A stretch of DNA of 62,412 nt, counting the filler, from an uncultured Planctomycetales bacterium (GTDB lineage: Bacteria; Omnitrophota; Gorgyraeia; Gygaellales; Profunditerraquicolaceae), in assembly GCA_964487475.1 (NCBI GenBank). It is 5 parts of 5 records of this genome, joined end to end, with 100 filler letters (N's around TTAATTAATTAA, not from the genome) between each part and the next. Parts side by side here need not be neighbours in the genome. Positions count along the whole stretch, not along the records: positions 1 to 16,968 come from CAZAPM010000022.1; positions 17,069 to 31,947 come from CAZAPM010000023.1; 3 more parts are not named here. The stretch is one strand, 5' to 3'. Each line of letters opens with the position of its first letter. Within the stretch, counting starts at the first letter, position 1. The notes beneath the pieces were generated by a model. The model made no database searches and had not been told where the DNA came from. It was given only the letters and a program-made list of their open reading frames with translations. The position numbers and the translations under genes were made by a program. This document shows, piece by piece, positions 1-62,412 of this stretch.

Positions 1-2
1 GG

Positions 3-245
3 GACAGGGCGCCGCCGTATCGTCCCGCTGCGCGCGCGACCTTCGCGTTCCAGGTCCTGGTGAACGATATCTTCAGGCATGAAGCCGTCCATCACCGCGG
101 GGTGACCGCGGAAGAGCAGGCCATCTCCGCCAGCATCGATTTCTTCCGGAACGATCCTGACGCGTTCCTGGCGCTGCGCAACTGGGCCCGCCTGTTCGGG
201 GTGAGGCTGCATAAATCCTACCGTGACCAGCTTGATCAGCTGGAG
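3..245 (+). repeat. HExxH linker module copy 1 (5'-truncated)
   Basis: RAPPY...FAFQVLVNDIFRHEAVHHRG...E..AISASIDFF...LALRNWARLFGVRL...Y. Confidence 0.92.
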
Positions 246-3200
246 ATCGCGCAGAACCGCAAGGATGTCCTTTACCTGGATTCGGTCAGGTTCAGCGCGG
301 AATACGAGCTTTATCATGAGGCCAAGTTCGGTCTGGGTAACGGCCGGATCATGTCCCGTTCGGCGGCTGAGGAGCGGCAGTATGGCTCCACTTCCTGGCC
401 CATGACCTTCGTGAGCGGAGTGTTCAACAAGCCGGAGGCGAACGCCTCCGAGCTGGTCAACGTCACGAACTGGCTGCCGCTGACCTTCCGCACGCAGATC
501 GCCGGGGATTACGGATGCTGGTTCCAGGTGGACCGGGGCCTGCTGCCAGAGTATCGTATCTCCCTGAACATGCGCCATGGGGTGATGGAAAGGGATATGC
601 GCTGGAGGGATGACAAGGGGCGGGAGGTCCGTATCCATATCCGCCGCATCGTCAGCCAGGCGAGGGAAGATATCGCGGCCATCGAATATACGGTCGTCCC
701 GCAGTTCACGGGAAGTATCGAGTTCGAAGCCGGTCTGGATGCCGCCATGTTCAACCGCAGCGAAGCCATGGTGCGCAAGCATCTGGAAGTCATCTCCAAG
801 GGCCAGTCTCAGGGCGCAGGCATATACCTGACCGCCAGGACCGCCGAATCGAAGATCGCCGTCGCCGAAGCCTCCCGGCTGTCGGTGTTTGCGGATGATG
901 TCCCGGTATCCCTGCAGCCGCAGGTGCGCGAGGAGCAGGAGAGGGTTTTCCAGACCGTTTCCCTGCCTGTCAAGGCCGGCCAGGAGATCAGGGTCGAGAA
1001 GGTGGTCAGCATCCTCACTTCGAAGGAGACCGGGATGGACGCTCCGGCTGAAGTCGAGCGCGTAGCCCGGGAACATGCGGCATCCGCGCCTGCCTTCGCC
1101 GCGCTTTATGACGAGCATGCCCTGGCGTGGGAACGCATCTGGGATAATTCCGGCCTGACGGTGGAGGGGGATCCTCAGGTGCAGATGGCGGCCAACTACT
1201 GTACGTTCTCCCTGTTGCAGTCCGCCCGGGAGGGCGAGGAGCTGGCGAATATCGGCGCGAGGACCTTTGGAGAACATTACAAGGGGCATACCTTCTGGGA
1301 CACGGAAATATACATGCTCCCGCTCTTTACCTATACTCAGCCCAAGACCGCGCGTTCCCTGCTCATGTACCGGTATCACTGCTTAAGCGGCGCCCGCGTC
1401 CGGGCCCGCGCAGAAGGTTTCCAAGGCGCGAGGTTCCCCTGGAGAAGCGGGATGGCCCGAAAGAGCGCATCCGGAGCGTATGAAGGAGGGGAGGAGCTTA
1501 CCACACATGCGATCCGCGATTTCGAGATCGGCCCGATCCCCGGCGAGGATCTGACCGGCAGGCTCGAGATCCACGTGAACTGGGATATCGTAGTGGCGGT
1601 GAAGCGTTATTTCGAGGCCACCGGTGATCAGGAGTTCCTGGAGGATTACGGCGCGGAGCTCATGCTGGAGATCGCCCGTCTGGCCGCCAGCCCCGCGTAT
1701 ACGGTGTGGAACGAGTCCCGCAGGTCGTACGATACCCGCAGCCTTGGACCGAACGAATGGGGAGAGAAGGACGCCGGCGCGGAACACATCCCCGGAGTGC
1801 GCAACAACGCGTATAACAACGTCATGACCGCGTTCACCATCTTTACCGCTTTGGAATATCTTCAGAAGATCCCCGCGGCCAAGAGACAGGCTTTGCTGCA
1901 GCGCTGCGGGATGAGCGAAGCGGAGTTCGCGGAGTTCGAATCCCGGGGTCAGGATATCATCCAGAAGATCTATGTGCCGTACGACCCGCAGACCAGACTG
2001 ATCTTTGAATCGGAGTTCTTCCTTGACCGCAAGGCCATAGAAGGGTTCCTCAAGCCGGAGATCCCCTGGTATGACAGTAAGATCCGTAACGAAGTCCTGA
2101 TGCATTTGAACGGCGCTCCGGCCAGCAGTTATCAGGTCGTACGTCAGCCCGACACCATGATGCTTTTCGTGCTGCGGGAGCTCTTCTCCGATGAGTTCAA
2201 CGGCATCTTTGTGCAGCGGTTCGGCCGCAATATCTTCGATGACGAGCATCTGGAGAAAAACCGGCAGTATTATACCCCCAAGACCTCCGGGGAATCCTCC
2301 CTGGTGTTCACCGCGGTGTGTATCTACGAGCTTATGTCCGGGCATCTGCGTAAGGCCATGGAAGCGTTCCTTACCGGCGTGCGTATCCTGGGGGAGACCA
2401 GCCGTCAGAAGGTCGGCCGCCAGGGTATCGCGTCCGCTAACAACGGCGGGGTGTTCTACGCGCTGGTCAGGGGCTTCGCCGGCCTGCAGATCTCGGAGCA
2501 GGGCATCCGCGTCTCTCCGGTACTGCCCGAAGGGTTTACCCGGATCGGTTTCAAAGTGCATTACCGCGGCGTGCGCATCGCCTTCAATATCGCGGCGGAT
2601 CGGATCACCGTCACTCCGGAACTCCTGCCCGGTTCCCGCGGGGAAGCTCCGGAGGCCATCAGTATGTATATGTACGGCCAGCAGGTCGAGGTCAGGGTCG
2701 GCCGGGAGAACGTGTTTCCCGTCGGCGCCAAGAGCATCCGCTTCGCGGAACCGGACCTGGCGGTGCTGGCGACCCGTTTCAATGAATTGCTGGCGACCCT
2801 GAAATCCCTGCACGTTTCGGCGAAGCTCACCGATCAGGCAAAGGTCAGCCTGCGCGAAGGCGTACGGGTCGTCCGTGAGCACCAGGCGAACCAGGCTTCC
2901 TGCCACTGGTATGTGTATGACACGCTGGCGCTGCTCCTGGAATCCCACGTCCTGCCCTGGCTCGGCGAAGGTAAGGCCTTCGATCAGAGGCTGCTGTCGC
3001 ATGTGCTTGAGAGCGTCGAAGGGTTGATGGTCAATGCCCGGCATACGGTGTACCTTAATAATGTGGCTAATTTCTTCAAGCGCGAGCGGGCATACGAGAA
3101 GAGCCTGATGGTGCTGCGGATCGTGACCTCGATCGACGACAACAATACCGATGCCTTGAACACCATGGGGTATATCTACCTCTTCCAGGGGAAACGGGAC

Positions 3201-6200
3201 AGGGCGGAGTGGATCTTCCGCCGGGTGCTCTCCATCGATGCCTGGAACATGGGCGCCAAGAACGGCCTGGCGGATATGACGGAGGAACTGCGCTGGGTCA
3301 GGCCTTTCCCGGGAAAAGAACCCTTAAGCCGGGAAGGTGTTCGGACCGAAATTGACCGTTGCGGCGGATTGCAGCAGGAAACCTTTGCGGCGGTAGCCGC
3401 GTCCTCCGAGGAGGCGCAGCGGGCCATGCAGTATATGCGCGGGCTGGGCGATCACGAGGCCGCAGGGTTCCTGCAGTTCATCGCCGACGCCGGATTGATC
3501 CGCGCCGGGCCCGTTCCCGGCATGCTCGCGGGTGTCTATCAGCACCCGGAAGCCATGGAGCAGAAGGTGGTGGTGCTTTCCACCGCCGATCCCGCCTTCG
3601 ATATCCCCGCAGAAAAAGCCGTCAGCCTGATCTGGCTGGTCAGCGCATTGCTGCACCGCAAGGACAGCGAAAAGAGAGCCGCCGAGTACCTCGCGTCGGT
3701 CTCCGTCACGTATACCCCGAGCGCGCTGCATGCGGTAGTGGCGCAGGCGCAGAAGTTGCCGGCGGAGGCATTGCGGGCGGTGTGCGCAAAAGTATCCCCG
3801 CAGGATGCGGCGCTGCTGGATCATCCCCGCCAGCCCCTGGAAAAAGACGCCACTTCCCTGGTGATCATCAATGCCAGGTTGTACCCTTCCTTCAGCGCGA
3901 TCATAGAAGAGCTTAAATACCTGAAGACCCTGGGCGTACGGAAGGTGCTGCTCATAGGCTCGTTCCGGGAAAGCAAGCTCAGCGAAAAGTACGGGAAGGG
4001 CGATAGCGATATCCGCACGCAGGGAAAGACGTATCTTTATTTAAGCCGCGATCCGTCCGGCCGCATCGTTTCCGTGGTCTGGAACTGCGAGGACCCGGCC
4101 AAGCCGTATATCCCGGCCACTGCGCCCGGGGAGCTGGAGGGAAGTTCTCGCGGTACCATTATCTCCGGCAAGGGGGATAAGGACTTAAGCGCCGCGGCAT
4201 TTTCCATCCCGGACTATGAATTGAGCCCGGTGCTGGGCGGCCAGGAGCAGTTCGCGCCGCTGATCGCCCAGGCCCAGAGCATGGGTATCGATATCTTCCT
4301 GGATTATGTCCCGCACAGCACTTCCGTCGATTCTACCTGGCTGCTGGATGAAACGCTGCAGACGGGTGAGGGATACTGGTACGTATATAAGGACCTGCCC
4401 GAAGATCTGCAGCGCCAGCTCAGGGAGGCCGGCAACGAGGAATCCCTGATCGCGCTTTCCGATAAGATCCTCAAGGAGAATCCGGGGTATTTCCTGCATT
4501 ATTCCACGAAGCTCGGCAGATGGATATTCCTGGTCCTTTCCCGGGACGCCACCATGAAACCGCTGGGCCTCTTCTTCAACGATCTGCAGGTGCTTATAGA
4601 TATCACCAACCCGGATGTCCGCCACGCCCTGAGCAAGGTCGTGGTGCGTATGGCGGAGTGGGGGGTCAGGGGCGTGCGCGTGGATTGCGCGCAGGCGGTG
4701 GTCTTAGGCCTGCACGGCCAGAATCTCGGGTTCATCAACACCTGGAAGGACCATCATCTTACCAATCCGAATCCTCACGGGCAGTGGGAGTTGTACGCGG
4801 AGGCGGTCAATGCCGTCAGGATGGTCACCCCGGATTTCGAGTTCTTCGGGGAAGCCTTCTGGTTCTTCAACGAGCTGGAATCGTGCGGGTTCAACAGCCT
4901 TTACCAGCTGCATGTGTATAACCTGCTGCGCCGCAAGTCGGATATCCCCGAGCTGCGGCGTTATCTGATCCGCACCTCGGACCAGGAGCAGTCGCACCGC
5001 TCGCACGGCGCGATCAGCCACGACGATAACCCCAACTACCGTTTCGAGCGCCGGGGCAATCCGCAGGCTGCGGCGCGCCGGTTCCTGAACCATTCCCTGT
5101 TCATCGCCTCCATTCCCGGCCGGGTCATCTTCCATGACGAACAGCTGGGCCACGGATATCTTATCGCCGCGACCAACCGCAGGCTGGTGCTCGATGACGT
5201 TCCGCATCCCGAGGTGCGCGCCTCCTTCGCAGAGCTTTTCTCCCTGGCAGAGGAGCCTCTGATGCGCAAAGGCGGGTTGTACGTGCTGCAGACCTCCCAG
5301 CCGCAGGTGCTGGCGTTCGCGCGCTACACCCGCAGTAACGTGGCGATCGTGGTATGCAACCTTTCCGGATTCGTGTCACGCACGGATATCGGCAGCATCG
5401 GGCAGCGCCACAATGTTTCCTGGGATGATATGAAGGGATTATTCGAGATTCCGGCGGAGGGTGAAGAGAGGCTTTCCCTGCAGCGGGAGTTCGATACCCT
5501 GCTTAAAGAAAGCCCGCTGCCGGAGGCGTTCAAGACGGATCTGCTGGCCTATCTGCTCAAGGTACTGGAAGGGGAGACCGTCCGGGACAGGATACCGCTG
5601 GGCGATGCCGCATATCAGCTCGGTATCCACGATCGGGAGGCGTATTACGCCTTCATCGACCGCCTTAACGGCGAGGTGCTTTTGCGCAGCGGCGCGGAAC
5701 TCCTCTCCGAAGGGCTCTATGTCGAGCTTCCGCCGCATACCAGCCATGTGTTTCTGTTGCAGGCCATGCAGGACCGGCAGCAGGAGCTGCGCTGGATGCG
5801 TATCCGTTCCGGGGGGAAACCGCTGTCTTTGGAGGATGTGTATATCCTGATGCAGAAGTTCGGAGTGGAATTGAACTTTGCCGCCAAAGGCGATGCCGCC
5901 AAAGCCGAAGCGCTGAAGTACACGCTCAAAGCGGTCGCATCCGCGGAGGAGGCCTCCCGATTGCTGGCGGCGGCAGTTCCTTGCGCGTACCCGGCAAGAG
6001 TGTCGGCAGAGTATGCCTCTTTGGGGGCGCACGCCGGGCAGCAGGATGTGGTACGCTATTTCGAAGCCGCAAAGGCGCAGTTCGGCCTCAACTATGCGTT
6101 TACCCCCATGACCGTGACCGGGAATGTGGCGGAGTATGACGAGATCCTGCACCGGATCGATATTCTCGAGGGATTCGCTTCCCGGGCTCCGCCGTACGAA

Positions 6201-9200
6201 CCCGGCACGCAGCGTACGTTCATATTCCAGGCAGTGGTGGATGACATCTTCCGTCATGAATCCGTGCACCAGCAGGGTATAACCGACGAGCCTCTGGCCC
6301 GCCAGGCCAGCCGGGAGCATTTCTCTTTGCGTTCAGAGTCTTTGATCGCTTTCCTGCAGGGGGCGGAGGAATTCGGAGTGGAACTTTTCGAGGTCTACCG
6401 TAGCGAGCTGGCGGACCTCCTCTACAGATATATAGGTATCTCTATGGGTGGAGGCAAGGTGGCGGTCGCGTTGTTGAACGGTTCGCAGCAGATCGTGGCC
6501 GGTCCCCTGGAACTCCGCTGGGAGGCTGATCCGAGGTTCCAGGGGGAGAGCATCAAGGACGTTTCCCGCGCTCCCATGGTGATCGAGGTGATCGTCGATT
6601 TCGTGAAAAGGCTCATGAGCGGCCGCAGCGACCTCCTGGCATCGGTGAGCGCCGGATTGGCCGGGCCTGTGGATAAAGAGCAAGGGATCTTCGGGCCGAG
6701 CGCGCAGTTCAGGACCCCCAACCTTCCTTTCGATAATTATCCTTTCGTCGCGGAGCTTCGTAAGTCCCTGCAGCAGGCGGGTGCCGGAGATATCAAAGTG
6801 GTGATCTGCAACGACGCCGAAGCGTCCCTCAACGGAGAGACCTTCTCGCCTCTCGGTTCCCTGGCTGACGTACAAGACGGATGCATCGTGATCATCGGCG
6901 GAGGCATCAATGTCGCGGCCAAGAAGGACGGAAAGATCTTCGAGCCGGTCAAAGAGGCGGGGCATAACATCTTCCAGACCAGGGGCTCGGACGAAAAGGT
7001 GCATTATATCTGGAGGGGAGAAGAGAGCCGGGGCGGGCATCCTATCGAGTTCGGGAACACTCCGGAGGAGATCGGCAAGAAGTCCGGAGTGGCCGGGCTG
7101 GTCTATTCTCAGTTCGTCGAGGAGTACGGGGAAGGGCCCCTGGCGCAGCAGTCCTTCTGGTCCCATTTCCCGGGGTATCCTTTTATGAACTGGGCCGGCG
7201 GCATGCGCGATTTCGAAGACAGGGTTTCCGGCAGGTCCATCACCCGCCGGCTCCAGGAAGAGGTCGCACAGGTGGTTGCAGCCGGCGCGGCCCATCCCGA
7301 GTACGCGCATTATTATTCCCTGCGGCAGCGCTCCGAAGATCCCCAGTTCGCCGGGAAGATCACCATGGTGCTGAACGAGGAAGCGAAGGCAGGCAATCCG
7401 GTCGCCGTACGCTGGATCATCTCCGTTTCCCGTGAGATCGGGGAAGCGCTTGCGGCGTTTGCGGCCGCGTACCCTCAGGAGGCCTTTATCCGCCGGATGG
7501 TGCTGGTATCCGGTGTCAACGAGAACCTGGGTAAGGGCGTATATGAACATGCAGGGGAGGCGGAGGATATTTTCATCAAGTACGTGCGGGCTGCGGTCAG
7601 GGATGAGCTCACGGGATATTTCGGCTTCTCGCCTGCCGATGCCGCCGCGGTCGCGGAGGGTGTCCTGCGGTCCCGCCTGACCTATGAAAGGGAGTTTATC
7701 TCCTATCAGCCTTCTGCAGCGGAGAAGGGGGAGTTCCTGCGGGAGGCGGCGCGGGTGCGTCCGGCGAAGCAGGCTGAGCCAATTCGCCTGGCTGCCCTCG
7801 TATCGAAGCGCGCGCAGGGGATCAATGTGGCCCTTCCGGTGGTATCTGCGGGCATGACCACCAAATTATATAATCAGGCCACGGGGAACACGGTGTCCGT
7901 GGCGCAGTGCCGGGATGACGCCGCCACGCACGTGCGTTTGATGGAGTGGCTGGCCGCGACGTACGGCCTGGAAGTGATGTATTCCTTCATGCGGCTTTCC
8001 CTGGTACCTGCCGCTATCGCCGTTGCCAACGGACATCCGAATCCGATCAGGATCATGGATGAGTTCAACGAGGGGGTGGAGCGGTTCCTTACGATAGGGG
8101 ATATCGATATGGACAAGCTGTCCGTCCCGGAGCCTCAGTCGAACGCATTCTTAAGGCCGCAGCTTTCCATCCTGAGAATGGCTGCCGCCGCGCCGGGGAT
8201 GCAGGGCAGGCATCTCATGGCGTTCGTGCCCGGGCCGATCTCCCTGGTGGGGATGCTTATCGGCGCCGAGGATATCACGTTCGCGTATATGGATTCCCCG
8301 GATTCCCTTCCTCCGGCATTGGCGTACGCCTCCGAAGTGATCAAAAGGCTTGCGCTCGCGCTGCAGGAATCCGGAGCAGAGGTGATCTGCATGCTCGAGC
8401 CGACCATGCAGATCGTTCCTGTCCCGCTGGCCAAGCAGGCAGTGCCGTACATCAACGGGATATTCGCCGCGGTGCACGGCAAGGGAGCGCAGGCAGTGCT
8501 GCATGTGTGCGGAGCGACCAAGCGTTTCTTCAAGGTGCTCTCTCAGGTTGACGCGGACGGGTTCAGCCTCGATGCGGATGTGTCTTTAAAGGAGTTCGCC
8601 CAGGTGTACGTTGCGGAGTGCCCCGGAAGGAGTGAATCCGTGGTGGTCCTGGGTAATTACAGTACGTTCTCATTGCGGTCGGAATCCGCGGAGGAGACTG
8701 CGCGCAATGTCTCATCCATGATCGCGGCGTCCGCCGGGTTCCCCGAGGGAGCGTTGTACCTGCCCGCGTCCGGCTGCGAGATCAGGATGCTTAAGACGGG
8801 CGCCGACGGCCAGATCGACGCGGCGGCAGGGTTGGTCCAGCTTAAGGCGCTGGTCGAAGGGATGGCCCCGGCAGCGGCAAATCCGGCGTATCCCGCCGGG
8901 CTGATCGCGCAGGAAGTCTGCCTGATCGCTACCACGGGGGCGGAATCGCTGCCGGTTGAATACCTGGATGCCGCAAAAGCGGCGTTTGACCTGGAGTATG
9001 AGGTGGTGGATGCCACCTCTACCGGCGCGATCGCCGAGTTCAATAAGGCCACCGGCAAGGTCGATATCCTCAAGGAATTGATCTCCCGGGCGCCGCTGTA
9101 TCTGCCGGCCTCCAGGTCCAGCATGCTCTTCCAGGTGCTGATCAACGATATCTTTGCCCATGAGGCAGTGCATAGCCGCGGCATCGATGACGAGCCTTCC

Positions 9201-12200
9201 GCGATCGCCGCCAGCCTGCAGGCGTTCCAGGCGCGTCCCGTGGACCTGGAATCCTTCTATTGGGCGTGCGCGAATTTCGGTATCGCACTGAACCCGGCGT
9301 ATGCCCAGCAGATCAGTATGCTGCTGGCCCGGCAGGCGACCGATGCCTTTGTGATCGACCATATCTCGTCCTCCCTGGTCAACGGCGCGGCATTCGTCTT
9401 CGATATCGACAACACCCTTAACCGCGGCAGGATGATGCCTCTGGACGAGGATGCTGCAGAGCTGCTGTATAAATTCATCATCATCGGCCGCAAGATCATG
9501 ATCATCTCCGGCCGTTCCGCCAGCGAGATAGAGATGGGGATCCTCGGGCCCCTGGTCCGCCGCCTCAAGCAGAGCTTCATCGATTTCGAGGTCATGGTGT
9601 ACACTTCTGACGGAGCCGGCTGCTTCAATCTTTCCCGCAACGGCACTCTGGTGCTGGATTACGAGTATTCCGCCCCGTTTGCGGAGTGGGAGATCAACGA
9701 GATCCGGGCTGTGCTCGACCAGCGCGGAGCGGAGCTCGTTGCGCGGCATAATCTGGAAGGGTTCTCGCTTCCCTACACCGAGATCGATGCGCATAAGCTT
9801 AAGATCGGGTTCAGCCCTTACGGGAAGAAGAAAGAGGCGGAAAAGGAATACTATTTCGAGAAACAGCCGGAGCTCGCCGCGCAGTATTCTCCCGCACGCC
9901 TCACCAGGAAGCAGCTGGGTAAGGAGCTGCTTGAGGCGATCAACCAGCGGGGTGTTACCAATATACGTTTCGAGGTCAGCGGCAAGACCACCATCGGGTT
10001 CGTGCGCAAGGACGCGGGCAAGAAGAAAGCGATGAGGGATATCCTGAAGAAACAGTCTACCGCGGTCTATTTCGGTGACGAAGTAGGGAGCGGCAACGAC
10101 CGCACGATCGGGGAGATGGTGGTTTCCGAACCCCGTTTGATGGTCCTGGCGCTCGATCCGCAGCATAAGGATATCCCGGATGGAGTGTTCTGGATCGGAG
10201 GGATGGTCGAAGGGACTTTGCGCGTGTTGCGCAGCGCCTATGAGAAGTCGAAGGCGGAGCTTCCGGATTCCAAGATCAAGGAATTCCTTCGCCGCCGGCT
10301 CGGCACTGCCCCCGGCGCTCCGATCAGCTCCCAGACCCTGGATCTGCTGCAGAATACCTTCGAATATGCCCTGGACGCGGCGCAGAGACTGGAGTGCGTG
10401 GAGGAGCTTTGTCAGATCGTGAGATTGCCTTCCATCGCCATCTCCGCTCCCTTGAAGAGCGAGGTTCCTTCTTCGGGGCTGCCGGAAGTCATCCTGCTGC
10501 ACCTTCCGGTGGTGGTGGACGTGGATGTGCATTTCACCAAAGTGCGCGATGAGCTGGTATTTACGCATGTGGACCATTTCATCGGCAAGGAGGACGCGCA
10601 GGCGGGTATCTTGAACCGTCTGGGCAATGACGTGCTGATGGTAGGGCCTCCCATGCCGAACGCGGATGCTTCCCGGGTTTCGGGGTTGAGCATCTCCCTG
10701 ATCTTCAGGGAGGATAAGCCGAAGGGTAAAGAGGTCAGGCTGCGGGCGGTCAACCGGGTCATCTCTCCTTCGGACGCGGATGAGTTCCTCGGGCACGGCC
10801 TGGATTCCCTCCTGCTGCACAGCCAGCCCGGGCAGTTCGTGCTCCTGGGAGGCCGTTTTGCCGAAGGCGCGAACGCCGGATTCTACGCCGAGGTCATCAA
10901 GAAGCTGCGGTCGAAGCTGAAGGTGGTCTTTGATTGCAGCAGCCAGCACACCAAAAGCGATATGGAGATCATTGCGGGAAGCGGCCCGTATCTTTTCAAG
11001 GCGAACCTCAAGGAGTTCTCCCGCATCACCGGGGTGGACGCGGATACTTTGCGTCAGGACCACGATCAGCTTAAGCGCCTGGCCGAGGATTTTCTGGTTG
11101 CGCATCCCATGCAGGTGTTGTTGATCTCGATGGACCGGGACGGCTGCCTGGTGGTGACCAAAAAGAAGGTAGTGCATGCGTATTATCACCAAAACCACCT
11201 TCAGCAGCAGATACTGCACGACAATGCCGCAGGCAACGTGCTCCTCGGTGTCCTGGTCAACAGGCTTACGGCGAACTACTCAATCGAAGACGCGTTGAAG
11301 TTCGCGGTGGGAGTGGCGACCGCGCACTGCTGCGTGCCCAAAGGCACGCCGTACGATCCTTTGACCGCGGCCGAGCTCATGGGAAGGATCAAGGTGGAGG
11401 TGGATGATTCCATCTTCGGGAAAGTCGCCCGGGAGGTCCGCGCGTTCATCACCCGGACCATGGGGCTGCCTTTTGACGCGCCGATCACCGCGGACGTGCT
11501 GCAGGCCATGGACTGGAAAGTGAACTCTTTGCTCGGCCCCGCACAGAACGACCTGGCGTTCGCCTGCTGGCGGATGCTCCAGAAATCCCTGGGCAAGGCG
11601 CCCGTGGTCAGGCTGGTGGGAGACCGCCATAACGAGCATCTGCCGCCCATCTCCGTGCTGGTATATCCCGATACCTTCAACTCCGAGGTCATGCTCGACC
11701 TTAAGCCCGACGGGACCTTCGAGGTGTTTAGCATCAAGCACACACCCGGAGGCCGCATCAATTCACTGATCATCCTGAAACTTCTCGGCCGCAGGCTCAA
11801 TGCGCTCGGGTTCGTGGGCAAGGCCGGGTTCGTGAGCCGGGAGCTGCGCGAGCACCTGCAGGCCGCGCTCATAGATATCAGCCATTTCGTCGAGACGGAA
11901 GCGGATTCGAGGTATTATCCGGTCATATTCGACCGTGTCTCCGGAAAATCCGCCCGCATGAGGGCTCCGGGCATGGCCATTACCGCCGAGGAGATCGCGG
12001 AGTTCGACCGCAAGATCATCACCGAGGTGGTCGAATATATCGAGGATTCCCCGAACGGCAAGTTCCTGCTGGTGGGCGGCCGTATCCCTTACGGCGCGAA
12101 CGAAGGGTTCTACGTCAACCTGATCAAGGAAGCCAACGCCCGGGGGATCAAGGTCATCTACGACTGCAGTTTGTCCGTGACTCCCGAGCAGGCCGCGGGG

Positions 12201-15200
12201 ATCTTAAGGGCCGGGCCGTTCATGATCAAGCCCAACGTCGAGGAGTTCGCGTATATCGTCGGGGTTGAGGATAAGGCCCTGCGCGGGGACGATCAGTTGA
12301 TGGTCGCAAAAGCGCGCGAGCTTATCACGAAGTTCGGCATCCGCTACGTGCTCATCTCCCTGGATAAGGACGGTGCGCTCCTGGTGAGCAAGGATGACGC
12401 GCAGCGGGTGCGTGTCCCGGACCTGGGAGGCAGGTTCATCAATAACATCGGCGCCGGGGACGCCCTGCTGGCGGGATTCCTGCATAAGATGACCTCGGGG
12501 GGGACGATCGACGAGGCGTTCAGGTTCGCGGCCGCGCTGGCGACGCTCAAGTGCGAGTACTCCGGTGTCACCGGTCTCGATATCGGCAGGGTGGACTCCG
12601 TGCTGGCTAAGGTCGAGCAGTATCCCGTGGTCATGCCTTCCCCGTATCCGGCCAGGCTCTCGGAGTCTTTCAGTGCGCCGAGTCCGTTCCAGGGCGCCGC
12701 TGAGGACCCGGTCCACTATTTCGAATCTGCGTCCGCCCGCTCCGGCGTGGGGTACAGGCTGGTGCATGCGACTGTCTCCGGGAACGTGGCGGAGTACAAC
12801 GAAACGCAGCATTGCGTCGATATACTCGGAGCGCTGATGAATCGCGCTCCTCCGTGGCGGGCGGATTCCCTTGAAAGCCGGGCCTTCCAGGCGCTGGTAC
12901 ACGATATTTTCCGCCACGAGGCGGTCCATCACCGCGGAGAAAGGGGCGAGGCAGCGGCTCAGCAGGAGAGTATCGGATACTTCATGGCTAACCTCTCCGA
13001 TCTCCGCCTAGTCCTCGATCATGTGCGTCAGTTTGGGGTCATTCTTGCTCCGGAATACTCGAAGCGGCTGAAAAAGACGATAGGGCTGCCGACCGCGGCG
13101 AAAATGGACAGGGTTTTCCGCGCGATGCGCCGTGCCATCTGGGCTACGGGAGCGCGCCACGTGGGCAGAGGAGAGCGTGCCCGTTTTAATGCGCTCGGGG
13201 ACAGGCTGTATGCGAAGGTGGAACCTCTGCTTGAGCAGTTCGGCGTGACCAGGTTCGCTTCCCGCCGGGAATATTTTGCGGGCGAGAAAGCCCTGTTGGG
13301 GCACATTACCGAAGAGCTCGAGGATTATCTTGACGAGTGGCGCGAGTGCGATCCCGCGAGCGAAGAGGAAAAGTACCTGGATAGGCAGATCGCGACCAAG
13401 ATCAGCCTCTTCCGGCATCTGCACACCATGCGCCGTTATGAATCGGCGTTCCTTGAGCAGCGGGATGGATCACATCAGGCGTATTACGCGCACTCTGCGC
13501 GCTGGGCTGAAGAGTTCATGGTGCTTGCCGAATATGTCGAGGAGATGGGAGTGGTCGGGTATCCGGACGAGGATATGGTGCAGGTGCGCCTGCTTATCGA
13601 GGAGTGCGTGCGTTCCCTCGCGGTGGGGCTGCGGGACCACGTGCATGGCCGGGTGCTCCTCTATGACGAAAAAGAGGTTTTCGAACTGGGGATGCAGGAT
13701 ATCCAGAGCACCATCTATTTCGAGCTGCTGGCCGCCCCGGTCAAGACCATCGAAGTGTGCCGGCAGCGCCTGCAGCATTTCTCACCCGGGTTCGTCCTGG
13801 TCCTGGCGGAGAAGACGCGTAAAGACCAGCCTGCGCCCCGGGCGGAGGAGCCGGCAGTCGTCGCGGCGCCTGTTCCCTCCTGGACCGGGCCGTCGTTATC
13901 CCTCGTTTCCGGCAAATCGCAGGCCATGGCCTTGGAGATGAAGCTGGAGATGCAGCTCCATACCGCGCTTACCCAGATCTCCGAGGCGATCGTCGATGCC
14001 GAGCAGCGGATACGCGTATCCGTGGAAGCCGGCACTCCCCTTACCGGGGAAAAGTTCATACAGCTTAAGCAGGAACTCATGGATAGGGTGACCGCGGCGA
14101 TCAAGCAGTGCCGCGAAACCGCACGGGAAAGCGGCAAGCGGGGGACCCATTTCGCCGCCCATGCCAGAAGGCTCACCCGTTTCATCGAAGAGGATACGCG
14201 CCGCAGCGTGGCGATCATTTTAGCCGAGCCGCCGGCGGTGGTCGATCTTCGCACCCAGCTGATGTTCGATCTGGCCAAGAGCCATCTCCGCCGTACCCCC
14301 GGACATAACGTATATTTTCGCAGGAAGGACGGGGTCCGCTGCCTGACGTACGATATTTTCTATCTCTTGAAGCACTTCTCCCTTGTCCCTCTTCTGAACG
14401 TGCACTCTCAGTCGCACTCCAGCCCGTACCTTTCCCTGGTCGCGAGCCATATCGCCGGAAGCCGGCAGGAAGAGGAGCTTGCCCGCGAGCTGCACGTCGA
14501 TATCCAGCTGTTCATCAATTCGATCAACGAGATCGTCGCCTGGATCGATAATCCGGCCGAGGCCGCGGATAAAACGGAAGTAGCGTCTTTGAACGGGCAT
14601 ACTCTTTCTTTGGGGGAGTTGAAGGCGAAGCTGCTTCCTCTGATGAAGGACGCAGGCGCGCTGATCCAGTCGCAATGGAGCGTGAAAGAGAAGGTCCTGG
14701 CGTACGCGGGCCTTTATTCCCGGACGGTCAGTTTCGTGGAAGAGGTGGGCGAGGCGCTGGCTATCGCGGTGCCCTGGACCAACCTGGGGGATGAGCAGCA
14801 GGGAGCGCTTTACCGCTCCATGAAGATGGTGAACCGCCGCAACGGCTGGGATTGGCTGGGGCCGGAGATCAAGGGGATACCGGCGAACCAGTTCACCCGG
14901 TTGATGGTGGTGGCGATCCCCGGGGATACGGATGAGCCCAGGGTGATCGTATCGGTGGGAGGAGAGTTCTATTCGTGGATGCTCGATGAGGTGCTGCGGT
15001 ACCATGCGATCGACAAAGGAATCCTGGTCTCCTCAGATTCCTGGGCGCAGTTACACCGCAACTGCGCGGCGGTTTCGGCGCTCTTGTACCGTATCGGCAC
15101 GCTGACCAAGATACTGGTGCTGGAGGATAAGCCCGGAACACAGGGGAGCGCTTTCGGCGAGCTGCTTAAGGTCGCCCGGATGAGCGGGATAGAGGAAGAC

Positions 15201-16968
15201 GACGTCGTGCGTGCGGAAAGGGAGAAGGAGATCGTCGGGGTATCCGAACCGGCGGCTTCGGATACAAGCGCGGAGCCGGCGGCTGCGGAAAACCAGATCG
15301 ATACCGCAGAGACCTTATCCCATTTTGGCGCCGCAGTCGCCGCGGCGAGGGAAAAGGAAGGCCGCTTCACGCTTATCTCCGATCTCGAGGGAACGGTGGA
15401 GCTGGCAAGGACCCCTCTTTCCCCGGAAAGCCTGGCTACGGTCATAACCCTGTTGGAAAGCGGGAAGGTCCAGTTCGGGATCCTTTCCGGCGCGGGGATG
15501 GACCGGGTAAAGAAGAATTTTATCGCTCCGTTGCTCGCGGCGATCCCCGCCGAGCGCAGGCACCTGCTGAAGAACATGCTCGTAGGGACCGATAACGGTT
15601 CCCAGGTGTACCGCTATGATCTCGCAAAGGGCCGGTTCGTATGCGCCTTCAGCGTGGATATCGTGGAAGAGGTAAGGCCGGAGAATTATCCCCTGATCGA
15701 AGCGGCGATACGGGACTGCCTGGCCCGCTGCGGGGTGAGGGAGATGGTGCAGCGGATGATGGGATGGACCTTTGACGATGCCGGATGGCAGCGGTACTGT
15801 GATAGGTGCATCGATCCCCGGGAGACCGAGGATAAGCGCATCTGCCAGGTCACCTTCCTGGTCTTGAGCAAGGATGCCAAGGACGAGCAGCGGATATCCT
15901 TCAACCAGCGTGGAGGAAAAGAGATCCGCGAGCCATATGCCGCGTTCATCGCCGAAGCCCTGAAGAAAGCCGGCATGCATCTGTCAGTGAGGGTGACCGG
16001 TCAGAGCTCGATCGACATCACCCTCCCGAATATCGACAAGGCGTTCGGCCTGGCGGTGATGACCGTGCTTTTCGGGTCGCATATCAGCCGGGTGATCTTT
16101 ACCGGGGATGATTTCAAGCCGGGCCGCAACGACGAGCCTACTTTGAAGGTCGCGCGTACCATCGGCAACGTCGGCGCGTTCCTGAATCCGCACTCCTCCC
16201 GGTATTACCGGCCGGGGGTGGCATTTTTCCAGCTTCCCGAGCACGGGCCGGCAGGGTTCAGGGAATTCATCCGGGTGTTGCTGCATGCGCCTTTGGCCCA
16301 GCTGGCGTATCCCTATCCCGGAAAGCTGAGCGATGGTTTCACCAAGCCGGACGCGGCCAAGGGCGAGGCGGAAAGCCCGCTGCGGTATCTCGAAGCGGCG
16401 AAACAGGAGCTTGTGGCCCGGAATGAGGCAGCGATCGAGTATGCCCTGGTGGAGGCGACCGTTTCCGGAAACATCGCGGAGTATAACGAGACGGCGCACA
16501 GGATCGATATCCTGAAGGAATTCTTAGCCCGCGCTCCTCCGTACCGGGCCGGCACGCACGCGACATTCGCCTTCCAGACCGTGGTCAACGATATCTTCAC
16601 CCATGAAGCCGTGCACCACAAGGGTGAACAGAGCGAATCTCCCGCCATCGCCTCCAGCATCGAGATCTTCCGCGCAGACAACAAAGCCTTATTGGCCTTC
16701 CATAACTGGATCAGGGTCTTTGGTATCGAATTGAACGCCGAGTATCGCGCCGCGCTTAACGCGCTCGAGTCGGAAGTGTTCGGGCCGGTCAGCCTTAAGG
16801 GCGGGATCTTCGACGTGGACGGGGTAGTGGCCAAGAGCGCGGATGACGTGCACTGCAAGTGCTGGAAGCAGATGTTCGAGTTGATCGTCAGGGGCACGGA
16901 GGAGATCACGGGCCGCAACGCCGCCGAGACCGCGCAGTTCCGTTCCATCACCGCGGGCAAGCGCAAGG
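3..16968 (+). CDS. Giant multi-enzyme protein, fragment 1 (open at both ends, ~5,650 aa)
   Basis: Single stop-free frame from nt 3 (DRAPPYRPAARATFAFQVLVNDIFRHEAVHH, mid-repeat, so GTG at 60 is not the true start) to the gap; the ORF-track stop lies in the artificial linker. Domain order: GH65, TPR, GH13, repeat, ROK, MtaA/UroD, repeat, HAD-IIB, two PfkB, repeat, unknown, HAD-IIB, repeat, beta-PGM N-terminus. Confidence 0.95.
285..2720 (+). other. Domain: GH65 maltose/trehalose/kojibiose phosphorylase-like
   Basis: LGNG, YKGHTFWDTEIYMLP, GARFPWRS, EIHVNWDI..AVKRYFEATGD, GPNEW, NNAYNN, RQPD, ESSL, GFAGL motifs in GH65 order. Confidence 0.9.
3045..3275 (+). other. Domain: two TPR repeats
   Basis: YLNNVANFF...YEKSL...IDDNNTDALNTMGYIYLFQGKRDRAEWIFRRVLSIDAWNMGAKNGL. 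Confidence 0.8.
3855..5765 (+). other. Domain: GH13 alpha-amylase family
   Basis: LGG..F..LI..A...GIDIFLDYVPH; catalytic-triad motifs GVRVDCA, FFGEAF, SHDD; C-terminal VLAFARY beta-domain. Confidence 0.85.
5988..6420 (+). repeat. HExxH linker module copy 2
   Basis: YPARVS...YFEAAKAQFG..Y...TVTGNVAEYDE..HRIDIL...RAPPY...FQAVVDDIFRHESVH (His codon 6255). Confidence 0.93.
6429..7705 (+). other. Domain: ROK-family sugar kinase-like
   Basis: IGISMGGGK, AGLAGPVD, ICNDAEA, IIGGGIN, EAGH motifs. Confidence 0.8.
7800..8865 (+). other. Domain: MtaA/CmuA methylcobamide methyltransferase or uroporphyrinogen decarboxylase family
   Basis: VPGPISL, GAEVICMLEP, LHVCG (HxC), FSLD, LGN, SGCEI. Confidence 0.75.
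8889..9330 (+). repeat. HExxH linker module copy 3
   Basis: YPAG...YLDAAKAAFDLEY...TSTGAIAEFN...VDIL...RAPLY...FQVLINDIFAHEAVH (His codon 9159). Confidence 0.92.
9390..10240 (+). other. Domain: HAD-IIB (phosphomannomutase/Cof-like)
   Basis: FDIDNTL, ISGRS, SGKTTI..K, YFGDEVGSGND. Confidence 0.8.
10270..12620 (+). other. Domains: tandem duplicated PfkB (1-phosphofructokinase-like) kinases
   Basis: Two ~390-aa units sharing GGR...GAN.GFY...I, V.(F/Y)DCS, GP...K.N..EF, LIS.D.DG; C-terminal motif AAGN in unit 1 and GAGD in unit 2. Confidence 0.85.
12645..13075 (+). repeat. HExxH linker module copy 4
   Basis: YPARLSESF...YFESAS...Y..V.ATVSGNVAEYNE...VDIL...RAPPW...FQALVHDIFRHEAVHH (His codon 12915). 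Confidence 0.93.
15365..16285 (+). other. Domain: HAD-IIB (phosphomannomutase/Cof-like)
   Basis: ISDLEGTV, ILSGA, DNGS, TGQSSIDIT..IDKAFG, FTGDDF..GRND. Confidence 0.8.
16314..16770 (+). repeat. HExxH linker module copy 5
   Basis: YPGKLSDGF...YLEAAK...Y..VEATVSGNIAEYNE..HRIDIL...RAPPY...FQTVVNDIFTHEAVHH (His codon 16602). Confidence 0.93.
16795..16968 (+). other. Domain: beta-phosphoglucomutase-like HAD-IA, N-terminal part (truncated by gap)
   Basis: GGIFDVDGVVAKSADDVHCKCWKQMF. Confidence 0.75.
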
Positions 16969-17068
16969 NNNNNNNNNNNNNNNNNNNNNNNNNNNNNNNN
17001 NNNNNNNNNNNNTTAATTAATTAANNNNNNNNNNNNNNNNNNNNNNNNNNNNNNNNNNNNNNNNNNNN
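16969..17068. other. Artificial contig spacer
   Basis: N44-TTAATTAATTAA-N44, with stops in all six frames. Confidence 0.99.
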
Positions 17069-20000
17069 AGAGTGCAGGGCGTGGCCCGGCATAAACCCGC
17101 GGATGACGCCGCAACCTATGCCAAGCGTGCCGTAGAACTGGGCAAGTTCGCGCATCAGGTTTCCGATACTTTGGCTGCGGTGCGCATCGATGAGCTCGTA
17201 TGCTGGTTCGCCGGCAGGCCGGAAAACTATTCCCGTTTGCCGGAAAACACCCTTTTGGCGGCGGTATTCGACCTGGACGGGGTCATTACCGTGACCGCGA
17301 CCGTACATATGCGGGCGTGGAAGGAGACTTATGAAGCGGCGCTGCGCAAGCTCGAGAAGACTACGGGGGTCGCCTTCAAGGAGTTTACGCTGCATGAGTA
17401 TGAGGAGCACGTAGACGGCAAGAGCCGCTACCGCGGGACCGAGGCTTTCTTCAGGAGCCGCGGATTCACCGAGGCCCAGCTGGCGTACGGTGATGACAAG
17501 GCCAAGGACACCGAATATGTGTGGGACGGGGCCGACGGGTATTTTGATATCGCGGGTATCGCCAACGCCAAGAATTTAAGGTTCAACGAATTGATCGACA
17601 GCGGGGAAGAGAAAGCGGAAGTGTTCCCCGATGCGGTCGCGCTTTTGCATGCGCTCAAGGCCGCCGGTATCAAGGTCGGTATCGCCTCCGCCTCCAAGAA
17701 TACCCCGAAGATCCTCCAGGGGGTCGGGATGTTCGAGCTTTTCGATGCCGTCGTCTGCGGCGTGGACGTGACCAATACCGCTGCGCAAAGCAAGCCGAGC
17801 CCCTGGCTCTTCATCGAGTGCGCCCGCCGCATGGGGTCCGATCCGCAGCATGCGCTGATGGTCGAGGATGCCGAGGCCGGGGTGCAGGCGGGTGCGGCCG
17901 GCGGATTTGCGCTGGTCGTGGGTATCGCGCGGCACAAGAAGGGTGACGATGCCGAGGCGTTCGTGAAGCGCGTGGCCGGGCTCCAGAAGTTCGCGCACCG
18001 CGTGGTCGAGGACGATCTCGCTTCCCTGGACGTTGCCGACCTGCGTGCCTGGTTCGCGGGCGCAGTGTCCGCTGCCTGGCTGAAGGCGGATGCCGATGCC
18101 GAGCTGCGCCGGGGAGACACGATGTATCTCGCCCAGAAATATGCCGGCGCGAAGCGGCTTTATGAGAACGCCGCAGCCCGTTACGCGGCGATCAAGGATG
18201 AGTTCGGAGGAAAGATCGCTGCCCTGAGGGTCACCCGGGCTTCCCGTCAGCTTACCCCCGAGACGATCGATATTTATGATGCCCAGGGCAAGGTCATCGG
18301 AAGCGATACCTATATCAATGCCCACCGTAAGGATGACGGGCTGCATCACGCCAGCGCGTTCGTCGTGGCCTTCTCTCCGGACGGCAAGGTGCTCATGCAG
18401 AACCGCGGGGCGACCAAGTACATGTTCCCTTCGACCCAGACCTTGTCCGTCACCGGCGGCGCCTCCCGCGGCGAGCGCGCCAGGGATGCGGGCAAGCGCG
18501 AGTTCAGGGAAGAGCTCGGAATAGATGCCGATGATGCCCGGTTCACCAGGATCGTGCATGCGCAGGATAAGGATTTCGACCATCCGCTGTTCTTCGAGCT
18601 TTATGAGTTCACCGCGCTTTCCGAAGCCCAGGAAGGGGCGTTGCTGGCGGCGAAGCAGGCGCTGGAGGCGCGCGCGCTCCAGGAGGAACCGGAGGCGCTG
18701 CGCCGCGTGCTCTTTATCTATCAGCCGGCTTTCAAGACCCTCTTTGTCTACGTCTTTGACGAGTCCAAGCGTGAAATGCTCTCCCGTTATATCGCCGAGG
18801 TGACGCGTGCAACCGGTATTCCGTACAATGACTATCTGATCAACCGCGAGTGGATCGGGTTGTTCGCCTATTCGCTTAACGCCGCGGAGATGCAGGCGGT
18901 CACGCTCAGCGAAGAGGAGAACATCGAATCCATGTCCGCGCGCGAGCTCGAGGAAGTGCGCGGGGATTTCCTGGCGAACCCGCAGAGATATACGGATGCG
19001 CTCTTGACCGCCATGCGCGAGGAGAGCTTTGCCCAGCTGGTGCGGATCCGGGATGCGGCCAGGGTTGTGCCCGCACCGGCGCCCGTGTCCGAGCATCCGG
19101 TGATGGTCCTGCCCGTCCTGCTCGAGAAGTGGGACGACGACCATCATGTGGGAAGCTTCCTGGCGACCGTGTATGCGTACCGCCTGGCAGTGGAAGCGGC
19201 AAAACGTAAATACGGCGCCGATCTGGATGCGCTCTGGAAAGAGAACCGCGTCCGCATCTGCGTGCTCCATGACGCCGGGTCCGCGTCCCGTTGCTCGCCG
19301 AACTCCCAGTCAAACCATAACTCCCGCGGTGCGTTGGATATCCTGGGCAGGGTCAATACCCCTTCCGGAGAGGTATCCCTGACCCTGATGCTCGCGGTGG
19401 GGATCCAGAACTCGAAATATGCGCCTTCCAACGACGGCACGACGATCGATATGCATTACGTCAGCCAGCTGTATTTCAACCGCGACGCTCAGGGCAACCT
19501 CACTCCGGACTATAAGGCGCTTACCGATCCTTCCGCGCCGTATACCGGGTATGACGTGATCATCCTTTCTTCGAGCTATGCGGACCATCTGGCGCTGCAG
19601 GAGAAGGCGTTCGAAGCGGTATTCGGGTACCGTAAGGTATCCTGGGCGCCCGTGGTTTCCTCGAACCGGACCGAGACCATGCTTACCAAATTCACTACCG
19701 TGGCCAAGGACGAGGATATTACGGAGAAGAACCTCGGAGACCTGGGCATGTATCAGGCTGACGGGACCACGGCGGTCAAGAATCTGCCGAAGGGCAGCCT
19801 GAAGGTGCAGCAGGCAAAGGATCTGATGAAGAGCGGGTTTAGCCTGGCGTTCTCCTGCGGGTCTCACCGGACCAACCGGGAGTTCCTTTTCTTCCTGGAG
19901 CAGTATTACCATGAGGTGATCTACCGCGCCCGGCTGACCGACGACTTCAAGAAGAACAAGGTGGAACGCGAGGCGCCGCAGCTGATCGAGCCGATGCTCA

Positions 20001-23000
20001 TCCTGCTGGAAGGCCTCCGGCAGATCGGCAAGCCTATGGCCGAAGGGCTGAACACCTTCGATGAATTGAAAACGGCTTTGGAGGCGGGTTCCCGCAAGAC
20101 CGTGGATGTGCTTTTCGCCAAGAATAAGGAAGGTAAACCCGTGCACCCCGCGGCTACGGAAGTCTTCGAGATATTCCTGCAGTTCCGCAGCCGGGTGCAG
20201 GATCCCCGGAAATGGGTGGGGATCTACGATATCGGCTCGCCGGTGTACTGGTGGAGGCATCGCCGCCCCGCAGAGCTCTATCAGGAAAAGATCCAGATGC
20301 TCGCCGACATGACCGGAGAGTGGGTTGAGGTCAACGAGAAGGGCGTGTTCAAGGTCAAGCCGGCGGCGGCAGGCAGCGCGCTGGCCCAGGAGGCCCGGGC
20401 GATGCGCGATTTCCGCGGTATCATGAACACGCCGGTAGCCAATTGCGTGCTGGGTTCGGTGCGGGTCGGGGCGGACGGTTCCTATGTCGATCCCGTGACG
20501 GGCAGGGTAAGACGGATCACTCTGGCCAAACTGCACAAGGGGATCACGGTCGACGGGGTGTACCTGAAGGATGCCGTGGTGCAGTACAGCTATCTTCTTC
20601 CCGGAAGCCGCGTGACGGCAAGTGTGGTGAATAATTCGTACGGGAAATTCGATCTCGTGCAGTCATATGTGGAAGCGACGCATGCCGGCGATCTCAAGGC
20701 GTTCCGGGCGATCTCCTTCAATGTGGTGGAATCCCGGCCATTGTCCATGAGGAACACTTCGGTGGCCGATGTCTTCCGTCCGGAGATCAGGGATCCGCAC
20801 TTCGCCCGCGGCCAGACCAGGGTGTGGGCCGGGTTCGAGGTGGACGGGAAATCCGCAGGCAACACGGTGCTTTCCCAGAATGCGTTCAGTTTCAATGAAT
20901 TGCGCTCCTTCTCCAATGCGGTCGAGGCCAATGAGCAGGTACGTCAGCGGGTGCTCCGAAGGATGTTCGGGCTCGCCGCCAAAATGCTCTCCCGGTATAC
21001 GCCGAGCGCGTATCCGGCCACGATCGATGATGCTTTGATCGATCCGGCAAAAACACGGGAGGGAGTAAGGTATTTCGAAGCGGCAAAGCTTGCGTTCGGC
21101 ACTCCGTACTCGTTCGTAGCCAGAACCGTGACCGGGCAGGTCGCGGAGTATAACGAGGTGGACCGCTGTATCGATATAATGACAACCTTATCCGCGAGAG
21201 CGCCTCCTTTCGATCTGACCGATCCCCGTTCTGTCGCCTTCCAGATCCTGGTCAATGATATCTTCCGCCATGAGACCGTGCACCACCGGGGGCTGCGCCA
21301 GGAGCGCCCCGCGATCGCCGCAAGCATGGAGTATTTTGACACCCGTCTGGGCGAAATGGGCATGATGCGCAGATGGGCCGGATCCTTCGGGGTTCGTTTC
21401 GACGAACATTATTCCCGGAGGATGAGAAGGTCCGCCTCTCGCGTCTTGCAGACAGCGGTGGCCATTAACGGCGAATTCGCTCCGACCGCTGCCATGTCGC
21501 TGGCGAATGAGATCTGCCGGCTGCAGGAGGCCGACCCGAAGTATCAGGTGAAGGTCGTATTCGCGACCGGCGATACCCAGGTCCCCATTCTGCATTTCCT
21601 GTCCATGGATCCCCGCATCGACTGGTCTCGTGTCCAGGCGTTCCATCTCGATGAATATGAGGGGGTGCAAAAAGACGATCCGCATTCCTTTGCCGCCTAT
21701 CTGCATAAGCACCTTTTCTCCCGGGTAGCCATTCCCGAAAGCAATATCCATTACATCTGCGATTTTGTCCGGTCCCTGAACGTTACCGGGGAGATTACTT
21801 CGGAGCAGCTGGCCGGGTACCCTGCGGCGCTCGAGGCGCTCGGCGGTGCGGATATTCTTATCCTCGGGATCGGGCTTGACGGTCATCTGGCGTTCAATGA
21901 GCCTCCGGATTTCTCCGGATTTGCCGCGCATATGCAGCGGGTTGCGCTTACCGAAAGCACGCTGGCGGCGAACGAGAAGAACTATCCCGGTATCCGTGCC
22001 CGTCCGTATGCGTTCACCATGGGTATCGCGGATATCCTTAAAGCCCGCCGGATTTTCTTCTTCGCGAGCGGCCAGAGCAAAGCGCAGATCGTGCGTGCGG
22101 CCCTGGAAGGAGAGGTCACGCAGGATGTTCCGGCATCAGTGCTGCAGACCCACCCCAGGGTGCACGTGGTCCTGGAGATGCAAGCCGCTTCCCTTCTGCA
22201 CACCGAATTTGCCTGGTCCCGTCCTTATGGCGCGGCCTGCGGAGTGCTGGCCATCGGTGGCGCAACGGCCGCGGCGGGATGGGTTGCCGGGATCGTGGCG
22301 GCAGTGCTGCTCGGAGTATTTTTATTTTCGCCGGTTTTGAAAGCGGTTTCACCCGTAAAATGGCATCTCAGGCGTTTTTCCAGCCATAACGCAGAGGTCC
22401 GTCACCAGGCGGCGCTCGGGATCCTGTCACTCGGGACCCGGGCACACGCGGAACTGCTGCATGCGCTCGCAGATCCCAACGCCTATATCCGGGAAGCAGC
22501 CATCTTCGCGGTGTCCCGATCGCCGGTGAAGGATGCGGCGTACCATATCGAATTTCTCCTCGATGACGGCTCTCCCATGGTGCGGGCGGCGGCGCTGCAG
22601 GCGCTGCGCGCGATGGGCGGATGGCGCAGCGCGTTCATCCCCGAGTTCCTCTCCCGGGTCCGCGCGAGGGTGCCTGAGGACGAGGCGTTAAGCCTGCTGC
22701 ACAAGGCTTTGAATTTCAAGGAGCGCGGGATCGAGATCGAAGTGGTGGAGACCGAAGGGCCGGTAAGGGCCGTGTGCAGCGCCTGCCAGATGGGGATCGG
22801 TTTCGATGACGACGATCACATCCGCGCGGGAAAATGTTCGGTATATGACCGGGACGGGAATCCGCGCCTGCATCCCACCTTCCAGGTCGTGGCGGCAGGT
22901 ACCCTTACCAAGAAGGCTCCGGGTACGGCTCCGGTGGCGTATGACGAGTTGATCAACCTTATCCGCAGTGTCAAGGATGCCCGTCAGGCCGAATACCGCG

Positions 23001-26000
23001 TGCCCGAAGCGATCATCGCGCACATTCTTTCCACCCCGTCCTTCGTCAGTTATGAGGCCATTGTCCGGCACCTGCGTTCCGGAACGATACGTCTGGTAGT
23101 GGACAATCCGGTTTCCGCGGACCCCTACCTGTATGACCGTATGCGCGGGGAGATGGGCTTGCTGTGCTTCATTACTCCCGAGTATAAGCTGGGGAGCAAA
23201 TATTACTACGGTCCCGAGTATGCGGCTTTGACGGATAGTGACCGCAAGCAGTGCCAGTTCCATTGTTTCGCGGTGCACATCACGCAGGCGACGTTCAACC
23301 GCTGCGTGGAAAGGGCCCAGGGAGGCAGTATTACCGCGTTCCGTCCGGGAGGCAAGGAGTTCCTGGCGCAGATCTTCGTGCACGAATGCACGGAGAAATT
23401 CATCCCGCCCCTCAAGAACATCACCATGCACCGGTTCGCCTGCATGCAGGAGATATTCTTCGCCACCGAGGACGCGATCGACCGCGGGTTAAGCGACCTG
23501 GATATATTCTTCATCGAGCATGCCCAGGCCATGGCGGAGAGGGAGAGCGACCAGGGCGGAGTGTGTACCGACTATCTGGAGAGGCTGCGGGAAGAGTATG
23601 ACCTCACGCATGACCTTTCCATCGGAGCCTTCGGAAAGTTGCTGGGGGTCGACCAGACCGCGGGTCTTTTCAAGCGTGCGGATGTGGTGGCGGTCAAGAC
23701 CGCTCCCGGTAATCCGAACATCAAGTCTGCAAGAAGAGAGGATTCGATCGCCGGGATCCCCGCTGCGGCTCAAAAAGAGATCGTTCCCATCGGGGACGAG
23801 GTGGTGCGCGCGCTGCGCACCAGTTCCTTCGGCGTGGCGTATGCGCTCCTGCTGCAGATGATCGAATCGCAGCAGCTCGTCTTCTCGGTGGATGCGCTGG
23901 ATATGGACCATGCGCAGGCCCTGCTTTTCCCGATAAACAATGAGCCTATGGGTCTGGTGGCGTATCTTTCACAGAGCAAGGAACAACGTTATGAGATACA
24001 CCTTACCCGGAGGCTTTTCGAGCGTCTCAGCGGTTTCGAGCGCATCGCGTTCCTCTCCGGGCTGGTGGCGTACCTATTCATCGAGGCGTTCTTTCCTCTG
24101 ATCGAGGGCAGCAAGCATACCCTGGCTTCACTCCATGCGTTCCTGTTCTCTACCGCCGAAGCCAAGAGGTTGGGGGTGAATTCTATCGATCACATGTGCC
24201 TGCGGTATGCGGCTTCCGAAGAACGGCTCGACTTCAAGTATTTCTATTATCTGCTTTCCATATACGATGTGCTGCGGGACCCCTCGGGCAAGTTCAAGCG
24301 CGGGCTGTATGAGTTCCTGAGCGCCATGAAGATCGCCAACAGTAATATGCTCCCGATCTTTCGGCCGGAGGACATCCTGCCGTGGTACCGGTACCACCTC
24401 GAGTATGAATTGGGCAACGGTGCGGTCGCCAATCCCGCCTCCATCGAAGACCTCATCGTGATCAGCCGGCAGTTGGAAGGCCTGGCGGAGTCGAATTCGG
24501 TGGTGCGGGAGCATCTCCAGCCGGACCAGAAACGATACCTGCTTAAGTTCTCTTATAAGCCGGGGCCGCAGGAGGATCCGGTCACGCTCTATCTGCCTTC
24601 GGAGGTGAAGCGTTTCACCGAGCCGGACAGCGGGTTCGTGCTCGAACAGAAGGTGCGCGCGCTCTCCGAAAGCGACCGGCAGACCATCCTCTCGCACGAA
24701 GGAGCGATCCGGAAACTGCAGCAGGATCGCACCGCGCTTGACCCCGAGCAGAAATTGCAGCGTAAGTCGTTGAACCATCAGATCGCCGACCTGGCCAAAG
24801 CCATCGTTACCATCATGCATATGCCTTTTATCGAGTACCTTATCGAGAGGATCCGCATCTCCCGTCAGAGCTCGCCCTCACAAAAGTGCCTGGTGGTGGG
24901 GATGATGGCACCTTCATCGACCGGTAAGACCACCTGGGCGGCCGAGCTGCGCAACCAGTTGCATAAGCACAATATCAAGGCGGAGGTGTTAAGTTCGGAC
25001 AGCTTCCTTTATCACGGTGAAGGGTTCCGTTTCTCGAACGCTGATTCCGGTACCCGGGTCTATTCTCTCGAGGGGGTGGCCATGTATGACTCTTCCTCGT
25101 ATCTCAAGGCTATCAAAAGGCTTAAATCGGGCCTTCCGCTCATGCCTCCCCCGAACCAGCATGAAAGTAACGCCGCGAGCGTCATGGTCCAGGAGCAGGA
25201 GCAGGAGCGTTTTTCGGACCTGCAGGTATTGATCCTGGAGGATCCCTTCATGGGGGTCAACGAAGAGATACTCGAGCAGATCGATCTGTATGTGGGCGGC
25301 GCGTTTGACGACGGGATCCTGCGTCTGGAGCGGCGCCTGGAGCGGGATACGCAGCCGCTGGATGAGGGCGGGACCCGCGGCATGCTCTCCGGGGACGTGA
25401 TCGTTGATTTCGCCCGGAAGATGTTCGTGGAATCCCGGGATGCGACCCGGCATACCATCCTCAATCCGGATTTCACCCATGCCATCTGGCAGGCGGATAC
25501 CGGCAGGCTCTTCGTCAATAAAAGCCAGCGGTTCATCCAGTCTCTGCTTTCCCATGACCGTAAGGTGTCTATCCGCAGGAAACTGGCCGCCGAACTCGGA
25601 AAACCGGCGATCAGCAGCGTGCTGCAGGATCCTTCCCTGGCGGTCCTCATCGACCTGGATGCGTCCCTGACGCTGCCGGGCCAGGAGATCACCGATGAGG
25701 GGGCGAATGCGCTGCTGCGTATGCTCGCCGCCAAGGTCAAAGTGGTCATCCTGACCTCCAACTCCTTCAAGGCGGTCGAGTCGCAGGTGATCCGGCCTCT
25801 TTTCATCAAGGAGATGGAGCACCAGTATGCGGAGCAGCTGATCGTGCTGGCCTGCAACGGCACCCAGATATGGAAGTGGTCGGCGGCCAAAAGCGAGTTC
25901 GAACGGGTATATCTTAAAAAATTCACGCCCGAAGAAGTGGCGCGGATCATGGAGGTATTGTCGAAGGCGGTTTCGGATTTCAGCCTCATGTATTATGCCC

Positions 26001-29000
26001 AGGAGTACCGGGGAGCGGGAGAGTATCCGGTGGATGAGTTCATCGAGAACAGGGATAACGCCCAGATCGTACTGCAGGTGCTGGGGAAGCACGCGACTCC
26101 CGAGCAGAAGGACCAGTATACGCTGCGGGACAGGGATGTGCGTACGGATATCGAGGCGTTCCTTTTCCGGGCCTGTCTGCCGGCGTTCGTGAAGGTGGAA
26201 GGCCGTACTTCTGTCGACATCAACCCGAAAGGGGTGGACAAGGGCTTCGGGATACAGGCGCTCAAGGATCAGGAGGGGATCTCCTCCTCCAGTATATTCT
26301 ACATCGATGACTGGTTCAGCGGCAAAGGGGACGGCACCGAAGTGATCAAGCGCGGGGTGGCGGTGTGCGCTTCGGTGGGGGATGAGCTTCCTTCCGATAA
26401 GAAGAGTCAGGTGCGTTTCATCCGCTCGGAGTTAAAGGGGCCGGAAGGTGTGGCTACGATCCTGGAACTGGCGTTGGAGGTGATCGAAGAGAAGTCCGAA
26501 GACGGGGCGCCGGGATATTCCGGCAGGCTCTCGGAGCGTTTCGATCCTACCTATAGAGTGGCCTCGCCGAAGGACGCGGCCCGCTATTTTGACGATGCGG
26601 CCCACGCCTTCGGCCTGGGGTATGAGTTCGTCGACAGTACCGTAAGCGGGATGCTGGCGGAGTACGATCCGGTCAATAGAAGGGTGCGCATTGTAAGACA
26701 TCTGGCGGACAGGGCTCCTCCGTACGCGCGCGGAGCCGTTTCCAGTATCGCCTTCCAGGTGCTGGTCAACGATATCTTCCGTCACGAAGCCGTCCATCAC
26801 TCGGGTGTGCTTGATGAAAGCCTGGCCGAGTCCGCCAGTATCAGTTACTTCACTACCCACAAAGAGCACCTGCTGTATTTCCATAACTGGAACGATGTGT
26901 TCGGGATCGAGCTGCTGCCCGGATATCAGCGTAAGATCCGGCTGCTGGAGGGCGCAGTGTTCGGGGGAGCCCTCTTCGGGTATAATCTTGCCGCGGTCTC
27001 TACCCGTAAGGAAAAGCTTTCCGGGGAGGCTGAGTCCCGGGTGCATAAGATGACCGCCTGGGCCCTGGCCGAGGACAGGATCGTCTCCTTCGCTTTCGGC
27101 GGATACCGCATCGATACCCGGCGCAAGCAGGGGGTCAAACTTTACGGCATGCACGACACGCTTTCCGGCGCATCCGTCGAGTTCATGGCCGAGCGCGGCG
27201 CGACCATCGTTTCTTTCACCATCCATGGCACGGAGACGCTCTATTGCCCCGACCTGGAGAAATCCGGCGGCATTCCGGTACTGTGGCCTTTTGCGAGCCG
27301 TATCCGCGGGGGCAAATTCGTCTTCGAGTCCCGGGAGATCGATCTTAACGGGGTCCCCGGGGCCAAGTCAGACGGAAAGGGGAACGTCTATCACGGCATG
27401 GTGCGGTATGAGCGCTGGATCCTCGAGGCCGCGGGGATCGACGGCAACGGGGTGTTCGCCACCTTGTCATTCTCTACCGCGGGATACCCCGAGCTGGAAG
27501 CCGCGTTCGGAAAAGCGAAGGTCTTCCTTACCTACCGGCTTCAGGATTCCCTGCTTTCCATAAAAGCTTCGGTCGAGAACAGGGGAGGGACGTCGTTCCC
27601 GATGAGCTTCGGATTCCATCCCTGGTTCCTTACTCCCGCAAAGGCGGACTGGATCTTGAGTATTCCCGCCAAGGCGCATTGGGTGGCGCAGGACCTCTTG
27701 CCTGACGGGAGCATCGAGCCTGCGGGTGAGCTGCGCCGGCCTACGGTCCTGGGCAACCGCACCTTCGATGATGTATTCACCGACCTGGATTATTCCGGAG
27801 AGACGGCGGTAAGCCGGCTCTATGATCCCTCCCGCGGATTGTTGATCGAGGTCGGCCAGGATAAGAATTTCCCCCATGAAGTGCTCTATGTGCCGGCGGA
27901 TAAGGATGTGATCTGCATCGAGCCGCAGACCTCTTCCGCGGATGAGTTCAATCTTCACGCGCAGGGGATCCTGGATGCTTCTCCTGTGGTCCTTGTGCCG
28001 GGAGGGGTATGGCAGGGAGAAATGTCCATTTCCGTGAAGCAGGGGACCTATGCGCTCGCGAACCTTCCTTTGGTCAAGGCGGCGATCTTCGATCTGGACG
28101 GAGTGATCGTCAATACCGAGAAACTGCACTACTTGGCTTTGAAGAACGCGTTGCGGGGGGAGGGGATCTCCTTGAGCTGGCAGGAGTACCGTACCAGGGT
28201 TTCCGGCCACAGGAGCGTCGAGGTGCTGGGATCGTTGCCGCTGGATGAAGCGGCGAGAGCCCGGGTGCTGGCGAAGCGCAGGGATAATTTCGGCGCACTG
28301 GTCAGGGCCCAGGGCGTGGAAGTGTATCAGGACGTGCTGGGAAAGATCCTCGCGCTGCGCGAGATGGGTATCCCCTGCGCACTGGCCTCGGGAGGAAATG
28401 CGCCCCAGGTGAAAATGCTGCTGGAGGCGGCGCGCCTGACAGGATTCTTCCAGGTGATCGTGACCGGGGATGACGTGCCCAGAGGAAAGCCGTGTCCCGA
28501 TATATTCCTTAAGGCGGCGCAGCTCCTGCAGGTGCATCCGGCCGAAGCAGCAGTGTTCGAGGATGCGGTCGCGGGGATCGAGGCGGCGAAAGCCGGCGGG
28601 TTCGGTCTGGTGGTCGCGCTATCCCGTTTTGCGGAAGATGCCGACCTGAGAGCCAAGGGCGCGGATATCGTGACCCGGGATGCCTCCTCTTTGAGCCTTC
28701 GTGAGCTCTTCACCCGGGTGACCGCTCCCCGTGTGGCAGCGGCGTTAACGCGCGGAAGTTTCAAGGCGGCGGTATTCGATTTGGACGGAGTGATCAGCTC
28801 CACTGCCAAGCTGCACTTCCTGGCCTGGAAAAAGCTTTTTGAGGAGATCATCGTTATGGGCCGTGAGTTTACCCTGGATGATTTCCTTACCTATGTAGAC
28901 GGCCGTCCGCGTTTTGAGGGATGTCTGGCGATGCTTAAAGAGGCCCCCCGTACCCGCGACGCATTCGCGGCGCTGGAGCGGTATATCGATCCGGCCAAGG

Positions 29001-31947
29001 AGAAGGATGCCTATGTGCAGCTGACCGAGCCGCAGCAGGCCTTGATGGACCAGCTGACTGCCTGGGGGAACCTGAAGAACCGGTATTACAATGAAATGCT
29101 CGATCAGGCCCAGGGATTCCTTTCGATCTTTCCGGGCGTGGCAGAGGTATTGAATACTTTGACCAAAGCGGGCACCTTAACCGCCGTGGCCTCATCCAGC
29201 AAGAATGCGCCAAGGCTGGTGGAAGCGCTGCACCTTGCTCCGTTCTTCCGGGAGGTGCTTTGCGGCCTGGACCTCGGCAACTACAGTGTGCTGCTGCGCC
29301 GCGTGATCCGGGGCAAGCCGGCTGCGGATATGTTCATCGAAGCGGCTTTGCGCCTGGGAGTGCTGCCGTGTCATTGCGTAGGGTTCGAGGATGCGCCGCA
29401 GGGAGTCGAGGCGATCAAGGCGGCACACATGCTTGCGGTCGGTATCGACAGCGAAGGCAAGGGGCTCATCAAGTGCGCGGATCTGGTGGTTACCGGATTG
29501 GCGCAGCTGGCGGAGTATTTCAACCGGGCAAAGGGTTTTTCGTATCCTGCCAGCATGGCCAAGATCAAGGCGGAAGACCGGGCTCCGACCCCCGCGGAGC
29601 TGGCCAAGATCAATGCGGCCTTCGCCGCTGAATGTGCGGAGGGAGAGGCCATCCAGCTGGACGCCGGGAAAGTAGTGATGCGTTCGGATATGGAATCTCC
29701 GGCCGAAGTGAATATGGAGACCATGACCCTCTTTGTCCATCCGGTCTTTCTCGAGCATGCCCCCGCGGAGGCGCTGCGCGTGGTGCTGCAGGGGCATGAG
29801 CTCTTCCATCTTCAGGGTAAGACCGAAGATGAGGCGGAAGTACTGACGATCGCGTATTTGAAGAAGCGCGGGATACTGGTCGAGCACCTGCGGTTCCTGC
29901 AGCATAATCAGTTCGGGCTGCGTCCCATGCCGCTGTGGGAATCGAAGCTTATCCGGCAGATCGACGCGGTGCCGGAGCGCGAGCGGACCGAGAAGGAGGA
30001 GAAACTCCTGGAGTGTATCATCTCCCAGAACAAGCTGGCGAACCAGTATCTGCACGGCGGAGAGTTCCATGATTTCGTCAGCATCGATCCGATCCTCGCC
30101 GACGGCATATTGAACAGCATGCCCTCCGAGCATAAGGCCCGGGCGAGTTCCGAGCGCCTGTATGACGAGATGGTGGATGTGACCCTGTTGCTGCATCGTC
30201 TGAGAGAAGGCAACGGGCACGTGTTCGTTTCGATCAGCAATCCGTTCGGCGCCCATCATACCGAGTTCATCACGGTGAACCGGGAGCGGGAAGGGATCGA
30301 GGCAGTGACCGCGACCTTTATCTCCGAACAGCTGGGCGGATATATCGGAAGCATCATCTCCTATACCGGAAAGATGGATGAGAATCTGCCTTGCCCGGGA
30401 GTGGAGGTGGCGATCCACGAGGTGTGGAGGAAGCAGGAGGAGACGGTTTCCCCGCTGCATCTCGATGAGGTCAACCGGGTGCGTTTTCCGGATATCTTCC
30501 TGAAAGAGAATGTCGTCGCCCGCCGCAGCCTGCATAACCGCCTGGTGCGTCAGGCGCAGTCCAGGTTCGAGAAGAACCGTCAGGTCAGCGATATCAATGA
30601 GCAGGTGCGAGTCCGTCTGCGCCAGGGTTTTGAGATCAGGGGAACGCCGGATTCCCAGCGTATCGTCAGGCACGGCACCATGGTCAAGTATGCTCCCCGC
30701 GCGGTCGACCATGTGACGTATCCGCTGCAGTACGAGATCGCCGGGGACGAACGTGAATCGCGGGAGGCCCGGGATGCGCTCGAGGCGGCTTTGCGCGAAG
30801 CGGTGCGTAACGAAGCGGCCCGCATCGGCGGTGACCAGGCGGTGGAGAGCGGCCTGCGCGTGCTCGTCGCGGACCTCCTGCTGGAGGCTTCCCTGACCCT
30901 GCCTACCCATGGCCGCATCGTTCCCATGGCGCATTTCCTCTCCACGGTGATCAAGGCCCTGGAGGAGCTCAACCGCAGCGAGGATAACCGCCAGCTCATC
31001 ACGATCGTAACCTCCAGCGTGAACCGTATCTCCAGGGTGTTGTATCCGAACATCGATGCGCGGGAAGTGGAGCTGTCGCAGGAATCTTTACCGCCTGCCG
31101 AGGCCTTCGTGGTGCGCGCCGCAGAAGAGCTCAAGGCGGAGTATGAGGCCCAGATCGCCCGCGCGGAGCAGGAAGGGGATACGGAGACCGTAGAGAGGAA
31201 CGCCTTCCTGATCATTACACTGGATGATATCCCCCGCAAGGTCATCAAGATCATGCGGCAGGGGGTAGGTGACCTCTCTGAAGCGGTGTTCAGGGCAGCG
31301 CAGCCCCTGGTGATCAAGGCGGTCGCTCCCATGCGCACGGAATTCAATAAGATGTTCTATGATGTCGCGACCCTGGCCGAGGAGCTGATGCATACTCTTT
31401 CTTCAGCCGGCCCGGAGGCGGAGATATCCATTGCGGGCGCTCCGGCGAACGCTCCCTTCATCCTGCTGCTTAAGGCGGATATCGCAGGGCTCAAGCAGTA
31501 CGCCCAGCTGCGCAGCCGTTATCCGAACCTGGTCGGCATGGTAGTGCGCACGGGGGTCAAGCATTACGGCATCACCGCCCGCCAGCAGAGGTTCCCTATC
31601 CTCCCCGAGGCCTATACGGTGGTGGAGGGGATCCGGTACTCCACCTGGGATGCGGTCGAGGGCGGGGAGATGGCGATACTCAATACCGAGACCGGGTCTC
31701 TGAAGATCAATCCCTCGGTCAGGGAGCTGCGGGAATCGCAGGAGGAAGAGCTTTCCAGCCGGGCAGTGGCGATCCATGCCGCGCGCCGTAACGACTTGCC
31801 GGTGATGACCAATGACGGCGTGACCATGTCCCTGGCGGTCAATATCGATTTCGCCCATGAGGCAGAGGCGGTGGCCAAGGCTAAAGTGAGCGCCATCGGG
31901 CTTTACCGCACCGAATCGGAGTACGCCCTGCAGGAGGTCATTACCCG
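17069..31947 (+). CDS. Giant multi-enzyme protein, fragment 2 (open at both ends, ~4,960 aa)
   Basis: Stop-free frame across the whole contig. Domain order: beta-PGM C-terminus, beta-PGM, Nudix, nucleotidyltransferase-like, repeat, NagB, hydrophobic segment, HEAT, tandem unknown pair, P-loop kinase, HAD-IIB, repeat, aldose 1-epimerase, two beta-PGM, divergent repeat, PTS Enzyme I. Confidence 0.95.
17258..18060 (+). other. Domain: beta-phosphoglucomutase-like HAD-IA
   Basis: FDLDGVIT.TA.VH..AWK, VDGKSR..G, ASASKN, KP.P..F, VEDAEAGVQAG. Confidence 0.9.
18265..19040 (+). other. Domain: Nudix hydrolase (IDI/YfcD-like)
   Basis: IDIYD..GKVIG...H....LHH...V.AF...GKVLMQ.R...K..FP; canonical Nudix box GGASRGERARDAGKREFREELGI. 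Confidence 0.85.
19090..20990 (+). other. Domain: putative sugar-1-phosphate nucleotidyltransferase-like region with beta-helix-like tail
   Basis: ICVLHDAGSASRCSP resembles the Gly-rich (A/G)GxxxR-P nucleotidyltransferase loop; LKDAVVQYSYLLPGSRVTASVVNNS resembles hexapeptide repeats. Confidence 0.45.
21011..21430 (+). repeat. HExxH linker module copy 6
   Basis: YPATID...YFEAAKLAFGTPY..V..TVTGQVAEYNE...IDI...RAPPF...FQILVNDIFRHETVHH (His codon 21269). Confidence 0.93.
21440..22200 (+). other. Domain: glucosamine-6-phosphate deaminase (NagB)
   Basis: FATGDT, FHLDEY, LGIGLDGHLAFNEP, TMGIADIL.AR, G.SKA, VPASVLQ.H. Confidence 0.92.
22229..22630 (+). other. Hydrophobic Gly/Ala-rich membrane segment followed by HEAT-like repeats
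   Basis: GVLAIGGATAAAGWVAGIVAAVLLGVFLFSPVL, then three copies of L.D....VR.AA...L. Confidence 0.75.
24890..25520 (+). other. Domain: uridine kinase/phosphoribulokinase-like P-loop kinase
   Basis: VVGMMAPSSTGKTT, LSSDSF, VLILED, RLERRLERD...RG. Confidence 0.75.
25640..26490 (+). other. Domain: HAD-IIB (phosphomannomutase/Cof-like)
   Basis: IDLDASLT, LTSNS, CNGT, GRTSVDINPKGVDKGFG, YIDD. Confidence 0.8.
26516..26950 (+). repeat. HExxH linker module copy 7
   Basis: YSGRLSERF...YFDDAAHAFGLGYEFV.STVSGMLAEYD...RAPPY...FQVLVNDIFRHEAVHH (His codon 26783). Confidence 0.93.
27130..28040 (+). other. Domain: aldose 1-epimerase (mutarotase)
   Basis: GIPVLWPFASRI, YHG.VR, FGFHPWF, FDDVF, ICIEPQT. Confidence 0.9.
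28075..29520 (+). other. Domains: two tandem beta-phosphoglucomutase-like HAD-IA
   Basis: FDLDGVIVNTEKLH...GKPCPDIF...FEDAVAGI and FDLDGVISSTAKLHFLAWK...ASSSKNA...GKPAADMF...FEDAPQGV. Confidence 0.9.
29543..29960 (+). repeat. Divergent HExxH linker module (copy 8)
   Basis: YPAS...PAEVN...LFV...HAP...VVLQGHELFHLQG.TEDEA...I.Y...QFG; same motif order but weak similarity (His codon 29795). Confidence 0.6.
30620..31947 (+). other. Domain: PTS Enzyme I (PEP-protein phosphotransferase)-like, C-terminally truncated
   Basis: TGVKHYGITARQ..FP (phospho-His motif equivalent), GEMAILN...G.L.INP, TNDG....LAVNI, IGLYRTE. Confidence 0.8.
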
Positions 31948-32047
31948 NNNNNNNNNNNNNNNNNNNNNNNNNNNNNNNNNNNNNNNNNNNNTTAATTAAT
32001 TAANNNNNNNNNNNNNNNNNNNNNNNNNNNNNNNNNNNNNNNNNNNN
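31948..32047. other. Artificial contig spacer
   Basis: N44-TTAATTAATTAA-N44. Confidence 0.99.
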
Positions 32048-32080
32048 CCGCTTTTTCTTTTCAGAGGGCATCATTTCACT

Positions 32081-32767
32081 ATGCGTATCTCCGTTGTCGT
32101 CCCCTGTTTGAACGAGGAACCCACCATCGGGATCTGTATCGATAAGATCCGGAGGTTTTTCGATGAGCATGCCTATCAGGGGGAGATCATCGTCGTAGAC
32201 AACAGTTCCGAAGACGGATCCGTGCATGTTGCCAGGAACAAGGGGGTCTTGGTGTTACATGAAACGGTGAAGGGGTACGGAGCGGTATGCCGCCGGGGCC
32301 TTCAGGAGGCTAAGGGAGATATCGTTGTCATAGCGGACGGCGATGATACCTACGATTTCCTGGAGTTGGAAAAGCTCATCGAGCCCCTGAAACACGGGTC
32401 CTGCGATCTGGTAAGCGGTACCCGTCTGAATGGGACCATAAAACCGGGCGCGATGCCCTGGCTGCACCACCGGATCGGGAATCCTTTTCTCACCTGGCTT
32501 TTTAACGTGCTCTACGGAGGACGCATGTCCGACCTTTTGAGCGGGTATAAGGCCATCACGCGCGAGGCGTTCAACCGTCTTATCCTGCGGCAGATCGGGA
32601 TGCAGTTTACGGCCGAGCTCATGGTGGCGGCGCTGCGCGCAGGCTTAAGGATAAAGGAAACCCCGATCACCTATTCTTCCCGGTCTCCCTTGACGCGGCC
32701 TAAACTGCGTTCTTTCCAGGACGGCTGGGGGTACTTCGCCTTTCTTTTACGGGCAAGATTTTTTTGA
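32081..32767 (+). CDS. GT2 glycosyltransferase, DPM1-like polyprenol-phosphate glycosyltransferase
   Basis: ISVVVPCLNEE, VDNSSEDGS, KGYG, DGDDTYD, SG.R, D..SGYKA, KL.SF.DG. Confidence 0.92.
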   Translation: MRISVVVPCLNEEPTIGICIDKIRRFFDEHAYQGEIIVVDNSSEDGSVHVARNKGVLVLHETVKGYGAVCRRGLQEAKGDIVVIADGDDTYDFLELEKLIEPLKHGSCDLVSGTRLNGTIKPGAMPWLHHRIGNPFLTWLFNVLYGGRMSDLLSGYKAITREAFNRLILRQIGMQFTAELMVAALRAGLRIKETPITYSSRSPLTRPKLRSFQDGWGYFAFLLRARFF

Positions 32768-34114
32768 AGCGATAATATCTTCAGCTGCGGCTATTCCTCC
32801 CTCCAGTGCCTGATGCTGTCCGTTGAAGGTGAAACATCCGCTCCTGCCGATGACCCGAAGGTTGCGAAAACCCGCGAGATAGGAGAGTACCGTCCTCCTG
32901 TGTCCCTGATAGGCGAGGTCGTAAAGGGGATACGCGAAACGCTCCCGGTGTACGAACGCCCCCGTAATATCCGCCTCTTTCAACGCCCAGATCTTCTTTA
33001 TCCACGGCATACTGAGGGCGGAGAGCTTTTCGGCGCCGGCATTCCATACCGCGTCCTGTTCCCGGCAGAAGAATTCGATCGAGAGGGAGGTTTTTCCGGG
33101 GGGTGACATGCGGGAGCTGAAATTTCTCGATTCGGTGATCCTGCCGAAGGGGACTTCCTTTCCGGGAAAGTAAACCCACTGGTCGGGGAACACCGAGGGC
33201 TTGCCGATCGTAAGGAATAACAGGACGTGGGATCGGAAATGCAGGTGTTGGGCGGCCTGCAGTACCTCTGCGGGCGCCGGAGGATCGAGAAGGGTGATCA
33301 GTTCCGTGACCGGGATCGATGAGATGAGGTGCCCGGGCCGCAGCGTATCGGTATTCCCGTGTTTGGGTACGGTGATCTCGACTATCGCGCCTGAGTCGTG
33401 GACGATGCGGGCAGGAACGCTATTGAACGAAAAACAAGCGTCCGGGATAGTACGTCGCATCGCGTCATAGATGCTTCCCGCCCCAAGTTCGGGGTACAGG
33501 AGCCGGTCAAGGCGCGAAGCGTCTCCCCGTCCTTTCCGCAGCAGGATGTTCCTGATCAGAGTGACGAGGGAGAGGTCCGTGGTCCTTTCCTGGGCCCAAT
33601 CGACCGAGATCTCGCTCGCCGGTAATCCGAGGATCTTCTCGGTATAACCGATCAGCATGAGGTCAGCCAGCGTTTTGCCGAACCTCGAGAGCGCATACTC
33701 CTCGAATGATCTTTGCGGTTCCCGCGGGCGTTTCCTCCGAAAAGCCAGCCGGGCGCATTCAAGTGCGATGCGGGCGGTTTTCGCGATCCCTAAGTTCGAG
33801 AGCGCCTGCGGTATCTTGATCTCCGGGTAGGGGAAGAATTTCCCGTCGGACCATATCCTCGTCAGCTCAGGTATGCCCTTTAAGCGGCAACCCGCCGTTT
33901 CTTCGACGAAGCGCAGCGTTCCCTGGTTCTTGCCGTAGTACACATGCGGGCCGATGTCGGTCCGGAAATCCCCGTACTCCAGGGTGCGGGATAAGCCTCC
34001 TACCCGGTCGGTCTTTTCGATGATCCCGACCGCCCTCCGGGCATTGTGCAGCGTGAGCGCCGCGGCGAGTCCGGACGGTCCCGCTCCCAAAATGATGGTC
34101 TGACGTTCTTCCAT
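32747..34114 (-). CDS. FAD-dependent oxidoreductase (protoporphyrinogen oxidase/UDP-galactopyranose mutase-like)
   Basis: GAGPSG dinucleotide motif, VGGLSRT, DIGPH, W.YFP, AYPLY, GR.G.F. Confidence 0.85.
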   Translation of the reverse strand: MEERQTIILGAGPSGLAAALTLHNARRAVGIIEKTDRVGGLSRTLEYGDFRTDIGPHVYYGKNQGTLRFVEETAGCRLKGIPELTRIWSDGKFFPYPEIKIPQALSNLGIAKTARIALECARLAFRRKRPREPQRSFEEYALSRFGKTLADLMLIGYTEKILGLPASEISVDWAQERTTDLSLVTLIRNILLRKGRGDASRLDRLLYPELGAGSIYDAMRRTIPDACFSFNSVPARIVHDSGAIVEITVPKHGNTDTLRPGHLISSIPVTELITLLDPPAPAEVLQAAQHLHFRSHVLLFLTIGKPSVFPDQWVYFPGKEVPFGRITESRNFSSRMSPPGKTSLSIEFFCREQDAVWNAGAEKLSALSMPWIKKIWALKEADITGAFVHRERFAYPLYDLAYQGHRRTVLSYLAGFRNLRVIGRSGCFTFNGQHQALEGGIAAAEDIIASKKSCP

Positions 34115-34120
34115 AGTGGT

Positions 34121-35947
34121 TTAAGGTATCTGATTGTAGCCCAGTCTGTACAGGAAGACTGTCGGGCCGAAATCGCCCGCCTGCACAAAATGGTCCCGGA
34201 TATACTTCATGATGGCGCGGTTCTCCGGTTCGATGCCGAGAAAGGTGGCTTCAGGCCAGAGTATCATGACCCAGATGACCCCTTTACGTTCATGCACGCG
34301 GTCGAAGAACTCCTTTTCCGAAACTTCCGTCTTCACGGGGTATTTGCGGATGTAGAAACGGGAGGTGAAGATCCTGCTGCTTTCCGGAGCGATGCTCAGG
34401 CAATAGATGGTATCGTTCTCGCGGGCCAGGCGCTCTATGGTGCGGGCGCAGTTCTTGAAATCCTGCTCGCAGGGGTGATTTAAGTATCCGATGAGGCCGG
34501 GCAGCTGGAGGGTGAAGAGCAGGGCCAGGAGGGAAATGAAGATGAGGGGCCGCATCCTTTCCCGGGAGACCTTCGAGATGACGCTGCTTCCGTGGACGGC
34601 TCCGATCACCAGGAAGGGAAGGATGAAGATGCAATACCGCACGTCGACATAGCGCAACGTGGCCCGCATCAGGGCGAGAGGAAGTACGACCATGGCCAGG
34701 AAATAATACCCGGTCAGTATCCGGCCGCGCGCGAAGAGGTGGATCAGGCCGATCGAAAAAAGCAGTGCGTACAAATACGCGTATTCGCCGCCGGGAGAGT
34801 TCGTGGCGATCATGCCGAGGTGGCCGAGGGAGAGGAGGGGGATGCCTTTATTGGTGAACTGTGTATTGAGTATCTGGTTGAAAAGTGCTTTGAAGACCAG
34901 CGGGCCATAGAGCAGGAACGCCGCGAGGATCCCGCACAAGAGCGCGGTCAGCGAGTCGCTGAGCGTGATCCCGCCGGCCGCAACCACCGGACGCTTTGTC
35001 AGCCGTCTGAACAGTATGATCGAACAAAGGAAAATGAACTGCATCCCCAGGGGGATCAGATAGAAGAAATGGTTGTATACTCCCAGCGCCGCGGTGGCCC
35101 CGAAGAGGAAGACGTACTTTTTCGGAGGCGGCTGCCGGGGATCAAGGAGGATCCTGAAAAGCAGCAGGGACGAGACCAGGACGAAGAAGACCATCCCCAC
35201 GTATCCCCGCGCCTGATCGCTGTACAGTACATGATACCCGGCGAACGTCAGGATGAGCGATGCGCCGAGGGCCTCCTGCGCCGAAAAAAAATCCTTGGCG
35301 AACCGGTAGAGCAGGGGGATGGCGGCGACCCCGAGCAAAAAGAAGGGCAGTCGGATGATCGTTTCATGGGCGCCGAATATCCTGAATAAGGGCAGGGAGA
35401 TGAGGGTGCAAAGCCGGTGGTCTCCCAGCCCGGTGGGGAAGTAACGCCAGAAGCCGAACGGATTGAGGAATACCTCGAATATGGCGATCTCGTCGTGCCA
35501 GAAGGACTGGGGGAGCTTTATCGCCCGTAGGTACGCGCCGATAAGCACGAGTGCGGCGAGCGCGATGGTGTACCCGGCAGGGGTGCGTTGCCGGTTTTTC
35601 GGCGCTTCGACCGGCGTTTCTTCTGCCGCGCGCTGCGGCTCGCGTTTTTCCCGTAAAAGCCCATTCCAGAGCCAGGCAAAGGAGCATGCCGCCGCGCCTA
35701 ACGGCAATACGTACCAGCGCAGGCGTAAGAGCTCCGTTGAGACGGCCTCAAAGGTGTGCGGATCGCGGATATGGCCTGTTTTGGAGAAGGCGGGAACGAT
35801 CAGGACGACACAGTAATTGACGAAGGCCGCCAGTGTGTGCAGGGAAAAGATACCCAGACATCCTAAGGCGAGAAGCAGTATCCCGAGCGAAAGGAAGCAG
35901 AGGATGAAAAATCTGGTCAGGTATCGGTGTCCGGGCCGGAAAATCAT
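34121..35947 (-). CDS. GT-C membrane glycosyltransferase (PMT/ArnT-like)
   Basis: Polytopic membrane protein; SFWHDE, RLP, YS..ARGY motifs. Confidence 0.82.
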   Translation of the reverse strand: MIFRPGHRYLTRFFILCFLSLGILLLALGCLGIFSLHTLAAFVNYCVVLIVPAFSKTGHIRDPHTFEAVSTELLRLRWYVLPLGAAACSFAWLWNGLLREKREPQRAAEETPVEAPKNRQRTPAGYTIALAALVLIGAYLRAIKLPQSFWHDEIAIFEVFLNPFGFWRYFPTGLGDHRLCTLISLPLFRIFGAHETIIRLPFFLLGVAAIPLLYRFAKDFFSAQEALGASLILTFAGYHVLYSDQARGYVGMVFFVLVSSLLLFRILLDPRQPPPKKYVFLFGATAALGVYNHFFYLIPLGMQFIFLCSIILFRRLTKRPVVAAGGITLSDSLTALLCGILAAFLLYGPLVFKALFNQILNTQFTNKGIPLLSLGHLGMIATNSPGGEYAYLYALLFSIGLIHLFARGRILTGYYFLAMVVLPLALMRATLRYVDVRYCIFILPFLVIGAVHGSSVISKVSRERMRPLIFISLLALLFTLQLPGLIGYLNHPCEQDFKNCARTIERLARENDTIYCLSIAPESSRIFTSRFYIRKYPVKTEVSEKEFFDRVHERKGVIWVMILWPEATFLGIEPENRAIMKYIRDHFVQAGDFGPTVFLYRLGYNQIP

Positions 35948-35953
35948 CAATTC

Positions 35954-35981
35954 ATTATAGCGTAAAACTATCGGAATTCAA
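35954..35981 (-). promoter_or_regulatory. Putative sigma70 promoter, leaderless geometry
   Basis: Minus strand TTGAAT-N16-TATAAT, 6 nt before ATG 35947; no Shine-Dalgarno. Confidence 0.55.
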
Positions 35982-36029
35982 CCGGCGACTGCGTGGTAAG
36001 CGGGCATTAGGTGATTGCGATCAAATGAG

Positions 36030-36058
36030 TTGCGAGCGCATTTTTTTTAAGCTACAAT
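36030..36058 (+). promoter_or_regulatory. Putative sigma70 promoter, leaderless geometry
   Basis: TTGCGA-N17-TACAAT, 6 nt before ATG 36065; no Shine-Dalgarno. Confidence 0.6.
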
Positions 36059-36064
36059 GAAAAA

Positions 36065-37810
36065 ATGAGACCGTTAGTTTCAATACTTGTCCCTGCCCGT
36101 AACGAAGCGCTTCGTCTTGCCGGGTGTTTAACCTCCCTTACACGCCAGTCGTATTCCCCCTTAGAGATCATCGTGATCGATAATGCGAGTACTGATGATA
36201 CGGCACGGGTCGCCGCATCCTTTGCCGATAAAGTGATCTCCGAGACAAGGCCCGGTATCGCGTATGCCAAAAACGCAGGGATCGCATCGGCCCGGGGAGA
36301 GTTCATTGCGACCACCGACGCCGATTGTACGGCCGATCCGCGATGGATCGAGGAGCTCGTTTCTCTCTTCGACGATCCCGCGGTGGCCTCTGTGGGGGGG
36401 GCGAATCTTCTGCCGCCCCAGGCCGGCCGTTTTGAGCGGTGTGTCGATGCGCTTTTACGATTTCTCAGTGTGCCGGCCAATTCGCGTTACCTGCAGCAAG
36501 GCAGCGCTCCGGCAGATACTATCCATAATCCGGGGTGTAACGCGATGTACCGCCGTGCAGCCCTGCAGGAGGTCGGCGGGTTCGACGAATCGATGGAAAC
36601 CGTCGAGGATGAGGAGCTTGATTGGCGTTTAATCCGGAGAGGATCCCGCATCCGTTTCAATCCCCGGGCGCGCGTGTTCCACGACCGGCGTTCGACCTGG
36701 AGGGGGGTCGCCAGGCAGATATACCGCTTCGGGATCGGGAGGGGGCAGTTCTTCCGGAAGTATCCCCGGTTCGCACAACTGGTCCGGTTCCTCCCGCCGG
36801 TCATCACGCTGGCGTGGATCGTGTCCGGCCTTGCTGCCATGGCGTTTTCCCTGCTCCTTAGGCCTTTTCTTTGGGCGACCCTATGTTCGGCGGTGGCTGT
36901 CTTTTGTATCGCTTTCGTATTGAGCTTGCGTACCGGGATCCGCGATCTATTCCGCTATACCGGGTTATTCGCGGTGGTCTGGTGCTCGTGGAGCTGGGGG
37001 ATCCTGCGCGGCCTGTGGTATGAAAAAAAGGGGAGCGCTTCCCGGGCCGCTTCGGCAGAAGGGGTGACCCAGGCGAATAAGATCTTCTTCAATGATACCG
37101 CAGCCAGTTATGAGCGGATCAACCAGAGGGTGATCTCTGACAGTGACTGGTATTTCCGCGGCATCCTGGATACCCTCAGGAAGAGCGCTCCTTCAGGCGG
37201 GTTCCTTGATGTGGGCTGCGGCACAGGGGCGATGCTGGACCGGGCCCGGACTTATTTTTCCCCCGTGGTAGGGATCGATATCGCGGTCAATATGCTTAAG
37301 CCGGTATCGGCCTCGGCGCGTGTCCTTTGTGCGGATGCGTACGCCCTGCCGTTCAAAGCGGGGACGTTCGGCGTGGCGAGCTGCCATGCCGCGCTGCATC
37401 ATTTCTTCGATTATGGGCTCGTGCTCAAGGAGATCTCCCGCGTGCTTGCGCCGGGTGGGGTCTTATATATCGATCATGAGATAGACAGCGGTTTCCTGAG
37501 GCGTTTTCGGCCGTTGATGGCCCTTTACCGCAGCGTATGGGGGATGGATAAGCGTTACAAGGCAGTGTGCGCAACGGCGGATATCGAGCAGTTCCGTTTG
37601 GCGGAGTATCATACGCTGACGAAAGAAGGGGTTTCGATGGAGGCGCTTATCCGGGAGCTGGAAAAGGCGGGGTTTACGGTCCAGACGCAAAGGCGCCATT
37701 GCTGGGGCATCAGCGCGAGTACGAACAGTCTCTTCCGCTTCTTGCGGGTGAAGAGGTTCTGGCAGCCGGTCTCGCCGTTTTGCATGATCCTGGCTAAGAA
37801 GGAGCGTTGA
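36065..37810 (+). CDS. GT2 glycosyltransferase fused to class I SAM-dependent methyltransferase
   Basis: N-terminal VSILVPARNE, TDAD, GGFDE, EDEEL; three hydrophobic helices; C-terminal LDVGCGTG, GIDI, ADA..LPF, RVL.PGG. Confidence 0.88.
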   Translation: MRPLVSILVPARNEALRLAGCLTSLTRQSYSPLEIIVIDNASTDDTARVAASFADKVISETRPGIAYAKNAGIASARGEFIATTDADCTADPRWIEELVSLFDDPAVASVGGANLLPPQAGRFERCVDALLRFLSVPANSRYLQQGSAPADTIHNPGCNAMYRRAALQEVGGFDESMETVEDEELDWRLIRRGSRIRFNPRARVFHDRRSTWRGVARQIYRFGIGRGQFFRKYPRFAQLVRFLPPVITLAWIVSGLAAMAFSLLLRPFLWATLCSAVAVFCIAFVLSLRTGIRDLFRYTGLFAVVWCSWSWGILRGLWYEKKGSASRAASAEGVTQANKIFFNDTAASYERINQRVISDSDWYFRGILDTLRKSAPSGGFLDVGCGTGAMLDRARTYFSPVVGIDIAVNMLKPVSASARVLCADAYALPFKAGTFGVASCHAALHHFFDYGLVLKEISRVLAPGGVLYIDHEIDSGFLRRFRPLMALYRSVWGMDKRYKAVCATADIEQFRLAEYHTLTKEGVSMEALIRELEKAGFTVQTQRRHCWGISASTNSLFRFLRVKRFWQPVSPFCMILAKKER

Positions 37811-38937
37811 TGGGATATCTTTCTTCGTTCACGAAGTACCTTTTCAACCGGCGCGTCGCCGGCGCTCCGATCGCGGTGTACCTCCTGGTCATCGACCGGT
37901 GTAATCAGCATTGCCTGATGTGCAATGTATGGCAGGGCCTGCAGGCGGTGCCGCAGCAGGAGTTGCTTACGACGGAAGAGATCATGCGCCTGATCGATGA
38001 TCTGTCCCGCTCCGGGGTCAAGATGCTGCTTATCTCCGGGGGGGAGCCCCTGCTGCGCAAGGATATCCTGGAGATCGTGGTATATGCCAGGAAGAAGATC
38101 CCGTACGTGCGGTTGCACACCAACGGCATGCTGGTGGACGAGGCGCTGGCGGAAGCGCTCGCGAGGTCGGATATCGACGATATCTGGATCTCCCTGGACG
38201 GCGTGGGCCACACCTATGACGTCATCCGCGGGAAGCCGGGGGCTTTTGCCGCGATGGCCAAAGGGGTCGAAAACCTTAATGCGGCGATACGGAAATACTC
38301 CCCGCGCGCGCCGGGGCTGATGTTCAACTGCGTCGTTTCCCGGCACAATCTCGGCGAGGTCGTCGAAGTGTGCCGGTGGGCGGTCGAGCACGGCGCGGAG
38401 GAGCTGCTTTTCCACCGGGTCACGGATGCGGATCCGGCGCTGGTCGATAAGACGCAGGGGCAGATCGGCGCGCCCGCGCTTTATTCGAAACAGTTCACTT
38501 CCCAGGGGAAGCTGGTGGACCTGCCGCTTCGCATCGAACCCGCTGCGCTCCGGGAGATCGAGTCGATGTGCCGGCGCGCGGACGTCACGCTTTTCATCGA
38601 CCCGCTTTTGCGCAGCGGCAAGCCGGAGCGGCCGCTTTGTCGCTGCCTCCTCATATGGCTGGACGCGATGATCCTTCCCGATGGAAGCGTGGTCCCCTGT
38701 CAGATGTTCGACCGGCTGCGGGTGGGGAATATCCGGCAGAAGGGGCTCGTGGAGATTTGGAACGGCGAGGAGATGCAGCGGTTACGCCGGGAGGTTAAGA
38801 CGCTCGGCTTGTGCCGTCTTTGCTGCAATACCCGCCGAACTTTGTTCGATCAGTTGAGGAGCCCGACTAATTTCAAGCGGATCCTGCTTTCCCGCAAGGT
38901 GCGGGCGGCACTGATGAAACGCCGGGCGAAAGGTTGA
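37810..38937 (+). CDS. Radical SAM protein with SPASM/twitch domain
   Basis: CNQHCLMC, ISGGEP, TNG, ISLDG; C-terminal C...PDG.V.PC...GNI; TGATG overlap with the upstream stop. Confidence 0.9.
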   Translation: MGYLSSFTKYLFNRRVAGAPIAVYLLVIDRCNQHCLMCNVWQGLQAVPQQELLTTEEIMRLIDDLSRSGVKMLLISGGEPLLRKDILEIVVYARKKIPYVRLHTNGMLVDEALAEALARSDIDDIWISLDGVGHTYDVIRGKPGAFAAMAKGVENLNAAIRKYSPRAPGLMFNCVVSRHNLGEVVEVCRWAVEHGAEELLFHRVTDADPALVDKTQGQIGAPALYSKQFTSQGKLVDLPLRIEPAALREIESMCRRADVTLFIDPLLRSGKPERPLCRCLLIWLDAMILPDGSVVPCQMFDRLRVGNIRQKGLVEIWNGEEMQRLRREVKTLGLCRLCCNTRRTLFDQLRSPTNFKRILLSRKVRAALMKRRAKG

Positions 38938-38943
38938 AAGAGC

Positions 38944-39930
38944 ATGCGGTTCCCTGATGCGCTGAGGATAGGGGTGGCGGTAGCCGGGGCGAGGGTCCTG
39001 GGGCGCAGGGTGCCGTTCTTCGTCACCTTGTGCGTGACCAACCGCTGCAATCAGCGGTGCACCTATTGCGGATTCCCTTTGCGCGACCAGCAGGAGCTTA
39101 CCACCGGGCAGATCGGGGAGATCATAGACGGGCTGGCCAGGCTGGGCACCCGCAGGATCGTGCTTTTAGGGGGGGAACCGATGCTGCGCGAGGATATCGG
39201 CGCGCTTATCGGGCATTGCGGGAAGCGAAGGATACTTTGCGCGATGACCAGCAACGGCAGCTTTATTTCCGAGCGTATCGCCGAATTGCGCGGATTGGAG
39301 CAGCTTGACTTAAGCCTTGACGGAGGCAGGCAGGCGCACGACCGCAACCGCGGGCAGGGGTCCTTCGACAGGGTGATACGCGCTGCGGAAGCCGCGCGTG
39401 CGGCGAAGATCCCGCTGCAGTTTTGCGCGATGCTCACTCCGGAGAGCATCGGCGAATTGGATGAGCTCATGCGGCTGGCCCGCCACTACCGGTGCATGGT
39501 CGCGGTCGATTTCCCTTACCGGCCGCAGGGACTTTCTCCGGAGGCGAACTACGTGGAGGTCGATGCCGCCGTGTACCGCGACGCGGTCGGGAGGATCATC
39601 GCGCTGAAGCGCAGGGGAGAGCCGGTGCTATTTTCCGTGAAGGCCTATCAGGCCGGCCTGGACCGGCCCTTTAAGGGCCCCCGGTGTCTGGCAGGCAGGT
39701 CCTTCGGGTTCATCGATACGAACGCCGATCTCTATCCTTGCGTGTCCGCGGTAGGAAGGGAAAAGGCCCTTAATTGTCTGCGGGACGGGGTGAAGGCGGC
39801 CTGGGATTTCGCCGGCCGGCATTCCTGCAGTGAGTGTATCGTTAGATGCCAGGTGGAGATGAATTATCTCTTTGCGCTTGATTTGGGAGTGATCGCCAGT
39901 ATGGTGCGCAATATAAGGAAAAGGGGATAG
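38944..39930 (+). CDS. Radical SAM protein with SPASM/twitch domain
   Basis: CNQRCTYC, GGEP, SLDG, CLAG...D.YPC...CSECIVRC. Confidence 0.9.
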   Translation: MRFPDALRIGVAVAGARVLGRRVPFFVTLCVTNRCNQRCTYCGFPLRDQQELTTGQIGEIIDGLARLGTRRIVLLGGEPMLREDIGALIGHCGKRRILCAMTSNGSFISERIAELRGLEQLDLSLDGGRQAHDRNRGQGSFDRVIRAAEAARAAKIPLQFCAMLTPESIGELDELMRLARHYRCMVAVDFPYRPQGLSPEANYVEVDAAVYRDAVGRIIALKRRGEPVLFSVKAYQAGLDRPFKGPRCLAGRSFGFIDTNADLYPCVSAVGREKALNCLRDGVKAAWDFAGRHSCSECIVRCQVEMNYLFALDLGVIASMVRNIRKRG

Positions 39931-39934
39931 ATTG

Positions 39935-41320
39935 ATGCGCCTCGCGTTGGTCAGTCCGCCCTATGTCGCCGATTATATGCGTAACGGCCGCTGCGATTAT
40001 GTTTCCTGGTCGAGCACGCAGTGGTATCCCATCTGGCTGGCTACCTGCGGCGCCCTTCTGGAGAAGCACGGGCAGGATGTTTTTTTCCTCGATGCTCCGG
40101 CGCAGAGGCTTTCCTTCGAGGAGGCTTTACGGAAGGTGATTGAAGCCGCTCCGGAAGCGGTCATCGTGTACGGATCGACATTGAGTTATGAGAGCGACCT
40201 CCGCTTTGCGCAGCGCATCAAAGAAGCGACCGGCGCGCAGATCGTCTTCGTCGGTCCGTATGTGTCCCTCGATCCGCAGGCGCTTCTTGCGGCCTCTTCA
40301 AGCGTCGATGCTGCCGTGCGCGGCGAATTCGAATATCCGGTCCTGGAGATCGCGCAAGGCAAGCCTCTGGCCGAGGTGCGGAATCTCGTCTGGAGGCAGG
40401 GGGGAGAGGTGCGCGTCAACCCGGTGCGTCCCGCGTTGACCGGGCAGCAGCTCGACGAGCTTCCTTTCGTCACCGATTTTTACCGGCGGCACCTGGATCT
40501 TACGCGTTACCGGGTCCCTTCGGAATGGTACCCGTTCGTCGACCTTTTTACCGGCCGGGGGTGTCCCTGGGGGCATTGTACCTTCTGCTTGTGGCCGCAT
40601 ACGTTCACCAAAGGATCGTATTATGCGGCGCGCAGCGTGCAGAACGTGGTGGAGGAGATGCGCTCAGTCCGGCGATCCATGCCGCGGGTCCGTCAGGTCT
40701 TTTTCCAGGACGATGCGCTCTCGCGGGAGCGCGCGGTCGAACTTTCCGCGGGGATCCTGGACGCGGGCCTGGACCTGCCTTGGGGATGCTACGTCAGGGG
40801 GGATCTCGATGAAGAGGCCCTTACGCTGATGCGCCGCGCCGGCTGCCGCACCCTGCACGTGGGATATGAATCGGGAAGCGAAGAGGTGTTGAAACACATC
40901 GCCAAAGGGGTGAGCCGGCAAAAGATGAGCGAGTTTACCGCAAGCGCCCATCGTGTCGGCCTGCGCATCCACGGGGATTTCCTTTTCGGACTTCCCGGCG
41001 ATACCGTCGAGAGCATCCGGGAGACCATTGCCTGGGCAAAAACCCTCGATCCGGAGACCGCCCAATTCCTCATCCCGCGGCTGTATCCGCACACTCCGTT
41101 ATACGAACATCTCGCGCGTCACGGGTTCATCCGCAACGGCCAGCCGGAGTATCCGCAGCTTCCGGCTGCGCGGATACTTGAGCTGGTCCGGGAGGCGTAC
41201 TTCGCGTTTTATTTCCGGCCCGGGTTCTTCGTAAAAGCGATGACGCAACCGCAGGAGTATCTTTTCCCGCGGTGTGCCGCCATCGGTAAAATGATGCACC
41301 GGCTTATGTTCCGGTCATAG
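39935..41320 (+). CDS. B12-binding radical SAM protein (HpnJ-like)
   Basis: WYPIWLA, GP.VS, RGEFE, RGCPWGHCTFCLWP, FQDD, GYESG, F.FGLPGDT. Confidence 0.88.
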   Translation: MRLALVSPPYVADYMRNGRCDYVSWSSTQWYPIWLATCGALLEKHGQDVFFLDAPAQRLSFEEALRKVIEAAPEAVIVYGSTLSYESDLRFAQRIKEATGAQIVFVGPYVSLDPQALLAASSSVDAAVRGEFEYPVLEIAQGKPLAEVRNLVWRQGGEVRVNPVRPALTGQQLDELPFVTDFYRRHLDLTRYRVPSEWYPFVDLFTGRGCPWGHCTFCLWPHTFTKGSYYAARSVQNVVEEMRSVRRSMPRVRQVFFQDDALSRERAVELSAGILDAGLDLPWGCYVRGDLDEEALTLMRRAGCRTLHVGYESGSEEVLKHIAKGVSRQKMSEFTASAHRVGLRIHGDFLFGLPGDTVESIRETIAWAKTLDPETAQFLIPRLYPHTPLYEHLARHGFIRNGQPEYPQLPAARILELVREAYFAFYFRPGFFVKAMTQPQEYLFPRCAAIGKMMHRLMFRS

Positions 41321-41330
41321 AGGGGTGATC

Positions 41331-42803
41331 ATGGGACAAGAACGCGAAGCGCGCGGTCTTTCGGAGCGGTTCTGGGCGGCTGTGGTGTTCGTCATGGCCG
41401 CGGCCGTAGGTTTGTGTACGCTCGGAAAGCCCCTTCATTTTGACGAGGCGGTGCAGATATATATTGTCCGGCAGCCCTTGGAGACGCTGTTTTCCCTTGT
41501 GCTCAACAGGTTCGGGGGCGGACAGATGCATTTGTCAGGGTTCATCATGCATTTCCTGTACGCGGTATCCTCACACGCGATATTCCTGCGCGTGAGTATG
41601 CTGGGTTTTTACCTGGCGGGACTGTTCGTCCTCTACCGGGTCCTGCGCCGGATCACCAACTACGCCGATGCACTGGCCGCGGTAGCCCTGGTGGCCCTCT
41701 CCGAACAGTATATCCTCCGCTGCGCGGAGCTTCGGGCGTATTCGATGTGGCTGTGCTTCTGTATGCTCTCGGTATATTGCTTTGTCCGGCTCCTGAGCGC
41801 TCCTTCTTCCCGCTGGTATGCGGCCTGGGCAGCGGCCAGCCTGCTTATGCTCTATACCCATTATTTCGGCATGCTGATGCTGGTGGTGGAAGCGGTCGTA
41901 TGGCTGCTTTTCTTCAGGCCGTTACGCCTGCGGCCCGCGCCGTTTCTTGCAGCCGTCGGGTCCATGGCCCTTGCCGCGTTTCCCCTGAAATACTTTCTCT
42001 TCGAGTATTGCGTAAAAGAGCCCGATCAGCTGCGGTATTATTCTTATGCCAATCCGCAATGGCAGGATGTCTATGACCTTTTTTACGATTATTGCGGTCA
42101 TCCGGTGTTTATGGCATGCGCTGCTTTCCTTATTATCGCGGGGATCTTTATAGGTATCCGGACAATATCCCGAAGAAGAGACCCTTTATCGCTGGCCTTG
42201 AAATCTCTCGGGGTGTTAGGGTTCGTGCTGCCTGTGGGGGCGGTTTTTTTCCTGCGGCCATGGGGGGTATCGTTCTTCCGGGAAGAACGGTTTCTGCTGC
42301 CGTATTTCGTGTTCTTCTTCATGCTCCTTTCCTGGAGCCTGATGCGGCTGCCCCGTACGGTCAGGAAATGGTTCATCCCGGTACTGTTCTCCCTTTTGGT
42401 CGTCAACGGCGTGCGGCACGGGATCAGGATCGGGACAAAACCCGATCCGGTATCTTATACGCAGGTGGCGGCCTATATTGACGCCCATCGGCAGCCGCAG
42501 GATACGGTCGTCACGCGCAATATGTGGTCTTACCTGCAGATCTTCAATGAACTGCGCATCCCGTACGCTTTTTTGGCCGACAGGGAGGAGATCGAGAGTG
42601 CGCTTGTGTACAGGTCGATGGGTATGGACCGGGATAAATTATACCTGGGGCCGGAATCGTTGACACCCCTTACGCGCGTATGGTGCGTCGCTAAAGTGGG
42701 CGGTCCGCCGCTCCCCTGGTTTGACCGCGATCCCCGCGTGGTGCTGAAGGAGAGGACTACCATCGGCAATACAGAGATACGTCTTTATGATATAATCAAA
42801 TAA
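41331..42803 (+). CDS. GT-C membrane glycosyltransferase (PMT/ArnT-like)
   Basis: PLHFDE, ELRAY, YTHYFG, ERFL; about 10 hydrophobic helices. Confidence 0.8.
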   Translation: MGQEREARGLSERFWAAVVFVMAAAVGLCTLGKPLHFDEAVQIYIVRQPLETLFSLVLNRFGGGQMHLSGFIMHFLYAVSSHAIFLRVSMLGFYLAGLFVLYRVLRRITNYADALAAVALVALSEQYILRCAELRAYSMWLCFCMLSVYCFVRLLSAPSSRWYAAWAAASLLMLYTHYFGMLMLVVEAVVWLLFFRPLRLRPAPFLAAVGSMALAAFPLKYFLFEYCVKEPDQLRYYSYANPQWQDVYDLFYDYCGHPVFMACAAFLIIAGIFIGIRTISRRRDPLSLALKSLGVLGFVLPVGAVFFLRPWGVSFFREERFLLPYFVFFFMLLSWSLMRLPRTVRKWFIPVLFSLLVVNGVRHGIRIGTKPDPVSYTQVAAYIDAHRQPQDTVVTRNMWSYLQIFNELRIPYAFLADREEIESALVYRSMGMDRDKLYLGPESLTPLTRVWCVAKVGGPPLPWFDRDPRVVLKERTTIGNTEIRLYDIIK

Positions 42804-42836
42804 GCGGGAGTTGTTTGTGCCTAAAGGAGGTGCGCA

Positions 42837-43013
42837 ATGACAGTATTGGGGATTCAGGATCCGGCGATCTGGTCCGTCTATCTGCTTTGCATCTTGAGCG
42901 CAGCGGGGTGTTTTGTCTACGGCGTGGCTAACTGGAACAAGGGCGACGATGCGATCTACCCGGAAGACATCAAATGGGTCAGGGACGAAAAAGCCGCCGA
43001 TGAGCAGCTGTAA
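42837..43013 (+). CDS. Small membrane accessory protein of sodium:solute symporter (58 aa)
   Basis: AAGGAGG RBS at 42824-42830; MTVLGIQDPAIWSVYLLCILSAAGCFVYGVANWNKG...; one TM helix; directly upstream of the SSS gene; below the ORF-track length cutoff. Confidence 0.85.
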   Translation: MTVLGIQDPAIWSVYLLCILSAAGCFVYGVANWNKGDDAIYPEDIKWVRDEKAADEQL

Positions 43014-43034
43014 CCTCAAAGAAGGAGAATAGTG

Positions 43035-44636
43035 ATGAGCAATATGCTTCTACTGACCGTGATCGTGGTCATCTATCTGTTCATGATCGGCTACCTCGGG
43101 TATTTCGGGTATCGCCGCACTAAAACTACGCTCGATTACCTGGTGGCGGGCCGCAACGTGCATCCCGTGGTCATGGCCTTGTCCTACGGCGCGACCTTCA
43201 TCAGCACCTCCGCGATCGTGGGATTCGGCGGGGTGGCGGCGATGTTCGGGATGGGGCTCTTGTGGCTGACCTTCCTTAATATCGTCATGGGGATCTTTAT
43301 CGCCTTCGTGGTCTTCGGCAAGCGCACCCGCAGGATGGGCCACAACCTAGATGCGCACACCTTCCCGGAGCTTCTGGGAAAGAGGTTCCAGTCTTCCTTT
43401 ATCCAGGGTTTTTGCGGTCTGGTGATATTCTTGTTCATGCCTTTGTATTCGGCCGCCGTCTTGATCGGGGCGGCCAGGTTCCTCGAGACCACCTTTTCCC
43501 CGGCAGTGGACTATAACGTGGCGCTGCTCATCTATACCCTGATCATCAGCGCGTACGTGCTGGCGGGAGGGCTTAAGGCGGTCATGTACACGGATGCCCT
43601 GCAGGGAGCGATCATGTTCGTGGGAATGGCGGTGCTTTTAGTGTACACGTATATCATCCTGGGAGGGGTTTCCTCGGCGCATCAGGCGCTTGCCGGCCTG
43701 GTGGATAAGGTCCCGGCAAAGATGGTGGCAATGGGGCATTTGGGCTGGACAGCCATGCCCAAGCTCGGCTCTCCGCTGTGGTGGACCCTGGTCTCGACCA
43801 TCGTGATGGGGGTAGGCGTCGGCGTGCTCGCGCAGCCGCAGCTGGCAGTGCGTTTCATGACCGTGAAAAGCTCAAAGGAGATCAACCGGGGCGTCGGAGT
43901 GGGAGGGATATTCATCCTGGCGATGACCGGCGTGGCGTTCGTGGTAGGCGCGCTTTCCAACGTGTATTTCATGCAGCATCCGCAGTTCGGCAAGATCGCG
44001 CTCGATGTCGCGGGAGGCAATGCCGATAAGATCATCCCCGCATATATCAACAGCGCGTTTCCCACCTGGTTCATCTATCTTTTCATGCTGACCTTGCTTT
44101 CCGCGGCCATGTCCACCTCGAGCTCGCAGTTCCATACCCTCGGCACGGCCCTGGGCCGGGACTTTTTCGAGAAGGCCGTGTTGAAAGGAAAACAGAGCAA
44201 GTATTCCCTGCTTATCACCAAGTTGGGGATCGTGGCCGGGATCATCGTGACGGTCGTCCTGGGATACAGGCTCCCGGGGAACATCATCGCCATTGCCACG
44301 GCGCTTTTCTTCGGCTTGTGCGCCAGTACGTTCCTGCCGGCGTATATCGGCACTTTGTTCTGGAGAGGCATGACCAGGGCGGGAGCGGTGGCGAGCATGC
44401 TGGTCGGATTCACGGGCACTATGGTGTGGGTGCTCTTCGTGCATCTGAAGGAGTCGGAGGCGATCGGGTTGTGCAAATTCATATTCAATAAGCCGAGCCT
44501 GCTTTCCGCGCCCTGGACCGTGGTCGATCCGATCGTGGTGGTCCTGCCCCTGTCCCTGATCACGGCGGTGCTGGTCAGCCTTTTTACCGCCCGTCCGAAG
44601 CAGGAGCACGTGGCGCTGTGCTTCAAGCATTTCTAG
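43035..44636 (+). CDS. Sodium:solute symporter family protein
   Basis: DYLVAGR, ATFISTSAIVG, GGLKAVMYTD, SAAMST; about 13 TM helices; AAGGAG RBS. Confidence 0.95.
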   Translation: MSNMLLLTVIVVIYLFMIGYLGYFGYRRTKTTLDYLVAGRNVHPVVMALSYGATFISTSAIVGFGGVAAMFGMGLLWLTFLNIVMGIFIAFVVFGKRTRRMGHNLDAHTFPELLGKRFQSSFIQGFCGLVIFLFMPLYSAAVLIGAARFLETTFSPAVDYNVALLIYTLIISAYVLAGGLKAVMYTDALQGAIMFVGMAVLLVYTYIILGGVSSAHQALAGLVDKVPAKMVAMGHLGWTAMPKLGSPLWWTLVSTIVMGVGVGVLAQPQLAVRFMTVKSSKEINRGVGVGGIFILAMTGVAFVVGALSNVYFMQHPQFGKIALDVAGGNADKIIPAYINSAFPTWFIYLFMLTLLSAAMSTSSSQFHTLGTALGRDFFEKAVLKGKQSKYSLLITKLGIVAGIIVTVVLGYRLPGNIIAIATALFFGLCASTFLPAYIGTLFWRGMTRAGAVASMLVGFTGTMVWVLFVHLKESEAIGLCKFIFNKPSLLSAPWTVVDPIVVVLPLSLITAVLVSLFTARPKQEHVALCFKHF

Positions 44637-44665
44637 GGAACTTTTCCGCGCGCGGTGCGGTCTAA
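44637..44665 (+). promoter_or_regulatory. ECF sigma (sigmaE-type) promoter, probably autoregulatory
   Basis: GGAACTT-N16-GTCTAA upstream of the ECF sigma gene. Confidence 0.8.
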
Positions 44666-44684
44666 GTAGGCGGAAGGCACCCAT

Positions 44685-45239
44685 ATGGATGATATCAGTG
44701 CGCAGCTCATAACCGATGCCGCGCAAGGAGATAGAGAGGCGTTTGAGCGGATATACCGTCGCTACAGTTCTTTTGTGTATACTGTGGCGTTGCGTATCAC
44801 TCGCAATGCCGAAGACGCGCAGGAGGTTACCCAGGATGTGTTCATCCGGGTGCACCGCGGTTTGAGAACCTTCCGCTTCCAGTCTTCCTTTAAGACCTGG
44901 GTATACCGTATCGCGGTCAATGCCGCGCTTACGGCGTACCGGCGTGCGTCACGGCACCAGAAGCACAGGGTCGAGGATGAGGAGATCGTGGAGCAGGTCG
45001 CGGTGGCGCCGGCGCAGGCGGACGCGATGGATGCCGGGCAGGTGAAGGCCAGGGTCGAGGCTATGCTGGAGACTTTGCCTGCGGAGCAGAAGGCATGTTT
45101 GATCATGCGTGAGCTGGAGGGGTGCACCTACGATGAGATCGCGTTATCGCTGGGTATCCCTTTGAATACGGTGCGCACCAGGATATTGAGGGCGCGCCGG
45201 GCGTTGTTCGAGGCGGCGGGCAAGGAGGCACGGCCGTGA
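44685..45239 (+). CDS. ECF RNA polymerase sigma factor
   Basis: GD.EAF, DAQEVTQDVF, FKTWVYRIAVN, region 4 LP...YDEIA..LGIPLNTVRTRI.RAR. Confidence 0.95.
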   Translation: MDDISAQLITDAAQGDREAFERIYRRYSSFVYTVALRITRNAEDAQEVTQDVFIRVHRGLRTFRFQSSFKTWVYRIAVNAALTAYRRASRHQKHRVEDEEIVEQVAVAPAQADAMDAGQVKARVEAMLETLPAEQKACLIMRELEGCTYDEIALSLGIPLNTVRTRILRARRALFEAAGKEARP

Positions 45240-45679
45240 AATGTGAAAAAGTCGAAGAGCTGCTTTTGACCGGGTATATGGACGGTGAACTCCCGGTGCA
45301 GGAGAAACAGGCGCTGGAGCGGCATTTGGCGGGATGCGTTTCCTGCAGGGAGTTCTTGCGTCAGTCATCCGCGGTCAAGGGAGCGGCGGCCGGGAAGGGG
45401 TATGTGCAGCCGCCTGCCGAGGTATGGGAGGCGATCCGGGAGCGGCTCGACCGGGTGCCCTGGTGGAAGCGTGTGTGGGTACAACCTCCTTTGCCGGCGT
45501 TCGCCATGTCCATGGCGGTCGTGGCGCTGGTGATAACCGCCGTCTTAGTGCGTCCCGGAGGGGATCCTGTACGCTTTTCCCCGGTCGCGGAGAGCGAGGA
45601 AGCCGCGCTTTTTTCCGATCTGGCGCAGTACGCTTCCGAGACCGATTTCGGCACTTCCCTGGAGGAGTATTTCCTTTAG
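45236..45679 (+). CDS. Zinc-finger anti-sigma factor (zf-HC2) with TM helix
   Basis: C...YMDGEL...HLAGCVSC; downstream hydrophobic helix; GTGA overlap with the sigma gene. Confidence 0.9.
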   Translation: MKCEKVEELLLTGYMDGELPVQEKQALERHLAGCVSCREFLRQSSAVKGAAAGKGYVQPPAEVWEAIRERLDRVPWWKRVWVQPPLPAFAMSMAVVALVITAVLVRPGGDPVRFSPVAESEEAALFSDLAQYASETDFGTSLEEYFL

Positions 45680-45708
45680 GGAACTTTTTACCGGGGCGGA
45701 TCGTCTAA
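45680..45708 (+). promoter_or_regulatory. ECF sigma (sigmaE-type) promoter
   Basis: GGAACTT-N16-GTCTAA upstream of the Spy/CpxP-like gene. Confidence 0.8.
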
Positions 45709-45729
45709 GAGGGTAAAGGGGGTTGAGGC

Positions 45730-46197
45730 ATGAAAAAGAGATTGGTGTGTGGTGCGGCGGTTGTGCTCCTGTTGCTCTTTTCGGCGGCGTATGCCGCGGG
45801 TGACAGGGAAGAGATGTACAAGGACCTGGGGTTGACCGCCGAGCAGCAGGCGAAGATGAAGGAGCTCCGGGAACAGGGAAGGGAAAAGGCCAGGGCATTG
45901 TTCGCGCAGCAGAAGGAAGTGATGGAAAAGCTGCGGGCGGAATTGGAAAAGCCCGGGGCGACCAGGGAGAGCGTCCGGGAGCTCGTCGCACAGGCCAAAG
46001 CGCTGCACGCGCAGGGTTTGGAGCTGCGGCTTGACCGGGTCTTCCAGCTTAAGGAAGTGCTTACCGCGGAGCAGTACGAGAAGTTCCAGAAAAAGATAAA
46101 GGAAAAAGCCGGGAAGTTCCGCGGCCGCCGGTCGAAGAGAGGTATGGGGTCGGGCGAGGGGCAGGGGCCGGGTGACGGTCCGCCGCCGATGGATTAG
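45730..46197 (+). CDS. Spy/CpxP-family periplasmic protein
   Basis: Signal peptide (MKK-hydrophobic-AYA) and two LTxEQ motifs (LGLTAEQQ, VLTAEQY). Confidence 0.85.
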   Translation: MKKRLVCGAAVVLLLLFSAAYAAGDREEMYKDLGLTAEQQAKMKELREQGREKARALFAQQKEVMEKLRAELEKPGATRESVRELVAQAKALHAQGLELRLDRVFQLKEVLTAEQYEKFQKKIKEKAGKFRGRRSKRGMGSGEGQGPGDGPPPMD

Positions 46198-46225
46198 GAT
46201 ACGGCCGGTTACGCGGTTGCATGTC

Positions 46226-46264
46226 GAGGCGTTCTCGAAAAACGGGAGCGCCTCTGTTTTTTTT
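46226..46264 (+). terminator. Intrinsic terminator
   Basis: 12-bp stem GAGGCGTTCTCG/CGGGAGCGCCTC with two G-U pairs, AAAAA loop, followed by TG and a T8 tract. Confidence 0.8.
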
Positions 46265-46272
46265 GGTATAAT
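46264..46272 (+). promoter_or_regulatory. Putative extended -10 promoter, leaderless geometry
   Basis: TGGTATAAT, 6 nt before ATG 46279; no Shine-Dalgarno. Confidence 0.55.
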
Positions 46273-46278
46273 GGTTCC

Positions 46279-46654
46279 ATGAAGAATGATATGGCTGCGC
46301 TCTTTGCGCGGGTCGCTCCCCGGTATGACCTGCTGAACCGGGTCTTAAGCGGGTTTCGGGACAGGGCATGGAGAAGGAGGCTGGTGGCGCTGACCTCTCC
46401 CCGGCCGGGTTCGAAGGTGCTGGATGTGTGTGCCGGTACCGGCGAGGTGGCGCTGGAGTATTGCCGTGTTGACCCGTCCCTGCAGGTGCGGGGGGTGGAT
46501 ATTTCCCGGGAGATGCTGGTGCGGGCAGCGGATAAGGCGGGAAGTCTTCCGCAGTGCGGAGGGGCTGGTTTCGTGCAGGCGGATGCGCAGGCGCTGCCTT
46601 TTCGCGACGGGTACTTCGATACCGCGGTCATGGCGTTCGGTTTGAGGAATATAG
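46279..46654 (+). CDS. ubiE: UbiE/MenG-family methyltransferase (3'-truncated)
   Basis: F..VAPRYDLLN.VLS...D..WR, VLDVCAGTG, DA..LPF.D..FD...AFGLRN. Confidence 0.85.
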
Positions 46655-46754
46655 NNNNNNNNNNNNNNNNNNNNNNNNNNNNNNNNNNNNNNNNNNNNTT
46701 AATTAATTAANNNNNNNNNNNNNNNNNNNNNNNNNNNNNNNNNNNNNNNNNNNN
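46655..46754. other. Artificial contig spacer
   Basis: N44-TTAATTAATTAA-N44. Confidence 0.99.
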
Positions 46755-47041
46755 AGCATCCCGAAGAAGAAATTATCCACCAGCCCGTCATCGTAGACCT
46801 TGGTGGTGTCCTGGCGCGAGTATACCTTGTCGAAGTAGTCCTGCTGGTACTCTTCTTTGAGGGAAAGCCCTTTGGGAAGCAGCGCGTAGATACCCTCATC
46901 GCAGGAGAAGGTGTTCTTGCAGGAATCGCAGGTCAGGGTTCCGGCAGTGCCCTGCTTCAGGGATCCGCTGCAATCCGGGCAGCAGAGAACCGAAAGAGGA
47001 TCAGGGGAGGTCATTACTATTCCTTTTTTTGGTTTGTTCAT
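46755..47041 (-). CDS. Trm112-like zinc-ribbon protein, probably the N-terminus of a methyltransferase (truncated)
   Basis: LCCPDCSGSL...LTCDSC..F...EGI..LL; runs into the gap; start could be 47014. Confidence 0.7.
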
Positions 47042-48567
47042 CGTAACCGTATGAATGAATTGTCGAACAATTTCTTGAGCACCCGCGAGCGTTTCCTAAA
47101 CGACGAGACCCAGACGAAGCAGCGCAGGTCCCAGAGGCATCCGTACCAGCCGGTAGTGACGCGCATCTTGGCCAGAAGGATGAACGGGATCAGGAGGAAA
47201 TACCCGAACCGCAGGTAATCGCGCACCCTTTGGCGGTACAGGAAGACCAGTTTATCGGCATAGGCGGCGAAAAAAGCGTGTTTTTTCTCCACCCACGGGT
47301 ATCTGGCGGTTTTGTAGCTCCTGTAGGGGTCTTTTTCCGGATCGTACTTCTCCGCCCACCCTTCGAAGGTCGAAGGCTCGCTGATATGATACCTGGTTTT
47401 GACCGTTTCGTAAAGCTCCCCTCCGGGGTAAAGCCGGAAATACTGGGGTCCGATGATGAAGGCCTCCCTGTCCTGACGGTGGATAAAGGAGATGAGCCGC
47501 AGGGTGCGCAGGTACTCCTCATACGTCTCTCCGGGCAAACCGATCATGAAGGAGTAATTGCTGTGGATCCGGGGGACTTTTGCCATGGCCCGGATAAGGC
47601 CGTACACCTTTTCCAGCCGGTACCCTTTGTTGAGCATGTCCAGTACCCGCTGGGAGCCGCTTTCCAGCCCGAATTTAAGGGTCTGGCAGTTGATATCCGC
47701 CAGCTCACGGAGCAGATCCAGGTTCACGAAGTTCTCATGGAAATAACTGGCCCGCAGGCTGGTGCGCCATTTGAAGGTAAACCCCTTGCTCCGGTAGGTG
47801 TCTATGAATTCCCGGACCCTGGCCTTGGAGCTGAAAAAGTTCTCATCCCGGAAATAGATCACCCGGCTGCCGTATTTTTCCACGACCCTTTCCGCTTCCC
47901 TCATGAAATCCGCCACCGGGCGGGAGCGCCACGTCTGCTTGACCACGGTGTTGAAGCAGAAGGTGCACCGGAAGGAACAACCCCTGCCGGTCAGTATCTG
48001 GATATATGAAGGAAAGGTCTTGCGCATGGTCTCGGGTACCAGATCATAATCGATGTCGTAAAAACCGATGGGCGGGGCTGCCGGGGTGCGGTATATCCTG
48101 CCTTCCCTTTTGAAGACGAGCCCAGGTACCTTTTCATACTCTTCGCAGCGGTGCACTCCTGTGTGAAGCAGGGTTTCGAGGGTGTGCTCCCCTTCCCCGT
48201 AGGCGACGAAATCGATGTTGCGGTACGCGCAGGTCTGTTCCGGCTGGAGCATGGCATGGGGGCCGCCGAGTATCACTTTGGTCCCTGCCGAAATGCCTTT
48301 GATGAAATCGACGAGCGCTTTGACATAGGCGGTATCGGTGGACATGCAGTAGATACCGATGAGGCCCGCAGGATTGCTCCGGCAGTACTCCCTCACTCCG
48401 TCTTTCACTTCTTCCGGGGAGGAGATGTTGCCGTCTAAGAGGTGCGCCCGGCGACCGGCGATCCGGGTAAGATAACTTCCCAGGGAGACCGTGCCCCAGG
48501 GGAAGCTGTAGCGGTCGAGCCCCTGTGCCGGGTTGATCAGCAGTATGTCCGTTCCCGTCATATTCAT
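47038..48567 (-). CDS. B12-binding radical SAM protein
   Basis: LGGPHA, GEGE, RGCSFRCTFC, FRDENF, GLESGS, IGLPGET. Confidence 0.92.
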   Translation of the reverse strand: MNMTGTDILLINPAQGLDRYSFPWGTVSLGSYLTRIAGRRAHLLDGNISSPEEVKDGVREYCRSNPAGLIGIYCMSTDTAYVKALVDFIKGISAGTKVILGGPHAMLQPEQTCAYRNIDFVAYGEGEHTLETLLHTGVHRCEEYEKVPGLVFKREGRIYRTPAAPPIGFYDIDYDLVPETMRKTFPSYIQILTGRGCSFRCTFCFNTVVKQTWRSRPVADFMREAERVVEKYGSRVIYFRDENFFSSKARVREFIDTYRSKGFTFKWRTSLRASYFHENFVNLDLLRELADINCQTLKFGLESGSQRVLDMLNKGYRLEKVYGLIRAMAKVPRIHSNYSFMIGLPGETYEEYLRTLRLISFIHRQDREAFIIGPQYFRLYPGGELYETVKTRYHISEPSTFEGWAEKYDPEKDPYRSYKTARYPWVEKKHAFFAAYADKLVFLYRQRVRDYLRFGYFLLIPFILLAKMRVTTGWYGCLWDLRCFVWVSSFRKRSRVLKKLFDNSFIRLR

Positions 48568-48574
48568 CGTAGGG

Positions 48575-49990
48575 TCAATGCCGGAGTATCTTCAGTCCGG
48601 CCCTGCACTTGGTTTTTAATTCGGAGAGGGAGCGGATGGCGAAGAGGCGCTTCGCCAGGTAAAGTGGCCGGCTGTAAAATGCCTGGTACGCTTTTTTGAG
48701 CAGTTCGAACATCCTTTCCCTGGGGATATCCTTCTCCCAGTAGCGCACGGTCAGCGGCGCCAGGGGATCCTGCGCGAATTCACGCCAGTAATCGTGGGGG
48801 ATGACCCCTTCCTTGAGGGCGCGCAGATACAATTCCGTGGCGGGAAAGGGAGTGAAGATGGTGATGTGGGCGTAATCCGCCCGGATCCGGCGCAAAAGCG
48901 AGATGGTCTCCCCTACTTCCTTCTCCGTCTCATGGGGGGAGCCGATCATGAAGTAGGCCAGGGTGGATATTCCGGCTTCCTTGGTCATCCGCAGCACTCC
49001 TTCCGCCTGGCTGACGGTGATCCCTTTTTTGAGCTCTTTGAGCACGGCGTCGCTTCCGGATTCGACCCCGTAATGAATGCGGGTGCAGCCGGCCTTTTTC
49101 AGGGCCCGTAACATGGGTGCGTCCACCGTATCCACGCGCGAGCGGATGTCCCAGTCGATGCGCAACCCGCTTTGCAGGATGCGCTCGCAGAGCTGGTGCA
49201 CGCGGGCCTTGTCCACGGTAAAGGTGTCGTCGTACACCAGGATCTCGCCGATCCCGAGGGCCGCGCACTCCTGGAACTCACGGAATACGTTCTCCGCGCT
49301 GCGGGGCCGGAAATTCGTGCCCATGTGCGGCCGGTTGCAGAAAGCGCAGCGGAAAGGGCACCCCCGGGAGGTGAACATGGTGGTGACGATCCTGTGCCGG
49401 GAAAGCACCGACCCGTAGTTTCGGTAACGGATCAGGGTGCGGGCAGGAAAAGGAAGGTCGTCAAGGTTGCGCAGGTACTCTCCCATTCCGGGATAGACCA
49501 GATGCTTCTGCCCGTCCAGGCAGGCGATGTTCTTTTCCCGGGGAACGGTGTTGCCCCGCTGCAGTTCTTTTACCAGCCGGGTGAATGGCTCCTCCCCTTC
49601 ACCCGTGACCGCGTAATCGATGTGTTCCAGTCGCAGGGTCTCCTCAGGATAGATCGTGGCGTGCGGGCCGCCCAGGCAGATCAGGGTGTGCGGCAGGAGC
49701 AGTTTGAGCTCCCGGCAGGTGTAGAGGACGTCGCGCATGGTCATGGTCATGGCGGTAATTCCGACCAGATCGGGTTTTTGCGCGGCCGCGGCCAAGGCGG
49801 TATCTTTGTATGAGAACCCCCGTTCCTGCGCATCGATCACCGAGACGGTGATCCCCTCCTCCTTTTGGAGGCGGGAGGCAAGGTAAAGCAGTCCCAGGGG
49901 CGGATTGATCCCGCGCTCCTCTTTGATGAAGGAGGGGACTTCCGCCTGTATGGTATCGAGTGCCGGTGGATTTATCAGACAGATATGCAT
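48575..49990 (-). CDS. B12-binding radical SAM protein
   Basis: PPLGLLYLA, GGPHAT, GEGE, SRGCPFRCAFC, DDTF, GVESGS. Confidence 0.93.
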   Translation of the reverse strand: MHICLINPPALDTIQAEVPSFIKEERGINPPLGLLYLASRLQKEEGITVSVIDAQERGFSYKDTALAAAAQKPDLVGITAMTMTMRDVLYTCRELKLLLPHTLICLGGPHATIYPEETLRLEHIDYAVTGEGEEPFTRLVKELQRGNTVPREKNIACLDGQKHLVYPGMGEYLRNLDDLPFPARTLIRYRNYGSVLSRHRIVTTMFTSRGCPFRCAFCNRPHMGTNFRPRSAENVFREFQECAALGIGEILVYDDTFTVDKARVHQLCERILQSGLRIDWDIRSRVDTVDAPMLRALKKAGCTRIHYGVESGSDAVLKELKKGITVSQAEGVLRMTKEAGISTLAYFMIGSPHETEKEVGETISLLRRIRADYAHITIFTPFPATELYLRALKEGVIPHDYWREFAQDPLAPLTVRYWEKDIPRERMFELLKKAYQAFYSRPLYLAKRLFAIRSLSELKTKCRAGLKILRH

Positions 49991-50032
49991 GGGAATATGT
50001 ATTGTAATACAAACCAGCGTAAGGAGAAACGG

Positions 50033-51916
50033 TTATTTTGCATTGTCTCTTCGATGCCACATCTCCAGCATCAGGAGGCTCCACAATCTGAAGCTGTGGT
50101 CCCTTTTGCCTAAGGTATGCTCCTTTACCAGGGTGCGCACCGCCTCCGGCTGAAAGTATCCGCGCTTCAGGGACTTCTGATCCAACAGGGTATCTTTCAG
50201 GAAACCGGCCAATTCACCTCTGAACCAGGCGCCTATGGGTACTCCGAATCCCATCTTCCTGCGGCTGAGTACTGCCGGAGGCAGCATATGTTTGAATGCC
50301 TTCTTGAGCAGGTACTTTTTGCAGCCGCCCCGGATTTTCATATGCGCAGGCAGGGACGCGGCGAATTCCATGACCTCGTGGTCGAGCAAGGGGGAACGCG
50401 CTTCCAGGCTGTGCGTCATGGTGGCGATATCGGTCTTTACCAGGAGGTCGTCAGGCAGATACGTGTGCACGTCCAGGTCGAGCACGCGGTCAAGCAGCGT
50501 TCCCGGTTTCTGCAGGAACGGGGTAAAGCGCGCGATATTCAGGCCCGCGTCGATGCTGCGGGCCATCTCGGGCGAATAAAGGGCCTCTTTGCTGCGGTCG
50601 TCGAATATGCTGATCCAGCGCAGGTATCTTTGCGGCCGCTCCAGCGCCGCGGCGTCGAAGAACCGCCGGATATTGCGCAGGCGGTTCTTGGGGTTAAGGG
50701 AATCCGGCAGGCACCGGGAAAGGCGGAACAACCCCTTTTGCATCGGATGCGGCAGGCCTGCCAAAACCTCGGCCGCGCACATGGCCTGGTACCGTTCGTA
50801 TCCGGCGAAGGATTCGTCCCCCCCGTCCCCGTTCAAGGCCACGGTGACCTGCTGCCGGGTGAGCTTGGCGACGTAATACGTGGGGATGCTGGAGGAATCG
50901 GCGTAGGGCTCTCCGTAACGCGCCACCAGCTCCGGGATCACCTCCAGGGCGCGCGGTTTGACTATGAATTCCTGGTGTTCGGTCCCGAAACGGCCGGCTA
51001 CTTCGCGGGCAAAGGCAAGTTCGTCGAACTCCGGGTCATCGAAGCCGATGGAGAAGGTTTTCACCTTGCGGCCCATGAGCGTGCTCATGAGCCCGACAAT
51101 GATGCTGGAATCGACCCCGCCGCTTAAGAACGCGCCCAGCGGAACGTCGCTGTAGAGGCGGATGCGCACCGCTTCTTTCAGTATCCGGGTCAGTTCACGG
51201 CATGCCTCCTCCTCATCGATCTTCGCTTTGGGGACGTAGGAAAGGTCCCAGTAACGCGTAAGCTCCTGTGTGCCTTCTTCGATGGTCAGGGTATGGCCCG
51301 GAGGCAGTTTGAAGACTTCCTGGAAAATGCTCATCGGCGCAGGCACGTATCCGAAGGTCAGATACGCGTCCAGCGCCTGCGGGCTGAAGGTGCGGATGCC
51401 TTTGTCCCCGGCTGAAAGGGATGCGAGCTCCGAGGCAAAACATACCCTCGAACCGTCGATCCGGTACCAGAGGGGTTTCTTGCCAATCCGGTCGCGGGCC
51501 AGCAGCAGCCGGCGGGCCCGCTCATCCCAAAGCGCGAAGGCGAACATCCCCCGCAGATGCTTCACGCAATCCCGGCCGTACTCCTCGTACAGGTGCAGTA
51601 CGGTTTCCGTATCGGATCCCGAGCGGAAGCGGTGGCCTTTTTCCTGCAGTTGCTTTCTCAGGTCGTGGAAATTATATATCTCGCCGTTAAGCACGATCCG
51701 GCAGGACCCGTCCTCGTTGGCCATGGGCTGGTGCCCGGCCGGCGAAAGGTCGATGATGCTTAAGCGCCTATGCCCCAGTCCTGCCCAGGGAGCGTTTTCC
51801 CGAAGGTAAATTCCCTGATCGTCCGGACCGCGGTGGGCCAGCCGGCTGCACATCGCCTCCAGAGTCCCCCGCGCAACCGGCGTTTTGAAATCTATCACCC
51901 CGCATATTCCGCACAT
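50033..51916 (-). CDS. asnB: Asparagine synthase (glutamine-hydrolysing)-family amidotransferase
   Basis: N-terminal MCGICG, HRGPD, RRLSIIDL, NGEIYN, LSGGVDSS, GDGGDE, EAR.PLLD. Confidence 0.96.
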   Translation of the reverse strand: MCGICGVIDFKTPVARGTLEAMCSRLAHRGPDDQGIYLRENAPWAGLGHRRLSIIDLSPAGHQPMANEDGSCRIVLNGEIYNFHDLRKQLQEKGHRFRSGSDTETVLHLYEEYGRDCVKHLRGMFAFALWDERARRLLLARDRIGKKPLWYRIDGSRVCFASELASLSAGDKGIRTFSPQALDAYLTFGYVPAPMSIFQEVFKLPPGHTLTIEEGTQELTRYWDLSYVPKAKIDEEEACRELTRILKEAVRIRLYSDVPLGAFLSGGVDSSIIVGLMSTLMGRKVKTFSIGFDDPEFDELAFAREVAGRFGTEHQEFIVKPRALEVIPELVARYGEPYADSSSIPTYYVAKLTRQQVTVALNGDGGDESFAGYERYQAMCAAEVLAGLPHPMQKGLFRLSRCLPDSLNPKNRLRNIRRFFDAAALERPQRYLRWISIFDDRSKEALYSPEMARSIDAGLNIARFTPFLQKPGTLLDRVLDLDVHTYLPDDLLVKTDIATMTHSLEARSPLLDHEVMEFAASLPAHMKIRGGCKKYLLKKAFKHMLPPAVLSRRKMGFGVPIGAWFRGELAGFLKDTLLDQKSLKRGYFQPEAVRTLVKEHTLGKRDHSFRLWSLLMLEMWHRRDNAK

Positions 51917-51919
51917 AGG

Positions 51920-52996
51920 CTAGCTCTTCTTTATCGCATCGAGGATCACTTGTTTGAACAAAGGATAATTTGCCTGGACGCTGAACCTCTCCTCCACGGT
52001 CTTCCTGGCCGCCAGGGAGATCTTACTGCGCTCCTGCGGGTCCTCTATCAGCCGGGAAAGGTACTCCACCCATTCTTGGGTGGTCGACGCCAGAAAGCCG
52101 TTCTCTCCGTGGCGGATCACTTCGTTGATGACGCCAACGGGTGAAGCGACGGAGGGGATCCCCAGGCCCATATACAGGATGGCTTTGAACGCGCATTTGC
52201 CCCGGGTCCAGAGCGTATCCGGCATGGGCATGACCCCGGCGTCGAATCCGCGCAGCTCCTCCAATTCCGTGGAAAGCTTCCAGAGGGTTGAGGTAAGCGC
52301 GGGAAGGCCGGCAACGGAGTAATCGCCGCCTACGATCCTGACCCTGACCTGAGGGTAGCGCCGGCAGACCTCGCGCAGGGCATCCTCTATCGTGCGCAGG
52401 AACTCAAGGGTGGTGATGCTGCCGATCCAGCCGATGGTGAATTCCTTGCGTATGCGCGCAGGCGCCGGCTTGTAGGCAGCGCAATCGATGGAGGTCGCAA
52501 TGACGGTGGTGCGGGGATTGAAGAGCCGGGCATAGTCCGCGAGATAACGATTGCCCGCGATCACCCGGGCGCTCAAGGATATGATGCGGCCGGTTTTTCC
52601 CGAATCCTTCAGTTTGTCCGCAAAACGGTTCGAGGGGCTCACCGCCGGAAGGAAGATCGCATCGTCGAAGTCGAAGACCAGCGGAACCTTCATTGCGGAT
52701 GCCAGCCGCTCGAAAAGCGCCCCTCCTACCGGGAACGCCTCCCGGTGCACCACTATCGCGTCGTAGCGCGCAAGGGTAACGGTATCCATGATGCGGCGCA
52801 GGGCCCCCCGGAGGAAATACCAGGTTTTGCGCAAATACCGGCCTTTCTGATAAAGTATGCGGTACGCCCGGCTGGTCCAGAACGGACGGACCACGCAGCG
52901 TATTCCTTCCTTTTCCAGCAGGGGCAGGTATTGCTCGATCCTGTACCGGTTGCTGGCCCCTTCGGTAGGATACGGCACCCAGAAAAGTACTTTCAT
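51920..52996 (-). CDS. GT4 glycosyltransferase
   Basis: ASNRYR, FDFDDAIF, IGWIGS, GKCAFK..YM..G.P.VASPVG; start at MKVLF from ATGA overlap. Confidence 0.9.
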   Translation of the reverse strand: MKVLFWVPYPTEGASNRYRIEQYLPLLEKEGIRCVVRPFWTSRAYRILYQKGRYLRKTWYFLRGALRRIMDTVTLARYDAIVVHREAFPVGGALFERLASAMKVPLVFDFDDAIFLPAVSPSNRFADKLKDSGKTGRIISLSARVIAGNRYLADYARLFNPRTTVIATSIDCAAYKPAPARIRKEFTIGWIGSITTLEFLRTIEDALREVCRRYPQVRVRIVGGDYSVAGLPALTSTLWKLSTELEELRGFDAGVMPMPDTLWTRGKCAFKAILYMGLGIPSVASPVGVINEVIRHGENGFLASTTQEWVEYLSRLIEDPQERSKISLAARKTVEERFSVQANYPLFKQVILDAIKKS

Positions 52997-54183
52997 AAGG
53001 CACCTGCCCGTTGGTAAAGTGCGCGGATGCGGTTGCATCCTTCATCCAGCGAGAAATATTTGCGCGCCGCCTGATGGCAGCGTTGCGCGAGCGGTCCCGG
53101 TTCCTCGAGGAGTCTCTTTAAGGAGGCGAGCGCTTCAGTGAAAGCCGCCCCGGTGCACTCCGGCAGGGACACTCCGGTGCGGGTATCCAGGAGGATACTG
53201 TCCGTGTCCCCTACTCCTGCGGTAGCCACCACCGGGATCCCGCAGGCAAGGTATTCCCCGATCTTCGTCGGCGCGCATCCTTTGCGGGAGAATCCCGGGG
53301 TGTAGAAGGAAAGCCCGGCATCGGCGCTTCTGATAAGCTCCGGGATCATCGCCCGGGTAAGCGGGGTGACCACCCGGATCCCTTTTTCCTCAAGACCTTT
53401 TTCCGCCAGCATATTCTTGAAATGGGAGGCTTCCTGCGTGACCACCAGCAGTTCCGTGGCCAGCCCGGTTTTTTCCGCCGCACGGAAGAACGCGACCATT
53501 TCTTCGGGCAGGTACCAGGTGCTCAAGGATCCCACGTAGATGAAACGTTTGGTGCGCGGGCGGGTCCCGGACGCCGGAGCAAATCGGGCTAAATCAACGC
53601 AGGTGGGGATGACGCTGATGCGCGCCGCAGCATCCCGCAGGTGCGGTGATCCGGCAAGCTCCCGGCGTGCCGCTTCCGTCAACGCGATGATCTCCCCGGC
53701 CTCTTTAAGCAGCATTTTTTCGAGTTTTTTTGCCGCGCGGAAGATCACCCCGTTCTTTTTCCACATCCCCGCCTCGACACGTTCATCCGCCCAGAATCCG
53801 CGCATGTCGAAGATGAACGGCACTCCCCGGGTTTTTTTCAGGAGCAATCCGATACTTCCGGCGATGTATCCCCGGCAATGGGATATCCTGAAAGGCGTTT
53901 TGGCGTGAAGCGCCGCCGCCGCGAGATACCCGCGCAGGATATCGAAGAGCGTCGAGAGTACCGGGGGATGTTTGTGGTAAGGCAGCGGTTTCCATTCGAT
54001 CCCCATGGTGTGAAGGGTTTCCTGCAGGCGGGATACTGCCTGGGCGCGGGACTTTTTTTCAAAGGAGATTATCCCGTATTGCGCTCCCCGGGAAACCAGG
54101 GTGTGCAGGTAGGGTAATACCTGGGCCTCTCCCAGGGGATCCGTCAAACCGTCATAGGAAAGATACAGGATGCGCTCACTCAT
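52993..54183 (-). CDS. GT4 glycosyltransferase
   Basis: FDMRGFWADE, IPTCVD, YVGS, PTKIGEYLACGIPVV. Confidence 0.9.
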   Translation of the reverse strand: MSERILYLSYDGLTDPLGEAQVLPYLHTLVSRGAQYGIISFEKKSRAQAVSRLQETLHTMGIEWKPLPYHKHPPVLSTLFDILRGYLAAAALHAKTPFRISHCRGYIAGSIGLLLKKTRGVPFIFDMRGFWADERVEAGMWKKNGVIFRAAKKLEKMLLKEAGEIIALTEAARRELAGSPHLRDAAARISVIPTCVDLARFAPASGTRPRTKRFIYVGSLSTWYLPEEMVAFFRAAEKTGLATELLVVTQEASHFKNMLAEKGLEEKGIRVVTPLTRAMIPELIRSADAGLSFYTPGFSRKGCAPTKIGEYLACGIPVVATAGVGDTDSILLDTRTGVSLPECTGAAFTEALASLKRLLEEPGPLAQRCHQAARKYFSLDEGCNRIRALYQRAGAL

Positions 54184-54688
54184 GGCTCAGTATCCCGCGG
54201 GCAGTGCGCAAAGGCAGCCGCAGGAGAAGATACCCTTTGCAGGTGCGCTGCACATGGAACCCGTTCTTTAAGTAGAACTTGATGGCGCTGCGGTTGCGCG
54301 AGAGCACTTTCAGGGTGATACCCCGGCAGTTTTGGAGCGCCAGGTGCGCCAGGAGCGCCTCCAATGCCCGGGACATGATCCCTTTGCGGGCAAAGGCCGG
54401 CGACCCGAGGATGACATTATAGATATCGGCGTGCCCGTTGCGCAGCTTAAACCCCGCGCACCCGATCTTCCTGTTGCGGTAGAGGATCATGAACATATGG
54501 TTCCCCGCATCCCGGAGGTAAGCGGCGAACCAGCGTTCCTGCTGCGCAGGGGTGATGACCCGGGTATGGAAGAAACTTTCCCGGTACCGGTTCTTCCAGG
54601 TGCGCAGCGCCGGATTATCCTTCCGTTCGATGCTGCAGAGGACCACATCCGGGGACCGGGGATGGCGAAACCGCAGGCGCCGGTTCAT
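54176..54688 (-). CDS. GNAT N-acetyltransferase (PseH-like)
   Basis: LRTWKN...IT..QQ.RWF, RKGIM, V...N..AIKFY.KNGF. Confidence 0.82.
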   Translation of the reverse strand: MNRRLRFRHPRSPDVVLCSIERKDNPALRTWKNRYRESFFHTRVITPAQQERWFAAYLRDAGNHMFMILYRNRKIGCAGFKLRNGHADIYNVILGSPAFARKGIMSRALEALLAHLALQNCRGITLKVLSRNRSAIKFYLKNGFHVQRTCKGYLLLRLPLRTARGILSHE

Positions 54689-56076
54689 TGTTTCGCCTCC
54701 ATCTTTTTCATAAGGTCTGCGGCAGCCTTCTGTCCCATGGCGATACCGATGTGCGCATTGACGTATTGGAAGAGCCCCTGCCTGCCCGTGGTCTCCACCG
54801 CTCCCATTGATTCGAACGCGTTCTGGAGCGTCTCGAGGTGCGTTTCGAAGCCCAACGTGTAGATCGGGTAGGCGTGCGAGGCGCGGAAGACGTTGACCTC
54901 TTTTACCTGCTCCGGGGTGATGAATCCCTCCTTGCAGAGTTCCCTGACCACGGTATCTCCGCAGGTGCGTTCATCCTTCCACAGGGGATCCCCTACGTTG
55001 CAGGAGATCTCCGCGACCAGGACCGAATGGCCTTGCGGGGTGACTTCGATCCCGAAGTACGAGGAATCGGTGATGCGGTTGAAGACGTGTTCCCGGAAGT
55101 AAAGGATCGCCGCAGGAAGCACCGGGGTTTTGGATATCAGCAGGCCGACGAACACCACCGCCCGGTATTTCAGGCTGCCGGCCGAAGCCAGGACGGATGC
55201 GGGAAAGGCGGGAGTGACCATGCGCACCGCCTCATCGAGGGGAATGGTGCTGATGAGCCCCTGTGCTTCCGTACGCGTTCCCCGCGAATCGGTGACCAGG
55301 AAGGTGCCGCGTTCCGTGCGGGTAATGCTGGTCGCTGCGGAGTTGACCCGGACGGCCCCTCCGGCTGCGGTGATCTGCGCAGCCATCTTCTCCGGTATGG
55401 CGCAAAATCCCCTTTTGCTCGAGTAAAGCGTCCCTTCGACGTTCTCCACGTAATGGTCGGCGTCGGTCTTGGTCTTTCCGGGGAACTTGAGCACCTGGAG
55501 GAATTTGTAAAGCAGCTGCAGGGTGGATACCTGCGGAATGCGCTGGCGGGCGAAACGCGGAGAGAACTGGGATGCGGGTATCCCCCAGACGTGGTAGATG
55601 TAACGCTTGAAAAAAAGCTCGTAGAGCACCTTGCCGTAGCTGTGTATCAGCACCGTCTCCGAGGTTTCAACTTTGGTCTTGCGCACCGCGGCTTTCGCGT
55701 TGAAGTAGAGGAAACTGGCCAGCGCGTGTACTGTGGTATGCGGGGGCAGGTTCCGGATCACGTCATGGATGAGCAGGGGATAGTGGAAATACTTCCCCAG
55801 GAATTTGATCAGGATGGTCCTCTGGATGGGGAAAAGTTCCTCGCCGGCCACGTCAAGCACCGCTTTGAGCACTGCCGGGTCATGGGCATGGAACAGGTGC
55901 GGGCCGTAATCGTATACGTTGCCACGGATCTGCACGCTTCCCCCCAGCCCTCCGACACTCCCTTCCTTTTCCAGGACGGTGACTTTGACGCCCTTACGGA
56001 CAAGCTCAAGCGCTGCCGATAAGCCGGTACAGCCTGCTCCCAGCACGATGACGCTTCTTGGACCGGTGTTTTTCAT
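54685..56076 (-). CDS. FAD-dependent oxidoreductase (protoporphyrinogen oxidase/UDP-galactopyranose mutase-like)
   Basis: GAGCTG, VGGL, DYGPH, AYPIY, GRQGLF.Y; the ORF-track extension to 56526 overlaps the upstream gene. Confidence 0.85.
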   Translation of the reverse strand: MKNTGPRSVIVLGAGCTGLSAALELVRKGVKVTVLEKEGSVGGLGGSVQIRGNVYDYGPHLFHAHDPAVLKAVLDVAGEELFPIQRTILIKFLGKYFHYPLLIHDVIRNLPPHTTVHALASFLYFNAKAAVRKTKVETSETVLIHSYGKVLYELFFKRYIYHVWGIPASQFSPRFARQRIPQVSTLQLLYKFLQVLKFPGKTKTDADHYVENVEGTLYSSKRGFCAIPEKMAAQITAAGGAVRVNSAATSITRTERGTFLVTDSRGTRTEAQGLISTIPLDEAVRMVTPAFPASVLASAGSLKYRAVVFVGLLISKTPVLPAAILYFREHVFNRITDSSYFGIEVTPQGHSVLVAEISCNVGDPLWKDERTCGDTVVRELCKEGFITPEQVKEVNVFRASHAYPIYTLGFETHLETLQNAFESMGAVETTGRQGLFQYVNAHIGIAMGQKAAADLMKKMEAKQ

Positions 56077-56078
56077 CT

Positions 56079-57182
56079 TCACCCTTTGAATTTCAGTATC
56101 TTTTCTATCACGTAGGCCATGTCCTTTTCCGTTAACCCGGGATGGAGCGGGATGTTGAGCGCCGTCTCGTTGAGCAGTTCGCAGTTGGGCAGCTTGGCCG
56201 TGGATCTGTAGATCGGATTCATATGCAGCGGGTGGAAACGCAAGGTGGTGTATACCCCCTGCTCGTAAAGGTAATGCGCCAGTTCGTCCCGCTTGCCGTT
56301 CTTTAAGCGGATGCAGTACGTGAAATAGGAGTGTTGCTCGTGCGCCTCCGGCCCTTTCGGAAGCACCAGCCAATCCGCTTTGGGGAGTTCCTTCTGGTAC
56401 ATCTCCCAGTATTTCCTGCGCAGGGCCTGGTGCTCGTCCAGTTTTTTCAGCTGCGCCAGCCCGATCGAGGCGGCCACGTCGTCGCAGATCATCTTCGGGA
56501 AGTAATCCATGATGGAATACTCCCACCAGCGCTTCTTGGTCGCGGAGGCTTCGAATCCGGACTTGCCGATCCCGCAGTAACGTAAGTGGCTTCCCGTGCG
56601 GTAGAGGTCCTTATTGCGCGCGGTAAGCCCTCCCGCTTCCCCGATGCTTAAGTTCTTTACCGCATCGAAGCTGTATATGCCGATATCCCCGATCGAGCCG
56701 CAATAGCGGTCCCCGATCTTGGAGTCGACGGCATGGGCGGCGTCTTCGATCACGGGGTATCCCAGCGCGGCGATAGGCGCCAGATCCACGGGTTTGCCGG
56801 CGTAATGCACGACCATGATCGCCCCGGTCTTTTTGCTTACGCAGGGGCGCACCGTGTCGACCGTCATGTTATGGGTCGCCAGATCGACGTCGCAGAACAC
56901 CGGCACGCAATCGCATAAGGCAACGGCGTGCGCGCAGGCGATCCAGGTGAAGGAGGGCACGATCACCTCCGTGCCGGGCGCTAAGTTCAGCAGTTTTATG
57001 GCCATGTACAGGCTGTTCGAGCCGCTGTTAAGCAGGAGCAGGAAAGGCAGGCCCAGCCTCTGGGAGAACTCATCTTCGAAGCGCTTGTTCTTCGGCCCGA
57101 TGCCGAGCCACTGGTTATCGATGCTGGTCTTGATCTCGGCAAGCTCTTCCTGGCCGACTTTCGATCCGAACACGGAGATCAT
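56079..57182 (-). CDS. DegT/DnrJ/EryC1/StrS PLP-dependent sugar aminotransferase
   Basis: VHYAG, VIEDAAH, SFDAVKNL...GEAG. Confidence 0.93.
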   Translation of the reverse strand: MISVFGSKVGQEELAEIKTSIDNQWLGIGPKNKRFEDEFSQRLGLPFLLLLNSGSNSLYMAIKLLNLAPGTEVIVPSFTWIACAHAVALCDCVPVFCDVDLATHNMTVDTVRPCVSKKTGAIMVVHYAGKPVDLAPIAALGYPVIEDAAHAVDSKIGDRYCGSIGDIGIYSFDAVKNLSIGEAGGLTARNKDLYRTGSHLRYCGIGKSGFEASATKKRWWEYSIMDYFPKMICDDVAASIGLAQLKKLDEHQALRRKYWEMYQKELPKADWLVLPKGPEAHEQHSYFTYCIRLKNGKRDELAHYLYEQGVYTTLRFHPLHMNPIYRSTAKLPNCELLNETALNIPLHPGLTEKDMAYVIEKILKFKG

Positions 57183-58855
57183 GGCGTATTCCTTTCTGGG
57201 GTTTTTTTGTAGACGAGGATGCGCGGCGCGGTATACGCCGGCCTCGGTGAAAAAATCAGTGATTCCGGGAAGGCGAACTCCCGGTGCAGCGTATATCCCG
57301 GGATCTTGCCTTCCCTCAGGAGGTACAGGAAGGTGTTCCGCAGCGCAGGGGTCACCCTGTGCGGTTCATAGAGGAAATCCCTGCCTGCCGCTACCAGGAA
57401 GTACTTCTCTGCGGGCGGGTGCGCGACCAGGGATGCGGCGAATTCACGCGCCAGTTCCTCGTCCCCTTTGCGGTATAAAGGCATATCCGAAGGGTTTTGG
57501 GAGTTGCGGCCGAGAAAATGTACCTCGTGCGTGCGCAGGATGCGCGATGAGAACAACAGATCCGGCTGCTGCAGGTGCGCGATCCCCTCATCCCTCCCGA
57601 CGTTTTGTTCGATCCAGCGCGTGAGCGCATAACGGGTATCGGCATGCTCGAAGACCCTGTCGGCGCGCAGGGCATAGGCGATCGCGGTGGTGAAAAGCAG
57701 GCATGTCCAGGCGATGGCAAAAGCCCTGATCCCTTTTGCCGCCAGATGCGTCCACACGCGGTGCAGGATAAGTCCGGCGCACAGGGAAAGCGGCGGCAGC
57801 AGATGGATCATGAGCTTGGTGTACGCGCCGTCGAATTTGGTGAAGTAAAATACCGGCATGAGGGCGTATGGCACCAGCGCGAAGAGGAATATTCCCGAAA
57901 AAGGGAGCATTCGTTTCCAGTGGTATAGACAATACAGCGCGGAGGCGATCACCCACACCCCCAGAAGCGGACTGAACACATAGAGTACGTGCGCGCCGTA
58001 GGCGGCGCTTTTTTCCGCGGCGTTGACGAGCAAGGGCGCTGTCACCAGGGAAGGTTCCGCAGCGCTGAAGCCCAAGAGGAGCTTCCCGGAGTAGTCCGTC
58101 AGCGTGCCCCAGATGGTAGGCCACCCCACGGTAAAACCCGCCAGGGCACAGGCGAGGTGCCAGGCAGTGAAGCGAAAGATCGCAACCGCGGGTCTTTTTT
58201 CGCGGTAAAGGAGAAGCATCCAGTACCACGCTCCTGCCGCAGCGTATAAAAACGCGAAGCCTCCGTCCGCCTGGGTCGCGGCCGCTACGCCGGAAACTGC
58301 GGCGGCGATATAGCTGTCCTTTTTTTGGCAGCGCACTATGGAGCGAAAAACGAAATATGCGCTGAGGAGCGTCAAGAGCGCCACCAAAGAGGTGTGTTTG
58401 GCAAAATGACTGACCTCGACCAGTCCGGTGCTTACCGCCAGTATGCCTGCAGCCAGGAGTGCTGGCCTGGGTGCCGGGAAAAGCAGCCTCCCTATCTTGT
58501 AGGTGAGCGCGATGATCCCCAGATCGAGGAGCACGGTAAAAAGCCGCGACCAGATACCGAGCGCGACCGTAAATCCCGGAGCGGTCCGGGCAAGCATTTG
58601 CCAGGAGCCTTTCGCCTGCGCGGCGATACTTTGCAGCGGCACCCCGGATAGCTTCATCACGGCCAGCAGCAGCGCCTGGAAGGCCGCCAGCAGGTAGTTG
58701 TACAGGGGCGGATGCGCCGTATCGACGACCGCGGTCAAGTCCCGTTTTGAGAGGAGCGTCAGGGATTTTGCGGTCTGCTCATCGACGTTCCACCGGTCGG
58801 GAAGCCCCCACCCTATCCCCTGCACTGCCAGCCAGGCGTGGATGCTAAGGATGCA
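57179..58855 (-). CDS. GT-C membrane glycosyltransferase (5'-truncated)
   Basis: WGLP...NVDE, HPPLY, SH.AK; multiple TM helices; frame open to the gap. Confidence 0.78.
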   Translation of the reverse strand, partial: CILSIHAWLAVQGIGWGLPDRWNVDEQTAKSLTLLSKRDLTAVVDTAHPPLYNYLLAAFQALLLAVMKLSGVPLQSIAAQAKGSWQMLARTAPGFTVALGIWSRLFTVLLDLGIIALTYKIGRLLFPAPRPALLAAGILAVSTGLVEVSHFAKHTSLVALLTLLSAYFVFRSIVRCQKKDSYIAAAVSGVAAATQADGGFAFLYAAAGAWYWMLLLYREKRPAVAIFRFTAWHLACALAGFTVGWPTIWGTLTDYSGKLLLGFSAAEPSLVTAPLLVNAAEKSAAYGAHVLYVFSPLLGVWVIASALYCLYHWKRMLPFSGIFLFALVPYALMPVFYFTKFDGAYTKLMIHLLPPLSLCAGLILHRVWTHLAAKGIRAFAIAWTCLLFTTAIAYALRADRVFEHADTRYALTRWIEQNVGRDEGIAHLQQPDLLFSSRILRTHEVHFLGRNSQNPSDMPLYRKGDEELAREFAASLVAHPPAEKYFLVAAGRDFLYEPHRVTPALRNTFLYLLREGKIPGYTLHREFAFPESLIFSPRPAYTAPRILVYKKTPERNTP

Positions 58856-58955
58856 NNNNNNNNNNNNNNNNNNNNNNNNNNNNNNNNNNNNNNNNNNNNT
58901 TAATTAATTAANNNNNNNNNNNNNNNNNNNNNNNNNNNNNNNNNNNNNNNNNNNN
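58856..58955. other. Artificial contig spacer
   Basis: N44-TTAATTAATTAA-N44. Confidence 0.99.
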
Positions 58956-58956
58956 G

Positions 58957-59601
58957 GACGGGATCACCCAGATACACGTCAAGCCGGAGATCGGGCTGGA
59001 TTTCGCTTCGGGGCTGCGTTCCCTGCTGCGGCAGAGCCCGGACGTCATCATGATCGGCGAGATCCGCGACGGCGTCACCGCGGACATCGCGGTCAAGGCG
59101 GCCCTGACCGGACAGCTGGTGCTCTCCACCTTGCACACCAACGACGCCATTTCCAGTATCACCCGCCTCTGCGACATGGGCCTCGAGCCGTTCCTGGTCG
59201 CTTCCAGCCTGGTGATGCTCTGCGCCCAGCGCCTCTGCCGCCGCCTTTGCGCCAAGTGCAAGCGGCCCATCGACGTGCCGGAGGAGTACCTTAAGGAGAT
59301 CGAGTTCGACCCGTACCGCATCGATGCCGACGGTAAAAAGCAGCGCGTGGTTTTTTATGCCGCGCCCGGCTGTTCTTATTGCAACAACACCGGATTTCAT
59401 GGTAGAATAGCAATCCTTGAAGCCATCCTGATCGATGATTCGCTGCGCGAAATGATCATGAAAAAGAAATCGATCGATGAGCTCAAGAACTACGCGATCA
59501 ATACGTGCAAGATGAAGATCCTGCGCGACGATGCGTACATCAAGGTGCGGGACGGCCTGACCACCATAGACGAGGCGATCCGCGTCACCACCGAGGAATA
59601 A
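58957..59601 (+). CDS. pilB: PilB/GspE type IV pilus or T2SS assembly ATPase, C-terminal part
   Basis: GITQ..V....[55 protein letters not shown]. Confidence 0.93.
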
Positions 59602-59602
59602 G

Positions 59603-60673
59603 ATGCCCGAAAGCAAACGCATACTGCTGCTGGTAGATAACGAGGATATCTCCCGTTACCTGCGCGAAGAGCTGATCATCAACGGGGGATATGAGGTCAC
59701 CTTCGAGTCTTCCGTGCAGGGCTCCCTGGACGCGCTGCGCCGCGACGCCTATGACCTGGTGATCTGCCAGTTCGGGGTGGGGGAGACGGACGGCCCGAGC
59801 ATCATCCGCGGGTACAAAAAGGTCGATAACGACTGCGTCATCATCGCCTTCCTGGAAAGGGAGACCCCCGAGCTGCTGCAGGGGATCGTGGAGCTGGGCG
59901 TCTATGATTTCATCAGCAAGCCGATCAATCTGGAAAAGCTTTTTTTCCTGGTCAAGAAAGGGATCGAGCTGCATACGCTGATCCTTTCCCAGCGCAAGCT
60001 CCTGGCCAGCTTCCAGGAGCAGAACGTCTCCCTGCAGAAACAGAACGGCCTGCTGGTCAAGCGCATCGAGGAGTCCACCAAGAACCTTACCCGCCTTTAC
60101 GAGGACCTGCGTTCGAATTACATGCGCACCATCAGGGTGCTGGCGCAGGCGATCGAAGCCCGGGATACCTATACCCACAGCCATTCCGAGAACGTGGCCA
60201 GGTACGCCGTCTCCATCGCGGAAGAGATGCATCTTTCCGCCAAGGAGGTGGAGAACCTGCGCGAGGCCTGCGAGCTGCACGACTTGGGCAAGATCGGCAT
60301 CCCCGACAGCATCCTCACCAAGCCGGCGGGCCTGACCAACGAGGAGTGGGTGCAGATGAAGCGCCATCCGGAGATCGCCGCACAGATCCTGGAGCCTTTG
60401 ACCTTCTTAAGCGGGGTGATCGAGGTCGTGCGCCAGCACCACGAGCATTTCGACGGCTCGGGGTATCCGGAAGGCCGCAAGCACGAGGATATCCTTACCG
60501 GCGCGCGCATCCTGCACGTGGCCGATGCGTATGACGCCATGACCTCCGCCCGTTCCTACAGGAAGAATCCGCTCTCCAAGGCGGAAGCGGTAGGGGAGGT
60601 CAGGAAGTTCTCCGGTACCCAGTTCGACCCCAAAGTTGTCGAAGCGTTCATGCGGGTGGTCGATAACTTCTAA
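59603..60673 (+). CDS. Receiver-like plus HD-GYP cyclic dinucleotide phosphodiesterase
   Basis: REC fold (YDLVI, DFISKP), coiled coil, HSENVA, LHDLGK, HHEHFDGSGYP, ADAYDAMTS.RSYR. Confidence 0.92.
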   Translation: MPESKRILLLVDNEDISRYLREELIINGGYEVTFESSVQGSLDALRRDAYDLVICQFGVGETDGPSIIRGYKKVDNDCVIIAFLERETPELLQGIVELGVYDFISKPINLEKLFFLVKKGIELHTLILSQRKLLASFQEQNVSLQKQNGLLVKRIEESTKNLTRLYEDLRSNYMRTIRVLAQAIEARDTYTHSHSENVARYAVSIAEEMHLSAKEVENLREACELHDLGKIGIPDSILTKPAGLTNEEWVQMKRHPEIAAQILEPLTFLSGVIEVVRQHHEHFDGSGYPEGRKHEDILTGARILHVADAYDAMTSARSYRKNPLSKAEAVGEVRKFSGTQFDPKVVEAFMRVVDNF

Positions 60674-60681
60674 CAGAGACT

Positions 60682-61896
60682 ATGCCGACATTCCAATACA
60701 TCGCGAAGGACAGGACCGGGCATGCGCTGACCGGCACGGTAGAGGGTGCGAGCGATACCGAAGCGGCGGAGCTCCTGCATAACAAGGAACTGATCGTCAT
60801 CTCCATCACCCAGAGCACCAAGAAGGAGAAGGCCAAGGCCAAAGGGGTGAAGGGGGGCAAGGTCAAGCTCGACGACCTGGTGGTGTTCTCCCGGCAGCTG
60901 GCCACCATGATCGACGCCGGTATCCCCCTGGTGCAGGCCTTAGGTATCCTGGGGGAGCAGATCGAGAACCTGACCCTGCGCAACATCGTCAACACCGTGC
61001 GGCAGGATATCGAAGCGGGTATGAGCTTCTGCGACGCGTTGGCCAAACACAACAGCGTCTTCTCCGACCTGTTCATCAATATGACCCGCGCGGGCGAAGC
61101 CTCCGGTATGCTCGACGACGTGCTCGACCGGCTGGCCGGGTATCTGGAGAAAAGCGCCGCCCTGCAGCGCAAGGTCAAATCCAGCATGGTCTATCCCGCG
61201 GTGGTCGTTTCCATGGCGTTCATCATCACGGTCTTTCTCATGGTCAAGGTGGTGCCGACCTTCAAGGGCATCTTCGATTCCCTGGGCGGGCAGCTGCCTT
61301 TGCCGACCCTGATCCTGATCACCATCAGCGATTTCATGACCCGCTTTTTCCTGGTCGGGGTGGCCATGCTCGTGGTGGGGATCATCTTCCTCAAAAAGTA
61401 TATCGCCACCCCCAAGGGCCGCTATCAGTTCGACAAGTACCAGCTCAAGGTGCCGGTTTTGGGAGAGCTGATGACCAAGGTGGGCATCGCCAAATTCTCG
61501 CGCACCTTCTCCACCCTGATCAAATCCGGCGTTTCCGTACTGAACGCCCTGGACATCGTGGCCAAGACCTCCGGAAACAAGCTGGTGGAGGAGGCGATCA
61601 ACAACGCCCGCACCGCGGTCAAGGAAGGCGAGCCGATCGCCCGGCCCCTGGCCAAGAGCGGGGTGTTCCCTCCCATGGTCTGCCGTATGATCGGGGTAGG
61701 GGAGCAGACCGGCCAGCTGGAGAAGATGCTTTCCAAGATCGCGGACTTCTATGACGAGCAGGTGGACGCGGCGGTTTCCGCCCTGACCAGTCTGATGGAG
61801 CCCATGATCATCGCGGTCTTAGGGGTGGTCATCGGAGGCATCGTCATCGCGCTCTTTCTCCCGATCTTTAAGATGACGCAGCTGATCTCGGGATAA
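60682..61896 (+). CDS. pilC: PilC/GspF platform protein
   Basis: FSRQLATMIDAGIPL, AGEASG.L, YPAVV, GEQTGQL..ML, EP..I...LPIF. Confidence 0.95.
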   Translation: MPTFQYIAKDRTGHALTGTVEGASDTEAAELLHNKELIVISITQSTKKEKAKAKGVKGGKVKLDDLVVFSRQLATMIDAGIPLVQALGILGEQIENLTLRNIVNTVRQDIEAGMSFCDALAKHNSVFSDLFINMTRAGEASGMLDDVLDRLAGYLEKSAALQRKVKSSMVYPAVVVSMAFIITVFLMVKVVPTFKGIFDSLGGQLPLPTLILITISDFMTRFFLVGVAMLVVGIIFLKKYIATPKGRYQFDKYQLKVPVLGELMTKVGIAKFSRTFSTLIKSGVSVLNALDIVAKTSGNKLVEEAINNARTAVKEGEPIARPLAKSGVFPPMVCRMIGVGEQTGQLEKMLSKIADFYDEQVDAAVSALTSLMEPMIIAVLGVVIGGIVIALFLPIFKMTQLISG

Positions 61897-61962
61897 TATT
61901 TTCCCCGCGCGCGGATGCGGAGAATAATTCTCCGACGGAGAAATCCGGGAAAAAGCGCCGCG

Positions 61963-62012
61963 AAAAAAAGATCAAAAAAAATCTTGACAACTCGAGTGAT
62001 GTTTGGTATATT
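61963..62012 (+). promoter_or_regulatory. Strong sigma70 promoter of the rRNA operon with A-tract UP element
   Basis: TTGACA (61984)-N17-TATATT (62007), preceded by A-tracts. Confidence 0.8.
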
Positions 62013-62137
62013 TTGTAAACCTTGAATGAACGTTGTTCTGTGTGAGTTCAGTAAAACCTCAGAGTGATTACACATTCCGTTTCGGCAGAGACGATTCTGT
62101 AGTAATACTCCCGACTAAGGCGCTGACGGCTTTTCGA

Positions 62138-62170
62138 TAAAGCGTCCCAGAAGTTCGGGGACGCTTTTTT
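62138..62170 (+). terminator. Terminator-like hairpin within the rRNA leader
   Basis: AAAGCGTCCC...GGGACGCTTT stem running into a T6 tract. Confidence 0.55.
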
Positions 62171-62202
62171 GTTGCCTCTGGGGAAAGGTTGTTGCAGCAC
62201 AA

Positions 62203-62250
62203 CAGATTACGCTCCAGCAATAGCGCTGGAGGGATCTGCTCTTTTGATAA
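62203..62250 (+). promoter_or_regulatory. Putative rrn antitermination boxB-like hairpin and boxA
   Basis: CTCCAGC/GCTGGAG hairpin followed by TGCTCTTTTGATA, similar to boxA TGCTCTTTAACA. Confidence 0.5.
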
Positions 62251-62355
62251 TTGGATAGCCAAGCGTGGCCAACGATAGCAATATCGATTGGTCGATTCGT
62301 TTGAGTAAAAAGAGACAAAATATAAATCAGAGCCGTTATCATACTTTCGGAATTT

Positions 62356-62412
<57 letters not shown>

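Follow-up and report, generated by a model that had tools for sequence, protein, structure and literature searches.

A recurrent domain with a predicted minimal zinc-protease fold precedes blocks of enzymes in pieces of a giant Omnitrophota protein

Whether the 30,000–147,000-residue proteins of Omnitrophota act whole or are cut is treated as an open question in the literature available to us; in the account of West-Roberts et al. (2023; 10.1101/2023.11.21.568195), C39 and S8 proteases are proposed as processors, the cleavage points are described as unknown and this ignorance is said to hamper structural work on the giants. The locus analysed here raises that question in a concrete form, as pieces of such a gene encode a recurring domain (hereafter the module) that carries a zincin-type HExxH motif. 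With a probability of roughly 40%, we suggest that this module processes the chain as a metal-dependent protease and stands at the head of mobile enzyme cassettes in an Archaeovorin-type giant.

The window (that is, the whole 62,412-nucleotide stretch of DNA analysed) concatenates five contigs of a 1.87-Mb host genome (G000) held in 36 contigs. A first, sequence-only reading had seen one continuous polyprotein at positions 3–29960; this is refuted, as positions 1–16968 are contig C22 and 17069–31947 contig C23, an artificial, non-biological linker (16969–17068, no strand; N44-TTAATTAATTAA-N44) joins them and no overlap was found between their ends. Both contigs are internal pieces of the giant gene, each in one plus-strand frame open at both ends (C22, 5,655 aa, 3–16967; C23, 4,959 aa, 17069–31945, position in the gene unfixed). 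A 55-nt overlap joins C22 to the reverse strand of C15, into which its frame runs on, and the 16,838-aa frame of C15 is open at either end; C16 carries a 7,804-aa frame, and its start has a repeat in common with the end of C15; the end of C5 holds two frames with a scaffold gap between them and continues into C36; and three further small contigs are open frame throughout. These pieces total approximately 55,700 aa, the longest overlap-joined run being 22,475 aa and C23, C28, C33 and C34 being unplaced; we infer that they all belong to one gene. As the window is concatenated and the gene fragmented, the repeats or long frames might be suspected to be mis-joins of the assembly. Such an artefact is largely refuted and has next to no probability, given that the module copies differ from one another by 41–64%, that contig pieces of at least 99% identity occur in runs from three studies (one possibly the source of the assembly) and support the DNA, that some 2,100 aa of the relative P0006 are colinear with C22 at 64% identity, and that the relatives' module lies in unbroken frames reaching 81,822 aa.

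The setting is that of an Omnitrophota giant, as had been supposed at the outset and as locus genes and the taxonomy of homologues now bear out. Secretion or Tad-like genes lie upstream, PilZ and sugar ABC transporter genes lie downstream, a C39 peptidase domain lies near the start of the giant, and for a pilus (housekeeping) gene of the genome most of the 80 relatives among the matches listed are labelled Omnitrophota. The host locus matches the Archaeovorin-type giants as described in the available text of 10.1101/2023.11.21.568195, with their C39, NUDIX, glycosyl transferase, HEAT, TPR and PEP-utiliser domains and many membrane helices; no SecA-like domain was found in the 27 + 12 chunks scanned, which cover the pieces other than C28, C33, C34, C36 and the assembly gaps.

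Seven clear copies of the module, all on the plus strand, punctuate C22 and C23. The first (3–236, HExxH at 78) is cut by the contig start, so that the seven copies announced earlier are present where they had been placed except that this one is a C-terminal half; it is followed by a GH65 phosphorylase (288–2687). Copy 2 (5988–6413, HExxH at 6255) stands between an alpha-amylase-like domain (4206–4859) and a ROK kinase (6429–6983) with a URO-D-like domain (8106–8783) beyond; copy 3 (8889–9317, HExxH at 9159) precedes a HAD hydrolase (9393–10079) and PfkB kinase domains (best stretch 11703–12572); and copy 4 (12645–13073, HExxH at 12915) is followed by a region that Pfam leaves dark and by a PMM-like HAD domain. 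Directly after copy 5 (16314–16760, HExxH at 16602), which is of the type seen in close relatives, comes a HAD domain that runs into C15. On C23, copy 6 (21011–21427, HExxH at 21269) is followed by a glucosamine-6-phosphate isomerase/deaminase (21491–22153) and copy 7 (26516–26941, HExxH at 26783) by an aldose 1-epimerase (27185–28033) and two HAD domains. The eighth, divergent copy (29543–29953, plus strand, HELFH at 29795), a member of a sister subfamily in which the Glu stands one residue earlier than in the seven clear copies, lies upstream of a stretch that closes with a PEP-utiliser domain (31781–31930). It had been proposed from the sequence and proves real: a profile built without it recovers it after iteration (iE 4e-8; best reversed-sequence decoy E of at least 18), and hhalign relates it to the module (E 1.5e-5, probability 79%). 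Beyond the window's first two contigs, one extra degenerate copy occurs in C5, and searches of C15 and C16 found none.

The seven clear copies share 20 invariant columns at 36–59% pairwise identity. All seven keep HExxH with a Glu seven residues past the second His, an arrangement that occurs 7 times where composition predicts 0.04, and within a single contig they lie 967 to approximately 2,060 aa apart, in agreement with the spacing of 1,000–2,000 aa first estimated. The accompanying statement that copies are never adjacent is true of the window and fails outside it, as degenerate copies stand back to back in the relatives G109, P0010, P0011 and P0017.

What kind of domain is this? In the predicted model of copy 7, HExxH occupies residues 91–95 inside a helix (76–96), and ExxA, found in 7 of 7 copies, opens the helix at 102–115, in line with the gluzincin definition (PMC7213743), which places (E,H)xx(A,F,T,S,G) on the helix that follows. 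The model further shows the gluzincin/minigluzincin layout of an N-terminal helix, a three-stranded sheet and two C-terminal helices, so that the motif, taken from the start for a zincin metal site, sits on a predicted zincin fold. Judging from spacing and fold, the His/His/Glu ligands would converge on a bound metal. The model aligns structurally, at 9–14% identity, with the minigluzincins selecase/projannalysin (PDB 4qhf, 4jix) and proabylysin (4jiu). The module differs from them in being approximately 144 residues long, embedded and repeated, in having swapped and dead forms, and in carrying extra parts, namely a YP[A/G] segment at the N-terminus, a RAPP loop and a pair of helices at the C-terminus. 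Minigluzincins are stand-alone archaeal proteins of 104–112 residues, whereas all 52 phylum matches of the module lie in frames of 1,371–81,822 aa. No Pfam or PHROGs family matches more than 2 of 48 module members, all below the cut-off, and against PDB sequences query A1 gave no match and query A2 three chance-level matches only. We therefore regard the module as a domain of approximately 140 residues that, as first surmised, matches no named family and has the predicted fold of a minimal zinc protease.

The state of the metal site across homologues both sharpens and limits this picture. Among 113 non-redundant members, 4 incomplete ones were set aside and 109 scored: 36 have HExxH (30 with a downstream ExxA-type motif), 23 HExxE, 9 HExxxH, 5 HDxxxH, 3 HE only and 33 no HE core, a plausible full site being kept in 61. 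A downstream HxxA occurs in 22 of the 23 HExxE members and in 0 of the 36 HExxH members; that is, at the level of sequence, the second His and the putative third-ligand Glu trade places and the catalytic Glu is retained. Swapped members fall mostly in one group of a quick tree (104 rows and 145 columns after short and incomplete rows were dropped, with many of its forks open), which points to few swap events rather than 22. In the same tree the window's clade (SH-aLRT 96) retains the site in 12 of 13 rows and one 17-row group is entirely degenerate; conservation of the site holds for the window's clade but not family-wide, and the degenerate group, together with a RAPP loop that is better conserved than the catalytic Glu, speaks against a universal protease role.

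The strongest rival to a processing protease draws on exactly this decay. The module could be a mainly non-catalytic zincin-fold spacer or handle with a structural or vestigial metal site, insulating the folding of its neighbours or offering its RAPP face to a chaperone, an export part or other copies. The 33 members without an HE core would be natural in that case, as would the persistence of whole degenerate groups that form tandem arrays and the better conservation of the RAPP loop and structural residues than of the catalytic Glu; strands at model residues 4–6 and 132–134 may moreover hold the two ends of the domain close to each other, as would be expected of a domain that can be inserted, and ArdC offers a precedent for dispensable zincin activity (PMC7213743). 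We nevertheless consider a spacer role somewhat doubtful, given the near-complete retention of the site in the window's clade and a His/Glu swap that rebuilds the site around a retained catalytic Glu, which would be needless for a purely structural part.

Evidence that the module behaves as a header comes from close relatives. Six of them (P0003, P0004 and P0006–P0009) are each nearest to copy 5 overall (57–64%, compared with 37–48% for the other full copies) and in both middle quarters, the first quarter being ambiguous for three and the last for one. In five of the six the chain goes on from the module into the same HAD domain as after copy 5, and the sixth ends inside the module. Upstream of the module they are not alike. 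P0006 follows C22 colinearly as far as copy 2 (64% over 2,122 columns) and P0008 follows C23 as far as copy 6; in P0007 and P0009 the upstream side is the HAD domain found before copies 5 and 7, and in P0003 it is the kinase tail with which C28 ends. As the breaks fall at a short Pro/Ala-rich linker or in the first quarter of the module, the mobile unit is the module plus its downstream enzyme. Across the whole family this signal weakens: of 97 pairs of 45–95% identity, 9 share only the downstream flank, 3 only the upstream flank, 3 both and 82 neither, figures drawn from the 83 of 113 members with both flanks, from pairs that are non-independent and with an underpowered control. Relatives' synteny and the flank test bear out the idea of a punctuation unit in the form of a junction unit with shuffled neighbours.

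Shuffling at modules also invites a reading akin to the recombination scaffold that was one option of the first inspection: the copies would matter chiefly as homologous DNA through which recombination gains or exchanges cassettes, the protein domain being tolerated baggage. Synteny breaks do coincide with modules, C22 begins inside one, C28 stops at the start of one and several relatives' contigs end in one. The copies are, however, only 70–75% identical in DNA over 100–180 nt, the breaks lie at the module start or first quarter rather than throughout, amino acids are conserved while codons vary, and contigs of four runs yielded no credible joints at modules; a recombination scaffold is therefore weakly supported at best, and we hold it to be highly improbable.

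The cargo of C22 and C23 consists of sugar and phosphate metabolism domains (GH65 phosphorylase, alpha-amylase-like, ROK and PfkB kinases, URO-D-like, several HAD, NUDIX, glucosamine-6-phosphate isomerase, PRK/uridine kinase, aldose epimerase and PEP-utiliser). Such enzymes act in the cytoplasm. A crude hydropathy scan predicts no membrane helix for C22 and 2 candidates for C23, the corresponding counts being 25 for C15, 9 for C16 and 19 for the C5 frames, so that the module marks a largely membrane-free zone of cytoplasm-type enzymes. This setting bears on a further possibility, namely that the module is an active peptidase carried as one more cargo enzyme, with prey or scavenged proteins or peptides as targets instead of its own chain. 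Its complete site and fold would suit such a role, giants have been proposed as predation tools (10.1101/2023.11.21.568195; PMC10066038), the option is named for the zincins of polyvalent proteins in PMC5512222, and many other HExxH-like motifs are scattered in the giants. Seven copies among sugar kinases, phosphatases and a phosphorylase, in a zone with 0–2 predicted helices, fit it poorly; the copies track cassette starts, and as cargo a single copy would suffice. We regard this alternative as unlikely.

C23 also holds a second zincin-like family, recognized by sequence motif (HExxE, then HxxA, then E), with an intact-looking copy at 23045–23617 and a degenerate partner at 23834–24283, both on the plus strand. 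Two further copies lie in C28, 13 of the 301 genomes searched in the class contain the family, and no profile link to the module was found. The other HExxH-like motifs of these giants are putative.

A full scan of 1.84 billion representatives for the module family matched 52 proteins, and genome searches found the module in 9 of 61 relatives (a count that includes G000 and one chance match) and in 32 of 401 genomes across the phylum (again including G000); of 20 homologues looked up, the 7 with a named organism are all Omnitrophota. Copy number varies: one giant of 68,600 aa has 4 members, another of 24,000 aa has 7. Neither 50,697 phage nor 72,556 plasmid records gave a match to copy 5, and viral fold matches to the module are weak (best E 0.019).

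Known systems offer instructive parallels. MARTX toxins and viral polyproteins are long precursors from which enzyme pieces are freed by a built-in protease, in MARTX one cysteine protease domain; the module would differ in supplying many metallopeptidase-like domains, one per cassette, whose cleavage is putative. Another parallel is offered by the polyvalent proteins of phages and plasmids (Iyer et al. 2017; PMC5512222), in which 1–5 zincins (HExxH + Glu, with HExxxH variants) stand among unrelated enzyme domains and autoproteolytic release is proposed. The module likewise comprises several zincin-like domains between unrelated enzymes; it belongs, however, to a cellular giant gene with sugar-metabolism cargo, whereas the polyvalent metallopeptidases, as described there, belong to phages and conjugative elements with nucleic-acid or conflict enzymes, and no Pfam or PHROGs family matched the module above the cut-off. 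We found no literature that links Omnitrophota with HExxH or describes this module, although supplements may list such domains: the word 'zinc' is absent from the main texts of 10.1101/2023.11.21.568195 (which also lacks 'HExxH'), of the 2026 complete-genome preprint 10.64898/2026.06.07.730766 and of Seymour 2023 (PMC10066038), and the Lipocone preprint (10.1101/2025.01.14.632903) mentions metallopeptidases in Omnitrophota giants in a single clause of the text available. The fold, the kind of giant and the analogy are known; what is new is the domain family, along with its swap of ligands and the way it heads cassettes.

Taken with its place before blocks of sugar enzymes, the predicted zinc-protease-like fold makes the module a concrete candidate for cutting giants into working pieces. 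In the processing model, the module would fold freely as a minimal gluzincin-type metallopeptidase domain, bind a divalent metal, be catalytically active and, acting in cis or in trans, cut the giant chain, most probably within the short Pro/Ala-rich linker that immediately precedes its opening YP[A/G]. The membrane-free sugar-metabolism zone would then be freed as pieces of approximately 1,000–2,000 residues, each a module with its enzymes, and site-less copies would be cut by other copies or stay as uncut spacers. More speculatively, Omnitrophota giants may be true bacterial polyproteins of mobile cassettes, each consisting of enzymes and a mini-zincin header that cuts its own upstream linker, with several unrelated mini-zincin families serving different zones, so that headers would let one read from sequence how the longest proteins known are divided into their mature products.

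For these giants, the cleavage question is reduced to a domain of 144 residues for which both the catalytic Glu and a candidate linker can be named, and the family provides natural controls in its intact, ligand-swapped and dead variants. Should the module not cut, it would still be a recurrent domain without a name that helps to annotate the dark parts of the giants. If it does cut, it would explain how cytoplasm-type sugar enzymes encoded in a membrane-anchored giant become separate enzymes.

Because the linkers that join the contigs of this genome (positions 16969-17068, 31948-32047, 46655-46754 and 58856-58955 of the window) are artificial, the frames, spacings and gene neighbourhoods that span them are not real. 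Within the giant gene, fragmentation was likely caused by repeated HAD domains, which recur across the small contigs with DNA identities of 74-78% (window 17258-17905; contigs C28, C33 and C34; and the start of contig C15). Downstream of HAD domains, and often upstream of a zincin-fold module, a Pfam-dark domain about 600 aa long recurs (window 19085-21010; C34, C33 and C28; and the homologous proteins P0003 and P0008). The break between C15 and C16 is spanned by a tandem repeat about 57 residues long, located at the end of C15 and the start of C16.

The giant pieces on C5, C15 and C16 carry further cargo: LysM, YkuD, M23 peptidase and M50 peptidase domains, together with a superfamily-1 helicase, GNAT, GT2, racemase, alanine dehydrogenase-like, VTC and histidine-kinase ATPase domains. 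A further long frame, separate from these, covers at least 1,900 aa, contains internal repeats and extends from C32 into C25, and window 32081-61896, drawn from three other contigs, holds ordinary genes (glycosyl transferases, radical SAM and B12-binding enzymes, an asparagine synthase-like protein, a sodium-solute symporter, ECF sigma/anti-sigma factors, a pilus ATPase and PilC).

In the 68,600-aa giant of another genome (loci L067-L078 on contig C1 of genome G009), the short motif DNGG recurs 15 times against 0.6 expected and could be a junction tag; DNGG is absent from the top enriched words of the giant studied here.

A second zincin-like family, present in 13 of the 301 genomes of the class, forms a pair of one intact-looking and one degenerate copy upstream of a PRK/uridine kinase domain (window 23045-24283; also C28), and a segment at window ~3400-3770 with an RAGP motif looks like a degenerate zincin (its likeness to two C15 segments was judged by eye, and grouping recruited little). 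Catalytically dead modules occur as clusters and tandem pairs with conserved motifs of their own, both at a relative's locus (L055, contig C88 of genome G109) and in the homologous proteins P0010, P0011, P0017, P0021 and P0046, an arrangement that suggests that the zincin fold of the module has a second, non-enzymatic use.

Follow-up and report, generated by a model that had tools for sequence, protein, structure and literature searches.

The archaeovorin type of giant protein is represented by the 39,678-aa protein of Ca. Velamenicoccus archaeovorus (West-Roberts et al. 2023, 10.1101/2023.11.21.568195). According to the accessible text of that work, archaeovorin cargo includes TPI, GPI, FBPase, PGM/PMM, FBA and PPDK domains, and most archaeovorin-type giants carry a divergent SecA-DEAD domain. 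In the accessible part of a study based on 916 catalogued proteins (Nielsen and Lui 2026, 10.64898/2026.06.07.730766), Pfam module 2 corresponds to Class 1 'multi-enzyme metabolic cluster' giants, with ROK in 44 proteins, HAD in 74 and PGM/PMM also represented. Sugar-metabolism cargo in Omnitrophota giants is already published, and the main published reading of these giants is digestion of the prey cell wall.

The window analyzed here is a 62,412-nt stretch of DNA from an assembly labelled as an uncultured Planctomycetales bacterium (GCA_964487475.1), in which positions 1-16968 are contig C22 (CAZAPM010000022.1) and positions 17069-31947 are contig C23 (CAZAPM010000023.1). C22 (3-16967, plus strand, as for all features below) encodes a 5,655-aa frame and C23 (17069-31945) a 4,959-aa frame, each open at both ends. 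The initial annotation had described positions 285-31947 as one reading frame, and this did not stand. The contigs are separated by an artificial linker without strand (16969-17068; 44 N, a 12-base all-frame stop spacer and 44 N), the two window ORFs (3-17024 and 17072-31999) lie in different frames, and the 3' neighbour of C22 is the reversed contig C15 (16,838 aa), which C22 overlaps by 55 nt in frame so that a HAD domain is completed. The linker and the continuation of C22 into C15 rule out the window order C22 to C23 as a single frame, and the apparent single frame has to be read with caution because it spans the linker. The opposite order is suggested by run X1, in which the final ~134 nt of C23 are covered by a Logan contig of depth 6.05 that continues into repeat-like sequence; outside C23, this sequence is most similar to the start of C22 (47/53 bases). 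A 1,340-nt X1 contig, likewise of depth 6.05, aligns to window 1-127 through its positions 1214-1340. Because the depths are equal we took these pieces to be one contig; the implied gap between C23 and C22 is then 1,079 nt (361 codons) and the frame is kept. From this bridge, a single contig in one of the four runs, it appears likely that C22 follows C23 in the gene and that both belong to one polypeptide in the order C23 to C22, the reverse of the window. We also considered a chimeric assembly inside C23, which is not supported by Logan coverage: contigs from the four runs cover all 30 bins of C23, the listed pieces being gap-free and none spanning C23 whole. The adjacency of C22 and C23 in the window is itself artificial. 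At its start, C23 disagrees with all four runs over ~100 nt, possibly through mis-extension from a paralogous HAD copy. For C22, the Logan comparison covered window 1-900.

Together the pieces of the giant total 55,651 aa, several joins being unbridged. The overlap-joined C22 and C15 amount to 22,475 aa, which rises to ~27,800 aa if C23 is added through the inferred bridge (archaeovorins being single ORFs of at least 30,000 aa). The C15-C16 and C36-C23 joins are unbridged, and the gene contains unassembled gaps. The pieces are likely to form one membrane-anchored Omnitrophota giant of ~56,000 residues; the attribution to Omnitrophota made initially is borne out by GidA, whose best matches are from this phylum (62-63%). 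The N-terminus of the giant shares 51-55% identity with giants from three relatives in the family and carries a C39 peptidase domain (PF03412, aa 209-294 of the C5 frame) near a signal-like segment judged by eye; we infer that C5 is part of one gene with the other pieces. Hydropathy detected 59 hydrophobic segments across the pieces, one of them in C23 and none in C22, and profile searches identified GT, GH, peptidase, NUDIX, HEAT and TPR domains and no dockerin. HATPase, GNAT, helicase and alanine-dehydrogenase domains are also present, and the only methyltransferase-like domain is MtaA-like, the SAM-methyltransferase having no Pfam match in the giant pieces. Upstream of the gene lie Tad/T2SS genes, and downstream a PilZ gene, with genes for a sugar-binding protein, a permease, GH2 and ROK directly downstream. 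From the flanking genes and the C39 N-terminus, the gene therefore has the published archaeovorin layout. Shared features, as far as the accessible text of West-Roberts et al. describes them, are the C39 N-terminus, the many membrane segments, the HEAT/TPR, GT, GH, peptidase and NUDIX domains, the secretion and rotamase genes upstream, and the PilZ, binding-protein and GH genes downstream. Unlike in most archaeovorins as described there, SecA-DEAD was not found in the assembled, gapped pieces, the only SecA detected being the canonical 993-aa protein. The cargo here also differs in comprising GH65, GH13, beta-PGM-family HADs, mutarotase, NagB and Enzyme I (EI), which are not in the cargo listed in that text, and in being spaced by a minigluzincin-like repeat of which we found no description there. 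With Class 1 giants it shares many metabolic Pfams per chain, including a sugar-metabolism cluster, and membrane anchoring, whereas GH65, NagB and mutarotase are unnamed in the accessible part of Nielsen and Lui, which gives no catalytic-residue check and no comparison of giant-borne with stand-alone occurrence. This giant is probably a further example of the known archaeovorin kind.

The spacing repeat occurs seven times in the window, as a C-terminal half (3-209) and at 5976-6386, 8877-9290, 12633-13046, 16302-16733, 20999-21400 and 26507-26914. Its HExxH zinc ligands and Glu are invariant in all seven copies. The AlphaFold model of the 12633-13046 copy (pLDDT 90) matched selecase best, with a moderate score (Z 8.0, rmsd 3.1, 96 aligned), followed by proabylysin (7.3) and projannalysin (6.7), at identities of 7-13%. 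Foldseek gave no match at E<=0.001 (best, jannalysin, E 0.023), Pfam nothing meaningful, and a pattern scan of the genome contigs for the repeat found none. The fold and the HExxH motif plus downstream Glu are shared with minigluzincins; unlike these, the repeat is internal, lies between enzyme domains and has many homologous copies without the motif. By its motif and modelled fold it is a minigluzincin-like module and a putative metallopeptidase. A self-cleaving polyprotein could be imagined on this basis, in which the modules would cut between cargo domains and free enzymes that drain glycogen, trehalose and sugar phosphates in the prey cytoplasm, the sugar ABC transporter encoded nearby would regain the sugars and each lineage would restock its enzymes through repeat-mediated recombination; we consider this improbable. 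The full pattern is retained in only 14 of the 58 stretches homologous to the repeat (some alignments being partial), so cleavage by the repeat seems to be no conserved need. A second kind of HExxH-bearing module (29549-29938) is also present in giants of G007 and G020.

The domains named in the initial annotation were all recovered with Pfam and NCBIfam profiles, and the positions given derive from profile ranges and alignments. The first is a GH65 phosphorylase-type domain (288-2687) with the three-domain build (N, catalytic, C) and the catalytic Glu of phosphorylases. Among solved structures, kojibiose phosphorylase matches it best (E 4e-79), with differences at two phosphate-site residues. 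Its Pfam score is 229 bits compared to 372-412 for full-length stand-alone copies, and in the tree it forms its own clade on a long stem (1.78). The nearest homologues, at ~31-34% identity, include fusions of a beta-PGM-family HAD, a trehalose-phosphatase and GH65, which we take to be OtsB1/Rv2006-type. In contrast to these fusions, the GH65 of the giant is on a separate long branch, the HAD-IIB domains are PMM-like and the parts are in another order; as in GH65 + HAD fusions and operons, relatives within the taxonomic order keep GH65 adjoining a beta-PGM-family HAD. The second domain is a divergent GH13 (3843-5792, Pfam core 4206-4859), whose Asp/Glu/Asp positions are invariant in the homolog P0125. 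The catalytic motifs of both domains are conserved with a 63%-identical homolog, and identity peaks (75-81%) in the catalytic windows.

C23 holds three whole beta-PGM-family HAD-IA domains, and a fourth (16830-16968) is truncated where C22 ends and completed in C15. The roles of the beta-PGM signature fall to both Asp, the cap His and Arg, and the Ser-Lys-Asn loop. This signature is complete in two of the four window copies: 17258-17920, with paralogues in C33 (twice) and C28 (once), and 28763-29446, whose closest solved structures are beta-PGMs. It is incomplete in the C22/C15 copy and in the YqaB/phosphatase-like copy at 28073-28612. None reaches the TIGR01990 cut-off of 189.4 bits (111.8, 104.2 and 120.2 for the whole copies, 66.5 for the C15 half). 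Purifying selection is indicated in all seven HAD pairs tested, with paralogue dN/dS of 0.10-0.22. Three HAD-IIB domains lie at 9393-10079, 15303-16262 and 25643-26299; the first and third reach TIGR01484, while the second has only a weak PMM match (E=0.006), matches the other two by phmmer and has Glu at the second Asp position.

The remaining cargo is mixed. In the ROK domain (6393-7682), aligned to two stand-alone ROKs from this genome after excluding an opposite-strand frame row, the ATP-site Asp and Thr of the two phosphate loops are replaced by Ser and Gly. It is consequently likely to be no kinase, although the catalytic Asp is kept; it scores 25.7 bits against the TIGR00744 cut-off of 260 and had no real match among PDB sequences. 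The first PfkB copy (10758-11333) has Asn at the catalytic Asp position and is likely inactive, while the second, 1-PFK/hexose-kinase-like copy (11703-12572) keeps the Asp. The NagB glucosamine-6-phosphate deaminase-like domain (21491-22153) aligns in its catalytic motifs with B. subtilis NagB. The list continues with an aldose 1-epimerase (mutarotase; 27185-28033) and a PTS EI-like domain (31562-31947) cut by the contig end, with its phospho-His region and the first 50 profile positions of the PEP-binding domain present and the remainder in the unassembled gap. Several off-pathway domains were missing from the initial list: TPR repeats, HEAT repeats (22379-22609), a PRK/uridine-kinase-like P-loop domain (24893-25354), an MtaA/CmuA (UroD-fold) methyltransferase-like domain (7773-8852), an IDI-like NUDIX domain (18344-18619) and a fucose-pyrophosphorylase-like region (19079-20998), which we treat as no more than a lead (Atlas 0.95; 25% of cluster members carry the family). 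Neither Pfam nor NCBIfam matched region 13203-15152.

The coherent pathway proposed initially was thus retained in part: catalytic residues are kept in GH65, GH13 and NagB and the sugar enzymes are clustered, but ROK and the first PfkB are degenerate, the beta-PGM cut-off is not reached and off-pathway domains are interleaved. By our hand classification, 10/13 enzyme families in the block are sugar-related against 2/13 elsewhere in the giant (Fisher p=0.005), in line with the earlier view of clustered, cytoplasmic-type enzymes. The block exists, but its content is mixed and in part degenerate. It could alternatively be a collection of enzyme folds gathered by repeat-mediated recombination, many of them acting as sugar-phosphate sensors, scaffolds or decoys, with the apparent pathway as a by-product. 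The altered sites of ROK, the first PfkB and the second HAD-IIB would agree with this, as would the variable domain order and content among relatives and the fact that no cargo domain reaches an NCBIfam equivalog cut-off. We nevertheless find it doubtful given the conserved GH65 and GH13 motifs, the intact NagB motifs, the purifying selection on the HADs and the clustering of sugar enzymes also in the G009 giant, with a different enzyme set.

Comparison with relatives bears on the origin of the block. P0125 has the order GH65-GH13-repeat-HAD where the window protein has ROK, and P0127 is without mutarotase after the repeat. Because modules are swapped at the HExxH repeat, the block is not a fused operon; fusion from a close relative is rejected, and the shuffled order and the separate GH65 branch do not support the initial idea of an operon turned metabolon. 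Repeat-bearing giant fragments of relatives carry debranching enzyme, GH77, TreT, GT5, phosphorylase, hexokinase and HPr, which fits the glycogen and trehalose theme noted initially. Next we compared giant-borne and stand-alone copies. In the source genome GH65, GH13, NagB and mutarotase occur in the giant only, while ROK, PfkB, EI and HAD-IA also have stand-alone genes, and OtsA, GlgA, TreT, alpha-PGM, HPr and PtsI are present as stand-alone proteins; phmmer with the relatives' GH77, debranching-enzyme, phosphorylase and hexokinase domains, a weak search with divergent queries, found no stand-alone copy. Among 61 family genomes scanned, mutarotase is confined to giant frames in 7/7 genomes that have it and NagB lies inside giant frames in 6/7, each being not found in 54/61. 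This near-exclusive giant location is new.

Such confinement would also suit a payload for the prey cytoplasm: hairpins would insert into the prey membrane, or HExxH modules would excise the block for delivery, and the enzymes would drain prey glycogen, trehalose and sugar phosphates to free sugars that the predator imports. The redundancy of ROK, PfkB, EI and HAD-IA with stand-alone genes, the multiplied HADs, the long GH65 branch, the enzymes in relatives' fragments, the invariant repeat sites with their minigluzincin-like fold and the upstream Tad/T2SS genes can all be read in this way. We regard it as rather unlikely, since the translocation route is hypothetical, with SecA-DEAD not found in the assembled pieces, the signalling and biosynthetic domains of the same chain suit the predator's own cytoplasm, and the full repeat motif is so infrequent among homologous stretches.

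PfkB, EI, PRK-like and phosphorylase domains depend on ATP, PEP or phosphate. Storage-carbohydrate and sugar-phosphate enzymes with such needs make up this block and its counterparts in relatives, and the block likely acts in a cytoplasm and not on cell walls. These cofactor needs and the largely giant-confined mutarotase and NagB suggest that intracellular sugar chemistry is linked to the job of the giant. Topology was read only from hydropathy scanning and the positive-inside rule. The sole clear membrane anchor in C22 and C23 is a hydrophobic segment, likely a helical hairpin (22226-22340), followed by Lys/Arg on the block-bearing side. The best explanation, to which we assign a probability of roughly 45%, would place the sugar block on the cytoplasmic side of the predator's own cell. 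The C39 N-terminus with its signal and the LysM, YkuD and M23 region would face outward; later membrane segments would often be hairpins flanked by Lys/Arg, so that the ~11,800 residues between HEAT and the first C15 helix, which contain no anchor, would remain on the cytoplasmic side. Glucose and beta-glucose-1-phosphate would come from GH13 and GH65, interconversion or dephosphorylation of sugar phosphates would fall to the HADs, and the products would be substrates of mutarotase, NagB, the second PfkB and EI, with ROK and the first PfkB binding and not catalyzing. The block would have grown by cargo duplication and swapping at the repeats and not by a single operon fusion.

Stand-alone OtsA, GlgA, TreT, alpha-PGM, HPr and PtsI would supply substrates and partners for an own-cytoplasm block, and the sugar-binding protein, permease, GH2 and ROK genes directly downstream and the HATPase, GNAT, helicase and alanine-dehydrogenase domains also speak for it. 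Against it, insertion of these hairpins into a prey membrane is also conceivable, the cargo is very divergent, as expected of conflict cargo, and mutarotase and NagB are seemingly unneeded for routine metabolism because so many family genomes appear to do without them. In the accessible part of Nielsen and Lui (10.64898/2026.06.07.730766) a cytoplasm-facing reading is listed for TM-only giants, whereas SP+TM giants, to which the signal-peptide-like start would assign this protein, are read as outward-facing. Periplasmic or contact-zone enzymes would then pre-process sugars from lysed prey before import, a role suggested for glycolytic domains by West-Roberts et al. (10.1101/2023.11.21.568195). 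The downstream sugar ABC genes and GH2 would fit, and the accessible parts of both works contain topology predictions that place such domains outside. We judge this very unlikely here, given the cofactor requirements, the Lys/Arg on the block side of the anchor and the doubts about localisation that West-Roberts et al. themselves express in the accessible text. The cargo domains are compact and bounded by repeats, which makes them suited to expression and assay.

All the sugar-enzyme domains that the initial annotation had assigned to an alpha-glucan to hexose-phosphate pathway in one polypeptide (window 285-31947) were recovered by profile search, but this range spans two of the five contigs of the window, C22 (1-16968; 5,655 aa) and C23 (17069-31947; 4,959 aa), each a single frame with no closed end on either side. 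C22, C23, C24, C26 and C29 are separated by artificial linkers of 100 bases (16969-17068, 31948-32047, 46655-46754 and 58856-58955), each made of 44 N, an all-frame stop spacer and 44 N, so that there is no genomic context across the joins. The initial list also missed IDI-like NUDIX, PRK/uridine-kinase-like, MtaA/UroD-like, TPR and HEAT domains and, as a lead only, a fucose-pyrophosphorylase-like domain in C23. By hand classification, sugar-related families amount to 10/13 in C23 and C22 versus 2/13 in the remaining pieces of the giant protein (Fisher p=0.005), a count that excluded TPR, HEAT, LysM, YkuD, NAGPA and M23 and whose contrast would be lowered if the last four were taken as carbohydrate-acting. 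Two regions of 650-720 aa (13203-15152 and 22679-24838) carry no annotation; the second recurs in contig C28 of the same genome and in the homologues P0125 and P0127.

Reversed C15, a contig outside the window, overlaps the C22 3' end by 55 nt in frame, which completes a cut HAD and gives 22,475 aa for the joined pair. The translations show one repeat type both in the C15 tail and at the head of reversed C16, and the C16 frame stops at C16:26954. In sequencing run X1, one contig of depth 6.05 runs off the C23 end into repeat-like sequence whose best match is the C22 start (47/53), and a 1,340-nt contig, also of depth 6.05, terminates on window 1-127. Provided that the two are one contig, the C23-C22 gap is 1,079 nt with the frame kept (361 codons), about the room for half a repeat and the remainder of the PTS Enzyme I domain, which is cut by the contig end. 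The gene thus likely runs C23, C22, C15, C16, opposite to the order in the window, with the evidence for the bridge coming from one of four runs. In all, the pieces of the giant total 55,651 aa. Contigs C28, C33 and C34 hold paralogous HAD, pyrophosphorylase-like and PRK cassettes, and internal duplication of this cassette likely caused the assembly break; the copies have 74-85% DNA identity, their HADs being beta-PGM-like. In each of the four runs, Logan contigs depart from the first ~100 nt of C23 (17069-17171) and instead have a tandem HAD copy upstream; this contig end may be mis-extended. At the unbridged C15-C16 junction, near the C15 5' end and the C16 3' end, lies a short helical repeat array (~50 aa per unit) common to homologue P0162.

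Contig C5 contains a protein start that is 51-55% identical to the N-termini of frames of 31,476, 57,756 and 68,606 aa in family relatives, and this frame carries C39, LysM, YkuD, NAGPA and M23 domains with one HExxH repeat copy. A scan of 47 of 50 ORFs identified genes for a rotamase, a secretin and T2SS E/F upstream of this start and, downstream of the C16 stop, genes for PilZ, a sugar-binding protein, a permease, GH2 and ROK. These flanking genes are as described by West-Roberts et al. (10.1101/2023.11.21.568195), who define archaeovorins, suggest autocatalytic cleavage by C39/S8, list glycolytic and PGM/PMM cargo and doubt the predicted outside location of that cargo. The best GidA matches in 7 of 64 parts of the sequence collection are Omnitrophota, and of the eight sequencing runs listed with this DNA, seven come from biogas, wastewater and sludge (three studies).

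The coherence of the pathway was partly borne out. GH65 retains its catalytic Glu and NagB its motifs; the GH13 Asp/Glu/Asp positions are invariant relative to P0125 (63% identity overall, 75-81% in catalytic windows). On visual inspection, the presumed catalytic residues of the mutarotase (His/His/Glu) and of PfkB-2 (Asp) are retained as well. HAD paralogues have dN/dS of 0.10-0.22 in all seven pairs, and the PfkB pair 0.50. On the other side, the ROK ATP-site positions are Ser and Gly versus Asp and Thr in two stand-alone ROKs, PfkB-1 has Asn in place of the catalytic Asp, no HAD reached the TIGR01990 (beta-PGM) cut-off (best 120 of 189 bits), and only two of four HADs have the full beta-PGM signature. 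Judged from these residues, the glucokinase step inside the giant is doubtful. That the domains are decoys or accretions and form no pathway appears improbable.

A hydropathy scan gave one clear anchor in C23, with a weaker second call, and none in C22; Lys/Arg follow the anchor and ~11,800 residues would lie on one membrane side. The enzymes of the block require phosphate, ATP or PEP, so this side is likely a cytoplasm. We favor the predator's own cytoplasm (probability about 0.45); that of a prey cell is a less likely site, and an outward-facing enzyme block is the least probable arrangement. Within the source genome GH65, GH13, NagB and mutarotase occur only in the giant, and ROK (three strong), PtsI, PPDK, PfkB (two) and HAD-IA also stand alone. 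OtsA, GlgA, TreT, alpha-PGM and HPr are encoded too, from which the organism likely makes its own trehalose and glycogen. A separate 5,011-aa frame (G000:C2:65636-80668) has a C-terminal HATPase as its sole Pfam match.

Mutarotase occurs in 7 of 61 family genomes, always in frames of at least 2,181 aa, NagB in seven (six in frames of at least 2,866 aa) and GH13 in 20 (11 in frames above 2,000 aa); beta-PGM-family HADs mostly stand alone, as does GH65 in each of 10 of 60 relatives. In a quick tree of 60 GH65 sequences, a stem of 1.78 leads to a clade of the three giant-type GH65s, which falls in neither of the two stand-alone groups from Omnitrophota, and hence no donor can be named. Over ~50,000 aa scanned, the 68,606-aa giant of the relative G009 carries a ROK, PMM, PGM, two RPE, GatZ, PGI, GPI, enolase, PPDK and PGK block; its dense sugar-phosphate block (G009:C1 240001-280000), including CofD and ARMT1, begins after a repeat copy.

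Cargo groups are spaced by seven copies of the ~140-aa HExxH module, all of which keep the same His, Glu, His and Glu. The closest folds to its structure model (pLDDT 90) are minigluzincins, namely selecase (Z 8.0), abylysin (7.3) and jannalysin (6.7), with the next fold at 5.1; the top score is moderate. Nine of 80 relatives have the module, in nearly every case inside a very long frame, where its neighbours are PGM, adenylate kinase, PFK, phosphorylase or ROK. Of 22 repeat-bearing proteins taken by length from 51, 13 had Pfam matches at E<=1e-9, every one including a HAD, sugar, alpha-glucan or PTS domain. Since cargo switches at the module boundary among homologues and the full motif is retained in only 14 of 58 homologous stretches (some truncated), the module is likely a recombination joint or scaffold; self-cleavage is a mere possibility. 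A second kind of HExxH-bearing module (29549-29938) is also found in the giants of G007 and G020.

Nielsen and Lui (10.64898/2026.06.07.730766) set out a class of multi-enzyme metabolic giants along with a module for sugar metabolism. As far as their accessible parts go, Seymour et al. (PMC10066038) and the Lipocone paper (PMC12419801), which mentions metallopeptidase domains in such giants, agree with this picture. Our literature listings showed no paper that reports GH65, NagB or mutarotase as cargo of these giants, or a minigluzincin repeat within them; bioRxiv supplements and a 916-protein catalogue may list such features. Giant-restricted sugar enzymes within repeat-bounded modules are the new pattern. 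Unrelated to the sugar-enzyme block, glycosyltransferase, B12 radical-SAM, PMT-like, asparagine-synthase and amine-oxidase-like clusters in C24 (32081-42803) and C26 (47038-58825) look like surface-glycan loci.
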